Source: Balanoglossus misakiensis
Taxonomy: Eukaryota; Animalia; Hemichordata
Direction: 5' to 3'
Length of the DNA: 64,000 nucleotides
NCBI GenBank assembly: GCA_040954595.2
Contig: JBECUI020000033.1
Span: 62,001-126,000, forward strand
Shown: positions 1 through 64,000 of the stretch, one piece after another
How the letters are laid out: every line of letters starts with the position of its first letter
Position numbering within the stretch: position 1 is the first letter of the stretch
The notes under the pieces: generated by a model
The model's input: the letters and a program-made list of their open reading frames with translations, nothing else
What the model was told of the DNA's origin: nothing
Database searches by the model: none
Made by a program: the position numbers and the translations under genes

Positions 1-642
1 AGAAACGTTCTTCGTTGGTTTATACGCTCCTATGCTGTTTCTAGGGTTTCAGAGGAAAAACTCCATAAGTTTGGACTTAGGGAAATGACTATAGAGGCAG
101 AAGAGGCGGCAGAATCTTTCCAGCCCGAAAATTATGGCGTTAGCAACAGCCTATCTCCTCCCTTTCGCTCTGATTTGTTAAAATTGAATAAAAAAGGACA
201 GATTGAATGCAAGGTTGTGCGGAAACGCTTTCTCTGGTTGGTTCTTTTAGGCGGAGTCACCCTGGATCAGAGCCAATTGGAGCAAGCAGCATGGTTGATT
301 GATTGTGATCCCCTGTGGCTTGGCGACCAAATACAAGAGATAAAAACTATGGTAAAAGAGCGCTTCCGTAAGCGAGAAAAACTTGTAAAGCGACGCAACG
401 AATGCTGGTATCGGATGTACACCGCTCAGTACTGTGCCTCTAATGAACCCCAGCCGGAAAAAAAGGCCATCTATCTTTCTCGTGCAGGCACCTGGAAAAT
501 CCGGTGGGAAGCGGCTAATCGTGTTTTAGGACGACATATGGCCGTTCCTACTCGATCTGAGATTGCTTCTTTGCTGGGACTTCCCAAGGGAACGGTGGCC
601 TCTGGTCTGCATTATTTCCTCAAGAAAGCTTTCCAGGAGTAG
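1..642 (+). CDS. 5'-truncated protein with C-terminal sigma-70 region 4-like HTH (sigma-factor-like)
   Basis: Frame is open from base 1 into ORF 85..642; C-terminus PTRSEIASLLGLPKGTVASGL resembles a region-4 HTH. Confidence 0.55.
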   Translation, partial: RNVLRWFIRSYAVSRVSEEKLHKFGLREMTIEAEEAAESFQPENYGVSNSLSPPFRSDLLKLNKKGQIECKVVRKRFLWLVLLGGVTLDQSQLEQAAWLIDCDPLWLGDQIQEIKTMVKERFRKREKLVKRRNECWYRMYTAQYCASNEPQPEKKAIYLSRAGTWKIRWEAANRVLGRHMAVPTRSEIASLLGLPKGTVASGLHYFLKKAFQE

Positions 643-654
643 TTTTTTGATTGA

Positions 655-684
655 AGCCCCCCCCTCCACTTCAGGAGGGGGGCT
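655..684 (+). terminator. GC-rich hairpin just after the first CDS (terminator-like)
   Basis: AGCCCC..CTCC-ACTTCA-GGAG..GGGGCT inverted repeat; no clear U-tract. Confidence 0.35.
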
Positions 685-1090
685 ATGGAGGAGTCTATAA
701 GAGAGCCTATGATCAGGATTTTGTTGCCATAACATAGCAATATTCCTCCCTCGACCCTTATTTATTTCTGACAATTATGTAGTTTTTTCTTATTGCTCTT
801 TTTAGGAGAACTTTCCCCGCCTTCTCCTTACCAAGCGGTATGGCCTTCCCAAAATGGGGAAGAAAAGATTCGTTGTCGCTCCAGAAGGAGAGCCTTGGAG
901 ACATGCTGGCAGAGGCTTGTGTTTGCGGGCCTTCTGCCTGGAAGAAACACATCAGAATACTTACCACACCCCAGGCCCCAAAATCCAACAGAAAGAAAGT
1001 TTCCCTTTGGATTTTCCCCCTTATGTCCTGGGTAAGAAATTCAACAAGAAATATTCTTTAATCTCATTGATTCTCGAGTATGATTCAGGC

Positions 1091-2835
1091 CTAAGAGTCC
1101 TGCAGTTTTTCCAGCCATAGAACTTCCCAGGGCTTAAGAGAAATTGTTCCGCTCTGGCCAGCTCCTCTGCTCAGCTCGACTTCCCTACCGCTGATCAGGT
1201 CCCGAAAACGGTTTCCGGAGGGGGCCTCGGTGGGAGGAATGCGTAGCTCCTGGGAATGCCCCACAACAGATTGCAGGCAAAGAATTTCCCCCGACCCCTC
1301 GGGTTCCTGTCTTTTCAGGGCAAAGAGGCCGCTTCCCCAGTCTAAAATAGTTTGTCCTCCCGCCGGATGAAAGGCTCTCTTGGATCTCCGGGCTTCCAAC
1401 AGGTTCCGATAACCTTGAAAAACCTTACTTCGGAAGCTTAAAGGATTGTCAAGTTCTGCCTCTAAATCAGCCCTGGCCAGCTTTTCTCGATTTATGCTGC
1501 GCTTAGTCCCGGTAATGCTCACAGCTTCTTTCCAGTTTCCTGAACCTAAAAGACTGTGGATATAAATCCCTGGAACTCCTGCCATGGCGAGCATGACGGC
1601 TTGGGAGGAGAGAAATTTAGTAACACGGGCATCTTCATCAAGGGTTCTTTCGGCTACCGCATCACAGTAATTTACGTTGAGTTCGTAGGGGATTTCCCCT
1701 TCGGGGCTACTTTTATAGCTGACCATTCCGCCACGAGCCTCTACCTCTCTTAGAAGATTTTCCAATTCTTCTTCGCTCAAATGCCCCTTGGTAGGAAGCA
1801 GGCCCACACCATCATGGGAAGCCAGAAAGTTAAAAAAGGTATGTTCGGGTCCAGGTGGGGGGAGAGTACGGGCCCAAGATGTGAGTTTTGAGGCGTTTCC
1901 CCTGATAAAGGCATCCAGGGTTAGGGGGGGAGGGGGAATTGGTAGACCATATGGGCCTCGTCACTACCCTGCCCATAGTAGGAAATATTTTCTTTGTGGG
2001 GCACATTGGTTTCGGTAATCAGAATAACACCGGGGGCCGTTTCTTCCAAAGCAATCCGAAAAAGCTTGATAATCTCGTGGGTCTTAGGATGATGTATACA
2101 ACGGCTGCCAATTTCTTTCCAGAGAAAGCCCACAGCGTCCAAACGTATCATTCGTACTTTCTGATAAACATAAAACAGAAGGATGTCGACGAATTCCAGA
2201 AAGACATTGGGATTTCCAAAATTCAAATCTACTTGGTCAGCACTGAAAGTGGTCCAAAGCATTTGCTTTTGACCTTGCACTTCAAATTCATGCAGGAGAG
2301 GAACGGTCCGAGGGCGGAAGACAAGAGAAAGATCGCTGTTGGGATCCACGGTGATAAAAAAATCATTAAAGGGTTTTTTTCCCTTTAGAAAATCCTTAAA
2401 CCACAAGCTTTTGACGCTACAGTGGTTTAAAACCAGATCTGCCATCAATCGGAAGGAACTCCCCAAATTGTTCATATCTTCCCAGGTTCCCCAATGAGGA
2501 TTGACCTGCCTATAGTCTATTATCGAAAAGCCATCGTCGGAGGAATAAGGAGAGAAGGGCAGAACATGGATTCCAGAGACAATCCCAGTTAGACGCCTCT
2601 TGGAAAATTCCCCCAGAGAAGTCAAAAAAGGTTTTCCTTCTTCCTGGATGTTATCGCCGTAAGTAATCATGATGACATCTTTTTCATCAGCAGGGACTTT
2701 GCCCTGGTCGGCAGGGATGGAGGGAAGTTTCTCTCGCCATTTACTAAGGAGTTTCTCCAGTTTCTTGGCAGTTGTCTTACCCCATTCTTCCCCGTAAATA
2801 TAAGTAAGTTTTTCCTTGATGATGCTTTTGCTCAT
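1091..2835 (-). CDS. GH13_18 sugar phosphorylase (sucrose/glucosylglycerate phosphorylase family), frameshifted near 1925
   Basis: MITYGD, SSDDGF, RLDAV, TETNVP, HDG and PYELN motifs; break at G homopolymers 1924-1937 joins ORFs 1921..2835 and 1091..1807. Confidence 0.9.
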
Positions 2836-3088
2836 TTTTTTCCTTCCCAGTAGTTATCTGTGGCGAAAACCCCTCTTAAAGAGGTCTGTAATTCAAAAGG
2901 GGGGGTAGAAAGCCTTGTTGTCAGTTTACCGCTTTGCGGAGGGTTCCTTATCTCGTGTAGAACACTTAAACCTTAGGCATATAAAGAATCCCTTAGTGGA
3001 AGTTTTATGACGCTCCCCCTATAGAACATCATCGGCATAGATACCTGAAAATTGTATTGAAAGGGCTGATTCATAGATTGGGGAATAT

Positions 3089-3529
3089 CTAACTGTCTAG
3101 GATGAGGGTTACAGGGCCTTCGTTTGTCAGAGAAACCTGCATACTTGCTCCAAACGTTCCTGTGGGAACCAGTTTACCCAGGGCTGTCTCAAGAGCGGAG
3201 ACAAAGGCCTCGTATAGGGGTATGGCCTCATGGGCTGCTGCGGCTTTTGAAAATGAAGGCCGATTCCCTTTGCGGCTTTCTGCCAGGAGGGTGAACTGAC
3301 TAACTACCAGAACCTCCCCATCAATGTCCTGGACAGAACGGTTCATTTTCCCCTCATCATCCTCAAAAATCCGCAAAGTAGCTATCTTTCTAGCCATTAG
3401 CTCGGCTTCCTGCAGAGTATCTCCGCAGGCGACACCCAGAAGAACTACCAAGCCTTTGCCTATCTTTCTGGTGGGACCTTCCTGTATTCTTACCGAAGCT
3501 GTACCAACCCGCTGTACTACTGAACGCAT
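3089..3529 (-). CDS. dtd: D-aminoacyl-tRNA deacylase
   Basis: MRSVVQRV start, SQFTL, GNRPSF, NEGPVT motifs. Confidence 0.97.
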   Translation of the reverse strand: MRSVVQRVGTASVRIQEGPTRKIGKGLVVLLGVACGDTLQEAELMARKIATLRIFEDDEGKMNRSVQDIDGEVLVVSQFTLLAESRKGNRPSFSKAAAAHEAIPLYEAFVSALETALGKLVPTGTFGASMQVSLTNEGPVTLILDS

Positions 3530-3632
3530 TTCAGATTTCCCATAAGTACCAGGATAGCCTGAAGCAGTTTAGCTGTCTATTATTTTAAGGGGAGCAGTGG
3601 AACAGCCCCATACGTTGAAGAAGGAGTGAAAG

Positions 3633-4379
3633 TTGAAAACTTACCTAACCGGAGCCCGCGGGGTGGAGGAGGCGCTCAAGCGAAAGCGTGGTATTTTACT
3701 TATCGCCAATAAAACAGGTAGAAGAGGAGTATTGGTCGACATGGCACTTGGCCAAGAACTGCAGGTCCGGCAGGTTTCTCCAAGTGATTTGGATCGCCTC
3801 TGCGGTAGGGGCAAGCATCGGGGATTCGCCTTGGAAATCCATGCAACGAAAAAACATGCTACTTCTTCTACAAACCTTAAAGAACTTTTGGTCAATGTGG
3901 GTAAAAATTCCCTTGTAATCCTTCTTGATGGGATTACCGATCCGCAGAACCTAGGTGCAATTCTGCGGTCTGCCGACCAGTTTGCTGTCGATGCGGTGCT
4001 TGTCCCTCACCGTCGCTCAGTGGGTGAGAATGAAGCTTTGAGCCGAATATCAGCGGGTGCTGTGGAATGGGTGCCTCTCGTAGAGGTGCCCAACTCCAAC
4101 CGGGCTTTAGAAATTCTTCGTCAGGCAGGCTACTGGTGTTGGGGGGCCGATATGACCGGAGGTTCTGCCTCTACATCAAACCTCACCGGCAGGATCACTT
4201 TAGTCTTAGGGCGAGAAGGAAAAGGTCTTCATAGGTTGGTCCGAGAATCCTGTGATGGCCTGATAAAAATTCCCTCTGGAGGGAATTTGGATTCTCTGAA
4301 TGTAGCCGTAGCCGCCGGAATTCTGATGTACGAGGTGAGGCGGCAGCAGGGATTTCCCTATGTAAAGGAAAGGCAATAA
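3633..4379 (+). CDS. rlmB: 23S rRNA (G2251-2'-O)-methyltransferase, SpoU family
   Basis: LDGITDPQNLGAILRSA, GREGKGL, SLNVAVAAGI SPOUT motifs. Confidence 0.93.
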   Translation: MKTYLTGARGVEEALKRKRGILLIANKTGRRGVLVDMALGQELQVRQVSPSDLDRLCGRGKHRGFALEIHATKKHATSSTNLKELLVNVGKNSLVILLDGITDPQNLGAILRSADQFAVDAVLVPHRRSVGENEALSRISAGAVEWVPLVEVPNSNRALEILRQAGYWCWGADMTGGSASTSNLTGRITLVLGREGKGLHRLVRESCDGLIKIPSGGNLDSLNVAVAAGILMYEVRRQQGFPYVKERQ

Positions 4380-4484
4380 AGCTGTCAGACTTCACCCTTT
4401 CTGCAAAAAGCAGGACTCCAGCTCAACTATGAGTCTAGCTAGCAAGCTTTACCCAGTAGGGCAAGTTCCCCTTTTCTTCTCCCT

Positions 4485-5528
4485 TTATGGGGAGGGATTA
4501 GGATTGACATCTCGGTGGTATTGATCGATTTTGTCTAAAAGATCTTTGTTCAGTGTCACATCGATGGAATTGATGTTCTCCTTTAGCTGACTAATGCTTG
4601 TAGCTCCAATAATGTTAGCCGTAACATAGGGGCGAGAATTTACCCAGGCATTGGCCATCGTGGCAGGGCTTAGGCTGTTGCTCTCAGCCAGGTTGCAGTA
4701 AAATTCCACTGCCTGATAGGAGCGGCTATTCAAGTACCGCTGGAAACGTTCCGCTGTTTCCATAACGGCAAATCTCGATCCTTCTGGTTTCTTACCATTG
4801 CGATATTTTCCCGATAGCATTCCACCGGCCAGGGGAGAATAGGGTAGTAGACCAATATGATCACGAAGTAGATTTTCTGCTAAGTGGATCTCTACCGTTC
4901 GGTTAAGCAAACTGAAGGCATTTTGGAGGGTTCGGACCCTCGCTAGATTCTTATATTGAGCCAGTTCAATATACTTTGAAATTCCCCAGGGAATTTCATT
5001 AGATAAACCGATGTAGCGGACCTTACCGAGTCTGACAAGTTCGTCCATGGCTTCCAATGTTTCCAGAATTCCGTCTTCTTCTTCTGCCCAATCTGGATTA
5101 AAATCTAAAATTCCAAATTTAGGGACCTGTCTGGCAGGCCAGTGAATTTGATAAAGATCAATAGTGTCTATTTGCAAACGTTTTAGACTGCCCTCTATAG
5201 CTTCCTTAATAGAGGCTCTGGTAGGTTTCGCACCGTCACGAATCCATTCAGCTCCGCCGCCGGAGACCTTGGAAGCCACTATCCACTTATCCCGTTGTTT
5301 TTGCTTTTTGAACCAACTACCAATGTATGTCTCGGTTTTCCCGTAAGAAGTCGCATTTGGGGGAACGGCATAAATTTCCGCCGTATCCAAAAAGTTTACC
5401 CCCATATCCTGAGCCAATTCCAATTGCTTGTGGGCTTCTTGTTCTGTGTTCTGAAAACCCCAGGTCATAGTTCCCAAGCATATTTTGCTTACCTGAATAT
5501 CTGTTTCAGGAATATTTGTGTATTTCAA
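4485..5528 (-). CDS. NADP(H)-dependent aldo/keto reductase (Tas-like)
   Basis: LGTMTWG, FLDTAEIY, IDLYQIHWP, YIGLSNE, PYSPLAGG. Confidence 0.93.
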   Translation of the reverse strand: MKYTNIPETDIQVSKICLGTMTWGFQNTEQEAHKQLELAQDMGVNFLDTAEIYAVPPNATSYGKTETYIGSWFKKQKQRDKWIVASKVSGGGAEWIRDGAKPTRASIKEAIEGSLKRLQIDTIDLYQIHWPARQVPKFGILDFNPDWAEEEDGILETLEAMDELVRLGKVRYIGLSNEIPWGISKYIELAQYKNLARVRTLQNAFSLLNRTVEIHLAENLLRDHIGLLPYSPLAGGMLSGKYRNGKKPEGSRFAVMETAERFQRYLNSRSYQAVEFYCNLAESNSLSPATMANAWVNSRPYVTANIIGATSISQLKENINSIDVTLNKDLLDKIDQYHRDVNPNPSP

Positions 5529-6239
5529 AGTATCTACACCCCTTTTAAAATTTACATATTTTTATTTTTAGTATCTGAAAAGTATAAACTAGCATATAAT
5601 TATATCATTGGGAAAACATTAGTCAAGGTTTAAGTTCTTAATGGACATTTTTAAATTTTGCTTATGTTTTATTATGGAAAAGTTAAAGGTTGTATCACCG
5701 TTATCGACAAGGAAAATATTATACGTATATTGTGCTTATGTTACTTTCTAAGTGGGAATGGGATTATTCAATGACCGGAATAAAGTTTCTAGCTTAACCA
5801 TAAAAACTATTGGGAGTTCTTTTTAACCGTTCGAGTTGAAGAACATAGGTTATGAGACTTTTAATTCTTTGTAGTGAAGGGAGAAGTCAATCGATTTAAT
5901 TCTTCTTCGGTATGAAATCCCTTCAGGGATTTTTTCGCAAATTATGGAATTTCCGCATTACTCAGGTTTCATTTAAGCGAGGTACAACGAATTAATACTC
6001 ACACATAGGAGAATCAACATGCCTTATGTGGGGCTATATTGGGTCAAAGTGCATGTGTCATAAAGATAGTAAAAGCAGCAATGCTTTTACTATCGCCTAT
6101 ATACTACATGTGATTATTGCCATGAATCTTATACATTATCATATAGTAAGGGGAGAAGTAAGACTATTAATATATTAATCGATAAATTGATCATTAAAAC
6201 AAGCTTTTTATTAAGGATTGTTCTTTTTTTCTCCTTAAC

Positions 6240-6270
6240 TTGACAATTGTTTAGCATTGGCTAATATAAC
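6240..6270 (+). promoter_or_regulatory. Putative sigma70 promoter of the NYN gene
   Basis: TTGACA at 6240-6245 followed by an AT-rich -10 region (TAATAT) 16 bp later. Confidence 0.45.
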
Positions 6271-6350
6271 TGCCAGATGGGTCCCTAAAGAAGCTTCTAT
6301 GAGGAGATTTTGGGGGCCTTTATTATGAATAATTGATGGGGGGGTTGTTA

Positions 6351-7324
6351 GTGAGAGACTTGATAAAGGTAGGAGTTTTCTACGATGGTAATTATTTCTA
6401 CCATGTTAGTAATTATTACAACTATAGTCATGAAAAGAAAACTAGAATAAACATTAAAGGGCTTCATAAGTTCATTAGGCATAAAGTTGTGGAACTCGAA
6501 TCCGATGCAACGCAGAAAGAAACTGTCACATAGTGGATGCCCACTATTTTCGGGGAAGATTTTTTGCCAAGGAAATTTCTCAGCTAGGAGATCGGTTGTA
6601 CTGTGAAAGGAATTTCGAAGATGTTCTCATGGCTGAGGGAGTAACTACCCATTATTTACCATTAAAGCCAGTTCAGGGAAGAAAGCAGGAAAAAGGTATT
6701 GATGTTTGGCTTGCACTGGAGGCCTTGGAGCTAGCTTTTTATAAAAATTTCAACGTATTGGTTCTTATTGCCTGTGACGGAGATTTTGTTCCTCTGGTCA
6801 GGAAGCTGAACACTCTGGGAGTTCGAGTTATGTTGCTTTCCTGGGATTTCGAGTACAAGGATAACGATAACAGGGCAAGGATGACAAGAACTTCCAAAAG
6901 CCTGTTGGAAGAAGTTACCTATCCCATCGCCATGCATGAGGTCATAGATAATAGAATCTCCAAAGATGATCTTATTATTCAGAATCTCTTTCTGCCGCAG
7001 CGTTTTGAAGCGGAACAGGAAGATAATGCGCAAGATAGCCACGAGGAAAATGCGGTGGCAGACCCCTCCAGGCAAAAGACCACAGAAACTAATCAAGAGT
7101 TTGAAACGGGGTATGTTTTTAACCTGTTCGATGTTTTTGGCTTTATAGAAAGACCCCCTTCCAACGTATTTTTTCATTCTTCGGAATTAAAAAATGTTGA
7201 ATTTAGCGATATTAAGAAGGGAGATTTGCTCAAATATAAGCTTAAAGAAGGCGAAAGGGGACTGGTCGCCGTGGAGATTTTCAAGATACCCCCCAGCCCA
7301 GTTCCAAGGTATCCCCCCGACTAG
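6351..7324 (+). CDS. NYN/LabA (DUF88, PIN-fold) ribonuclease with C-terminal cold-shock domain; frameshift near 6505-6533
   Basis: VFYDGNY, QEKGIDV, ACDGDFVPL PIN motifs; C-terminal FGFI..VFFHSS RNP1/RNP2-like cold-shock motif. Confidence 0.88.
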
Positions 7325-7437
7325 CCCAGTTGAGGATGCCGAATTGGATCTTCCCGAGACATCTTAGGGAACTCGGCTTCTTAAGGAGGCCCCCGACCGC
7401 TTTTTTTTTGGCAGCCATGGGTTGTGGAAGTGATAGT

Positions 7438-8315
7438 ATGGAAGGGAAAGGATTGCAGGAACACATAATTCCAGGATTGACAGTGGATCCTCTTCGGATC
7501 AAACCCTATCTTGAGGGTCTCCTTTCTCAGTTTGACAAGTCCTTTCTTGAACCTGACCCTCTGGCAGCAGTCAGAAGTCTGAGTTCTCGGGAGGACTTAG
7601 AAATTGCCTGCCTTATCGCCGCCTTGCTTGCTTATGGCCGGGCAGGGCTGGTTCAGAAAAACGTTTCTGCTCTCCTTGCTTCCATGGCAGGCTCCCCGGC
7701 CCGTTTCCTTAACACTTTCGACCCATCGGAAAACCAGACTTGGAATCCAAATTTTCATTATCGTTTCCAATGTCGGGAAGATTTACTAGCCCTTCTTGTG
7801 GGCATCAAAGAAGTGCGGTGCCGTCATGGTTCGCTGTTAAATATCTTTTTGAAGTACGATGACCTCGGGCAAAAACCATACTGCCGGGCCTGATGGGCCT
7901 GGCTGAGGCCCTGTGGAAATATTCTGGGCGACAGACACAAGCTTTTCCGCCACTTTCTTCCCGACCCGCGGGAGGAAGTGCTTTAAAGCGCTGGTGCTTG
8001 TTTCTCCGATGGATGATTAGAAAGGGCGAGCCCGACCCCGGCCCCTGGGCAGGAAAGGTTGATCCTGGACGATTGGTTATTCCCCTTGATACTCATGTAG
8101 GTCGCATATCACGGCTCTTGGGCATGCTTACTAGAAAGACGAATGATTGGAAAGCCGCCGTTGAACTGACAGATTTTTTACGCTGTCTTGATCCAGATGA
8201 TCCAATAAAATATGACTTCGCCCTTTGTTCCTACGGTAAACTAGGATACTGTACACGGCGTATCAATTCAAGCAGTGTGCCACCTGCGATCTCAATGTCA
8301 TCTGCCTGGGAGTGA
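7438..8315 (+). CDS. TIGR02757 family protein, frameshifted
   Basis: PDPL, LLAYGRA, SALKRWCLFLRWMIR, PLDTHV, DPDDPIKYDFAL. Confidence 0.85.
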
Positions 8316-8350
8316 GTGGGCAGCTTTAGAGAAACCGTTCCCTCTCCTAC

Positions 8351-8380
8351 TTGACAGAAGAAACAGTTCTTATCCACAAT
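8351..8380 (+). promoter_or_regulatory. Putative sigma70 promoter of the peroxiredoxin gene
   Basis: TTGACA-18 bp-CACAAT upstream of AGGAG RBS and ATG 8462. Confidence 0.45.
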
Positions 8381-8461
8381 TGTTCAATTCTTGTCAGGGC
8401 TAAGCTCTGTTACGGGGAAAATTTATCATAGGAAATTTTATAATATAGGAGAATAAGCAAT

Positions 8462-9047
8462 ATGCCAGCTCAAGTACAATCAAAAGCGCCGGAATTTACC
8501 ACAACGGCGGTTGTTAACAAGGAATTCAAAGAAATTAGCCTTTCGGATTATCGGGGTAAGTGGGTAGTACTCTTTTTCTACCCACTCGACTTTACCTTTG
8601 TTTGTCCAACAGAAATTACGGCCTTCTCCGACAGGGTAGAAGATTTCCGCAAAAAAGGAGCCGAAGTTTTCGGTTGTTCTGTGGACAGCGAGTTTTCACA
8701 TCTGGCGTGGATAAAAACTTCCCCGTAAGCAGGGAGGACTTGGAGATATTCGCATTCCCCTTTTAGCTGATGTCACAAAAAAGATAGGTTCCGATTACGA
8801 TGTTCTTCTTGAAGAAGGAGTGACTCTTCGGGGAGTCTACATTATTGACCCCTCTGGAGATATCCGGTTCAAAGCGATCCACGATCTTGGGATAGGCCGC
8901 AACGTGGATGAGGTTCTGCGGGTACTTGCCGCTATTCAAAAAGTAGACCAAACCGGAGAGGTCTGCCCCATAGGTTGGCAGGAAGGAGATGACACCATGA
9001 AGCCTGACACTGAAGGTTCCAAGGAATATTTTTCTTCTCATAGTTGA
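8462..9047 (+). CDS. ahpC: 2-Cys peroxiredoxin (AhpC/Tsa), frameshift near 8725
   Basis: [13 protein letters not shown] and GEVCP motifs in consecutive ORFs 8462..8728 and 8820..9047. Confidence 0.93.
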
Positions 9048-9181
9048 GCTAAGAGGTCTCAGCTGTTGAAAATTTTTCGATTCTGCAAGACAGGACCCGA
9101 GGGGCATTAGGTAACGGGGGGCCTCCCCCTTGATGAACCGACTGCCAAACTAGGGCTGGAGTACAAAAGGGTTCTCATCCT

Positions 9182-9870
9182 ATGCCCAGGTTTCACAATC
9201 GTAATGAAGGTGCCAAAAAGATTATGCTGGAACGGCACCTAAAGGGGCGGGGCCTTGACGATCCAGCCGTTCTTAAGGCCATGGAAGCCGTAGCCAGGGA
9301 GAAGTTCATCGATCCTTCCCAGGCAGAGATGGCCTATGCGACTGTCCGCTGCCCATAGGAGCTCAGCAAACCATAAGCCAGCCCTACATAGTGGCTTTAA
9401 TGATTCAGAAACTCAACATCAAGATAACAGACAGGGTGCTGGAAGTGGGAGCTGGCTCAGGTTACCAGGCGGCGGTTCTTGCAGAACTGGCAGGGCATGT
9501 CTATACCACAGAGATCATAGAAAGCCTGGCTCTTTCCTCTGCGGAGAAAATCAAGGAACTAAAATACACTAATGTTACTGTGGCTTGTCGGGATGGCTGT
9601 CTGGGTTGGAAAGAGCAGGCCCCCTTTGATAAGATTATTGTTGCTGCCGCCGCAGCACATCCCTCCAGGGCTCTGGAGGAACAACTTGCAGAGGGGGGGC
9701 TCATCATTCTTCCTCTAGGCGGAGCATTCATGCAGGAGTTGGTCCTGGGGACCAAGGAAGCTGGGAAGCTTCGCTATGAACCGGTAGCTGCGGTCCGCTT
9801 TGTTCCCATGACCGGTGCGGTAGAAAGAGAGGCTTTTTCGAATATGAAAAAGGAAGCTCCCCAAGGTTAG
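9182..9870 (+). CDS. pcm: Protein-L-isoaspartate O-methyltransferase, frameshift near 9340
   Basis: N-terminal LKGRGLDDPAVLKAMEAVAREKF in one frame; QTISQPY, VLEVGAGSGYQAA, APFDKIIV, VRFVPM in the next. Confidence 0.92.
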
Positions 9871-9986
9871 GTATGGGCATCTGAGGAACCATTTGGGACG
9901 GCTTTTTCTGTAGGATCCCTTGGCCTGTGTTATCTCTGAGGTAAGAACTAGCTTGTTTCAGGCCAAGTGGAAAACTTTCACACCTA

Positions 9987-11426
9987 CTAGCCTGGAAGCA
10001 GCTGAAGCTCCCCCAACGCTTCCTGATAGCGTTTGTCTTGACTTTCCTGCATCCAGAGCAGCAGTTCCTGCTTAAGTTTCTCTTCTATATCCCTTAGTTC
10101 TGGCTTCCCTGAGTTGTTGTGTTTCTCCCCGATGTCGGATTCTAGATCGTAGAGTTCGGCCTTTTCTTTTCTGTTCCAAATAAATTTCCAACGTTCATTG
10201 CAGATCATTCGCCAGGCCGCTTCGCCATGAAAAGTGCCCAGAGGCTCCTGCTCGCTGAACCAGTATTCCTGTTCTGTTCCAGAATCGGCAGATCTTAGAT
10301 CCCTGCCCCCTGTAATCTGGGGGTCCAGTCCAGCTGCTAGGAGTATCGTTCTGGAAATATCCAATAAGGAGGCCGTCTTATCCACCGGACCTTGGGGAAG
10401 CACCCCCGGTCCTGCCAGAACCAGAGGGACCCTCAGCGACTCCTCGTAGGGCTGCATTTTATGCCACAGTCCATGCTGACCGAGCATCTCGCCATGGTCA
10501 CTGGCATAAATTACCAAGGTGTCATTTTCCAATCCTTCGTTCTTCAGGGCTAGAATCAAGCGCCCTACCTGGTGGTCTACTTGGGTACAGAAACCAGCAT
10601 AGGCTGCCACGGAACTCTGCCATGCCTCCCAGTTTGTTCCATGATCTTTCCAGAGTTTCCGGTAAAAGCTTCGCTTCTTTCCCTCCGGTTCCCCCCCGCA
10701 GGGTCTGAAGTTTTCCGGTTCGGGAAAATCCACTGGCTTGTACAGAGAAAAATAAGGCTCGGCTACTTTAAAAGGGGGGTGGGGGCCATTGAGTCCGCAT
10801 ACCAGGAAGAAGGGGGCATCTGGTCGATTCTGGAGCATCTTCAGAGCAAGGTTCGTAATCCAGGCATCGTTGGTATCTTCTGCCTTCAGAGGGTTTCGTT
10901 TTGCCAAAGGAATGGACATGGCAGGTATGCGCCAGGTTCGGACCTCAGGATCTTTTAAAGGCCACCCCCTTTCAGGCAGGCCACGCTCTTTTAACCAGTC
11001 CATATACTGTTGGTTATCGAAACCCTCATAGACATCAAACCAATCTGGAAGGATTTTGTTGCCCAGATGCCATTTCCCTGCATAGGCCCTATGGTAACCC
11101 GCTTCTTTTAACCGGCGGGTCAGAATAGGCGGCTCTCGGAGTAGGGAATCATTAATCATCATATCCCTTGGCAGTCCTATGGGATTTTCGGAGCGGACTC
11201 CAAGGGGGTCTGGCAGCAGTTCCCCCTGGGTCTGATGGGGGTAGAGTCCCGTAAACAAAGCGGCTCGGGCAGGACCGCAGAGGGGAGAGGGACTAAGGGC
11301 CTTATTCCAGGATATACCCCGCCTTGCCAAGGCATCGATGTGAGGAGTCTGCAGCGGTCTTAAATTCCTAAAACCCAGAAAATCAGCTCTGTGCTGATCG
11401 GATAGAATCAGAAGGATATTGGTCAT
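9987..11426 (-). CDS. Formylglycine-dependent (Cys-type) sulfatase
   Basis: ILSDQHR, CGPARAALFTG (CxPxR), GKWH, PHPP, SDHG. Confidence 0.93.
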   Translation of the reverse strand: MTNILLILSDQHRADFLGFRNLRPLQTPHIDALARRGISWNKALSPSPLCGPARAALFTGLYPHQTQGELLPDPLGVRSENPIGLPRDMMINDSLLREPPILTRRLKEAGYHRAYAGKWHLGNKILPDWFDVYEGFDNQQYMDWLKERGLPERGWPLKDPEVRTWRIPAMSIPLAKRNPLKAEDTNDAWITNLALKMLQNRPDAPFFLVCGLNGPHPPFKVAEPYFSLYKPVDFPEPENFRPCGGEPEGKKRSFYRKLWKDHGTNWEAWQSSVAAYAGFCTQVDHQVGRLILALKNEGLENDTLVIYASDHGEMLGQHGLWHKMQPYEESLRVPLVLAGPGVLPQGPVDKTASLLDISRTILLAAGLDPQITGGRDLRSADSGTEQEYWFSEQEPLGTFHGEAAWRMICNERWKFIWNRKEKAELYDLESDIGEKHNNSGKPELRDIEEKLKQELLLWMQESQDKRYQEALGELQLLPG

Positions 11427-12931
11427 GGTTTTCTTTCATTGTCAAAGAATTTTGAGGCATCCACCTGCTGGCTCCCCGTGTACCAGTGGCCAAAAAATTT
11501 ACTAGCGCAGTCCTTAAGAGGGTCCGCCGCAACTTGCAGGGTATGTTCCAGCTCTTCCTGTAGAACAGAAATTTTCTCTCGGGCCTCCGCTGTCTTCCGC
11601 AAGTTTCGAATCTCCCATGGATCGTTGTTTAAATCATAAACCTCATCATCGTCCCCTGGAGTGAAAATGTACTTCCACCCATCATCTGTAACAAGGGCAC
11701 GCTGGGAATAAAGAAAACGGAGACCATGAAATTCTGCCAGGAATTTTTTCCTCTGGAATCGTGAAGCCTTATTCTGTATGGCCGGAACCAGAGAAATCCC
11801 ATCGAGATCCTCAGGCAACTCAATACCGCAAAGCCCCATCAAAGTCGGCATAATATCCAAAATACTAGCAATATCGTTCCTGGAGCCCTGTTCTATCTGC
11901 CCTGGCCAGGAAAAAACGAGAGGAACCCTTAAAACATCCTCATAAAGGAAGCCCTTATCCATCAACCCCCCATGGCTGCCATTCATGTCGCCATGATCCG
12001 ATGACAAAACCACTATGGTATTTTCCCGAAGACCATTACGTTCAAGCCAGTCCAGCATTCGGCCTATCTCGTAGTCGATCATAGCGCAGGCATCGTAGTA
12101 CCGGGCAAGAAGAACACTTTGCTGGGCCCAGTTTCGGGGACGATCCCTAAAAAAATCATCTCGTTCGCGTGATAGGCGGCGGGGAAGGTTGGAAAGATCC
12201 TGGTCCCAATGGGGCCAGGGTGGAATGGCCTTGGGATCATGGAGGCCGTAGAACTCCTCTGAAGGCATAAAGGGGCCATGGGGGCCCCAGAATTGGCAGG
12301 AAACAAAGAAAGGAGAACCTTCCTTACGGATGTTTTCCATTTGTTCTATTGTCGTCTCGGTCAGGTAAGCAGCCGGTGTGGATACTTGCGGCCCCCCCCA
12401 TTGTCCAGCTATTAAGGTCTGTTTATTTGGATTCAGCCATATTTCTGGAACAGGCTTAGGAGAAAGCCCTCTAAGCTCAAGATAGTTAGCAAAACCCTTT
12501 GAAGTCAGGACATTTCCATACCCCGGAAGACTCAATCCCTCCCAGCCATAATCAGCTGGACCCTTCTTTGTTCCAATATGCCACTTTCCGACCCAAGCCC
12601 TTCTGTATCCGGCCGAAGAAAATTTATCGGCCAGAAACAGCCTGGGATCGGAAATCTCTCTAGCCAGGGAATAATACATATCGCAGTTAGTTCCCATGCC
12701 ATGCTTAAAGGCATACAAGCCAGTCAACATACTGGCACGGGCAGGGGAGCAGAGACTACAAGGTGTGTAGGTTCGGGTAAAATCCATCCCGCTTCTCACC
12801 AGCCTGTCCATGGCATCACTTTGGCACAGGGAATTACCATGGCTACCTAGAGTATCTGTGCGAAACTGATCCAAGCCAATCCATAAGATATTGGGTCTAT
12901 TGCTTTTCCTCATTTGACATCCTGAATCCAT
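11423..12931 (-). CDS. Formylglycine-dependent (Cys-type) sulfatase
   Basis: RPNIL, CSPARASMLTG, GKWH, SDHGD; overlaps next sulfatase by 4 bp. Confidence 0.93.
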   Translation of the reverse strand: MDSGCQMRKSNRPNILWIGLDQFRTDTLGSHGNSLCQSDAMDRLVRSGMDFTRTYTPCSLCSPARASMLTGLYAFKHGMGTNCDMYYSLAREISDPRLFLADKFSSAGYRRAWVGKWHIGTKKGPADYGWEGLSLPGYGNVLTSKGFANYLELRGLSPKPVPEIWLNPNKQTLIAGQWGGPQVSTPAAYLTETTIEQMENIRKEGSPFFVSCQFWGPHGPFMPSEEFYGLHDPKAIPPWPHWDQDLSNLPRRLSRERDDFFRDRPRNWAQQSVLLARYYDACAMIDYEIGRMLDWLERNGLRENTIVVLSSDHGDMNGSHGGLMDKGFLYEDVLRVPLVFSWPGQIEQGSRNDIASILDIMPTLMGLCGIELPEDLDGISLVPAIQNKASRFQRKKFLAEFHGLRFLYSQRALVTDDGWKYIFTPGDDDEVYDLNNDPWEIRNLRKTAEAREKISVLQEELEHTLQVAADPLKDCASKFFGHWYTGSQQVDASKFFDNERKP

Positions 12932-13415
12932 AGGCGTTCCAGAAGAGCTTAGGAACTATCTGTTTTGCTGGGAGCAAGAAGGCAGGCTTTTCCTGATGTT
13001 GACGATGATAACCTGTCAAAAGTACCCTATGTATAATGAAAACCATTCTATATTAAATGAGAAATCTAAGTCAATCTCGCTCTTAAGTTCCCCCACAACT
13101 CCCCATCCCCTTTTCTCTCCCCTCCTGAAAGGGCAAAACCACGTATGCGCATGAGACCTCTAGCACCCAGAGAACAGCTCTTTGCTCTTTAACAGCCAAC
13201 ATCCAACCAGACCTCGGATCCCCGTTATTTTACCCAGGAATGCAAAACCAACAGAGATTTCTTTTATAAGGACAATAAAAATCTCTGCAAAAACTCGATC
13301 TATGTAATTTTTCCTTTGATCGAGCGGCACACTCCAGGACAAGGAATAAGGTAGATTTTTCATCGTAAATACCCTGAAAACCGCTCTGGATTCCTCCATC
13401 GAAATAAATATTTTG

Positions 13416-13486
13416 GGCGTCCGGGCGGGCTTTCCGGGGCTTTGGTCCTCACGGACTGCCTTCGGCACCCCTTCAATCCCTGACGC
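13416..13486. repeat. Single copy of a ~71-bp structured GC-rich dispersed repeat (REP-like)
   Basis: 63/71 identical to the element inside the 285-bp array units (e.g. 27483-27553). Confidence 0.85.
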
Positions 13487-13656
13487 AACTCTCCCCCCTG
13501 GAGAGTCTCAGGCTTTAAGGTGCTTTCTGATCCCCTAGACTCTACAAACACTTAACCCTTTCTCATACTTAAATAGGAAACTTCATGGGAGGCGTGACGC
13601 ATAAACTTCCCTGTTAGCCTTCCAAGCAAACCGATCACAAGCCTTTTCAAGCAGCC

Positions 13657-15469
13657 AAACGGAATGGGGGGGGTCGGAATGGGGGTTCTCTATGGGGTAA
13701 AAAAGAAGCTTCTTTTCATCGGAGGTATTTCACTCAAGAACCGTAGAATTTCTAATGGAAACGGAATGGGGGGGGCGGAATGGGGGTTCTCTATGAGGGT
13801 AAAAAAGAAGAATCTTCTTTTCATCGGAGGACTTTCACTCAAGAACCGTAGAATTTCCAATGGAAACGGAATGGGGGGTCATGAGGGTAAAAAAGAAGAA
13901 TCTTCTTTTCATCGCAGGTATTTCACTCAGGAACCGCAGAATTTCTAATGGAAACCGAATGGGGGGGTCGGAATGGGGGTTCTCTATGGGGGTAAAAAAG
14001 AAGAATCTTCTTTTCATCGGAGGTATTTCACTCAAGAACCGTAGAATTTCCAATGGAAACGGAATGGGGGGTCATGAGGGTAAAAAAGAAGAATCTTCTT
14101 TTCGTCGGAGGTATTTCACTCAAGAACCGTAGAATTCCTAATGGAAACCGAATGGGGGTCTCTATGGGTAAAAAAGAAGAATCTTCTTTTCATCGCAGGT
14201 ATTTCACTCAAGAACCGCAGAATTTCCAATGGAAACGGAATGGGGGGGGTCGGAATGGGGGTTCTCGATGAGGGTAAAAAAGAAGAATCTTCTTTTCATC
14301 GCAGGACTTTCACTCAAGAACCGCAGAATTTCCAATGGAAACGGAATGGGGGGGCATGAGGGTAAAAAAGAAGAATCTTCTTTTCATCGCAGGACTATCA
14401 CTCAGGAACCGCAGAATTTCTAATGGAAACGGAATGGGGGGGGTCGGAATGGGGGTTCTCGATGAGGGTAAAAAAGAAGAATCTTCTTTTCATCGGAGGA
14501 CTATCACTCAGGAACCGCAGAATTTCTAATGGAATCGGAATGGGGGGGCATGAAGGTAAAAAAGAAGAATCTTCTTTTCATCGGAGGACTATCACTCAGG
14601 AACCGCAGAATTTCTAATGGAATCGGAATGGGGGGGCATGAAGGTAAAAAAGAAGAATCTTCTTTTCATCGGAGGACTTTCACTCAAGAACCGTAGAATT
14701 TCCAATGGAAACGGAATGGGGGGATCTATGGGTAAAAAAGAAGAATCTTCTTTTCATCGGAGGACTTTCACTCAAGAACCGCAGAATTTCCAATGGAAAC
14801 GGAATGGGGGGTCATGAGGGTAAAAAAGAAGAATCTTCTTTTCATCGCAGGTATTTCACTCAAGAACCGTAGAATTTCCAATGGAAACCGAATGGGGGGA
14901 TCTTTATGGGAGTCAAAAAGAAGAATCTTCTTTTCATCGCAGGTATTTCACTCAGGAACCGCAGAATTTCTAATGGAAACGGAATGGGGGGGGTCGGAAT
15001 GGGGGTTCTCGATGAGGGTAAAAAAGAAGAATCTTCTTTTCATCGCAGGACTTTCACTCAGGAACCGCAGAATTTCTAATGGAAACGGAATGGGGGGGGG
15101 TCGGAATGGGGGTTCTCGATGAGGGTAAAAAAGAAGAATCTTCTTTTCATCGCAGGACTTTCACTCAGGAACCGCAGAATTTCCAATGGAATCGGAATGG
15201 GGGTCTCTATGGGTCAAAAAGAAGAATCTTCTTTTCATCGCAGGACTTTCACTCAGGAACCGCAGAATTTCTAATGGAAACGGAATGGGGGGTTCTCGAT
15301 GGGGGTAAAAAAGAAGAATCTTCTTTTCATCGCAGGACTTTCACTCAGGAACCGCAGAATTTCCAATGGAAACGGAATGGGGGGTTCTCGATGGGGGTAA
15401 AAAAGAAGAATCTTCTTTTCATCGCAGGTATTTCACTCAGGAACCGCAGAATTTCCAATGGAAACCGAA
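13657..15469. repeat. Tandem array A: 19 units, period 88-107 bp, near-constant core with variable G-rich linker
   Basis: Core GGTAAAAAAGAAGAATCTTCTTTTCATCG..GAACCG(T/C)AGAATTTC(T/C)AATGGAAACGGAATGGGGG starts at ~13697, 13798, 13886, 13991, 14079 ... 15396. Confidence 0.97.
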
Positions 15470-15472
15470 ACC

Positions 15473-17835
15473 CTAGGGATTCTGGACCCTATCCAGAAGT
15501 TCTCTTACAACCCTCTGACAGTTCGAGACATCTTTCTTGAGCTGACCTATGGCTCTTTTCCCCTCAATGACATCTTGTGACCGGATAGCTTTCTCAAGTT
15601 TCGTACAAGCCTGGACAACCTGAGGCATCTCCATGTTCAAGGCGCTTCCCTTCATAGTATGAACCTTTCGTTTAAGCAGCTCCCAATTGTCTGTCTTGTA
15701 ATCCATATCTTTGAGCTCTTGTTCGAACTTTTGCATCAGAGGTTCCAGGAGGCTTTGCATAATCTGTTCATCGCCAAGAAAATTTTCTACTGCTGCGGTG
15801 TAGTCAAAAATAGCCTCCTCCTCATAGGATGACTGAGGGGTCTCTGCTGCCAAAGTAGCTGGGGAAATTTCTTCGAGATGCTTTTCAAGAAGAGGTAAAA
15901 TGTGTTTGCTTTTGAAAGGTTTGGTAATAAAATCCGTCATGCCGCAGGCCAAACAACGTTCTTTTTCTTCGGGGAGGGCACTGGCGGTAACAGCTATTAT
16001 AGGCATTGTGAGACCTAGTTCCCGAATTTTCCGGGCGGACTCATATCCATTCATCTCAGGCATTTGACAATCCATGAGGATCAGATCCAACGAGGTATCG
16101 ATGGCTAGTTTCAGGGCTTCCTTTCCGTTGACTACCTCTTTCACTTCGTACTGGTGTTTTTCTAAAATGGTTCTGATCAGCTTTCGATTTACTTCATGGT
16201 CTTCCGCTATAAGGACTCGTCCCTTTGAGTTGTAGCTGTTCCTGGGACTTGGTTGTTGGTCATGTTCAATAATCTCCAGTTCCAGCGTGTCGTCCATATG
16301 CACTTCTTTGTAGATTAGCCGAAAGATCTTTTCGGCTAATTGCTTTTGGCTAATGGGCTTGGTCAAGTGAGCATCAAACCAACCCAGCAGTCTCATTTTG
16401 GCTTCTAAACTGCCCTGTTTTCCTTTTTGGGACATCAGGATGAGACGAGATCCCAGAAAATTACCTTCGGAACGAATCTCGCTGGCCAGTCGCCAACCAT
16501 CCATTCCCGGCATTGTCTGGTCAATAAGAATAAAACCAAAGGGCTCCTCGTCTAAGGCCTCCCTCCGTATAAGTTCCAGAGCCTTGGTTCCGTTTTCAAC
16601 TTCAGAGACTGAATTCCCCAATCCTTCAAGACGACTTAGCAGACCGCGAATAACGCTGTTATCATCAATAACCAAGGCCTTAATTCCCTCATAAAAATTG
16701 GAAGGAATTACTGGAAGCACATTGGGATCTTCTTCTCCGCGAGCCAGCTCAAGGGTAAAGGTAAAAACAGAACCCACCCCTTCCTCGCTATCAAAGCTTA
16801 AAATTCCACCCATTTGCTTAACAAGGTTCTTGGAGATAACAAGCCCCAGTCCTGTTCCTCCATACTTACGGGTTGTAGAATTTCGGCCTGGTGGAAGGCA
16901 AGGAAGAGGTTTTGATGCTTATCCTTAGGAATGCCGATTCCAGAATCGGCTACATCAAAGCGTATAGAAGCCTGGTGCGGCTCCACTTTCTGGGCCTCAA
17001 CAATGAGCACTACATGCCCTTTATGGGTAAAATTGATTGCATTATTAATGAGATTGACAAGAATTTGCCGTATTCTCATTGGATCCCCCAGAAGCTGGAT
17101 GGGGAGTTGGGGATCCAGATAGAAACCGATATCAATGTTCTTGTCATGGGTTACCAGGGTTACCAGATCAATGGTTTTTTCTACCAGGTCGGCAAGTTCA
17201 AAATGCGTTTGTTCCAGGCTGAGCTGCCCAGCTTCCATTTTCGAGAAATCGAGTATGTCATTGATGAGGGCAAGAAGGACTTCGGCGGAAAAATGTATAT
17301 GGGAAGCATATTCGGCCTGTTCATGGTCTAAGAGTGTTTCCCTGAGAAGTTCGGTCATGCCTAAGATTGTGTGGATGGGAGTACGGATTTCGTGACTGGT
17401 GTTAGCTAGAAACTCACTTTTAATTTTAATGGTTTTTTTTGCCTCATCCCAGGTACGCAACAGGTTTTCTTCCAAAACTTTAAAGGTGGAAATATCGTTG
17501 AAAACAGCCAGGGTACCGGGTGACCCCTCGTAGTCACAACGAACAAGAATAACCTGCACCCATTTACCTCCTGTCAGTCGTAGGTGGGCACGTTGCGGCT
17601 GTTTAGTTTTCTTATGAACCCGAGCATAAACAGATCTCCAAATGCTCTGGTCTTCGTGATATATTAAGTCTTTGATTAGTTTAGGAAGACATCGGAGCTT
17701 CAGTCCCGACACGCTGCAGAAAGCTGAATTGACCTTTCTTATGATTCCTCCAGGGGCAATGTAAATAACCCCTTCAGGAAATTCGTGAAAGAATTCTTGG
17801 GAGATCATGTTTGCAAAAGAAGCGGTCATATTCAA
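15473..17835 (-). CDS. Hybrid sensor histidine kinase (PAS-HisKA-HATPase-REC-REC-HPt), frameshift near 16870
   Basis: FLANTSHEIRTP H-box, NLINNA N-box, DSGIGI, two receivers (ILIDQTMP, LMDCQMP), HPt VHTMKGSA. Confidence 0.92.
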
Positions 17836-18397
17836 TACTTGCCTTTGAAGCTTTTCCCCTATTAGTTTGGAATTTTTTAGGGCTCGTGAAATTTAAAAGA
17901 TAACAGAATAGGATTTCTTGTCTTCATGAGTTCTGTTAGAAGAGGGCATTATGCTTCCGACTGAGAGGTAGTAGGAAGGAAAAGTTTTCTCTTCTCGTTC
18001 TTCTGTTATCAGTAATTTCTTATTGCACCCAGGCAAAAAATTCCCCTATCAAAACTGATAAAAAGACTTTGAGTTCTGCACAAGCTGCGGAATAAAAGAT
18101 CATATTGCCTCCACAACAAAAAAGTTCCCCTTAGCTAGAACAAGCATAGTCTGTATCCTCGGGGATTGCTCAATCTATATGGTATATTTTAGTGCAATTT
18201 TAGCGACATCTCCAGAGATATTTCTAAAGTTGCCCCCCCCTGTTATCAATAAAAACATTACAAGGATCTTAAGAGAAAAATTATTGCTTCGATTAAAGTA
18301 TATAACGATTAACCTGGAAAAGAAAATAAAAAATCCTCTAGCTTCCTTAGGCTAGGTACTAATCAAGTCTTGAACCTTAACGCACGATAATAACTCT

Positions 18398-19552
18398 ATG
18401 AATTCTAACCCCTTATTGGAATTGGCTGTTCCTGTTCGATTCCTTAGCCTGGATACTGCACAGTGTTACCGCCGACTGGGTTTTTGGCGCCAAGGTCCAC
18501 GTAGCAGGGAAGCCTATTATGTATGGGATGATCAGGGACGCCTGACCTTGCGGGAAATAGGGGGAGAACGTGTTTTTTTAACCTACAACGAACAGGGTTT
18601 ATTGTCCACAGAATACGGCTTGTCCTCTCATGGGCATGTTATTTTTAGAGAATCTTGGACCAGGGACAGTCAGGGAAGGGTGGTCAGGAGACTGCGAAAA
18701 GACCTTAATTCTCCAGTAGAGGAATTGAGGGAGTATTCCTATGATGAGTCTGGGAGAGTAGTTTCGGAACACAGTGCTAACGCTCTACGGGTGGAAAAAC
18801 GAGATGTTCGGGGATTGGTCGTCCAGGAATATTTTCATAAAGATGGGCAAATAGACCGGATAAAGGAGTATGAGCACAACGCTGAAGGGCAGATCGTTCT
18901 TATTGAAGAACAAGATTCTGATGGAGGTAAGCTCCAGCGTACCCGTTGGCATAGAAATGCCTGGGGATGGCCAGAAAGAAAAACTACCGAAGACAAGCAA
19001 GGTTGTCTCACTGAAGAGGAATACTACACCTACAGTGCTGCTCACGGTACTCACTGGTTGGTAAGAACCACCTGGATTGTCCAGCCGGGAAGCCGAGACA
19101 AAAAAACTCCACATAGTGTTGTTTTCCGTTCCTTTGCCCTTGGTGGCAGTACTTCTTCCACTAGGCTCCCCGTTATCCGAGGACATTTAAATTTTCCCAA
19201 TGGTCTTTATGATGGAGATATTGCCGAAGGTTTTCCTGAGGGCCATGGACTCTTCCTGGGCAAGGACAAAAGCCGATACGAAGGAAGCTTTCATCGCGGC
19301 ATGTTGAATGGACCGGGACTTGTGGTCTGGCCTGATGGACGCCGTATGGAGGGGATGTTCCGTCAGGGGTATCTGGAAGGAGAAGGAATTTGCCGTTGGC
19401 CCAACGGAGAAGAATACAAGGGAGAATTCCGGATGGGTATGATGGATGGTCGGGGCACCTTTACCCGAAGAGATGGAGTGAGTTTTTCAGGCATTTTTGA
19501 GAATGGTAAGTACATTAGCCAGATGGCTGAATCGGTGGATACGGCCTCTTAA
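18398..19552 (+). CDS. YD/RHS-like repeat plus MORN-repeat protein
   Basis: N-half repeats such as WDDQGRL, YNEQGLL, YDESGRV; C-terminal YEGSFHRGMLNGPG-type MORN repeats. Confidence 0.75.
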   Translation: MNSNPLLELAVPVRFLSLDTAQCYRRLGFWRQGPRSREAYYVWDDQGRLTLREIGGERVFLTYNEQGLLSTEYGLSSHGHVIFRESWTRDSQGRVVRRLRKDLNSPVEELREYSYDESGRVVSEHSANALRVEKRDVRGLVVQEYFHKDGQIDRIKEYEHNAEGQIVLIEEQDSDGGKLQRTRWHRNAWGWPERKTTEDKQGCLTEEEYYTYSAAHGTHWLVRTTWIVQPGSRDKKTPHSVVFRSFALGGSTSSTRLPVIRGHLNFPNGLYDGDIAEGFPEGHGLFLGKDKSRYEGSFHRGMLNGPGLVVWPDGRRMEGMFRQGYLEGEGICRWPNGEEYKGEFRMGMMDGRGTFTRRDGVSFSGIFENGKYISQMAESVDTAS

Positions 19553-19579
19553 GGGGAACCTCAGCTGTGGACACCGCTC

Positions 19580-19918
19580 TTAGTCGTCTTCCTTCTTCTG
19601 GCTGTTTTGCTCAAGGAATTCTGCTATCTGCTGCCGTGTTTTCCTGCGTGTGCTCACAAATCTTCCCTGGACCTCTCCGCCCCTGAAAATCACCAAGCTG
19701 GGAATTCCAAGAATATCATACTCTTCTGCAAGGTTCGTAAAGCAATCTCTGTCTATTGTTGCAAAGTCGTAGCGGTCTCCAAATTCTTTTTCCAAGCCTG
19801 GCAAGGATGCTTTGATAACCTGGCAATCAGGACACCATTCTGCCGTAAAAAGGGCACAGAAGAGCTTTTCCTGGGAAGTCAGTGTCCGAAAATGTTCTAC
19901 TGAGTTTATTGCTTTCAT
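19580..19918 (-). CDS. Thioredoxin family protein
   Basis: WCPDC active site, GIPS cis-Pro loop; likely start MKAINS. Confidence 0.88.
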   Translation of the reverse strand: MKAINSVEHFRTLTSQEKLFCALFTAEWCPDCQVIKASLPGLEKEFGDRYDFATIDRDCFTNLAEEYDILGIPSLVIFRGGEVQGRFVSTRRKTRQQIAEFLEQNSQKKEDD

Positions 19919-19997
19919 AGATTTAATCTCAACAAGTTTGACAATAATGTCAAGTGTTTGGAACACATCAATTTTTTCGTATTGGCAGACATAGGCC

Positions 19998-20327
19998 TTA
20001 CTCGTCGAGCCTGATCTCTCCTAGAGAAGCCAGAGCCTTCAATGCTTCGTTCTTCTGCCTAACCTTTGTTTTTTTCACAGCTTTACTGATAACATTGTCC
20101 CATTGTTTTTCGGGTATCTCTGACTTCATTTCCTCAAGAAGAGACATGACCTCATCGCTTTCTATATTGTAAATTTTTTCTTGATCAAAAAAGAATCGGC
20201 TTACAAATTCGTTTATATAGTCACCAACGCTTCTGTTCCCCCGGTTACTTTTTCGGGCTTGCACGACCTCTTTCTTGCGAGTCCTACGTATTTCTCTATC
20301 TCGTTTAGCTAAATCAGTACGTTTCAT
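19998..20327 (-). CDS. Hypothetical basic protein
   Basis: 109-aa ORF with GGGAG RBS, in a co-oriented gene run. Confidence 0.65.
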   Translation of the reverse strand: MKRTDLAKRDREIRRTRKKEVVQARKSNRGNRSVGDYINEFVSRFFFDQEKIYNIESDEVMSLLEEMKSEIPEKQWDNVISKAVKKTKVRQKNEALKALASLGEIRLDE

Positions 20328-20394
20328 TATTATCTCCCATTCTTGGCGCCAAAATCGTATAGGAAGTGTTCTTAACAGTCAACAAGGTAAAAAT

Positions 20395-21183
20395 TCAATT
20401 CAGAAAAGAATACAACAAATCCACTCCGTCGTGAATGCCCCAGAGTTGCTGAGTCCTGTCACCAATGATGGTTGCCATCAGGAGACAGTCAAAATAGGTA
20501 ATTTCTGCTACTTCAGGAGCGTAAATATTTTCTGCTTCGTGAATTCTCAGCACATAGTTATTCTGGTAGTATCCCAGAACCTCGTTTTTAAAAATTTGAA
20601 CATCGGGATTGGCATCGTAAACCCTAAAAACTTCATCCAAGAGTTCCTGTGGAGGATACTCAAGGGAAAATGAAAAATGCAAACCATCCCGGTTATAGGT
20701 CCATATCCATTTCTGCGGGTCCGGCTCTTCTCCAGGGGAAGGAGCTAAGGCTCCAGGTTTTAAAACTCTGGGGAAATCTCTGTGGGGGGCAGCAGCTAGA
20801 GCCATGGCTCGGGATGCTGCTAATGTCACGGCAGTCAAAACCCCTTCGGGTTCAAGAGGGAGAGTTCCATAACGTTTAAAGCTGGAAAAACGGACAGAAA
20901 AAATGATGCCCCGGTATGTACTGCGGCCAAAGAGTCCGTCGTCATAATCTCGAAAAACCGACACCACAGGTTCTTCCCATCCAGGAGCCAATTCCTGCCC
21001 CCCTGCCGAGGAAACCCCGATAATCCCCAGGCTCAGCAGTACCGATAAGAATTTGATTAACGTGAAGCTACTTATCAAAGACAAAGGAAGAGTGGCCTCC
21101 TCTTGATAAAAATTTTCTTTAAGGAATTTCTTTTCCCGATCTTTATTCAGATTACTGAAGTCACTATATCCATAGCTTCCCAA
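20395..21183 (-). CDS. Hypothetical protein, probably exported
   Basis: Long ORF with an internal signal-peptide-like hydrophobic stretch; true start uncertain. Confidence 0.6.
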   Translation of the reverse strand: MGSYGYSDFSNLNKDREKKFLKENFYQEEATLPLSLISSFTLIKFLSVLLSLGIIGVSSAGGQELAPGWEEPVVSVFRDYDDGLFGRSTYRGIIFSVRFSSFKRYGTLPLEPEGVLTAVTLAASRAMALAAAPHRDFPRVLKPGALAPSPGEEPDPQKWIWTYNRDGLHFSFSLEYPPQELLDEVFRVYDANPDVQIFKNEVLGYYQNNYVLRIHEAENIYAPEVAEITYFDCLLMATIIGDRTQQLWGIHDGVDLLYSFLN

Positions 21184-21497
21184 AGTATCAAGTCAGGTAC
21201 TGATTTATCGGCACCGCAGCATTCTTTTTCCTTACCTTCTATACAGATTAAGCGGAGTACTTTACGTTCCTTGGGGAACTGGTTTTGTTTCCTTTAGTCT
21301 GATTTTGGCACATAGCTTCCCTTCAAAATGGACGTTTTATAGGGATTTTTCTAAAAATCATTAACGAAAATTAGAAATTTATTGCTTTCTCTTCTTGATT
21401 TTGGCTATCTTCTGCTTATATTTTTAACTTAGGCGGATGTTCAGAGCTTGGTCTTAAGAGGCTTGGTAGAATGCTCATCATCCTTAGAAGAGAGATC

Positions 21498-22920
21498 ATG
21501 CTCAAAAAAGAATTCCCTCAAATACATTATTTCAACCAGGATTTTGTAGATATTTATGACAAATCATGGGTATGGATGCCCGATTTCTGGAGAAACGCAG
21601 AGCCTTCTCTTGGGATTCCATACTCTTTTTATGCTTATCCAGAGTCCAATATCCTGAGTTTTTACGAGAATTGTCTGGCCTCATTCTTTTTGGTTTATTT
21701 CAACCGAAGGTATCCTGTTGGGCCCATGCTGGATAATTTCTATGCTTTACAAGAAGAATCTGGAGCCATTTACGGGGAATATGACTTGAAAACGGGAGCT
21801 CCCCGACGCACAAAGTCAAATCCTCAAGGACTCTGTCCCCCTCTTCTCGCTGGGCGGAGTACAACCTTTATCACAAAGTTGGGGCTAAAAAAAGAATGCG
21901 GGACATCATGCCGAAGCTTATGATGTATCACAACTGGATAGAAAAGAACTTCAAGGCTCCAAACGGCCTTTATGCCCCTCCCATGGAAGCCACGACGATG
22001 GGCAATACTCTACGAAAAAATGCCTTTTATCCCGTGGACTTCAATTCCCAAATGGCCATGAGTGCCCTTTATCTCTCGGCCTTGGCAGATATCCTTAACG
22101 ATAAGGAACTCAGTTTCCGTTATAAAAGGCAGTATTTTTCATTAAAAACCCGCATAAACTCTCTCATGTGGAATCCCAACAAGCAATTCTACTGTGATCT
22201 CAATGCCAAAGGGAAACGCCTGGGACTCAAAATTCTCTCTTGTGTTTGGCCACTTCTGGCGGAAATTCCCAACGAGGAAAGGCTGGAAGCCTTGGTCAGG
22301 CATCTAAAGGACCCATGGTATTTGGAACAGATAATCCATTCCCATCCATGGCTGCCAACGAAAAAGATTTCAGAGAAGAGGGCTATGGCTTCCGCGGTTC
22401 CGTGTTTCCCTCTCTCACCTACATGGTAATTAAAGGGCTGGAAAAATATCATTTGTACGACTTTGCCCGAGAAGCGACGATTCGGCACCTATACTTTATT
22501 TTAGACACCTACCATTCTGAGAGCGGGACCTCCGGCACCTTATGGGAAGCCTACCGGCCCAAACATGACGGAAAAGCCATCTGGCCTAAACATAGCAATT
22601 GGAACCGGCCTCTTTGCTTGGCCCATACGGGTCTGTCCACCATTGCCTTGATGATTGAAAATGTTGTGGGCCTGGACATTAGCCTTCCGCGCAAAACTGT
22701 CGACTGGTATGTTCCCACTTTGGAACTTATGGGTATAGAGAACCTTCCTCTTAAGCGCAATCGCATTACCATTGTTACCAATAAATCAAGTCGAGGCTGG
22801 GAAATTCGTTTGGAATCGGAAAAACTTTATTATTTCTCGGTACATCTTTTGGAGACGGATAAAAAAAAGATACTCCCCATCCCGTCGGGAAGATGTTCCA
22901 TGCTGATTAATAAACTCTAG
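21498..22920 (+). CDS. MGH1-like/trehalase-fold (alpha/alpha)6 glycoside hydrolase, two frameshifts
   Basis: Three overlapping ORFs; PVDFNSQM, LMWNP..FYCD, FRGSVFP, GTLWEAY. Confidence 0.75.
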
Positions 22921-23164
22921 GAAAAGTATACCTGTTCGACAAGGCTGGGGCATTATGAGAATGGACGATGGAAAATCTCTTGGAAACCGGGGTAGTGTCT
23001 CGGGTCGAACCCCTTAAGGTCGACACAGGTGAAACTGCAAGCGGGTAAGAGTCAGCATAAGCTTTTGGAACCTGGCAGGACCTTAAGGGGAGAGTTCTCT
23101 TAAAGGGAAGAATCTGAACTCAAGCAAGAGAGAAAGCCTATCGGTGTTGAAATTTTGTCATTGA

Positions 23165-23790
23165 TCACCAGGAATCCAGCCCCTGCCTTGCCCGTAGAGC
23201 CCGGGCAAGGCTGAGTTTATCCGCATACTCCAAATCTCCCCCTACCGGAAGCCCCGAAGCAATGCGGCTTACCCTAACTCCTTGCTCGCTTAGAACCTTG
23301 GCAACATAGAGCGCGGTGGAATCTCCCTCCAGGGTGGGATTGGTCGCCACAATTACCTCCTGCACGCCATTACGAAGAACCCGTTCCACCATGTGATCCA
23401 TACCAAGCTCTTGGGGTCCCACACCATCAAGGGGAGAAAGAACACCATGGAGCACATGGTAGAGACCAGAATACTCACCCGTCAGTTCAATGGAAGCCAC
23501 ATCCCTGGGCTGCTCCACCACGCAAAGAATGGAGTTTTCCCGATCTTCTGAGGTGCAGACCTGACAGAACTCGGCTTCTGTATAGTTGCCACATTCCCGG
23601 CAGGGCTTTATGAGGCTTCGGATCTCCAGAAGATTGTGACCCAGCTTTCTAACATAGGCCGGATCTGTCTCCAGAAGCCAGTAAGCCATACGGGCAGCGC
23701 TCTTTTTCCCAATACCAGGGAAGCGGGAAAAAAGATCAATGAGATGTTTTAGATGTTCCAAATCAGGAATTACTTCTATGTTCTGGGAAA
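23165..23790 (-). CDS. recR: Recombination mediator RecR (start uncertain)
   Basis: PGIGKKSA HhH, CRECGN..CQVC zinc finger, TOPRIM ATNPTLEGD, GLPVGGDLEYAD. Confidence 0.97.
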
Positions 23791-24080
23791 TTTCCCTGAA
23801 TCGGGAACCCTCCAAGTTCACTTTGAATTGTTTCTTTCATCTTGCGGACAGCCCCCACAAAGGCAGCTTGAACCAATTCCTCAAGCATCTTCACGTCTTT
23901 GGGATCAACAGCCATCGGATCAATAGAAACCTGAACGGCCTCCATTTCCCCATCAATGGTCACCCGGACTAAATCTCCACCTGCGGCCCCATCTGCCCTG
24001 AGTTTCTTGAGTTTTTCTCGGACGTTTCCCATCTGCGATTGGAAATTTTTAATATTCTTTAGGATATCAAAAGGATTCAT
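23763..24080 (-). CDS. ybaB: YbaB/EbfC nucleoid-associated protein
   Basis: GAAGGDLVRVT, D..MLEELV.AA; located between dnaX and recR. Confidence 0.93.
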   Translation of the reverse strand: MNPFDILKNIKNFQSQMGNVREKLKKLRADGAAGGDLVRVTIDGEMEAVQVSIDPMAVDPKDVKMLEELVQAAFVGAVRKMKETIQSELGGFPIQGNFPEHRSNS

Positions 24081-24089
24081 AGTTTCCCT

Positions 24090-25802
24090 CTAAGCTGTAG
24101 AATGACTAATAACCTGTCCACGGAAGACCTGTTTGACCAAGTTGACCCTGGGACCAATCATGGAATCGTTGGATTCAGTGTTCGGATCTTCTACTGTTTC
24201 AACAAGCAAACGTACAGGTCCATAACCTTCTTTAACAGCGATCTTCTCAATATATTTCACTTCTTTTTTTACAACCATGGCCTCATAGGAAGATGAAAAA
24301 CTAAGCGTTAATTTTTCATCTTCCCAAGACCATTCCTTTGCCTTTTTCAGAGCCGATCTTAAAGTAAGGTTTTGTCGACGTAGGAGCTCCAGTAAATGCT
24401 CCCTAAAAGCTTCTCTGTTTTTAGGGGGGATACCCTTTGAAACCGCAACTTCCTGACCTGAAGCAGCTCCTTGTTTACTTGTTGGCGTTTCTATTGCATG
24501 GGCGCTTCCTGTGGAGCCAGGACTCAGGTCGGGGGGAACCTTCTCAATCTTGCCAGGGGGGAGAGGCTCTTGGAATTGCCGAAGAAATGATTCAGCCTTT
24601 GCCCCAGGAGAATTTTTATCCTCTGTTGAAGCACTGTGTTCTAAGCCATCCCAAACACCAGTAAGCAGCTCCTTACGAAGAAGAGTTAACCTTTTTAAGA
24701 CATCGGCCGCACTTAAACGGTCTTTCAGGGCAGAAAGCTTTCCGATAAGGAGTTCCAATTCATAGCGTGGATCCAGTGAATATCGAATATCCCGGTAAAG
24801 ATTGAGAATCTCCTCAAAAATCGCTTCAATACGTGAAGAATCCCAACCTGTTGTTAAAACAGGGAGAAGTTTCTCAGGAGACCTACCCAAAAGAGTTTCC
24901 TTCTTGACCCCCAAACTCAGAAGCATCAGGCTTCTAAGAAAGTTTGCCAGTTCAATGAGAACCTGTTCGACAGCTACTCCAGAATTTAAAATCTCATCAA
25001 GGTTTTCCAAGGCAGCACTCCGGTTCCCCTCGGCTGCAGCAGTAACCAGAACCACAATGCGGTCCACCCCTACCAGTCCCATCTTTTCCTGGATTTCTTC
25101 AATCGTAATGTTCTCTTTTGAAAAAGAGACCACCTGATCCAAAAGAGTGTAGGCATCTCGAAGGGATCCCGTGGACTCCTGGGCTATCCAGAGTGACGCT
25201 TCGGGTTCTATGGATCGGTCCATCTCCTTTGCTGCCTGGATAACTTTATCACGGACCAGCTCTGTGGAAATAACACGAAAGCGGAACTGTTGGCAGCGTG
25301 AACGAATGGTCGCCGGAACCTTCTGGACTTCAGTCGTGGCAAAAATAAAAACAATATAGGGAGGAGGTTCCTCGATACTCTTCAAAAGCGCATTGAAGGC
25401 ACTCTTGGAGAGCATGTGGACTTCGTCTATTATGTAAATTTTTTTCGCACAACCCTGGGGGGAGTAGAGAAGCTCATCCCGAATCTGCCTCACGTCATTG
25501 ACACTGGTGTTTGAGGCCCCATCAATTTCGATAACATCGGGAGAGACCCCCCCAGCAATATCCTGGCAAGGTCCGCAGTTTCCACAAGGGCTTGCCGTTG
25601 GTCCCTCAGCGCAGTTCAGGGAACGGGCTACAATCCTTGCGGCAGAAGTTTTTCCGACCCCCCGCGGACCGGAAAAAAGATAAGCATGAGCTATCCGGCC
25701 TGTTTCAATAGCATTCCTAAGGGTTGAGACAACAAACTCCTGACCAACCATTTCCTTAAGGCTTGTCGGCCTCTTACGAGTTGCGGTAACCTCAAAATCC
25801 AT
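24090..25802 (-). CDS. dnaX: DNA polymerase III subunit gamma/tau
   Basis: AHAYLFSGPRGVGKT, EIDGASN, IDEVHML, TIRSRCQ. Confidence 0.98.
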   Translation of the reverse strand: MDFEVTATRKRPTSLKEMVGQEFVVSTLRNAIETGRIAHAYLFSGPRGVGKTSAARIVARSLNCAEGPTASPCGNCGPCQDIAGGVSPDVIEIDGASNTSVNDVRQIRDELLYSPQGCAKKIYIIDEVHMLSKSAFNALLKSIEEPPPYIVFIFATTEVQKVPATIRSRCQQFRFRVISTELVRDKVIQAAKEMDRSIEPEASLWIAQESTGSLRDAYTLLDQVVSFSKENITIEEIQEKMGLVGVDRIVVLVTAAAEGNRSAALENLDEILNSGVAVEQVLIELANFLRSLMLLSLGVKKETLLGRSPEKLLPVLTTGWDSSRIEAIFEEILNLYRDIRYSLDPRYELELLIGKLSALKDRLSAADVLKRLTLLRKELLTGVWDGLEHSASTEDKNSPGAKAESFLRQFQEPLPPGKIEKVPPDLSPGSTGSAHAIETPTSKQGAASGQEVAVSKGIPPKNREAFREHLLELLRRQNLTLRSALKKAKEWSWEDEKLTLSFSSSYEAMVVKKEVKYIEKIAVKEGYGPVRLLVETVEDPNTESNDSMIGPRVNLVKQVFRGQVISHSTA

Positions 25803-26311
25803 AAGAACTCAATCATAACTTAAAAAAGACAAGCTCTCAACCCTTTAACTTAGGCTTCCCTTGCTGTTATTCTCCACTATTCTTCATTTTGGAAAAGCTT
25901 TCTCTTTAAAGTTAACCAGAGCCTCAGTTTTATTGCCTGATTCTAAGCCTTTCCGGCGGAAGCATAAGCCTCAGAATTGCAAACAGCATACTTCCGCATC
26001 AAAAGAAACACAGGCCCCCCTCCCCTGATTATCATGGAGAAGTATTGGAGAAACGAGATTGTCCTATCATGGATAGGAGAAGCATATTTCTCCATGTAAA
26101 CTTGAATGAGGAAATTCACCAATATAAAATTTCCTCTTATGACTGGTTATTTATGACTGGTTATTTTGTCTGACTAGAAAAACAAACTGGAGAAGTTCAG
26201 AAGAGCCCCCCCTGGTTTCACTCAAAAAAAGCGATACGATCAGAATCCTATAACCTCGATTTCTCATCGAGACAGATCCACGTGTAGTCGAGAGTGTTTT
26301 AAAAATAAAAA

Positions 26312-26429
26312 CCCCCACCCGTTCCAAGCCGATCTCATACAGAGGACCAAACGCTTACCGCTGCTACCTTCCGATCCTGACGGGGTTGGGCGCCGACCTC
26401 TCATGAGGGACCTGGAAATCAAGTGGGGG
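26312..26429 (-). ncRNA. ffs: Signal recognition particle RNA (small type)
   Basis: Minus strand carries domain IV GTCAGGATCGGAAGGTAGCAGC within a long hairpin closed by CCCCCAC/GTGGGGG; upstream of dnaX. Confidence 0.92.
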
Positions 26430-26435
26430 CAAATA

Positions 26436-26522
26436 CGGAGCGGGAGGGATTCGAACCCTCGGTACCTTGGTAGATACACACGCTTTCCAAGCGTGCACCT
26501 TCGGCCACTCGGTCACCACTCC
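26436..26522 (-). tRNA. tRNA-Ser(GGA)
   Basis: Anticodon arm CACGC-TT GGA AA-GCGTG, long variable arm, GGTTCGAATCC; CCA not encoded. Confidence 0.96.
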
Positions 26523-26531
26523 TAAACCACT

Positions 26532-26619
26532 CGGAGAGAGAGGGATTCGAACCCTCGGTACCGGAATCCGGTACAACGGATTTCGAGTCCGCCCGATTCA
26601 ACCACTCTCGCATCTCTCC
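26532..26619 (-). tRNA. tRNA-Ser(CGA)
   Basis: Anticodon arm GCGGA-CT CGA AA-TCCGT, long variable arm, TTCGAATCC. Confidence 0.96.
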
Positions 26620-26625
26620 TGACAG

Positions 26626-26699
26626 CATGCCCAAGAGGACTCGAACCTCTGACCTTTAGGTCCGCAACCTAACGCTCTATCCATCTGAGCTATGAGCAC
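26626..26699 (-). tRNA. tRNA-Arg(GCG)
   Basis: Anticodon arm TTAGG-TT GCG GA-CCTAA, D-loop AGATGGATA, GGTTCGAGTCC. Confidence 0.94.
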
Positions 26700-26711
26700 A
26701 TAAAACACAAT

Positions 26712-26797
26712 CGGAGAGGGTGGGATTCGAACCCACGGTACAGTTCCCCATACAACTCCTTAGCAGGGAGCCGATTCAACCACTCTCGCACCTCTCC
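26712..26797 (-). tRNA. tRNA-Ser(GCT)
   Basis: Anticodon arm GCTCC-CT GCT AA-GGAGT, long variable arm. Confidence 0.96.
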
Positions 26798-26838
26798 TCA
26801 ACACTTCAAGACAAGCTTCAGCTGAAAACCAGGTAACC

Positions 26839-26867
26839 AGCATATCTAAGAATTCAGTTTATGTCCA
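26839..26867 (-). promoter_or_regulatory. Putative promoter of the tRNA/ffs cluster
   Basis: TGGACA-17 bp-TATGCT on the minus strand ~40 bp upstream of tRNA-Ser(GCT). Confidence 0.5.
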
Positions 26868-27021
26868 GCCTCAAATATTTTCTTCCCGGTAATTTCTAAA
26901 GACAAGCATAATCCATTACCCCCTTATGACGAGCAACACGTGAAGCTCGCCCCTCAAATCAAGAAGTATTGACCACCTGGTTCAAAAAAATCATTGACTT
27001 GTTCCTTAGGAAACAACGTAT

Positions 27022-28728
27022 TCGGAATCAACCCCCCTTCTTGGTAGTAAACGATAAGAAGAATCTGCTTACTGTTTGCCAACCGCCTGCATACCCTTAT
27101 GGAGAACTTCCAAAATACCAATTGCCCACCCTACCCAGAGGCCCAAAGCAAAAAGCCAAGCTCCCCCCACGAGCTTCTCCCACTTCCAGCAAGTCTCTAG
27201 GCGCCCGGGCGGGCTTTACGGGGCTTCGGTCCTTACGGACCGCCTTCGGCGCCCCTCCAATCCCTGCGCAGGGCAATCCCCACACTCCCTTCAACGGCTA
27301 ACATCGGAATCAACCCCCCTTCTTGGTAGTAAACGATAAGAAGAATCTGCTTACTGTTTGCCAACCGCCTGCATACCCTTATGGAGAACTTCCAAAATAC
27401 CAATTGCCCACCCTACCCAGAGGCCCAAAGCAAAAAGCCAAGCTCCCCCCACGAGCTTCTCCCCACTTCCAGCAAGTCTCTAGGCGCCCGGGCGGGCTTT
27501 GCGGGGCTTCGGTCCTTACGGACCGCCTTCGGCGCCCCTCCAATCCCTGGCGCAGGGCCAATCCCCACACTCCCTTCAACGGCTAACATCGGAATCAACC
27601 CCCCTTCTTGGTAGTAAACGATAAGAAGAATCTGCTTACTGTTTGCCAACCGCCTGCATACCCTTATGGAGAACTTTCAAAATACCAATTGCCCACCCTA
27701 CCCAGAGGCCAAAAGCAAAAAGCCAAGCTCCCCCCACGAGCTTCTCCCACTTCCAGCAAGTCTCTAGGCGCCCGGGCGGGCTTTGCGGGGCTTCGGTCCT
27801 TACGGACCGCCTTCGGCGCCCCTCCAATCCCTGGCGCAGGGCCAATCCCCACACTCCCTTCAACGGCTAACATCGGAATCAACCCCCCTTCTTGGTAGTA
27901 AACGATAAGAAGAATCTGCTTACTGTTTGCCAACCGCCTGCATACCCTTATGGAGAACTTCCAAAATACCAATTGCCCACCCTACCCAGAGGCCCAAAGC
28001 AAAAAGCCAAGCTCCCCCCACGAGCTTCTCCCCACTTCCAGCAAGTCTCTAGGCGCCCGGGCGGGCTTTGCGGGGCTTCGGTCCTTACGGACCGCCTTCG
28101 GCGCCCCCTCCAATCCCTGGCGCAGGGCCAATCCCCACACTCCCTTCAACGGCTAACATCGGAATCAACCCCCCTTCTTGGTAGTAAACGATAAGAAGAA
28201 TCTGCTTACTGTTTGCCAACCGCCTGCATACCCTTATGGAGAACTTTCAAAATACCAATTGCCCACCCTACCCAGAGGCCAAAAGCAAAAAGCCAAGCTC
28301 CCCCCACGAGCTTCTCCCCACTTCCAGCAAGTCTCTAGGCGCCCGGGCGGGCTTTACGGGGCTTCGGTCCTTACCGACCGCCTTCGGCGCCCCTCCAATC
28401 CCTGGCGCAGGGCCAATCCCCACACTCCCTTCAACGGCTAACATCGGAATCAGCCCCCCTTCTTGGTAGTAAACGATAAGAAGAATCTGCTTACTGTTTG
28501 CCAACCGCCTGCATACCCTTATGGAGAACTTCCAAAATACCAATTGCCCACCCTACCCAGAGACCAAAAGCAAAAAGCCAAGCTCCCCCCACGAGCTTCT
28601 CCCCACTTCCAGCAAGTATCTAGGCGCCCGGGCGGGCTTTGCGGGGCTTCGGTCCTTACAGACCGCCTTCGGCGCCCCTCCAATCCCTGGCGCAGGGCCA
28701 ATTCCCACACTCCCTTCAACGGCTAACA
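27022..28728. repeat. Tandem array B: 6 near-identical units of ~283-286 bp
   Basis: Unit starts TCGGAATCAACCCCCCTTCTTGGTAGTAAACG at ~27022, 27304, 27589, 27873, 28159, 28444; each unit contains the 71-bp REP-like element. Confidence 0.97.
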
Positions 28729-29114
28729 AGCAAACTCTCATACCCGTCCAGGCAAAAGCCCCCCCTTGGCCCCTTAAACAAAGAACCCCCTTAGCTACGG
28801 ACCAAGGGCGGGTCACCGGGGAATGTCTAGCCCCCAAAAACTTGACTGCTGTCCAGTCATGGCAGCCCTTTTTGTTCGTCACACTTCCTCCTGGAGGAAC
28901 GCCACTCCCCCGTCACCTACCCCTGAAGCCCTGCCGGTCCCAGGCCCTGAGTGCGCAGCATAGAATTCCCAGCATCAACAAAAGTCTAAGGTGCAACAGA
29001 TCCCAGGCCTCCCTTGCTCCCCAAGAACCAGCCTGCTCCTCCTTGTTGCTTGCCATACCTCCTTATCCCCCCCTTTTGAGCCCTCTGGAAAGTTCAGCCC
29101 CTTTAATTGTCCTT

Positions 29115-29732
29115 CTAAAGCTTTCCAGGTTCTATTGTCCTGAAGGTAAGATTTATCCTTGGGGTATGAATGGACTTTGTTTGAGGCAATCGATGGAGCC
29201 AATAAGTCTGTATGCTACCTTTCATCAGCAGAAGGCTGCCATGCTCTAAGACTTCTGAAACCACCTGTTTTGTTTCTTTGTGTTTAAAAGAAAATTTACG
29301 TTCTGCACCAAAACTCAAAGAAGCAATGGCCCCATTCTTCTTTAAATCTTTCTCCGCATCGCTGTGCCATCCCATCCCCTCGCTGCCATCATGATAAAGA
29401 TTGAGCAAACAAGAGTTATAATTCTCCCCACTTTTAACTTCCACAATATTTTTGAGTTCCAGAAGTTCTTCTGTCCAAGGCAGTGCTATCTTTGTAATCT
29501 TGGAATATGTGTATGGAAAAGACTCCTCTGCATACCAGGCAACCTTACGCTTGGTAACAACTTTCTCCCCCAGGATAATAGCCATATCATTTTTCCATAC
29601 AATATTCTTTAACAAAATCTCAAAATAATGATGGGCACTTCGCCTGGGCATAATAGTACCAAAATAATAAACCATGCCGTCATAAGGGAGAAGATTTCGA
29701 GGTTGTCTATCTATTGATCCAAAAAGATCCAT
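29115..29732 (-). CDS. alkB: AlkB-family 2-oxoglutarate/Fe(II) dioxygenase (ALKBH2/3-like)
   Basis: NSCLLNLY, HSD (HxD), HGSLLLM, WLHRLP, PRINLTFR. Confidence 0.92.
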   Translation of the reverse strand: MDLFGSIDRQPRNLLPYDGMVYYFGTIMPRRSAHHYFEILLKNIVWKNDMAIILGEKVVTKRKVAWYAEESFPYTYSKITKIALPWTEELLELKNIVEVKSGENYNSCLLNLYHDGSEGMGWHSDAEKDLKKNGAIASLSFGAERKFSFKHKETKQVVSEVLEHGSLLLMKGSIQTYWLHRLPQTKSIHTPRINLTFRTIEPGKL

Positions 29733-30406
29733 TCTTCTTTGTCTCTCCTCAAATTTTTTATCACAACCAACAAAGAAACGTTCCTGGTTTTGTGGTCCTG
29801 ACCCCACCTACTTCCCCAGCAGTTCCTGCGTTCCCAGCACTCAAAAACGGTGGAACTCAAGAGGGGGAAGTTGAACCCCTTAGAACCGTTTTCCGATAAT
29901 ACACCATGCATCGACGTCGTCACTCCATGATGTCTGAACATAAAAAACAGGCCAGTTCCCTACCAATGATATACCGACAATTTTCCTTTGCGCTATCGAT
30001 TGAGTAAGCATTCCATAGGCAGCGTCCTTTATGGCAAAGAAGAAGACCCCTACCGCATGTAATGCTCCTTCCACTCAATGCCATGCACTACACCACCTCC
30101 TGTTTTTCTGAAGTTAACGCCTGATGCCTCCCTTTCTGCTTAAGTCGACTGATGGCGACTTTTCTGACTTATATAAAGCCTGATACCAGCCCCCCGTCTG
30201 ATTCTTCGGCCATAAGACTACTTGATTGCTACAGTGTGCGGAGAAATCTAAGATAGCATCTCATCGCCACTCAATTTCATTAGCTACCATCTTTTTTTCT
30301 GGATATAGTATAATTCGCAGCATACTGAAAAATCGGCATATCTATGCTCGCCGATGCTACAGCTTAATGGGACTCTAGACCCCAAAAGTCTAGGAGGTGC
30401 TGGGGG

Positions 30407-30601
30407 CTAATCTAAGAACAAATCCTTCATAACGGGATGATAGTGTTTGACAGGGTCGTAAACTTTTGAGAAAATCTCTTGGCAAATATTGATATTGATG
30501 CGAAACGGATATTCTGGATACTTCCTTTGAACGAGTATGATAAGAATTAGAAAGATCAATACATACCGCCCGTAGTTGGCAAGTCTTCGTGGTTTCCGCA
30601 C
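30407..30601 (-). pseudogene. Possible remnant of a REP-associated tyrosine transposase (RAYT/IS200-like) N-terminus
   Basis: MRKPRRL...GRY start and MKDLFLD resemble RAYT N-termini recalled from memory; no HUH motif visible. Confidence 0.3.
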
Positions 30602-30817
30602 TCCTCTAAAGGATATGGAGAATTATACCGCTGTCGAAGGTGGCCTATTCCCTATGGCTGGGGAAAAGTGAGGACGGGGTACGAGCAATCTAGAGAGAGG
30701 GACGAATCTAGGTCTAGATAAGGAAGGGTCTTCCATGCTTGCCTGTGAGATGAGTAGACTAGGTAATGGAACGATAACAGAGGGTTCATAAAGGATCAGA
30801 ATGCCGGAGAGGAAATT

Positions 30818-33800
30818 ATGGGAAATAATAATCAAATATATAGAGAATATAGCTATACAAAAGCAATAAGTTTTCGTTTGGAACATCAAAAGGGCACATT
30901 GCCTGCCTCAGAAGAGCAAAAAGCTGATTTACAGAAGCTAATAGAACTTGGTAAAACACTCTATACGCAAATACGAAAATTCATCTTTATTGAAGATGAA
31001 TACGGCAACTTTAAAAAAGATAGACAGGGCAACAGGCGACTGGAACAATCTGTTTCTATTAAAAAAAAATGGCTTAAACTATATCTCAGAAATGATTTCT
31101 ATTCTCAAGGCAGGAAAAGGCAAACCGAATTTAATCTACCCAATTTTCCCTATCTCATAACGGCATTTCGAGAATGGCTTCATAATTGGAATAAATATCT
31201 GAAAGGATTGGAAAACTTAACCAAAGAACCTGACTATCAAAAAAGAAGACTCGTGGAAATTGCCGATATTTTGGCACAGATAAACAGCAAGAAAGTTTTT
31301 CCCTTTGTTAAAGATTTCATAGAACATTCCAATCATAAAAATGAACAGGAGTCACATCAGAATTTAGAAAAGACAAGCCAAGAATTGGAAAAGGCATTAA
31401 TGGCTTGTGGGGGAGAATATTTGTCGGAGCAAACAGTCGGTATGGTTGTCGCTCGAGCAAGCTTGAACGATTATGCGGTTCATCAGAATCCTAAAAACTA
31501 TAAAGAGATACTAGAAGAATTAGAAAGTAAGAAAGCTTTAGACGATGTAGAATATAGAGAGAAAAAAGGATACAAAGCAGCACAAAAAAGCAAACTTTAC
31601 AAACTGATCATTCAAGGGGAGAGTAAAGAAAAAATTAAAGAGGAATGCGAACTCTTTGCTGAAGACAATGACTATTGTCTGGATAAAGTTATAGAATTAA
31701 CTCAAGAAATCATTCAATTAAGCAAGAAAAGAGACAAAAGAAATAATTTGTCTTCAAAAACCAAAAAAGTAATCACACAATTCAAGATAGAGCGAGGGTA
31801 TTATTTCATCAGGGCCACAAGAGGCAAACCGCACAATAAATATTTCAGAAAATATTGGAATTATTGTACAGAATATAGAGAAGTTGTTCAAAGAAGGGGT
31901 AAGTTAAAAGCCCGTATAGCTAATATAAAGCGGGAAGAAAAAGAAAGTCAAAACCTTAAATATTGGTCACTCATTTTTGACGATGGTCGAGACAAATACT
32001 TATGGCTTGTTGCCAAAGATAACATAAAAAAAGCTAAGGAACTAATAGAAAGAAATTTTGTTGGTGAAGGTTGTGCTCTTCACAAAGTCCACTCTTTGAA
32101 CTACCGGAATTTACATAAACTCTGCTTTGCAGAAGAAAGTAGTTTTGTTGAAGAAATGCCTGATAGATTAAAGGAGTTGCAGCATAATGCCAAGAAAGCT
32201 ACTAATAATGAAAGCAATAGAAATTATCAAATAGGCAACACAAAAGATGACTTAGCTTTGAAATTTTTAAAAGAGGCCATAAGAAGCTATTATCTAGAAG
32301 GACATATCGATCTCAAATCTTTTGACATTTCTAATCTGCAGGATACAAAAACCCTTAGCAAGTTTGCAGAAACATTAGAAAAAGAGTGTTATAAGCTTAC
32401 GAGCATCCCTATTTCTAAGGAGGAAGCGCAAGATTTTGTCGATGAATGCAAAATATTGACCTTCCGGATCACCTCTTACGACTTGGAAAACAGAAACAAA
32501 AATACCCATCAGACACCGGAAAGCGATTACCGTAGGCAAACAAGGGAAGTGTGGCAGAAATTCTGGAATAAGGACGCAGGTCTTCGATTAAATCCCGAAA
32601 TAAAAATTCGTTACCGTCGTGGGAATGAGGAACTTGCAGAGTATATGCAAAACAAGGTTTCGATTTAGCTAAAGACAAAAATCGTTTTTTACAAGAACAA
32701 TACACCTGTAATATGACCTTTGAGCTCAATGCCGGTAACACACACCCCCAACTTGCTTTCGCAAAAACAGAAAATATATGTGAGGAGATAGACAAATTCA
32801 ATCAAGAATTTAACGAGAAATATTGGGAAAATTCCTGGAAGTACGGTATTAATAGGGGAAATATAGGTGAAACAACACTGTGCCTTGCTAAGTTTAATAG
32901 CAATGAACTCTATTATCACAATGACAAACAATTTCTAAAGCCGAACTTTCCTCAGGGTGATAAGGATATTAAGGTCTATGAACTGAAAAAAGAACACTAC
33001 AATAAAGAAGCTGTTTCTGAGCTGGAGACTAAGCCAAGAGAAACACGTAAAGAAAAAAGGGTTATAGCTAATTTATCCTATTTTCTCGATAAGATAGAGG
33101 ATGAAACTTGGTTTGAAAAGAAATCCTGCACCTATATTGATTTGACAACCGCTAAAGTTATGAAGAACAAAATTATTTCAAACGGAGACATTCTCACTTT
33201 TTAAAACTCAAGAGAGAGGTAGCGAAACGCCTTTTATTTCACCACGTTGCCAGCAGCATAATTACAAGCGAAAACAAAGTATTAAAATGGGGAAGTGACA
33301 ATTTAGAAAAGCCTGAGTCGATTGGGCTTAGAATTTTTCCTTACGAAAAAGAAGATGTCATATATACTTATGAAGGTAAACTTGGGAGAAATTTTGACGG
33401 TTGTTGCTAGAAGAGAACCACACGTACTTGCGTGAAAATGTCCGACATGACTTGCAAGATTTTTTGGACAGTTTAGTAGAAGGAAAAACGAAATTCCAGG
33501 ATCAACAACAAACATGTACCTACGGCGAATAAGATTAAATACTTGCAGAATGCCTTAGTGGCGAACATGGTAGGAGTTATTTCTCATTTGCAGGAGGCTT
33601 ATCCGGGCTTTGTCATATTGAAAGATTTGGATGAAAAAACTTTGAATAACCATTTTGCCTCTTTAAATATTCATATTTCTCGACGATTGGAATGGTCTTT
33701 GATTAAAAAACTTCAAACACTTGGAAAAATTCCTCCCCATGTCAAAGATATTCTGGAGCTTAGAAACAAAACTCATTATGGACAAAAAAGGTTAATAAAG

Positions 33801-34358
33801 AAGGGAGCTAACTATAAATTTCATTGGTGGTTGAAAAGAGAGAACAATAAAAGCAGAAGTCATGAAGAAAAAGAACTTCAAAAAGAAAAATATTATCAAG
33901 AGGAAAATAGTAGAATTAAAGGAGAAGAGGATTTCTCTACACAAATTGGGGCATTGATTTTTATAGATGGAGATATAAACAGTACTGGATGCCCCTATTG
34001 TGGGAAGAAATTAAGTTGGGAACAAATAATATCACAAAATGAAAAGATTAAAGATGACCTGGAATTTAACTTGCATCGGTATATCTGTGGTTGCCATGAG
34101 GATCCACAGTGCTCTTTTGATACATATGATTTCCCTGGTGTTAAAAAAGAAAACATAAAAGAAGAGACAAAAAAATATATTGATGAATATAAAGAAAAAA
34201 CGAAGAAAATAAAAAATGATAATTTGTTTTTACAGGAAATCAATGATCCAAACAAAGTGGCTGCTTATAATGTTGTAAGGAAGATAAAAGAATATGAAAA
34301 GATAGGGAGACTTAAAATTCTTTCTTCCGACCGTCAATTTCCCAATCAAGATGAGTAG
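30818..34358 (+). CDS. cas12: Type V CRISPR effector, Cas12a2/Cms1 (Cas12a3-like) lineage, RuvC catalytic triad substituted; split by four apparent 1-bp deletions (~32655, ~33200, ~33402, ~33480)
   Basis: N-terminal YTKAISFRL, RLNPEIKIRYR, NRFLQEQY, RuvC-I YGINRG, NGDILTFLKLK, ANMVGVISHL, RuvC-II VILKDL, Zn ribbon CPYC..CGCHEDPQC, RuvC-III NDPNKVAAYNV; ~1180 codons when reassembled. Confidence 0.88.
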
Positions 34359-34360
34359 GG

Positions 34361-35651
34361 GAGACTGTAAATAAATCTGTGTAAAGCTCCCAATCTTCGA
34401 TATAAGAAGAGAGGAGCTTTTACTTTGTACGACAGAAGAGTTTAACGAGCTGGTAGATAAGCTGGCTCAGAATCTGAAAACACCACAGATGTATCTGCAA
34501 TGACCAAGATGCTTGCCAAGGTCGCCATGGAGCGAATCCTGGAGATTGAAATGGAAGGGCATCTTGGTGAGAAGAAAAAAGGGAAAAGGCCATCGAAGAA
34601 TTCCCGCAATGGGTACACCCAGAAAACCCTAAAAACTGATAATGCTGAAATCGATTTAGATATTCCGAGAGATCGAGAAGCTACTTTTGAACCACAATTG
34701 CTAAAGAAAAACCAGCGTCGCAGCCAAGATCTCGACAGTAAGATCTTAACCCTTTACGCCAAGGGTATGACAACTAAAGACATCTCAGAGATTTTCAAGG
34801 AAATGTAGGATGTCTCACACACTCTGATATCTAAGATCACAGAGGGAGTGATGGAAGAGGTCCTTGCCTGGCAGAATCGCCCCCTAGATCCCATTTATCC
34901 TATTCTCTACTTGGACTGTATAGTTATCAAAGTTCGGGAAAACAAGCGAGTAATCAACAAGAGGGTGTTTCTTGCTCTAGCCGCAAATGCTGGGGGTATG
35001 AAGGAGCTTCTCGGCCTGTGGATAGCTTGAAACAGAAGGGGCCAAGTTCTGGCTGAGCGTTCTAACAGAGCTCCACGAGGAGTTCAGGATATATTCATCG
35101 CCTGTGTCGATGGCCTCACTGGATTTCCCGATGCGATTAACACGGTATTTCCGAATACAAAAGTCCAGTTCTGCCTTGTTCATCAGGTCCGCAATTCTTT
35201 AAAGTTTGTTTCCAACAAAGATCGAAAAGTGCTATCAGCTGATCTGAAAAGAATCTACAGTTCGATCTCTGAACAGAAAGCTCGCTTAGAGTTGGATCGG
35301 TTTGCTGAGAAGTGGGATTCACAGTATTCCTCTATCAGTAAAAGCTGGCATAGGCACTGTGATAATCTGATTATTTTATCTGATTATCCAGATGAAATCC
35401 GCAAGATTATATACACGACTAATGCGATTGAATCAGTAAATAATGTGATTCGAAAGTCCATCAAGAACAGGAAGATATTCCCTAATGATGGCTCAGCGTG
35501 TAAGATGATTTATCTGGCAATAGAACAGGCTTCAAGGAAATGGTCTATGCCACTTCGAAACTGGAAGCCTGCCATGAATAGATTCGCCATCAATTATGAA
35601 GGGCGGTTCTGATATAGAAAATGAGCTTTACACAGAAAATTTTACAGGCTC
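34361..35651 (+). mobile_element. IS256-family element with disrupted transposase
   Basis: 29-bp terminal inverted repeats, 24/29 identical (GAGACTGTAAA..TGTGTAAAGCTC); NSRNGY, IPRDR, YLDCI, IYTTNAIES motifs; internal stops; no target duplication. Confidence 0.95.
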
Positions 35652-35682
35652 AGCATTAAGTCAAGAAGCCCTAGGGCAACGA

Positions 35683-36779
35683 TTATTGTGCTGTCTGTAA
35701 TATGTCTACTGCTTTATCTAAACTCTGGTCCAAGGCAGGGGAAGCATTAGCAATAGATTGCACAAATATATCCGGGCGAATACCAACCTTAAAGAAGTCA
35801 AACCCGTCTACCCTAAAAGTACGAAATCGCGGAAAGAAAACGCTCCATCCATTTAGCAGCACCTTTTTCTGCGGGGCACCGGGGCATCCCAAAGAGGACG
35901 TTCCAATGACCTTTTGTATTGCCTCTGATTGCTGTAGTATCATCAGGAGCACTTCGGCAGCACTACAGGTAAAGGTATTTATTAGTACGACAAAAGGTTG
36001 ATCTTGATAGTAGGAAAATCCTTTGGGTTGGACGGTTTCATAATGCTTTTGGATGCTGCTTGTTGTAATGCGTAATTCGTCATACATAAAAACTTTTTTC
36101 TTGTTGATAAATCGTGCTCCCACCTCTGCTGCACTGAGTCCATCGCCTCCTAGATTTCCCCGAAGATCAATAATAATTTTTTCCACACCGCTACTGTGGA
36201 ACTCTTTTAGAATATTATCAAGCATTTGTCCAACTACCTGTGTGTTCAGCTCCAAGTCTACAAGATGGAAGTATCCAATGGGAGGTGTTGTGGTGGTTAT
36301 TATCCCGTATTGAAAAAAATCTCCCGCTGCTATTATGTTCCCGGGAAAGTTGACTTGGGTAGTATTCTGGGATTGGTAATTTGGTATATAAGCATCAAAG
36401 TCATTTCCTCGTTCCTCTTGTATGAGACGATTATCCATTTCTGCTGTGATAGGTATTAATCCTGGGTCGAAATATAAATGTGGGTCGCGAATATGTATAT
36501 ATGCAATGTCAGAGAAAACCTCCATAAGGGTTTCCCAAGTAGGGGTAGCACGTATAACTGGTTCGAACAATGTTTTTATATCTGTCAGAGTTTGCCCGTT
36601 TTCAAAGGTATAATTACTGTATGCGTAGAAGATGTTTAGTTCGTGAAAAAAATAATTATAGTTTCCCACAGGGTATTCTCAAAAGCCGGAGAAAATGAGA
36701 GGTTACAGCCAACATAGACAAGTATAACGACAGAGACAGCTAATATATAAAATAGTTTTTTAGAAACGAAATACCACAT
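35683..36779 (-). CDS. S41-family peptidase lipoprotein, frameshift near 36665
   Basis: Lipobox VGC; DPHL, IIDLRGNLGG, TCSAAE, GTSSLG, VGIRPDI. Confidence 0.85.
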
Positions 36780-37539
36780 TGATGTTAACATTATTTTGTA
36801 GCTCCAAACGAATATGAGAAATAGCAAGGTATTCGAGTAGACCGCTATACTCAATTTCCAGTAACAACCATGAAAGAACCGTATACTGATAAGCAATATT
36901 TATACCAAGACTAATGAAGTTATGAAAAGATAGAAAAACAGGATTTGGAAATGTTCCCCAGCCGATACGAGAAATTCCTAGCCCAACCTCACCTGAATGA
37001 TATGGCCGCGAGCCGACGTTTAACATTGGCATGTATAGACCTACCAACAATCCATGGTTCTGATTTATTCGCCAGTCCATATTTGCTTTAAGCCCTATCC
37101 CCGCATATTCCATCCATACTGTTTTGTCTGGGTCAATTCCCCACACGTTCAATGTGAAATGTGCTCCTCCCCCGAAAAAGACTGTTATCTGATTGTTTGC
37201 CCATATTTGAAACAGTGATACGTATCTTGCTTTAATGAAATACGCCAACTCGACTGGGTGCTGATATGCTGGTGTGGCAGCACGATATAATGAAAACAAT
37301 GAACCTACTCCAGACTGTATAAAAAATTTATGTTGAGTTCGGACAGTACGATATGTGTACTCAACGCCACCACCACCGAGAAGTGGTACTTGGTATAGGT
37401 TTGCATATGCCGTATCGGCTCCTACTCCGGTAGAAAGTGTAGCAATCAGGCGAATTTCGGAATGTTGTATTTTTTCCTCTTGTGCAACCAGTGAAGAAAT
37501 AAATATTATCCATAATACACAACATAACATCTGCCTCAT
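36760..37539 (-). CDS. Putative outer-membrane beta-barrel protein
   Basis: Signal peptide, alternating amphipathic strands, C-terminal Phe (VVFRF); overlaps the peptidase start. Confidence 0.65.
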   Translation of the reverse strand: MRQMLCCVLWIIFISSLVAQEEKIQHSEIRLIATLSTGVGADTAYANLYQVPLLGGGGVEYTYRTVRTQHKFFIQSGVGSLFSLYRAATPAYQHPVELAYFIKARYVSLFQIWANNQITVFFGGGAHFTLNVWGIDPDKTVWMEYAGIGLKANMDWRINQNHGLLVGLYMPMLNVGSRPYHSGEVGLGISRIGWGTFPNPVFLSFHNFISLGINIAYQYTVLSWLLLEIEYSGLLEYLAISHIRLELQNNVNINVVFRF

Positions 37540-37914
37540 CGTTGATGCAGGATAGCAGCAAAAACCAACCAAGTCAAGAAGAGAAACGAGCTGGGACTAG
37601 TTATGCATAGTTATTGGGTTAAATAAGCTGAAGAGTTTTCTCTCCGGAGAAATAAGATTCTGCTACTATAGAGGGGTAGGTAATATTTTTTGATCACGCG
37701 GCATATTTCATAACTTTTCTTTCTAAATCTTTTTTTTGAGATAAGGAAGTTATACAATCTCCACCGAAATTCAAAAGCCTCTGTGTTATCTTTGTTGGAA
37801 TCGTTTCCAGATCTTCAAAAATAGTTAAAGAATCAAACCGAAATGCTTTTTTCCTTGTGTTCACAGTAATCTTTCTAAAATAATGCTTGCTAATTGGGCC
37901 TTCTCTTTGTTGCC

Positions 37915-38546
37915 TACAGCAAAATGGACTCAGGTCCATCAACTGGGTTAGCAGCTTTTTCCGGATCTCTCGATTGTGCTTGGAAATCTGATACGGTAGG
38001 CCGGTTCCCATCCATTTGACGAGGCTGTAATACCCGGGTGATGTGCGAACAAACTGGCCGGGCTCACCACTGGCCTTTGCCCGTTTGAGTTCAGTCACCA
38101 ATTGAGCGTTCATGGTTGCTTCGGGAGTCTTACCAGAGGTGTTCAACCAGCCCTGACTCATGGCCTTGTCTGTAATGTTTCGGTAATGCATGGAATTCCG
38201 ATTAGCAAACTGATCCAGCACCTTTTCAGCGGCATCCAGAAATGAATACGTTTCTGTTGTATTGGCCCAAGTGCTCTCTTTTTTTTGTTCGGGCTCCTCT
38301 GCATCGCAAACAGCAACAGTCTGCGTATCCCGAAGAAAGAACCTCTGAGGCGCAACCTTCACAAAGGTCGATTGGTCCCCATGCTTTTTGATATCTGAGT
38401 AAAGACGGGCACTGACAGTGGCCGCTGGAGTTTTGCCATCGCTTGACCAGAAGCCCGCTTCCATAATCCGCTCGGCCGATCTCCTTGGCATGGAGAGGCG
38501 TTCCTGCGTCCTTCAATATCTGTATGGCTGCGTCTTGGACATTCAT
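37915..38546 (-). pseudogene. mrr: Truncated Mrr-like restriction protein with two tandem HARE-type winged-helix domains; nuclease domain lost
   Basis: Two DAA..IL/VL...GKTP.AT(V/M)SA/NA repeats; ends at LLTQLMDLSPF where the Mrr catalytic domain would begin; unrelated sequence follows. Confidence 0.7.
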
Positions 38547-38557
38547 AGCGATTTCCT

Positions 38558-39844
38558 GGTAGTGTCAAGAATTTGCGCACTTTCAAATCTCCAATGTTGA
38601 AAGAGCCTAACTTACTTCTTGCCTTATCGCTTTAAGTAAGTCCATATTCAAATACTTTTCTGTACTCCATATTGTTCCCATGATGTACCTGAGCCTGGCA
38701 GCTGATAGCATAAGGGCCGAATCCCCATCGGGGAAATGTTCTGCTATTTGGTTCTTCGAACCAGGGTTCTGCGAACCAGGGTCCTGCGTTTGATTTCTTT
38801 CATGATTCTTTCAAGAGGATTATTAGTCCTGATCCGAATCCAATGTTCCTGAGGGAAATACCTATGCTCAAGAGTTTCGTGGATATAGTTTTTCACCATC
38901 TTAGCAGCCTTGGGAAGTTTCATATTGCGGAGTTTCGCTTCAATCAGTTGAGCCTTCTCAAGAGCAGCATCACGATCTTCTTGCGCATAGAATTGCCTTC
39001 ATGCTTTAGGGAAAAACTCTTCGATGGATTCAGGCCAATCCGATGCATTTGTCGCTTATGAAGAGCTTTAGTATCCTTAAACCCTTAGGTTGTCAAGTGT
39101 GCAGGAAGTTGCTCCATCCAGCTTTATCTTCCTTTTCACCTTCAACAACAAACACTACGATATCCGCTTCCTGAGACGCCTATCGCTACCAGGATGCTTA
39201 CATTTCGCACTTTCCGGCCCATGGAGAGATTGAGGACTGACCCATCCAGATACACATAAGGGAAGTTCTCATTGATGGGTTGATTCCGCCAAGTATTGAT
39301 TCTCTCCTAAGAGATCCTGGTTCAAATTGCTCATTGTCCCAGGGCTGACTTTGGTTCCCCCAAGAGCCTCGGTAATATCTTTAATTCGGCGCACTGAAAC
39401 ACCGGCTAAATACATTTCAACCAATGCGTCTTCAACGGATGTTTCCCGGCGTTTATAACGCTCAATAATTGCTGTTTCGAATGGAAGCCGAAGTAGGGAC
39501 AGGTCGCGACCTGTCCCTACTCTTGAAAGCAGTGATCTCCAACTTCCTGGTGTAATGTCCGGCACGAGTATCTTTTCGTGCATCCCTAGGTTCGTATTTT
39601 TCAGCCTGAAGTAAAGGATCTGCCTCCGCATTGAGCATGGCATTCAAGGTTTCCTCATACGGTTTTTTTAACCATTTGGCTGCTCTGTACAAGACCTTAA
39701 TCAATCTGTATGATCTTTCCCGTGGGGTCTCTGACTTCATTCTTTCCTCATGTGTGAATGGTTTTGCTTTGATTCCATTTCAACATTGGAGGACATTTTT
39801 TTTCAATGCCTTTTTAGAATGTGCGCAATTTTTTAAACACTACC
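38558..39844 (-). mobile_element. IS256-family element (second subtype), degenerate
   Basis: Ends GGTAGTGTCAAGAATTTGCGCAC / GTGCGCAATTTTTTAAACACTACC; ETAIIERYKRRETSVE, MYLAGVSVRR, IRTNNPLERIMKEI fragments. Confidence 0.9.
39493..39520. repeat. Perfect 28-bp GTAG-type REP palindrome
   Basis: GTAGGGACAGGTCG|CGACCTGTCCCTAC; identical copies at 45504-45531 and 45757-45784. Confidence 0.9.
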
Positions 39845-39954
39845 GGGAACGATAATGCAAAACAGGCTGACAAGAATCGCGTAGTCAGGGGAGCCTTGAC
39901 GTTACAAAGCCGTTCCTTGACCTCAAGTAAGGGATTTCCCCGTAGTAACCAAAT

Positions 39955-41223
39955 TCATGCTGACGGCGGCTCGGCGGTCTCATTTCTTAGTTGAGCAAGG
40001 ATCTCGACACCAAGGTTCCGGTTCAATCTACCCTGATCACTATTGATAATGGGTACGTGCCAGAGAGAACACGAACCGTTTTGTTTACCCAGGAACCGGC
40101 CGGCAATACGGGATTCGGCGGTGGCCGGATAGATTAAATTGCTGGACTCGGCATGGAAATATTTATTGTAGACAAACATCTGTTTCAAATCATTGACATC
40201 AGGCTGCTTGTCTCTGGATGCCACCTTCCATTTGGTGTCGAAAACGACACGGCGGTTCTCCCTTAAATCATCGGTCCAATTAATGACAATATCCGGCTGC
40301 ACTGTCCTTGCCCGCCCCTTATCGAGCTGCCAGAATTTCCGGGATTTCTGAGTTTCCACGCGAAAGCCGGTACCCTTGAAGCACTCTTGAGAACGGTGGC
40401 TACGTAGGATTCAAAAAGGGCCTCCATGGGGAACATAATGGCGAGTACAGATCGATTTCCCCCGCACACATCAGGAAAGTAATTGAGAATAATCATCTCG
40501 GCAAGCCGGATGGCAGACCGGTATCGTTCCGCCATTCGGCCATAACGAAGCCTTTCAAAGGATGATCGATGAAAGGAGCCGTCGGAAACCCCTTCAAACT
40601 GATACTGAAGCATCATGGTATCCCGTCTATGAGCTGGATTACGGGATACCTCCCGCAAAACTGTCAATGCCTTAAGCAGGATCTGATTAAAAACATTGTC
40701 CTCGGTATAATCCTGAGCTGATGTAACAAACCGCTCCTTTCTTACCAGATTCTGCTTCAGCTGCTCCTGAAAAAGAAGCCGTCCCTTCAAAACCCTTCTA
40801 TTCAAGGTCTTCTGTATATATTGACGCAGGAGTCCTTCAGAAAGGAGCCCTCGGCACTGGTCCAGAAACATCTGATAATAGAGATCAAGAAGGGGTTCCC
40901 TGAGTAGCTTCAACGAGGCATTTGATGTTGTTGTAATGTAAGAAATCCGCTGATTTTGAGGCATGTTGATCAGCACATCCCGCCAGAGTTCCTTGTCCGA
41001 AACCCTGCCGGTCTTGGGTAGTACCTCAATAACCAGGTCCTTAACCTGAATAACACCAACATAGTTGACAAATCGTAGAGAACGATGTCCCAGTTGAAAA
41101 TAGGACTCCCTATGCTTTCCAGGTATGCAGCCAGGAGTTCAAAATGTTGGTTGGTAAAAAGCCTTTAGTATTGACTCTCAAAGTCTCGTACTCAAAGACC
41201 TGAATGACCTTAGGCGTTCTCAT
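39955..41223 (-). CDS. mcrC: McrC-family nuclease subunit, frameshifted
   Basis: [13 protein letters not shown] start, YVGVIQ, IEVLPK, FPMEALFE, QPDIV..FDTKWK, DLKQMFVY PD-(D/E)xK motif. Confidence 0.9.
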
Positions 41224-42977
41224 AAAGGGAAGCAAAGTCTTCTTCGGAGAGCTCCGAGACGTCTCTCAAAACGTACACATCCTTGGTCTCCATGTCGATA
41301 TTCCCATTTCCAGGATCAAGCAGAGTTGCCTGATCCTCCTCCTTGATGGGCTTAACAAACCGCTCTCCCAGAACCATACCCACACGGGCCAGATCACCGG
41401 CAAAGTACTCTTCAAGAAGTGGTATAACGTTATAACTAAATACCTTTCGCAAAGCCTGAAGTGCGTTTTCTGCCTTGATAATGTCCATAAAGTAGGAATG
41501 CCCAAGGGAATGATCCCGGTCAATAAGCATCGTGATCCGCTGATTAATCACCGTCAATAGCTTGCGAAGGTCCACAGGAAAGTTTTCTGTTGTTTGATCA
41601 GTTCCGGCTCAGGAAAACACTCCTTAAATTGAAAGCGGCGGCGAAGTGCTGAGTCCAAAGCGACAATACTGCGGTCAGCCGTATTCATCGTCCCCACGAT
41701 GTAGAGGTTGGGAGGTATTCCAAATCGTTTCTTTGAATACGGCAGCGTTACCATCACTTCATTTTCGGCCCCCAACCTCTTATCCGGCTCAATAAGAGTT
41801 ATCAGCTCACCAAAGATTGAAGCAACAATGCCGCGGTTAATCTCGTCAATGAATATCGCATATTTTTTATCCGGTTGGGCCAGTGCTCTTGCTGCAATCT
41901 GTTTGAAAATACCCGGTTCTATCCTGTAGCTAAGATCAGAATCCTCTGAGCCTTCCCATCACCGGTTTAATGCCTTCAACAAAATCTTCGTAGCTATAGG
42001 ACTGATGGAATGTGGTGAACACATAGCGGATATCCTCCGTTCGCTTTTCCTTCTCCTGGTAGTCCTTTAAAAATTCCTGAAAGCTCGGAGCCATGTTTTC
42101 AATCAGCTTCTTATCAACAGACCAGGCAGACTTCTCATCTTTCCAGAAAACCAGGGGCTCTGCCACATTCTGAAGGTTGACATGTGGGCAGTCTCTCTTT
42201 GTGTGCATCTGGAGATTTGACCAAATGGTGGCTCTGGGCTGTTTACTTGACGATGTGGCTATCTTGGCCTGTAGAATCGGGTGTTTCACCATGAGGGGTA
42301 CGGTGACTGCTTTATCAAGATCCAGCAATGCCATCGCCGCGGCCTGCCACCAGGAGAGTTGTTTCTCATCCATAAGTTTCATAGCGCGCTCCTCATCCGT
42401 CTGGACAGAGGCATGATCTACAAACCGTTTCTTGGCAAGTTCTGTCAGAAGTTTGTATGTCTTTCCCGGTTCCCGGAGGCCCGTAGTAAATGATGTTCAA
42501 ATTGATATCCTCCATGGGAGATTTTATGGATGAAGCGGCGTTTGAAACGAGATCCGCAAGGGTCAGTCCGAAATATTTTTTAAGAATCTGCTCCTCAAAG
42601 AGTTTCTCATCATCGGGTTTTACCTTCATCACAGTGGAATTGTAGTTCGGAGTCCATCCCTTCATGACGCCTTCATAGCGGCTGGGGCTGTCCCGTTTCT
42701 TGATCACCTCATAGGAGCGTTTGCGCCACCCCTCCCGTTCCTCCCAACCCTCCAATTCGGTGGCTTCAGAGTCAATCCTCCCCAGGAGGATAATACCCTC
42801 GTCATTGCCATGACAGAGGAAGAAGTAATCTCCAGGTTTCATTTCATGGGCAAACGCCTCCCCTTGCCCCTTCTGCGTGCCAAGAGCTACGGTTACCCAT
42901 TGACGGTTAAGCAGATTAGCCCTCTCCTCCTTTGTAAAGTCCTTTGCACCGTGAGAAATCTTCCAGATCGTTACCAT
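41210..42977 (-). CDS. mcrB: McrB-family AAA+ GTPase, several frameshifts
   Basis: [61 protein letters not shown]. Confidence 0.92.
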
Positions 42978-43403
42978 TCATCAACCTCTTTAATAATACC
43001 CCGTGTTCCAGAGAAGACAGCATCAATAGTCTTTCAAAATTTAGACCTTTATCATCCCCATCTCCCTCCTGTTTTTCCCCATCACTTCACCCGCCAACCA
43101 CACTGAAAAAATAGCATAGCCTGTAGTCAGACTTTTTAGCAATTTGTTTTATAATAGGCGTAAAGTCCAAACCCAAACGGCCCGTCCCCTAATATCCCCC
43201 CAAACCCCCGCTGGCAATGGAGAAAATCCTGTTAATCCCTAACTTTTAACACTCTCCTATGAGCAGCAGAAGGAGCCATACCAAAAAATAATAAAAAGTT
43301 ATTGTAACCCATTATTTTTTATGACAAGATAAATCAACAAGAGAATATGCGGGTCACAAATTAAATACCCAAGTGAGCCCATTAAGGAACCGGAGGACAC
43401 CTC

Positions 43404-44853
43404 ATGATACGGAAAGCAATCAATATCATAAAATATTTTATTCCCTTTGCTTTGGGTTTGATGTTTTTATACCCGCTGTTCATATTTTTTGGATTATTTA
43501 TTTTTAACGAATACGTAACATTTTCAATCGCCACAGTATTAACCTGCCTAATTTTTTATCTTTCATACAGGAAAATTTTCAACAAAATTTAACAAAATAA
43601 ACAAAATCATCTTTTCTTCCCTCTTTATTTTACCCTTAATTTTTGTTTTTGCTTTCTGTGCCCGGTTTGATTTTTCCCCTTAATCTTCCCACCGAAATTT
43701 ATAAACCTGCAAAATACGATGAGACAATTTTTGAGCTTTCAATGGGTGAGAAAATGGCTGTTTACAGCACATTGCCGAAGAGAAAACGTCAAACAAAAAT
43801 ATTTTATTTCTTTTGGGAGGTCCCGGAGGGTTGGTTACCGACTCTTATCTTGATTTTTTAACTGAGTATTCCAAACAAGGTTACAATGCGTATATATATT
43901 CACTTTATTCAAGCGGGAATCTCAGTTTTATGATTTTGATGAATCTCTAATAAATGTAGACGGGGAAATAAGAAGGTTAGATGAAATAATTGACAGAATC
44001 AGGAATAATGAAAAAGTCTATTTAATGGGTCACTCCTATGCCGGCGCCATAATAGGAAGATATTTATCGGAGCAGGAAAGAGCCGATAAGATTGAGAAAG
44101 TAATATTCTTTGACTGCAGCGGAATATTCAGCCTCCCCGATGGAAACGTTAAGAAAAACAACTGGGGCACTCTCAACGAGAATTTACGGGAATTATTTAA
44201 AGAAGAGTATGAAATGAGAAATGAAGAAGGCACAACTCATTTTACCTTTGATTATTCCTTTTTCTCAAAAGCGGAAATATGAGGATGGGTTTGTTTCATT
44301 TAGGATCATCTCTCTATTCAAAAAGATTCATAGGATGGGGAGAAGGGATCAAAAATTTTCTTCCTACTTTTGTACAATAAAAAAGCTTTTTCGGAAAATG
44401 TTTACTCCATTGATTATTTTGAAAATACATTGCGGTTAAATATACCATTCGGCGATATAATGGAATTTCAATATTACTGGTTTTCCGTCACACAGGAAAA
44501 ATAAATTCCCGTTTTTAATCGGTATGAATTTGATAACTCAAAAAATAAATGTTGAACTTGAAAATTCTGAGGATTATTATGAAAAACTAATAGAAGTAAA
44601 AACACCCGAAGCCCTGATGTTCTATCCTGAATTTTCCTCTGTAGGCTGGGCCATATCAAGAGATTATAAATCCCTATATGATAATATCTCAATTCTCTTA
44701 GTGGAAGGAGCGGGTCACGGGGTTTGGTCCAATGATCCTCAAAAGATAGCTGAAAATTCAATCAGATTTTTTAAGGGAACCATAGCAGAGGAAGAGTTCT
44801 ATGATGAGTTAGAACACCCTTTTAAAGACAGCTCAGAAAACATGGCGGAATAG
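43404..44853 (+). CDS. Membrane-anchored alpha/beta hydrolase (proline iminopeptidase-like), multiply frameshifted
   Basis: N-terminal TM segments, LGGPGG, GHSYAG nucleophile elbow, GAGHGVW; AT-rich. Confidence 0.7.
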
Positions 44854-45177
44854 CCTGTAACCGGAAGCTAAACTAACCATCGACAGCCAGCGACGCTTCA
44901 TACAAAGCATGTAATAAATCGTCCACATCCGGTTTTCCCGTCTTGCTGGCGTTTGATGATGTCAGCAAGGCAAAACTTATATCAAGTTCCGGATTGTAAA
45001 ACAGGAAATTTTCCGAACCTATGCTCCTCCCATAGGAGCCCAGAAAATAGGTATTATAATAAAAATCTTACGGACTCCATAGCCAAATACCGGATCATCC
45101 GCCGCTGTGTAGTCCTTCACCGAATCATAGAGTTCTGCGCGTATGGTGGAATCCACCTGACCTTGGGAACTGTAGCA

Positions 45178-46389
45178 GGTAGTGTTTAAAAGATTGCGCA
45201 CATTCTAAAAAGGCATTGAAAAAAAATGTCCTCCAATGTTGAAATGGAATCGAATGTAAAACCATTCACACGGAGGACAAAATGAGGTCAGAAAAAGACC
45301 CCACGGGAAATATCATACAGATCGATGAAGGTCTCCTACAGAGCAGCCAAATGGTTAAAAAACCGTAGAGGGAACCTTGAATGCCATGCTCAATGCAGAG
45401 GCAGATTTTTTACTTCAGGCTGAAAAATACGAACCTACGGATGCACGAAAAGATACTCGTGCTGGACATTACACCAGGAAGTTGGATATCACTGCTTTCA
45501 AGAGTAGGGACAGGTCGCGACCTGTCCCTACTTCGGCTTCCATTCGAAACAGCAATTATTGAGCGTTATAAACGCCGGGAAACATCCGTTGAAGAAGCCT
45601 TAGTTGAAATGTATTTAGCTGGTGTTTCAGTGCGCCGAGTTAAAGATATTACCGAGGCCCTTTGGGGAACCAAGATAAAGCCCTGGGACAATGAGCAATT
45701 TGAACCAGGATCTCTTAGTAGAGAATCAATACTTGGCGGAATCAACCCATCAAGGAGTAGGGACAGGTCGCGACCTGTCCCTACTTCGGCAGCGACATGT
45801 CCCTACTTCGGCAGCGACATAGTTGGATACGGAAATGCTGTATTCGTTTTCTGCAATTTCCTTGTTGTATACTAGTTTTGCGAAGTGTTTAATTGGTGGT
45901 GTTTTAAAAAATTGCGCACATTCTAAAAAAGGCAAGGATACTAAGCTCTTCATAAGCGACAAATGCATTGGGTTGGCCTGAATCCATCGAAGAGTTTTTC
46001 CCTAAAGCACGATGGCTATGAAACTTCCCAAGGCTGCTAACATGGTGAAAAACTATATCCACGAAACTTTTGAGCATAGGTATTTCCCTCAGGAACATTG
46101 GATTCGGATCAGGACTAATAATCCTCTGAAAGAATCATGAAAGAAATCAAACGCAGAAACCCTGGTTCGAAGAACCCTGGTTCGCAGAACCATACTAGCA
46201 GAACATTTCCCCCGATGGGGATTCCGGCCCTTATGCTATCAGCTGCTAGGCTCAGGTACATCATGGGAACAAAATGGAGTACAGAAAAGTATTTGAATAT
46301 GGACTTACTTAAAAGCGATAAGGCAAGATGTACGTTAGGCTCTTTCAACATTTGGAGATTTGAAAGTGCGCAAAATTCTTGACACTACC
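45178..46389 (+). mobile_element. IS256-family remnant(s), same subtype as 38558-39844, inverted orientation, with a nested extra left end at ~45895
   Basis: GGTAGTGTTTAAAAGATTGCGCAC ... GTGCGCAAAATTCTTGACACTACC; internal GGTGGTGTTTTAAAAAATTGCGCAC. Confidence 0.88.
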
Positions 46390-46836
46390 TTCTATACTGA
46401 TTTCATCTATTGGACAAGTTGAGTCAAACCGTGTATTTGAAAAAGAAAGGATACTGCACTATATCTAGTGTTTTTATTTTTTAATTGAGAATAAAAACTC
46501 CCCATCAAAAATATCAGCAATAAAATGAGACAACTAATAAAGTGTGAATATTTATAAAGATAAAGGATGGGAAGCAGGTGAAAAATAAAAAATTTTAAAA
46601 AAAATAAGCGAGAAGAAAATAAAGGCTTATGAGTAGATTTACAGGAAAAAAAATCGTTAGTTAATTCACAGGAAAAGCATGATGAAAGAATCTTCTTATT
46701 AAGTATGAAATTCCTACTTCAACGGGACTACTCCGGTCTTAGGTAATGCTTCATCGTTAAAGGAACAGCCATCACCAAAAATAGCTGTAGGCGCATTTTT
46801 ACCCTATTCCCTTACCCCTTCGCTGTAGGGGGGCAA

Positions 46837-48617
46837 CTATAGGGAAGTTGTGGTCGTTCGTCCCGAGGCCAGCCACTTTTTGCGGGAAAGGATAGAGAGA
46901 TACAGTTCCCGACAGCCTTCTTCGTAGGATAGGCCGCACAGTGAAGCGATGATTCGGCTGCCGCGGTCAATCAGTTTGTAGTTGCTGGGATCCATCTGGA
47001 TCATCCAGTTTCCCCGGATACGCCCCAGAACCCCCATGGTCGCGGTACTCGTAGTATTAAAGATCAGTTTGATCAGGAGGTGGTGCCAGAGCCGGATGGG
47101 GCTGTCCGCCGGAATGACGGGTACCCTATAGACCTCCCGGAATCCCCGCTGCCTCATCAATACCGTCGGACATCGTATCGGACCCCCAGCAGAGTACGGC
47201 GGCCCCCGCTTCTTCATCTCGTCGACCACCTTTTGCTGCGCCGGATCAGAGAAGGGCGAGGCGGCCGACAGATATAGCCACCAGTTGGGAGCTACGGCCG
47301 GCCGGTCATCTCCCGGCATTCCGCCTATGCGATACCGGTGAATTTCGGTCAGTCCAAGTTCCGGAGGATCGGCAATCAATTCAGAGGGAGCCTGCATAAG
47401 CCGATAATCATCAGCCGACCAAGTGATTCCACGGGGAGGGCGACGCAGCATGGCGTGCCAAGCCTCTTGGTTGCCTCTCAGCCGGATCCAGGGCATAAGC
47501 CCAGGAAGGTTGATCCCGGCAATTGCCTTCCTCGCGGAAGGCGGCAACATGAACGTGGGGGTCCGTTCACTGGTATCGGAGAAGATATCCAGAAGGAAGT
47601 GCGGAGCCAGATAAGTAACGAGACCACCCTCTTGGTAGACTTCACTCTCACGCCGTACTAGGTCGGCCAGCACGTTCCGGCTTCTAGGCCGGCGCAGAGA
47701 AGACACCAAGGCGGCGAAAGTTTCGGCATTGCCCTGCCCCGCCACGGTTTCTTCATGCCCGGAAAGCCTGCCGAGCGCTTCCTCCAGCGCCGAACCTAGC
47801 ACCAGCATTTCCAGTGTCGTAGCCTGCATGGCGGGTGGACCCCGACAAGGCCATGGAGCCCGAGTAAAGGTCCAGTACCGTCACCCGTTTGTCTTCAATG
47901 GCCTCCCGGGACCTTTTGATCTTCCGGCACAGTATGTCAGCCGGATTGTTGAAAACCAGAAACAACCCGGCAATTCCGCCGTAACGCTTCCGACACGGTA
48001 CCCAGAACCGAAGAGGTTTCCCCCCTTCTGTTACCGCTACCAGCACATCCTCCGCGCCCAGATTCAGATCCGCTACCTGCCTGGCGCCGAAGGCCGCATA
48101 GTCTTCGAAATACTCCACCGCCCGGACCAAAGCCCGGTCTCCTCCGGTTATGATGCTGCAGGCCAAATCGGCTAATGCCAAATCCTTATTGTTATCCCTT
48201 TGTTTCCGGCCCGGACGCCCCGGGGGAGGCCCCACATTGATCCTCCCAGAACTGCCGCCACATCGCTTCCAGCATTACCGCTAACCGGCCTGTGCTACCG
48301 CATCCAGAGAAACAGAGGCGGTTCCCGCGGCGGGCCGCCGCCACTAGCGCATCTACCAATCGGCTATAAGGCTCGGTCTGGAATACCCGACGAGCCACAG
48401 GCGCCAGATCGCCATCGACCTCCAGCAACCAGACGGACGCCCTCTTCGGGATTCTCCCGGACCGTCTGCCCGAAATCAACGGTGACCGGGTGAGGCCGCT
48501 CGGTGGGCAGAAAGCCCAGCCGGAAAGCTCCCCCCTCCTTCAGGAACCGGCGGGCCAGGCGACGGGCTTCCTCTCTGAGCTCAAATCGTTTAAGTCTGTA
48601 GCGTAATCGTCTATCAT
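46837..48617 (-). CDS. Large SIS-domain sugar-phosphate isomerase/etherase (MurQ/GKRP-like), frameshifted, C-terminus possibly truncated
   Basis: LPTERPHP, FSGCGSTGRL, TGGDRAL, MALSGSTR, KLIFNTTSTATM, GNWM, NYKLIDRG. Confidence 0.75.
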
Positions 48618-48632
48618 TTCGTCCTGTTCTCG

Positions 48633-49682
48633 CTAAACTAATTCCCTAATCTGGAAACCGGGTAGGGGCAACAATCGCTGGTGCAGCAGGCGTTGAACCG
48701 CGGCGTGAACGGCCCCCGATGCAATCGACCAGACACCATCCGAGGGAATCTCAATTTCCAGACGGGTTTCCTGCACCGACATTCCCTCTTCGGCCTGTCG
48801 GTGCAGTTCCTGTATTTGCGGGATCAGAACATCGGTATATTGTTCCGTATCCCCCGCTAGGATAATATGCCGAATTCCCGCGGCACCCGATATCAGGGAC
48901 AGGGACCTGGCCAGATCCTCCCAAAACTGCTTTATGCCGCTGGAGGACCGCCCGGGTTGAAGTAGACGCGTTACGGAACGTCCAGGACGCAAATGCCCTC
49001 CAGAACCATGGCCAGACGACACCGATTTCCGTAGGACCGCGAATTTCCACCGCGCCAGGAGCAGATCCTTCAACTGCTTCCGGGCAGCTTCTCCAAGGCA
49101 CCGCATTGAGCGTCATTAAAAAGGTATACCGGTCGGTTCACAACGGAGCGCCAAAGAGGAAACCAGCCTAAGAGGTTTTCTGACACCCAGAGCCAGGGAC
49201 CATTCGATACCGTCACCGTTAACGAAGGCGCTCGCTCCAACGCCCACCGTCAAGAGTCCCTGTCGCCAAGATCCCGTTAAACTGATTCTGTCCTCCAGTC
49301 TGGAAATAGCCGATGGAAGCCCGTTGATAAGATCACCCTTCAGGCTTTCCAGGGGAAACTCATGCCGGATCAGGACTTCTCCTGAAAGATCAATGGCCAC
49401 CATTCGGCAAATCGGCGAGGTCAATTCCACCCCCAGAGCATAACCGAACCCCTTCCGGAATCGGAGCCGCAAAGGGGGGCGCCCTCCCCGGGATCCGGAA
49501 CTGTCGTCCACCTGCTGTTCCAAGACGCCCACATGGACCAGATCATCCGCCAGCAATCCCACGGTAGACCGGTCCAGGCGCAAATCCCGGGCCAGTTCCG
49601 GCCGGCTCCTACCTGGCCGGCGCCACAGTCTCTCCACGATACGGAGGCCGTTGTCATGCCTGCGCCGGTTAGGCGATCTCAT
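48633..49682 (-). CDS. ROK-family transcriptional regulator, frameshift near 49115
   Basis: N-terminal HTH SRPELARDLRLDRSTV, GGRPP linker, LGVEL, NDAQC. Confidence 0.82.
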
Positions 49683-50929
49683 ACGGAAGGCTCCGCCGAC
49701 CCATAGAGAAGATAGGGTGCCGATTCAATCCTCCAACGCTCCTCCTCTTCGGTAAGAACCGCATCCAGAGCAGCATAATCCGCCTTCGGATCCTCCACCC
49801 AGCGGCGGAAATCCTCGCCTCCGGTAATCACATCCACCGGAAGCCGATGCTGTTCGTACTCGTAGGGGGGCGGCGTCCAGAGGGGCCAAAAAGGGTGGGT
49901 TTCCCTAATGGCTTTCAAGAGACAGGCTATCAGCCGGTATGGATGGAAAAGTTCATCTTGGAAGAATGGCGGTTCCGCTACCAGTTCGTAGCCCCGGCAG
50001 GGCCGACCCTTATGCTTGTGAAAGGTCGGTTCAAAGACCACCGGTCGAAGCGCCGTTCCGGCGACCACATCGGGGGCACTGGCGGCTATCCAGGATTCCA
50101 GACAACCGAGTTCCAGGTCAGGATGTCCCAGCATAGACAGGGGCCGGGTGGTTCCCCGGGCTTCGGAAAGGCTTGTCCCCTCCAGGATGACGGTTCCCGG
50201 ATAGCAGCGGACGGTATACAAACCCGGCATATTGGGACTGGGCTGAATCCAGGGACGCCCCTGCGGCCAGGGTTCTTCGGGGTTCCATCCCTGCAGGGGA
50301 ACCACCTCCAGACGGGTATTCAGCCGCTTCGTAGCCCGGTACCAGAGGGCAAATTCTCCCAGAGTCAGGCCATGGCGCATGGGCAGCCGGGCAACACCGA
50401 CAAAACTCTCCTGCCCTGCCCTCAGCAGGTGCCCTTCAATCCCCCTCCCCAGAGGATTGGGCCGGTCCAGAACCCAGAGCTCCTTGTCAGGCCGTTCCGC
50501 CAAATCCTCCAGAAGATACCCCAAGGTGGTCAGAAAAGTGTATACCCGAACCCCCACATCCTGAACATCCACCAGAAGAACATCAAACGCCTCCAGCCAT
50601 TCCGGTTTGAGCCTACGGGTTTCCCCATAGAGGCTGTGGACCGGTACTCCCAGCTCCTCATGACGGAAGTCCTCGCTTTCCACCATGTTGTCCTGTTTGT
50701 CGCCAACAAAGCCGTGCTGAGGACCGAAAAGAACCGACAGGGTCGTTCCGGGAAGCTCCTGGAGGCAATCCCAGACCGGCCGGAGGGCATGATCCAGCGA
50801 CGCGGGATGAGCCAGCAGACCGATCCGACGTCCCTTCAGTCTAGCCCGGAGCGCCTTTCCTTTATGGGTCCCGAAGAGGAACTCGGAACCCAGAAGGATA
50901 TCCGCCGGCATGGTGACAGGTAGGTTCAT
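49679..50929 (-). CDS. namZ: Exo-beta-N-acetylmuramidase NamZ (DUF1343) family
   Basis: LFGPQHG, SLYG, DVQDVGVRVYTF, VLDRPNP, RHGLTLGE, PSPNMP, RGTTRP. Confidence 0.92.
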   Translation of the reverse strand: MNLPVTMPADILLGSEFLFGTHKGKALRARLKGRRIGLLAHPASLDHALRPVWDCLQELPGTTLSVLFGPQHGFVGDKQDNMVESEDFRHEELGVPVHSLYGETRRLKPEWLEAFDVLLVDVQDVGVRVYTFLTTLGYLLEDLAERPDKELWVLDRPNPLGRGIEGHLLRAGQESFVGVARLPMRHGLTLGEFALWYRATKRLNTRLEVVPLQGWNPEEPWPQGRPWIQPSPNMPGLYTVRCYPGTVILEGTSLSEARGTTRPLSMLGHPDLELGCLESWIAASAPDVVAGTALRPVVFEPTFHKHKGRPCRGYELVAEPPFFQDELFHPYRLIACLLKAIRETHPFWPLWTPPPYEYEQHRLPVDVITGGEDFRRWVEDPKADYAALDAVLTEEEERWRIESAPYLLYGSAEPSV

Positions 50930-50935
50930 CAGGCG

Positions 50936-51823
50936 TTATCCCTTGACGGCGCCCGCGGAAAGGCCCTTGACGATGTACTTCTGGAAAACCAGAACCATGA
51001 CCAGCGGTGGAATAATCGCCAGGATTGTCGCGGCGGACATCAGATCCCAATGAACAAAATACTGTCCTACGAACTCCGTAATGGTCACCGTCAGAGGCTT
51101 CGACTTCAGGGTATATGCCATCACCAAAGGTACTAAGAAAAAATTCCAGGAATGCAGAAAGGAAATAATGGAAACAGCAATGATCCCCGGTGAAACCACG
51201 TGGATGATAATCCGGTAGAGAGCCTGCAGGCGCGTACATCCATCCACCCGGGCGGCTTCCTCAATTTCACGTGGCACGGACCGGAAATATCCGGTCATGA
51301 ACCACATTTCAAAGGGAATACGGTAGGTGAACAACAACAGGATCAGACCTATACGCGTATCGAGGAGTTTCAGCCGGGACATCATCGGAAACAGCCCAAT
51401 AATGATAGGCCATCCCGGTAGTGTGATCAGGACCAGGATGAAGAAAAAGAACAGCCGGCGTCCCGGGAAACGGAGCCTGCCGAAAACATATCCCAGCAGG
51501 GGCGCAACACTCATGACCAGGAGGGTCGTACTCAGGGAGATGATCAGGGAATTGGCGAGACCCGCCCGGATCAGCCGGGCCGCGGCTTGTCCTTCTCCAC
51601 CCCGGAACCCCTCTCCCCGGACCAGTACGGTCCGATATGCGTTCAAGGTGGGTTCCTGGGGTATCCAGTGGGGAGGAACCGAATACAGCTCAAACCGGGA
51701 GGAAAGGGAGGAGATGAGAATCCAGAGAATCGGTCCGGTACTCCAGATCACCATGAACACGATCATGATGATCATAACCGGGCCTGTCCATGACTCGCGC
51801 CGGAGGGGCCATGACCGTCCCAT
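50936..51823 (-). CDS. Carbohydrate ABC transporter permease (MalG-like)
   Basis: EIEEAARVDGC EAA motif, multiple TM segments, GLSAGAVKG end. Confidence 0.95.
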   Translation of the reverse strand: MGRSWPLRRESWTGPVMIIMIVFMVIWSTGPILWILISSLSSRFELYSVPPHWIPQEPTLNAYRTVLVRGEGFRGGEGQAAARLIRAGLANSLIISLSTTLLVMSVAPLLGYVFGRLRFPGRRLFFFFILVLITLPGWPIIIGLFPMMSRLKLLDTRIGLILLLFTYRIPFEMWFMTGYFRSVPREIEEAARVDGCTRLQALYRIIIHVVSPGIIAVSIISFLHSWNFFLVPLVMAYTLKSKPLTVTITEFVGQYFVHWDLMSAATILAIIPPLVMVLVFQKYIVKGLSAGAVKG

Positions 51824-51824
51824 A

Positions 51825-52745
51825 TCAGACCTCCCCTTCCTTGAGGGAAAGCCTCATATACATCAGGGAGAACAGGAACAATACCAATCCTGTCAGGTAG
51901 GCCATAGCGGCTCCCCGGCCGAAGCGTCCCTGCACAAAGGTCACTTCATAGTTGTAGATCATGGGTGTACGGGTAATCTCCTGCGCCCCGGTCAGGGCAT
52001 AGATTTCGTCGAACACGTTGAAGGCGGTAATGGTCGTTAGCACCAGCGCAATGGCAGCGATGGTGGCTACCGAGGGAATGGTGATATGACGGAACCGCTG
52101 CACGATATGAGTGCCATCCACTTTAGCGCTTTCATACAATTCCCGGGGGATCGTCTGGAGAACCCCTAGAAAGAGGATGGTTACGAAGGGAAGGAAACGC
52201 CAGAGAAAAACCAGAACCGCCGCCCCCATGGCCGTAACGGACCGGGTCAGCCAAAACTGGTAACGGTCGATAATCCCGAGCTGAAGCAGAAGCCCGTTGA
52301 GAGCACCGAACTCACCGTTCAGAATCCACTTCCACATGTGCCCTGATACCACCGGAGGAATGGCCCAGGGAATAATCACTAGGGCCCTCAGGAAGGCCCG
52401 CCCACGGAACTTAGCGTTCAGAACCAAGGCAAAAGCCAGTCCCATGACCATAACCAGGACGATGGCCGCCAGAACGAAGAAGAACACACGGCCAAGGGCC
52501 GCATGGAAATCTGGATCCGTCAGAACCGTCAGAAAATTCCTCAGCCCTGTAAAACCAATGCGGCCGGGCTGCTTGATGTTGTACCTCATAAAAGCCAATC
52601 TTAACGAGGAAAGAGCCGGGACGTGGCCGAAGACGATGACAAGAGTCAAAATAGGAATCAGGATGACATAGGCCAGAGTCTTCTCCTTATCCAGAGCCCG
52701 GGAAATCCGGCCGCCGAGGCGGCGGCTGGAGAAGTCATTACTCAT
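51825..52745 (-). CDS. Carbohydrate ABC transporter permease (MalF-like)
   Basis: IPWAIPPVV, ELYESAKVDG, GRGAAMA. Confidence 0.95.
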   Translation of the reverse strand: MSNDFSSRRLGGRISRALDKEKTLAYVILIPILTLVIVFGHVPALSSLRLAFMRYNIKQPGRIGFTGLRNFLTVLTDPDFHAALGRVFFFVLAAIVLVMVMGLAFALVLNAKFRGRAFLRALVIIPWAIPPVVSGHMWKWILNGEFGALNGLLLQLGIIDRYQFWLTRSVTAMGAAVLVFLWRFLPFVTILFLGVLQTIPRELYESAKVDGTHIVQRFRHITIPSVATIAAIALVLTTITAFNVFDEIYALTGAQEITRTPMIYNYEVTFVQGRFGRGAAMAYLTGLVLFLFSLMYMRLSLKEGEV

Positions 52746-53964
52746 ATTCGGCTTTAAGCTCTCTAGCAAAGTTAGCCAGCTCGGTCAGGGCATCTCTCAC
52801 AGCCTGATCCCCACGGGCGGTCCGGAGCATAGCCTGCTCTGCCTCTTTTTCAAACTCAATAAACCAGGGCTGATCGTAGGGTAGGGCCGCTAGGTACTGA
52901 GCCTGCTGATCCATCACTTCGAAGCCGTCGATAGCCCCCTCTTGCCCCAGAGCCTTGAACACCTCCCTATTGGCCGGGAACAATCCGTTGGCATCGAAGA
53001 GGTGCCGCTGCATAGCCTCTTTCGTCAGGAACTCGGCCAGCATCATCGCGGCTTTCGGATAATCCGTATAAGCGCTTACCGTCAGTCCCGCCGGCAGCAA
53101 CCAGGTGTAATGATCGTCGGGGAGCAGCAGGTAATCAGCGTTGGGAGCCATCACTGACTGTTCCGGATTATTGGCAATCCCCAAGGAACCTTGCCATGCC
53201 TGATGGAAGGCGGCCTGCCCGGACCAGAAACTCGGATGTGGATTGGCCGAACTCAGCCGTTCAGGAGAGATTAATCCCTTTTCGAAGAAACGAATGATAC
53301 GGGCAAAAGCCTGATAGGACGGATCGTTAGGCTGATCGAACAGAGGTTCATGGTTCTTGTCGAACAGCGTGGATCCCGACGAAAGGGCTGTCAGATACCA
53401 CGTCCAGGGCCGGATTCCTGCAGCATAGGGATATTCATAGACACCCTGTTCCTTGAGATCTTCCAGAACCTGTTCGAAGTCGTCCCAGGTAACGATATCC
53501 GCAGGCATAACACCGACGGCATCCAGAGCGCTCTTGTCGTAATCAATCATCACCATCTGCTGATACAGGGGAATGGCCCATAAAGCCCCTCCCAGGGTAA
53601 ACTGGTCCAGCCCCGTCAGGCTTTCCAAGACATTACTGTTGACCAGTTTATCCAGCGGAGCTATGGCACCGGCACTCTGGAAGGCAGCATAAGTGTCGGC
53701 ACTGACGAATATGACATCCGCCGGATTGGTACGCCCCGCCGCAGCGGTAAGCACCCTGTCACGGGACGTGTCAAGGTCAACCGTGGCTACCTCTAGCTCA
53801 ATACCGGTCTCCTGCTGGAACAGAGCGACCACCTCGTCCGATGGCGCTCCCCAGGATGGTGTCAGATAGACGAGTTTCGCTGGAATCTCTTCCTCCCCTC
53901 CTCCAGCGGCGTAGACGGTAATAGCCATGCTCATAACGAACAGAACCATAAGCAACTTTTTCAT
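52738..53964 (-). CDS. Carbohydrate ABC transporter substrate-binding protein
   Basis: Signal peptide ending YAAGGGE, FQQETGIELE, AIAPLD. Confidence 0.9.
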   Translation of the reverse strand: MKKLLMVLFVMSMAITVYAAGGGEEEIPAKLVYLTPSWGAPSDEVVALFQQETGIELEVATVDLDTSRDRVLTAAAGRTNPADVIFVSADTYAAFQSAGAIAPLDKLVNSNVLESLTGLDQFTLGGALWAIPLYQQMVMIDYDKSALDAVGVMPADIVTWDDFEQVLEDLKEQGVYEYPYAAGIRPWTWYLTALSSGSTLFDKNHEPLFDQPNDPSYQAFARIIRFFEKGLISPERLSSANPHPSFWSGQAAFHQAWQGSLGIANNPEQSVMAPNADYLLLPDDHYTWLLPAGLTVSAYTDYPKAAMMLAEFLTKEAMQRHLFDANGLFPANREVFKALGQEGAIDGFEVMDQQAQYLAALPYDQPWFIEFEKEAEQAMLRTARGDQAVRDALTELANFARELKAEYE

Positions 53965-54003
53965 ATGGCCTCCTTAAGACCCAGCCCGAAATCCATCGGG
54001 ATC

Positions 54004-54058
54004 TTAGTTTGTTGAAAATCCTACAAACAAGGATACAGGATGATTATGCCGTTGTCAA
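54004..54058 (-). promoter_or_regulatory. sigma70 promoter with adjacent ROK/XylR-type operator
   Basis: TTGACA(54058-54053)-17 bp-TATCCT(54035-54030); dyad GTTTGT-N10-ACAAAC at 54007-54028 just downstream. Confidence 0.7.
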
Positions 54059-55051
54059 ACGTAAACATCATCAATTTTGCCGGCTCATCCGGCCGCCGCC
54101 AGGCTTGTATCATTCCGAAGCGTATTCTCCAGCTTGTCCGTATAGTCCCACAACGCCTGGGTGATTAGCTTGCCCCCAGGCATCCAGCCCGTCGCTCCGC
54201 CTGAAAGCTTCCAAGCGCTTCCCGAACTCACCGAAATCCGAAGCCTCCCCGGGGAAAACAGAACCCATCCGGCACAGCAGCTCCGCCAACGTTCCCATCC
54301 CTCACCGCCTAGTACCTCGGAAAGTTCCGCCCGATGAAACGGTACCGCATTCCGTACAGGCTCTCTCCGGGCTGTGTGACATCTGTTTGTGCTTGATGAT
54401 AGAAGAGTTTACTGGTCTAGGGGTTTTTCTGCATTTTTCCCGTGGAAATTTTCCTACCCTCTACTGATAAAAACCGCTTTTGGAAACTTATAGATTCCGC
54501 CTCATCCTCAAGCACAGCAAACGTCGGGCGGTTTTCTTTGATGAAACAATATTTTTTGCTGCTTCGTTGAGAATGGCTCATGAACTTCGAATATTTTCCG
54601 AACCGTTGCGTCATTTCTGAGCTTCCTCTTCAACTCGTAGAAACTTCTTCTGATCAGGAGTCCATGCCTCTGCGGCATTTCTCGGAAAAGTTCGTGATGT
54701 ACCCTTTATAATCTCATGCCGCCATTGCCCGCTCGTTCCGTTGGGAATCCCTCATAGGTTGCTTAACCCTATGCTCTGTCCTGCCTTGTTCCTCTGCAAG
54801 GGAAACTGTATTGCTCTTGTACTGGGCGTTATCACGACGCTTTTTAGAACCAACTTTCATGAAATCAATCTTAATAAACTCTTTTGATTTTCAAGACAAA
54901 GTCAGGTCTTGAACCGCATTGAGATTGAGTCCCCGTGGCTCTTCCCAAGATTTCAAGACTTTCTTGACTGAATACGATGTTTATAAGAATTTCTATTGTC
55001 ACTATACTTCAGTTTCGAATTGTCTATAGTGACCTGGAGGGCAAGAGTTGA

Positions 55052-55893
55052 AATGGATAAAACAAGGACGGATAAGAAGATTGTGCTTGTTACAGGTGCC
55101 TCAGCAGGATTGGGGAAGGATTTTGCCAGGGCTCTGGTCAAAGAAGGAATGCTTGTCTATGCCCTTGCGCGTCGTGTGGAACGGATGGACGATCTTAAGG
55201 AGCTGGGTGCCATTCCATTGAAGATGGATATTTCTAAGGAAGAAGATACCACAAGAGTTGTGGAAAGCATCATGAAAGCCCACGGTAGAATTGATGTTTT
55301 GATCAATAATGCTGGCTTTGGGCTGTATGGTTCTATCGAGGAAACCACACTGAAAGAGGCACGCTACCAATTTGAAGTAAACTTGTTTGGCTTGGCGCAC
55401 CTGACCCAGCTCCTTATTCCCCATATGCGTGAGAAAAGATCCGGTAAGATCATCAATATCTCTTCCATAGGTGGAAAAATTTATTCACCCTTAGGCGCTT
55501 GGTACTATAGCACAAAGCATGCGCTTGAAGGTTGGTCAGATTGTCTTCGTCTTGAGCTTGCTCCATTCAATATTGATGTGGTTATCATTGAACCTGGCCT
55601 TATTGATACGGAATTTGGTGAGATTTCTAACCCCGCCTTTTATGAGCGTTCCGGTCATGGGCCCATACGCTTCTATGGTGAATGCTTGCAAGAAAATGAG
55701 CGAGATCGATGTCAATCGTCCATCACCGAGCGTCATTACGAAACTGGTATTAAAAGCCCTGTATGCAAAAAAACCTAAGTCTCGTTATGTCGCTGGTAAA
55801 TTGGCAAAGATAATGCCGTTCATTCGTAAGTGGCTTGGAGATCATGCCTATGATGCAGTTATCAGGTATTTACTAAGAAGGTTCAATACATAG
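55052..55893 (+). CDS. Short-chain dehydrogenase/reductase, frameshift near 55660
   Basis: TGASAGLG, NNAG, YYSTK (YxxxK), IEPG. Confidence 0.92.
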
Positions 55894-55976
55894 AGAGTTC
55901 TTTTTCCATGGAACTTCTGCCATATCGGACCTGGGTCCCTCTGAGTCGGATTAGTGTTGTGTGAGATGGTAGTGCG

Positions 55977-56010
55977 TGCCTTAGCATCACTTTGGCATGA
56001 TGCTAAGGCA
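55977..56010. terminator. Perfect 13-bp-arm inverted repeat downstream of the SDR gene
   Basis: TGCCTTAGCATCA-N8-TGATGCTAAGGCA. Confidence 0.45.
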
Positions 56011-56397
56011 GATAATCCCCCAGCAAGTAGGGGTCGAACTCGTGCCCCTGCAATGACTGGTTTATGATTCGGCCTGGTGTAATCGATCGGTGCCCCATCA
56101 GAGGCCTTAACCGTTTGTCTGCCGTCGATTCACAGGGTACCCCTTGTTCCCCAACGAACCTGTATCTGCCAGGTAGAGGTTGACTTGCTGTATTCCTTGT
56201 CGATAAGACTCATGAGCTTGATGATTCTTCTGATTCCCATCACGGCATTCGCGGTGCCTGAGCCATGTGGTAGTTTTATCAATGCGTATTGACACCAGAG
56301 GCTGAGATTCGCACTCCTAAGTAACAGGCTGTATCCCTTTGAGACTCAGTATAGTCATACTCTCCAGGGCCCAGCGAAGCTCATGACATGGTAAAAA

Positions 56398-56482
56398 CGG
56401 AGGAGGTGGGATTCGAACCCACGGTAAGTTGCCCTACTCCGGTTTTCAAGACCGGCACCTTAAACCTCTCGGTCACCCCTCC
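56398..56482 (-). tRNA. tRNA-Ser(TGA)
   Basis: Anticodon arm CCGGT-CT TGA AA-ACCGG, long variable arm, GGTTCGAATCC. Confidence 0.96.
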
Positions 56483-56496
56483 AAATATCGCCATCT

Positions 56497-56525
56497 AGAC
56501 TAGCCATGTGCTTCCCCATTGTCAA
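56497..56525 (-). promoter_or_regulatory. Promoter of tRNA-Ser(TGA)
   Basis: TTGACA-17 bp-TAGTCT, 14 bp upstream of the tRNA. Confidence 0.65.
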
Positions 56526-57010
56526 GAAGTTCCCTGGAGGGTTTCTTCTTTTCTGACAGTTTGGGAGCGACTGTGTTCTTATCCTTACCTAGCATAGTGA
56601 AAGCGTAGGCAGTTTTTGTTCTCTATAAATTTCAAGATATCCTGTAGACTCCGATTTCTCAAAGTAGAAAGGTCTTTATGTGAAGGATTTACTGGATAAA
56701 GGTTCGGGTCTTGGAAGGAAGGGGGTGTAGGTTTCCAGGAAACGGCTGCCTTGTGTCCCTCTTATCTACAGTGGGGAGTAAATTTTTTTCTGCTAAGGGA
56801 AACGATAAGAAGAATCTACTTTTTGCAGATGATTGAAACAAGATTTAAGGAGGCAAGGACGACCTGGAAGAGCCGGCAGGCGTTCCGTCACCAAGAAATC
56901 CATAATCGAGACCCAAAAGGAGCAAGACAGGACATGAAGCTACACACAGCTTGAAGCTTCGCCTCCAAGCCTTATTCGTTGTCAGAGACCAGTCTGGATC
57001 GGAATTGATC

Positions 57011-57980
57011 TTAGGGTTGTTTCTTTGTCTTGTATGGCCCCCTCCCGTCATAAAACCGTCCCAACCATTTATCCCAGGGGATAATGCCTCCGCCGAAGTT
57101 GCAGGAGACCCAGCGATGATGTAGATAGTGGAAATAATCTCCCACTGGCCAGGTTCCGCCGTACAAGGGGCCATCAAAACCATCATGTCCGTTGGCTGGA
57201 GTCAGGGCTGTCAATTGAGAATTATAGAAGAAGTGGATTGGATGGGAGGGGATAACAAAGTGGATTAAGACGACACTCAGATACAGGAGATGCTCTATGG
57301 GGTGCATGGCCATTCCTGACCAGGGGGCAGGGTTGGGATTCTTGTGATGAACGGAGTGGATGGAGCGAAGCAGGGGTTTCCAGTGGAGCAGACGGTGCAC
57401 AAAGTAGAAATGGGTTTCTCGCCACAGGGGAATAAGAAGAAAAAGGGAACAAACCAAAGGGGATTGGAGGTCCAGGAAATCATAGGAACCCGGCCATTAG
57501 CAGCAGCCCAAACATAAAGTATCTCCCATGCCGTCCAGATTGGTGCTCCGAAGACGAGACTGCGGAACATGTTATCCTTTACTTGGTCATGAAACAAATA
57601 TTTCCCGGATTTTCTGGCCTGCCACTGGGGATGGTACTTACCCTTTGTTTTCTGAACCTTCCAGATATAGAGTGTCAGATGGTAAAAGCCGTAGATACAC
57701 AACATCAATAACAGGTTCCGAACAAGCATCAGCCCAACCCATGGGACAGAAAGCGTTTTGGTGACAGAAGTGTCAGCCTGAAGAAAAACCATGTAGCTCC
57801 GGCCAGGAGGGCATAGCTCAGGTGCCGAGGATAGAGATAACCTCCCCAGGCAAAAAGCCACTTAAGGACAGCATAGGGTTTCCATGGCCATTGAAAAAGA
57901 GGAGCGTATCCAGTGAATTGCAATGGGTGCCAGTTCCCTTTTTCATCATAAATCCCGTCATAACGGCGTTTTGTCTTCAT
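57011..57980 (-). CDS. Sterol desaturase/fatty-acid hydroxylase superfamily protein, two frameshifts
   Basis: His boxes HFYFVHRLLH, HSVHH, HPIE, HYLHH. Confidence 0.88.
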
Positions 57981-58044
57981 GGAATCTCCCCAGTTTTTCT
58001 CCAGTGTTAAAAAAATATTTTTTTAAACACTGAGATTACTTCCG

Positions 58045-58077
58045 TTAAGTATATTTTACATTGTAAAATATACTTAA
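58045..58077. promoter_or_regulatory. Perfect 33-bp palindrome (putative operator) between the divergent desaturase and ald genes
   Basis: TTAAGTATATTTTACA-T-TGTAAAATATACTTAA. Confidence 0.65.
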
Positions 58078-58271
58078 GACAATAAGAGTTTCCTTGTAAA
58101 AACAGACTGAGGTTTTCATTTACCTGTTCCTTCCTCAAGCTGTTTTCAATGGATCGGGTTCTTAAGAGGTCTATACTTAGGATTGATGCTAGCTCTCTAA
58201 GAACTTCTCCGTCTTAAAGATTCATAACTGGATTTTATCTAACCTTAAAATCCTATAACGATGGAGGTTTT

Positions 58272-59381
58272 ATGAGAATAGGAGTTGCCAAGGAAATTAA
58301 GTCCCACGAGTATCGTGTGGGTATGACACCTGCAGATGTACGAGCCTATGCCAGTCATGGGCACGAAATTGTTATAGAATCCGGTGCTGGTCATCCGGTG
58401 AGTTTTCCTGATCATGAATATCAGGCCGCCGGGGGAATTATAGAAAAAGATAAGGAAGCCCTCTTCGCTTCCTGTGAAATGATTGTAAAGGTTAAGGAAC
58501 CCCAGCCTCCGGAGTTTAAACTTTTTCGAGAGGGTCAGTTACTCTTTACCTATCTTCATCTGGCTGCTGAAGAGAAACTGACTAAGTTACTCTTAGAGCG
58601 GAAGGTCACGGCGGTGGCCTACGAAACTATAGAGGAACACAATTCTCTTCCCTGTCTTGTTCCTATGAGTGAGATTGCCGGGCGCCTCTCAGTGCAGGAA
58701 GGGGCAAAGTATCTGGAAAAACAATTCGGAGGACGCGGAATCCTCTTAGGAGGGGTCCCTGGGGTACGTCGGGGACGTATTGCCATTATTGGTGGAGGAA
58801 TTGTGGGGACCAACGCCGCCAAGATTGCTATAGGTATTGGGGCGGATGTTAGCATCCTTGATGTAAACGCTCGACGTCTGGCCTATCTGGATGACATTTT
58901 CGGGGCCGCTGTGAGCACCCTCTACAGTACGGATGCCAATATCGAAATGGTCTTAAGAGAATCCGATCTGGTTATTGGGGCTGTGTTGATTCCTGGTTCC
59001 CGAGCTCCCCGTTTGATTCGTAGAGAGCATCTTAAATTGATGAAAGAAGGGGCGGTGATTGTGGATGTTGCTGTGGACCAGGGGGGCTGTGTTGAAACAA
59101 GTAAACCCACCACACATAGCGATCCAGTTTATACTCTTGATGGGGTTGTGCATTACAGTGTAGCCAATATGCCTGGTTCCGTGGGTCTCACCAGCACTCT
59201 GGCCTTGACTGGTACCACCTTGCGCTATGGGCTCTTTTTGGCGGATATGGGACTGGCACGGGCGGTAAAAAGCTCCAGGGCTCTGGCTACTGGGGTAAAC
59301 ACGCATAAAGGTTTTATTACCTGCCCGGGGGTGGCTAGGGCCTTTGACATGGAATGCCGGGACGTCCGAGAACTTGTATAA
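58272..59381 (+). CDS. ald: Alanine dehydrogenase
   Basis: KEIK.HEYRV, VKVKEP, FTYLHLAA, PMSEIAGR, GGGIVG, VDQGGC, VANMPG. Confidence 0.97.
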   Translation: MRIGVAKEIKSHEYRVGMTPADVRAYASHGHEIVIESGAGHPVSFPDHEYQAAGGIIEKDKEALFASCEMIVKVKEPQPPEFKLFREGQLLFTYLHLAAEEKLTKLLLERKVTAVAYETIEEHNSLPCLVPMSEIAGRLSVQEGAKYLEKQFGGRGILLGGVPGVRRGRIAIIGGGIVGTNAAKIAIGIGADVSILDVNARRLAYLDDIFGAAVSTLYSTDANIEMVLRESDLVIGAVLIPGSRAPRLIRREHLKLMKEGAVIVDVAVDQGGCVETSKPTTHSDPVYTLDGVVHYSVANMPGSVGLTSTLALTGTTLRYGLFLADMGLARAVKSSRALATGVNTHKGFITCPGVARAFDMECRDVRELV

Positions 59382-59431
59382 GAAATTTGTGAGTTCCTTA
59401 TGAACAAAAGGCCTCGGGTTACTAAAGGAAT

Positions 59432-60115
59432 CTAGGGGTTTCGTTCGTGGTTCTTTCTGTCCGGTGGCCTTAGGTTTTGCTGGAAATAACTTCCCAACTC
59501 GGTAGCTACATCCCTCATAAGATAGTTTTCCCCAGTGATTTCTTTGAGGGAAGTCACCCCCCTGTTGACAATCCCACAGGGGACTATCCATCCGAAATGG
59601 TTCAAATCAGGCTGGATATTCAAGGCAAAACCGTGGGATGTGACATTTTTTTTGATTGCCAGTCCCATGGCGGCGATTTTTTTATTTCCTATCCAAACGC
59701 CTGTGTAGGCTCTCTCCTGCCTGGCCTCGACACCCTGTACCTCGGCCAGGTATTGAATAAGGATATTTTCCACAGTCTGCACAAAATGGCGTACTCGGTA
59801 GCCCCAGTCAAGCATGTTCACAAAGAGATAGCCCACCAGTTGCCCAGGACCATGATAAGTAATTTCTCCTCCTCTGTCGGTGCGAATAAGTTCTACACCC
59901 ACGGTGGCGGGGTCGACAAGGAGATTGGCTTCTTGATTCTGTCGAAGCCCCGAAGTAATTACCGGGGGATGTTCCAGTAGCCAGAGAGTGTCATTTCTTT
60001 TCCCTGCAATCCGCTCCGCATGGAGTTGCTGTTGACGAATCAGGGCCTGATGGTAGGGGACAGGGTGAAGAGAAATTAAAACATCCAACACAACTTTAAG
60101 AGACTCCACCGACAC
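59432..60115 (-). CDS. lipB: Lipoyl(octanoyl) transferase
   Basis: LLEHPPV, DRGGEITYHGPGQLVGY, KIAAMG, SHGFALN, IVPCG. Confidence 0.97.
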   Translation of the reverse strand: MSVESLKVVLDVLISLHPVPYHQALIRQQQLHAERIAGKRNDTLWLLEHPPVITSGLRQNQEANLLVDPATVGVELIRTDRGGEITYHGPGQLVGYLFVNMLDWGYRVRHFVQTVENILIQYLAEVQGVEARQERAYTGVWIGNKKIAAMGLAIKKNVTSHGFALNIQPDLNHFGWIVPCGIVNRGVTSLKEITGENYLMRDVATELGSYFQQNLRPPDRKNHERNP

Positions 60116-60357
60116 TTATTCAAAGGAAATCCCTGAAAGGCTCTAGATTTCTTGAATCTTCTGCCCTCTCCAGAAGAAAAAACAGAGTGCAGGCAGGTTT
60201 TTATCAATTCTATCATGACCCTGGCCCTGTGTCGATCAGGGCTAGAGACTGAAAACGTAAATTCTCTGTTCTTAAGGTTCCTCGACTTTGAAGCAGCCTT
60301 CCTCCTGATCTTGTTACAAAGGAAAAAGAGGTGGAATTTCCAAAGAAGGAGAAATGT

Positions 60358-61791
60358 ATGAATAAAAGAAACAGAACTGGTATATGGATTGTCTTGGCTG
60401 TTCTTACGGCAGGTTGTAGTATGGCAAAAACGGATAAGGAAATCGAACTCGTCCTTGCTATGGCGGAACCTGAAGATATGTTCCGGGAGCTAGAGCGGAT
60501 TGCGGCACGCTTCCCGAAAAACTTGAAGGCCAAGACCTATCTGACTGTTTTGTCCCTGTCTACCGGAAATGTCGCCAAGGCACAGGAATTGGCCGAAGCC
60601 GCCATACCATTAATAAAGCGCCGGAGTTCTGAAGATCTTATTTACATGCTCTATGTTGCCGCAGGCGACACAGCACTCCATCAGAAAAAGTTTGAAGATG
60701 CCTATGCCTTTTTTGACCAGGCCCTAACGCATAACCCCGATGACCCTATGACCTCTTCGCTCTTGCAAGCCCGGGCGGCTCTTGCTATGAAACTTGAATC
60801 TGAAGCTTTGCAATCCTATGAAACTACCTGGGAAGAAAAGAATCGAGAACTCTTTCAGGAAGAGGATTTGCAGAATTATATTGCCCTCTGTCTTAACGCT
60901 GGCTTAAAAGAGCGTGCCTTGGAGCTTGGCCTCGCAGGCTTCCGGCGTTATGGCTATAAACCTACCGCGGGGCTCTACCTGTCTATGCTGCACGAAGAAG
61001 CTGGAGAGATTGGTTTAAGCATTCTGAGTGCCTATGCAGATCTTCGTTACTCCCTGACTCAGGGAGAGCTGAGTTCCGCTGAACTTTCTAAGAATATTGA
61101 CATCTTAGAAGAAAGTTTGCTTGCCCAAGGCCAGGATGATGAAAACATGCTTCTCATCCTTAAGAATCTGGAGTCGGAGAGCTGGGCTGAGGCCCATGCC
61201 CTTCTTTCTCAATGGGAGTCAGGGCATCCATTGGTGGATCTCTGGACACTGGTAAGCGGTTTGGAAAGCGGTGATTTGGAAATGCAGGGGATAAATTCTC
61301 TGTTAGCCCTGGAGGCGTATTTTGTTGCCTATCCGGATTACTATTACCGGCTGAACAGGGCATTCCGGAAACTCAAAGAAAACTATAGCTTTCTTGATCA
61401 AAGGCCCATTCTGGAAAAGGTTATTTTTTTAGCTCCAAGATCTCCTCTGGTCCAGGAGATGCGTCAGGAGCTTTGCCGTCTTTTATTTCTGGATGAGAAA
61501 CATGCTCAGGATCTTTACCTTCTTCACGAACAGGCCGCCGTAGTTGAACAGTTCTCCGTAACAGGAAATCCAGAAGCCCTGGAGCCCTTGCTGCGGCTTT
61601 TGGATTTGGAAAACAATCCCTACACCCTGTCGGCTGAACAGGCACTCAAATATCTGGCCGAAATTCCCACAGCAGCGGCCTTTCTCCGGAAAAACAGCGG
61701 TGCCACCCCACGGCGTTCACAGCGTCTGGAAGCCATGTTGACAGATGGAATTCAGCCCCCACCCTTGCTGGTGACTTCAGAAACAAACTAA
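60358..61791 (+). CDS. TPR-containing lipoprotein
   Basis: Lipobox LTAGC after a basic N-terminus; TPR-like helical repeats. Confidence 0.75.
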   Translation: MNKRNRTGIWIVLAVLTAGCSMAKTDKEIELVLAMAEPEDMFRELERIAARFPKNLKAKTYLTVLSLSTGNVAKAQELAEAAIPLIKRRSSEDLIYMLYVAAGDTALHQKKFEDAYAFFDQALTHNPDDPMTSSLLQARAALAMKLESEALQSYETTWEEKNRELFQEEDLQNYIALCLNAGLKERALELGLAGFRRYGYKPTAGLYLSMLHEEAGEIGLSILSAYADLRYSLTQGELSSAELSKNIDILEESLLAQGQDDENMLLILKNLESESWAEAHALLSQWESGHPLVDLWTLVSGLESGDLEMQGINSLLALEAYFVAYPDYYYRLNRAFRKLKENYSFLDQRPILEKVIFLAPRSPLVQEMRQELCRLLFLDEKHAQDLYLLHEQAAVVEQFSVTGNPEALEPLLRLLDLENNPYTLSAEQALKYLAEIPTAAAFLRKNSGATPRRSQRLEAMLTDGIQPPPLLVTSETN

Positions 61792-61931
61792 GCAAACATT
61801 TGGCTCTGGAACTTCGGACTTGAGAAAATAGATTTATATGCTTGAATACAACTCGAGGTAGAATTCTGTTTTCGGGCATCCGGAAGAAGAACTCTTTTTG
61901 TAGTTAAGTTCTGCTAGAAGGTTTGAATCTC

Positions 61932-62675
61932 GTATTGGGCCGGTTTTCTGTTGGTTAGTAGATTCTTCTGTTTGAGTTTCGTATTGGGCCGATTTTCTGT
62001 TGGTTAGTAGATTCTTCTGTTTGAGTTTCGTATTGGGACCGGTTTTATGTTGGTTAGTAGATTCTTCTGTTTGAGTTTCGTATTGAGACCGGTTTTCTGT
62101 TGGTTAGTAGATTCTTCTGTTTGAGTTCCGTATTGAGACCGGTTTTCTGTTGGTTAGTAGATTCTTCTGTTTGAGTTCCGTATTGGGCCGGTTTTCTGTT
62201 GGTCAGTAGATTCTTCTGTTTGAGTTTCGTATTGAGACCGGTTTTATGTTGGTTAGTAGATTCTTCTGTTTGAGTTTCGTATTGAGACCGGTTTTCTGTT
62301 GGTCAGTAGATTCTTCTGTTTGAGTTCCGTATTGGGACCGGTTTTCTGTTGGTTAGTAGATTCTTCTGTTTGAGTTCCGTATTGGGCCGGTTTTATATTG
62401 GTCAGTAGATTCTTCTGTTTAAGTTCCGTATTGAGACCGGTTTTCTGTTGGTTAGTAGATTCTTCTGTTTGAGTTTCGTATTGGGCCGGTTTTCTGTTGG
62501 TTAGTAGATTCTTCTGTTTGAGTTTCGTATTGGGCCGGTTTTCTGTTGGTTAGTAGATTCTTCTGTTTGAGTTCCGTATTGAGACCGGTTTTCTGTTGGT
62601 TAGTAGATTCTTCTGTTTGAGTTCCGTATTGAGACCGGTTTTCTGTTGGTCGGTAGATTCTTCTGTTTGAGTTTT
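61932..62675. repeat. Tandem array C: 15 units of 49-50 bp
   Basis: Consensus GTATTG(GG/AGA)CCGGTTTTCTGTTGGTTAGTAGATTCTTCTGTTTGAGTT(T/C)C repeated head-to-tail. Confidence 0.97.
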
Positions 62676-62691
62676 TTAGCAGGCCTGAATT

Positions 62692-63870
62692 TGATGTGTC
62701 AAAAATCTTGTATACCTTCAGAATACCAATGTTGAAAGAGCCCAACTTACTTTTTGCTGTATCACTTTGAGTAAGTCAATATCCAGATACTCTTCTGTAC
62801 ATCATGTTGTTCCCATGATGTCCCTGAGCTTGGCAGTTGGTAGCAAGACAGCAGAATTTCGTTTGGGGAAATCTTTCAACAATCCTGGTTCTGCTGTTTG
62901 ATTTCTTTCAAGGGATGATTGCTCCTGATCAGAAGCCAATGTTCCGGAAAAAAATTCCTATACTCAAGAGTTTCGTGGATGTAGTTTTTCACCATGTCAG
63001 CAGTCTTGGGAAGTTTCATATCGTGGAATTTTTTCACCCAGCTGATCCTTCTCAAAAGCAGCCTCTCTATCTTCTTGCGCATGTATTCCCTACAACATCC
63101 GATAATTCCACCGACTTCCCGTGGGGAACTACCGAGAAGACATTCCGGTAATAGTGTCCAACGCTATCGAATACATTGTGCTTTTAGGAGACACTCTTCG
63201 ATGGATTCGACAATCCTATGCATTGTCGGTTATGAAGAGCTGATTATCTTTGAGCCCTCGGTTTTTCAGGTGGCAAAAAATTGCTCCATCCAGCTTCATC
63301 TTCCTTTGTACCTTCAACAAGGACTAAAACACTGCGATATCCGCTTTTTAAAACGCCTATCGCTACTAGAACGCTTACATTCCGCATCTTTCCAGCCCAT
63401 GGGCTCTTAGGGACTGTCCCATCCAAATACAGTTTTCATTGATGGATTTACTCTCCAAGTATCGATTTTCTCCTAGATCTCCTGGTTCCTATTGTTCATT
63501 GTTCCATAGCACTTACCTTGGTTCCCCCAAGAGGCTCGGTAATATCTTCAACTCACCAAACACATCAGTATCCAGCTTCCGGGTGTGATGTCCGCCAGGA
63601 ATATCTTCTCGTGCATCTGTGGCCTATATTTTCCAACCTGGAGTCCGCTTCGAGCATGGCTATTCAAGGTTTCTTCTACGGTTTTCTTCAACCATTGGTC
63701 TTACCTTGAGCGGTAGGAGACCTTCATCGATCTGTATGAACTTTCCGCTTGGGGTCTTCTCTGGCTTCATTCTTCCTCTGAGTGAATAATATTGGGTTTG
63801 ATTCCATTTCAATATTGGAGAATAGTTTTTAATGTCATTTCAAAATGTACGCAGTTTCCTAGGCCTTATC
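62692..63870 (-). mobile_element. Heavily degraded IS256 copy (same subtype as 38558-39844)
   Basis: Fragments WAGKMRNVSVLVAIGV, EGTKED..GW, FPEHWLLIRSNHPL; decayed ends. Confidence 0.8.
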
Positions 63871-64000
63871 ATTCTTCCAGAAGGACTTTGAAGTCGATCC
63901 TCTTGCCTTTTGGGAAAAGAAAAACACTGTGACGGATGTACTTGAAATATGTATAGGTAATCCTCTACCCGTAGTTTTTAAAGCTTTTCCCAGTGTTGCT

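What the first reader, a model, noticed from the sequence alone, without database searches (positions are those of the whole stretch)
13657..62675. Three unrelated tandem arrays each carry the same dyad AG-N-AGA-W-TCT-N-CT once per unit
Seen: array A has the perfect 19-bp dyad AAAAGAAGA-A-TCTTCTTTT in 18 of 19 units (the first unit is a variant). Array B has TAAGAAGA-A-TCTGCTTA in all 6 units (e.g. 27055-27071). Array C has AGTAGA-T-TCTTCT (reverse complement AGAAGAATCTACT) in its units, with one variant in the last. A solitary copy at 56800-56820 shares 18 bp (AAACGATAAGAAGAATCT) with array B. The arrays otherwise differ in sequence and period (~88-107, ~285, ~50 bp), and most periods are not multiples of 3. 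Inference: ~40 copies of one palindromic site amplified three times independently suggests a binding or recombination site for a dimeric protein, such as parS/matS-like chromosome-organising clusters, repressor-titrating decoys, or a nicking site that triggers local amplification.
Basis: partly seen in the sequence, partly recalled or inferred. Interest (0 to 1): 0.72.

Follow-up and report, generated by a model that had tools for sequence, protein, structure and literature searches.

The report
One short site, three repeat arrays
In an uncultured spirochaete bacterium, three otherwise unrelated runs of repeated non-coding DNA each carry the same 13-letter site once per repeat, far beyond chance, and the site likely marks where an unknown protein triggers local copying of the DNA around it.

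Summary
There are 39 exact sites (18 + 6 + 14 in three intergenic arrays, plus one solitary) where 0.06 are expected. The three units share 12 of 13 columns; 0 of 4,000 null trials reached that. Short-read contigs show raised depth over all three arrays, so they are not long-read artefacts. Two corrections: the site is a directional AGAAGAATCTNCT, a perfect dyad only in array A, and array richness is not special, since a family relative has 60 non-coding arrays in 1.7 Mb. In that relative, unrelated array families share at most 9 of 13 columns. The site is not enriched in 401 class genomes or the 38 family genomes, and no such array turned up in viral or metagenome scans. It is not a CRISPR repeat, terminator, REP or replication-polarised motif. 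Best reading (0.45): a lineage-specific recognition site that seeds BIME-like tandem amplification of random flanks. Selected protein-binding clusters (0.2) and a passive relic of a dispersed element (0.2) remain open. No protein was identified and the rest of the genome is not held.

The parts
13657..15469 (.). Array A: 19 units of 88-107 bp, non-coding, starting right behind the stop codon of a histidine kinase/response regulator gene (minus strand); perfect 19-bp dyad in 18 units, 3-bp deletion in the outermost unit
27022..28728 (.). Array B: 6 units of 282-286 bp between an AlkB-like gene and the tRNA-Ser/Arg cluster; each unit holds the site and a GC-rich REP-like stem-loop
61921..62674 (.). 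Array C: 15 units of 49-50 bp behind a TPR protein gene and about 20 bp from an IS256-type remnant; site on the opposite strand to A, B and the solitary copy
56800..56821 (+). Solitary copy of the site; 21 of 22 bases identical to array B; 325 bp upstream of tRNA-Ser(TGA)
13416..13487 (+). REP-like stem-loop 170 bp from array A, 89% identical to the one in array B units; dispersed in this genome (X1 depth 67-81) and matched in 15 of 38 family genomes
61884..61903 (+). Possible decayed copy of the site about 20 bp outside array C; not significant (3 of 20 shuffles score as high)
26436..26797 (-). tRNA-Ser(GCT), Arg(GCG), Ser(CGA), Ser(GGA) cluster before SRP RNA and dnaX; nearest site of array B lies 260 bp upstream
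56397..56483 (-). tRNA-Ser(TGA), adjacent to Ser(GCT) in relatives G352 and G232 but 29.6 kb away here

Best explanation
Three unrelated non-coding tandem arrays and one solitary copy share the site AGAAGAATCTNCT, which is likely the recognition site of a lineage-specific, probably dimeric DNA-binding or nicking protein that would seed local tandem copying of whatever DNA surrounds it. Shown: the shared site, one per unit, in intergenic DNA behind gene ends; unrelated flanks and periods; conservation of the site within units; real repeats; an array-prone family. Inferred: (1) the site first spread as the core of a short dispersed element of 13-22 bp or more; (2) a protein binds, stalls replication or nicks there; (3) repair synthesis or slippage duplicates a flank of arbitrary length that must keep the site to amplify again; (4) unequal recombination then shuffles the two-state variants seen among units. 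It would work like BIME-2 amplification by TnpA-REP but is not a REP/BIME member. The protein is not identified.
For: Sharing is 12 of 13 columns against a maximum of 10-11 in 2 x 2,000 nulls. Real-data control: 20 triples of six unrelated non-coding array families in relative G210 share 6-9 of 13. The site sits in the longest invariant block of A and C (0.15 x 0.20), and both broken copies are outermost units. Periods have no common helical phase, fitting captured flanks rather than spaced operators. Similarity extends asymmetrically beyond the core. Three kinds of longer palindrome in the window (5 places) are not tandemly amplified, so a generic hairpin effect does not explain it. Family precedent: in G210, arrays of period 112-194 share a short repeat core that also flanks a PF13366 nuclease gene lying among three of them. 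Literature model: BIME-2 copies are conserved within a locus, vary in linker between loci, and TnpA-REP cleavage with rolling-circle-like synthesis is proposed to amplify them (PMC3333891, passages).
Against: Only four independent instances, all in one 64-kb window. No candidate protein: no Y1 transposase or PF13366 hit among 60 window ORFs scanned, and Y1_Tnp was found in only 1 of 5 relatives, as a fragment. Array ends lie 47, 35 and 10 bp from the site, so there is no fixed nick position. The within-array conservation is modest (about 0.03) and leaves out the broken first unit of A. The site is low in complexity and turns up in unrelated simple repeats (3 of 13 metagenome hits). No excess of degenerate copies outside the arrays: 0 at one mismatch (0.96 expected), 17 at two (13.2 expected).
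Confidence: 0.45

Rival explanations
1. The arrays are selected clusters of binding sites for one dimeric protein (titration sponge, nucleoid anchor or centromere-like cluster); amplification is ordinary slippage kept by selection.
For: One site per unit, dyad character, site in the invariant block, about 40 copies in 64 kb.
Against: No common spacing or helical phase. Not conserved in 38 family genomes: 0-18 scattered matches each, and 8 of 8 matches in the five handles examined lie inside ORFs. A relative carries equally many arrays built from selfish-looking repeats.
Confidence: 0.2
2. The site is a passive relic of an old dispersed element or duplicated gene-end segment. An array-prone, IS-rich genome amplified three gene-end regions that happened to hold it, with no protein acting on it now.
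For: Graded, non-palindromic similarity beyond the core. All four copies lie behind a gene end in the same sense orientation. B and the solitary copy both precede tRNA-Ser genes that are adjacent in relatives. IS256-type DNA reaches about 85 times single-copy depth in one bin (summed contigs).
Against: It does not explain why 3 of 3 arrays hold a site seen only once in the other 60 kb, nor its conservation within units.
Confidence: 0.2
3. The shared feature acts in RNA (terminator, pause or RNA-binding site in 3' untranslated regions).
For: In all four places the sense strand of the upstream gene reads AGNAGATTCTTCT followed by T-rich sequence (chance 1 in 8); A folds into a 9-bp stem, z -2.8.
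Against: The four sites fold into four different weak structures (-3.8 to -7.3 kcal/mol). No terminator-like hit at the site in B or the solitary copy. Distances to the upstream stop range from 25-191 to 624 nt.
Confidence: 0.07
4. Chance: a low-complexity AGA/TCT word that is prone to slippage appears in three arrays by coincidence.
For: The word occurs 0-8 times per genome across the class, in Glu-rich coding repeats and in unrelated simple repeats.
Against: 0 of 4,000 nulls, 0 of 20 real triples, and the 21-of-22 match of B to the solitary copy (about 1e-4 under uniform composition).
Confidence: 0.05
5. Long-read or assembly artefact, or decayed CRISPR repeats of the neighbouring Cas12a3-like gene.
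For: The window has indel errors that X1 corrects. A Cas12a-family gene lies 2 kb from array B, and the solitary site follows a short hairpin ending like the crRNA handles in the supplement of PMC12851939.
Against: Short-read contigs have raised depth on all three arrays and units carry shuffled two-state variants. The bases after the handle-like end are invariant where a spacer would vary, no array unit matches the handle stem pattern at one mismatch, and there is no repeat-spacer array in the window.
Confidence: 0.03

Closest known systems
BIME-2 / atypical BIME arrays with TnpA-REP (RAYT) (PMC3333891, passages read; PMC3733652, passages read)
   Same: Intergenic tandem arrays whose units are alike within a locus, differ in linker and length between loci, and share a short palindromic core; enzyme-primed local amplification is the proposed mechanism.
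   Different: Core here is 13 bp, AT-rich, a weak or no hairpin, single per unit rather than a REP/iREP pair, with no GTAG- or CGTC-footed stem; no Y1 transposase found in the window.
GxxExxY (PF13366)-linked repeat arrays seen here in relative G210
   Same: Same family of spirochaetes, similar array load (4.3% vs 6.7% of DNA), arrays of different period sharing a short core with captured flanks.
   Different: Those cores are 9-nt words repeated in tandem that flank the nuclease gene; the window has no such words and its site is absent from G210 array units.
Ssn nuclease / NTS repeats (PMC11893778, three passages read)
   Same: A short dispersed palindromic motif with oriented non-palindromic flanks, cut by a dedicated nuclease.
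   Different: NTS is an about 30-bp GC-rich stem-loop; the word 'tandem' does not occur in that paper's main text; no Ssn gene was sought or found here.
matS/MatP and parS/ParB (recalled, no call)
   Same: Short dyad sites bound by dimers; matS is recalled as 13 bp.
   Different: Those are conserved across relatives and occur as spaced single sites, not once per unit of fast-evolving tandem arrays.
Human minisatellite core / PRDM9 motif (recalled; the paper was not held)
   Same: Unrelated tandem arrays sharing a short core tied to a protein that destabilises them.
   Different: Eukaryotic meiotic system; analogy only.
Borg tandem repeats (PMC9879509, passages read)
   Same: Pervasive, independently arising intergenic tandem repeats, mostly with periods not divisible by three.
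   Different: Borg units are described as perfect repeats; the passages read describe no motif shared among them.

Membership tests
REP/BIME | 20-40-nt palindromic hairpin with GTAG or CGTC foot | tested here: not met
   Site folds weakly and differently at each locus; no tagged stem at the site
REP/BIME | Inverted REP/iREP pair per unit | tested here: not met
   One site per unit, one orientation per array
REP/BIME | Tandem units conserved within a locus, variable between loci | tested here: met
REP/BIME | TnpA-REP (Y1) gene in the genome | not testable with these tools
   No genome held; none among 60 window ORFs
parS/matS-type organising sites | Site conserved among relatives | tested here: not met
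   No enrichment in 38 family genomes; 8 of 8 examined matches are inside ORFs; nearest relatives are distant (DnaX 55-57%)
parS/matS-type organising sites | Clustering near origin or terminus | not testable with these tools
   No whole genome; GC skew in the window is uninformative
parS/matS-type organising sites | Cognate binding protein | not testable with these tools
   Needs pull-down or ChIP
KOPS/Chi/Ter-type polar motifs | Same strand along a replichore | tested here: not met
   C is on the opposite strand to the solitary copy 5 kb away; a local inversion cannot be excluded
Uptake-signal or HIP1-type abundant motifs | High frequency throughout the genome | tested here: not met
   1 exact copy in about 60 kb outside arrays; no excess at 1-2 mismatches
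Type V-A CRISPR array | Constant repeat with handle stem plus variable spacers | tested here: not met
   Units near-identical throughout; handle stem pattern matches only at the solitary site, with one mismatch
Intrinsic terminator | GC-rich stem followed by U tract | tested here: not met
   B and solitary copy scanned; all four folded
GxxExxY-linked repeats | Tandem 9-nt words flanking a PF13366 gene | tested here: not met
   No such words in the window; one weak match of unit A to the flank of a G222 gene, E 0.04
Ssn/NTS | Ssn nuclease gene and GC-rich stem-loop motif | not tested
   Only passages of PMC11893778 read

The most novel reading that the evidence does not exclude
An undescribed site-specific system: a spirochaete protein recognises a 13-bp near-dyad and drives tandem amplification of any DNA around it, building kilobase minisatellites with unrelated units across the chromosome, a bacterial counterpart of core-motif-driven minisatellites.
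Probability: 0.25. Interest if true: 0.78.

Novelty: new variant of a known kind. Interest (0 to 1): 0.5.

Why it matters
Bacterial tandem arrays are usually put down to sequence-blind slippage or to amplification of one homologous repeat family. A 13-bp site shared by otherwise unrelated arrays would point to a protein that chooses where amplification happens, and it supplies the bait to catch that protein. The relative G210 shows that kilobase non-coding arrays can fill about 4% of spirochaete genomes in this family, which short-read assemblies would be expected to hide. If the site is only a relic, the value drops to a lineage marker.

Tried and rejected
Own genome: not held. Close relatives: none found; best DnaX 55-57% full length among 401 class genomes, best alanine dehydrogenase 79% among 120 listed proteins. 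Motif scans: AGAAGAATCTDCT at most 8 per genome in 401 class genomes; the 22-mer at 3 mismatches in 1 of 38, inside an ORF; units A and C give only weak hits in 8 and 3 of 38 genomes; the order search returned the same 38 genomes. Viral two-copy scans gave 7 + 16 loci, all with spacings divisible by 3 and Glu/Ser-rich translations; the 22-mer gave 0. The one metagenome scan covered only periods of about 39-69 bp: 13 loci, none like the window units; periods like A and B were not scanned there. Promoter role rejected: the site is over 200 bp beyond the promoter-like hexamers and absent upstream of tRNA-Ser(TGA) in G352 and G232. att-like excision between B and the solitary copy rejected: it would remove tRNA-Ser(TGA) and not restore the relatives' order. 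Resemblance to IS256 ends is limited to 8 of 9-10 bases and was not pursued. No site (1 mismatch allowed) within about 1.5 kb of 20 REP-like copies in relatives. No RNA holder listed. Rfam gave only tRNAs and SRP RNA. Literature searches (listings only) showed no paper title or abstract on this site or pattern; most subscription papers are not in the library. Earlier-findings look-ups by place, words and sequence gave nothing on this site. The HARE-HTH protein at 37694-38491 gave only weak Atlas hits and no link to the site.
Full report
Observation. TRF reports three large arrays: A 13657-15469 (period 88, 19.1 copies), B 27022-28728 (285, 6.0) and C 61921-62674 (50, 15.2). Because copies within an array are not independent, I counted each array once. 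The best ungapped 13-column window common to the three units has 12 identical columns. None of 2,000 dinucleotide shuffles (max 10) or 2,000 sets of real window stretches of the same lengths (max 11) reached this. On one strand all sites read AGAAGAATCT[T/G/A]CT; the left half is invariant and only A is a perfect 19-bp dyad. Similarity runs further and asymmetrically: the solitary copy matches B at 21 of 22 bases and A at 27 of 36 columns with a gap; local alignment finds nothing else shared between units.

Are the arrays real? One public run (X1, contigs; 1 holder of 3 listed) has 97% of the sampled words. It shows single-copy depth of about 6.7, pieces of depth 24-25 in B, 36 over C and 20-23 in three of four bins in or overlapping A. 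It also corrects single-base indels in window genes, so the window looks like a long-read assembly with homopolymer errors. X1 may be the same sample and gives no exact copy numbers. Units of A and C carry two-state variants in many combinations, which suggests recombination among units (inference).

Setting. The organism is a spirochaete by its best DnaX and alanine dehydrogenase matches; no whole genome is held. The best DnaX matches among 401 class genomes fall in one family of 38 genomes, at only 55-57% full-length identity. All four sites are intergenic and follow a gene end: A 57 nt behind a kinase/regulator gene, B 624 nt behind an AlkB-like gene, the solitary copy 25 or 191 nt behind a fatty acid hydroxylase gene (frameshift-dependent), C 166 nt behind a TPR gene. 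In each case the upstream gene's sense strand reads AGNAGATTCTTCT (chance 1 in 8). B and the solitary copy lie 260 and 325 bp upstream of tRNA-Ser genes. These tRNAs are neighbours in G352 and G232 but 29.6 kb apart here. The gap holds IS256 remnants, McrBC pieces and a Cas12a-family gene. Each B unit also holds a GC-rich REP-like stem-loop, which has a further copy 170 bp from A and matches in 15 of 38 family genomes; only that part of the unit matches.

Is the site under constraint? With units cut away from the site, it lies in the longest invariant block of A and of C. Only 13 of 89 and 10 of 50 windows of 13 columns are free of shared polymorphism, jointly about 0.03. Against this, the outermost unit of A (left out of that alignment) has a 3-bp deletion in the site and the outermost unit of C has a change at its last base. 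B is too uniform to test. Of 59,591 13-mers outside the arrays, 297 are as dyad-like.

Distribution. AGAAGAATCTDCT occurs 0-8 times per genome in 401 class genomes, a sample of a larger group. The looser pattern occurs 0-18 times in the 38 family genomes. All 8 exact matches in five near relatives lie inside ORFs. The 22-mer appears in 1 of 38 at three mismatches. Two-copy scans of viral contigs (23 loci) and one metagenome scan (13 loci, periods about 39-69 only) gave Glu-rich coding or simple repeats unrelated to the window units. Outside the arrays the window has no excess of near-matches. The site is therefore lineage-restricted as far as searched.

A control from a relative. In 1.7 Mb read of G210's 3.5-Mb contig, TRF found 77 arrays; 65 passed a non-coding filter, and 5 more were dropped as open-frame coding repeats, leaving 60 arrays covering 73 kb, or 4.3%. 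The window's arrays cover 6.7%. G232 showed none in 200 kb. So array richness is a trait of some family members and not itself the finding. G210's arrays fall into six families; 20 triples of family representatives share 6-9 of 13 columns and none carries the window's site. One family (periods 112-194) shares a short repeat core that also flanks a PF13366 (GxxExxY) gene lying among three of those arrays. This is a precedent for a short core with captured flanks giving arrays of different period.

Mechanism. Periods of 49-50, 88-107 and 285 bp share no helical phase, which fits arbitrary captured flanks better than spaced operators. Longer palindromes in the window are not amplified, so hairpin formation alone is not enough. 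RNA folds differ at the four sites and no terminator pattern falls on the two scanned. C is on the opposite strand from a copy 5 kb away, unlike replication-polarised motifs (the expectation is recalled). Cas12a3 crRNA templates in the supplement of PMC12851939 (2 rows seen; one file unreadable and one not searched) end in a handle stem that only the solitary site resembles, and what follows is invariant where a spacer would vary. I favour a protein-recognised site that seeds amplification (0.45), working like the TnpA-REP/BIME model in PMC3333891 (passages) without meeting the REP definition in PMC3733652 (passages). The weak points are four instances, no protein, and array ends at 47, 35 and 10 bp from the site. 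Selected binding clusters (0.2) and a passive relic (0.2) cannot be excluded.

Literature. Nine searches on this question (listings only) showed no description of this site or of unrelated bacterial arrays sharing a short core. Passages were read of PMC3733652, PMC3333891, PMC9879509, PMC12851939 and PMC11893778. The matS/parS, KOPS/Chi and minisatellite-core comparisons are recalled.

Verdict. A real, statistically solid, lineage-restricted feature with an unproven mechanism; a new variant of repeat-seeded intergenic arrays. Interest 0.5; 0.78 if a site-specific amplifier is shown.

Noticed in passing
window 30818-34358 (+): Cas12a-family gene in three ORFs (PADLOC Cas12a E 4e-80, 5e-26, 2e-26); the first piece matches only Cas12a3 structures significantly in the PDB (E 1e-31 and 3e-26) and the last has a CxxC zinc motif. 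No CRISPR array or cas1/2/4 hit in the window; an IS256 remnant starts right behind the stop. 'spiroch' does not occur in the main text or searched supplements of PMC12851939.
   Followed up: partly
G210:C1, 1.7 Mb read (L202-L206, L212-L291): 60 non-coding tandem arrays, 4.3% of the DNA, mostly a 47-bp unit (26 arrays) and a mosaic family of periods 89-221 (25 arrays); a third family surrounds a GxxExxY gene at 1,247,630-1,247,971.
   Followed up: partly
window 26797-56397: tRNA-Ser(TGA) is split from the Ser(GCT)-Arg-Ser-Ser-ffs-dnaX cluster by 29.6 kb, partly low-GC defence-like DNA; adjacent in G352 and G232.
   Followed up: partly
window 38558-39844, 45178-46389, 62696-63857, 34359-35652: IS256-type remnants; summed X1 depth 583 in bin 45151-45801 against about 6.8 suggests a large expansion.
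   Followed up: partly
window 39492-39521, 45503-45532, 45756-45785: Perfect 30-bp palindrome with GTAG near both ends, inserted in the IS256 remnants; looks like a GTAG-tagged REP doublet.
   Followed up: no
window 58045-58077: 33-bp AT-rich palindrome with a one-base centre, about 200 bp upstream of the alanine dehydrogenase gene; possible operator.
   Followed up: no
window 13416-13487 and each array B unit: About 70-bp GC-rich REP-like stem-loop family, matched in 15 of 38 family genomes, 19 scored copies in G328; no Y1 transposase found in G328 with PF01797.
   Followed up: partly
window 37694-38491 (-) and 39955-42977 (-): Double HARE-HTH protein next to fragmented McrB/McrC-like genes.
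   Followed up: partly
L178 / L240 (G210:C1 about 565,000): 180-bp unit repeated about 10 times that appears to hold tRNA-end-like arms around a terminator-like hairpin (by eye).
   Followed up: no
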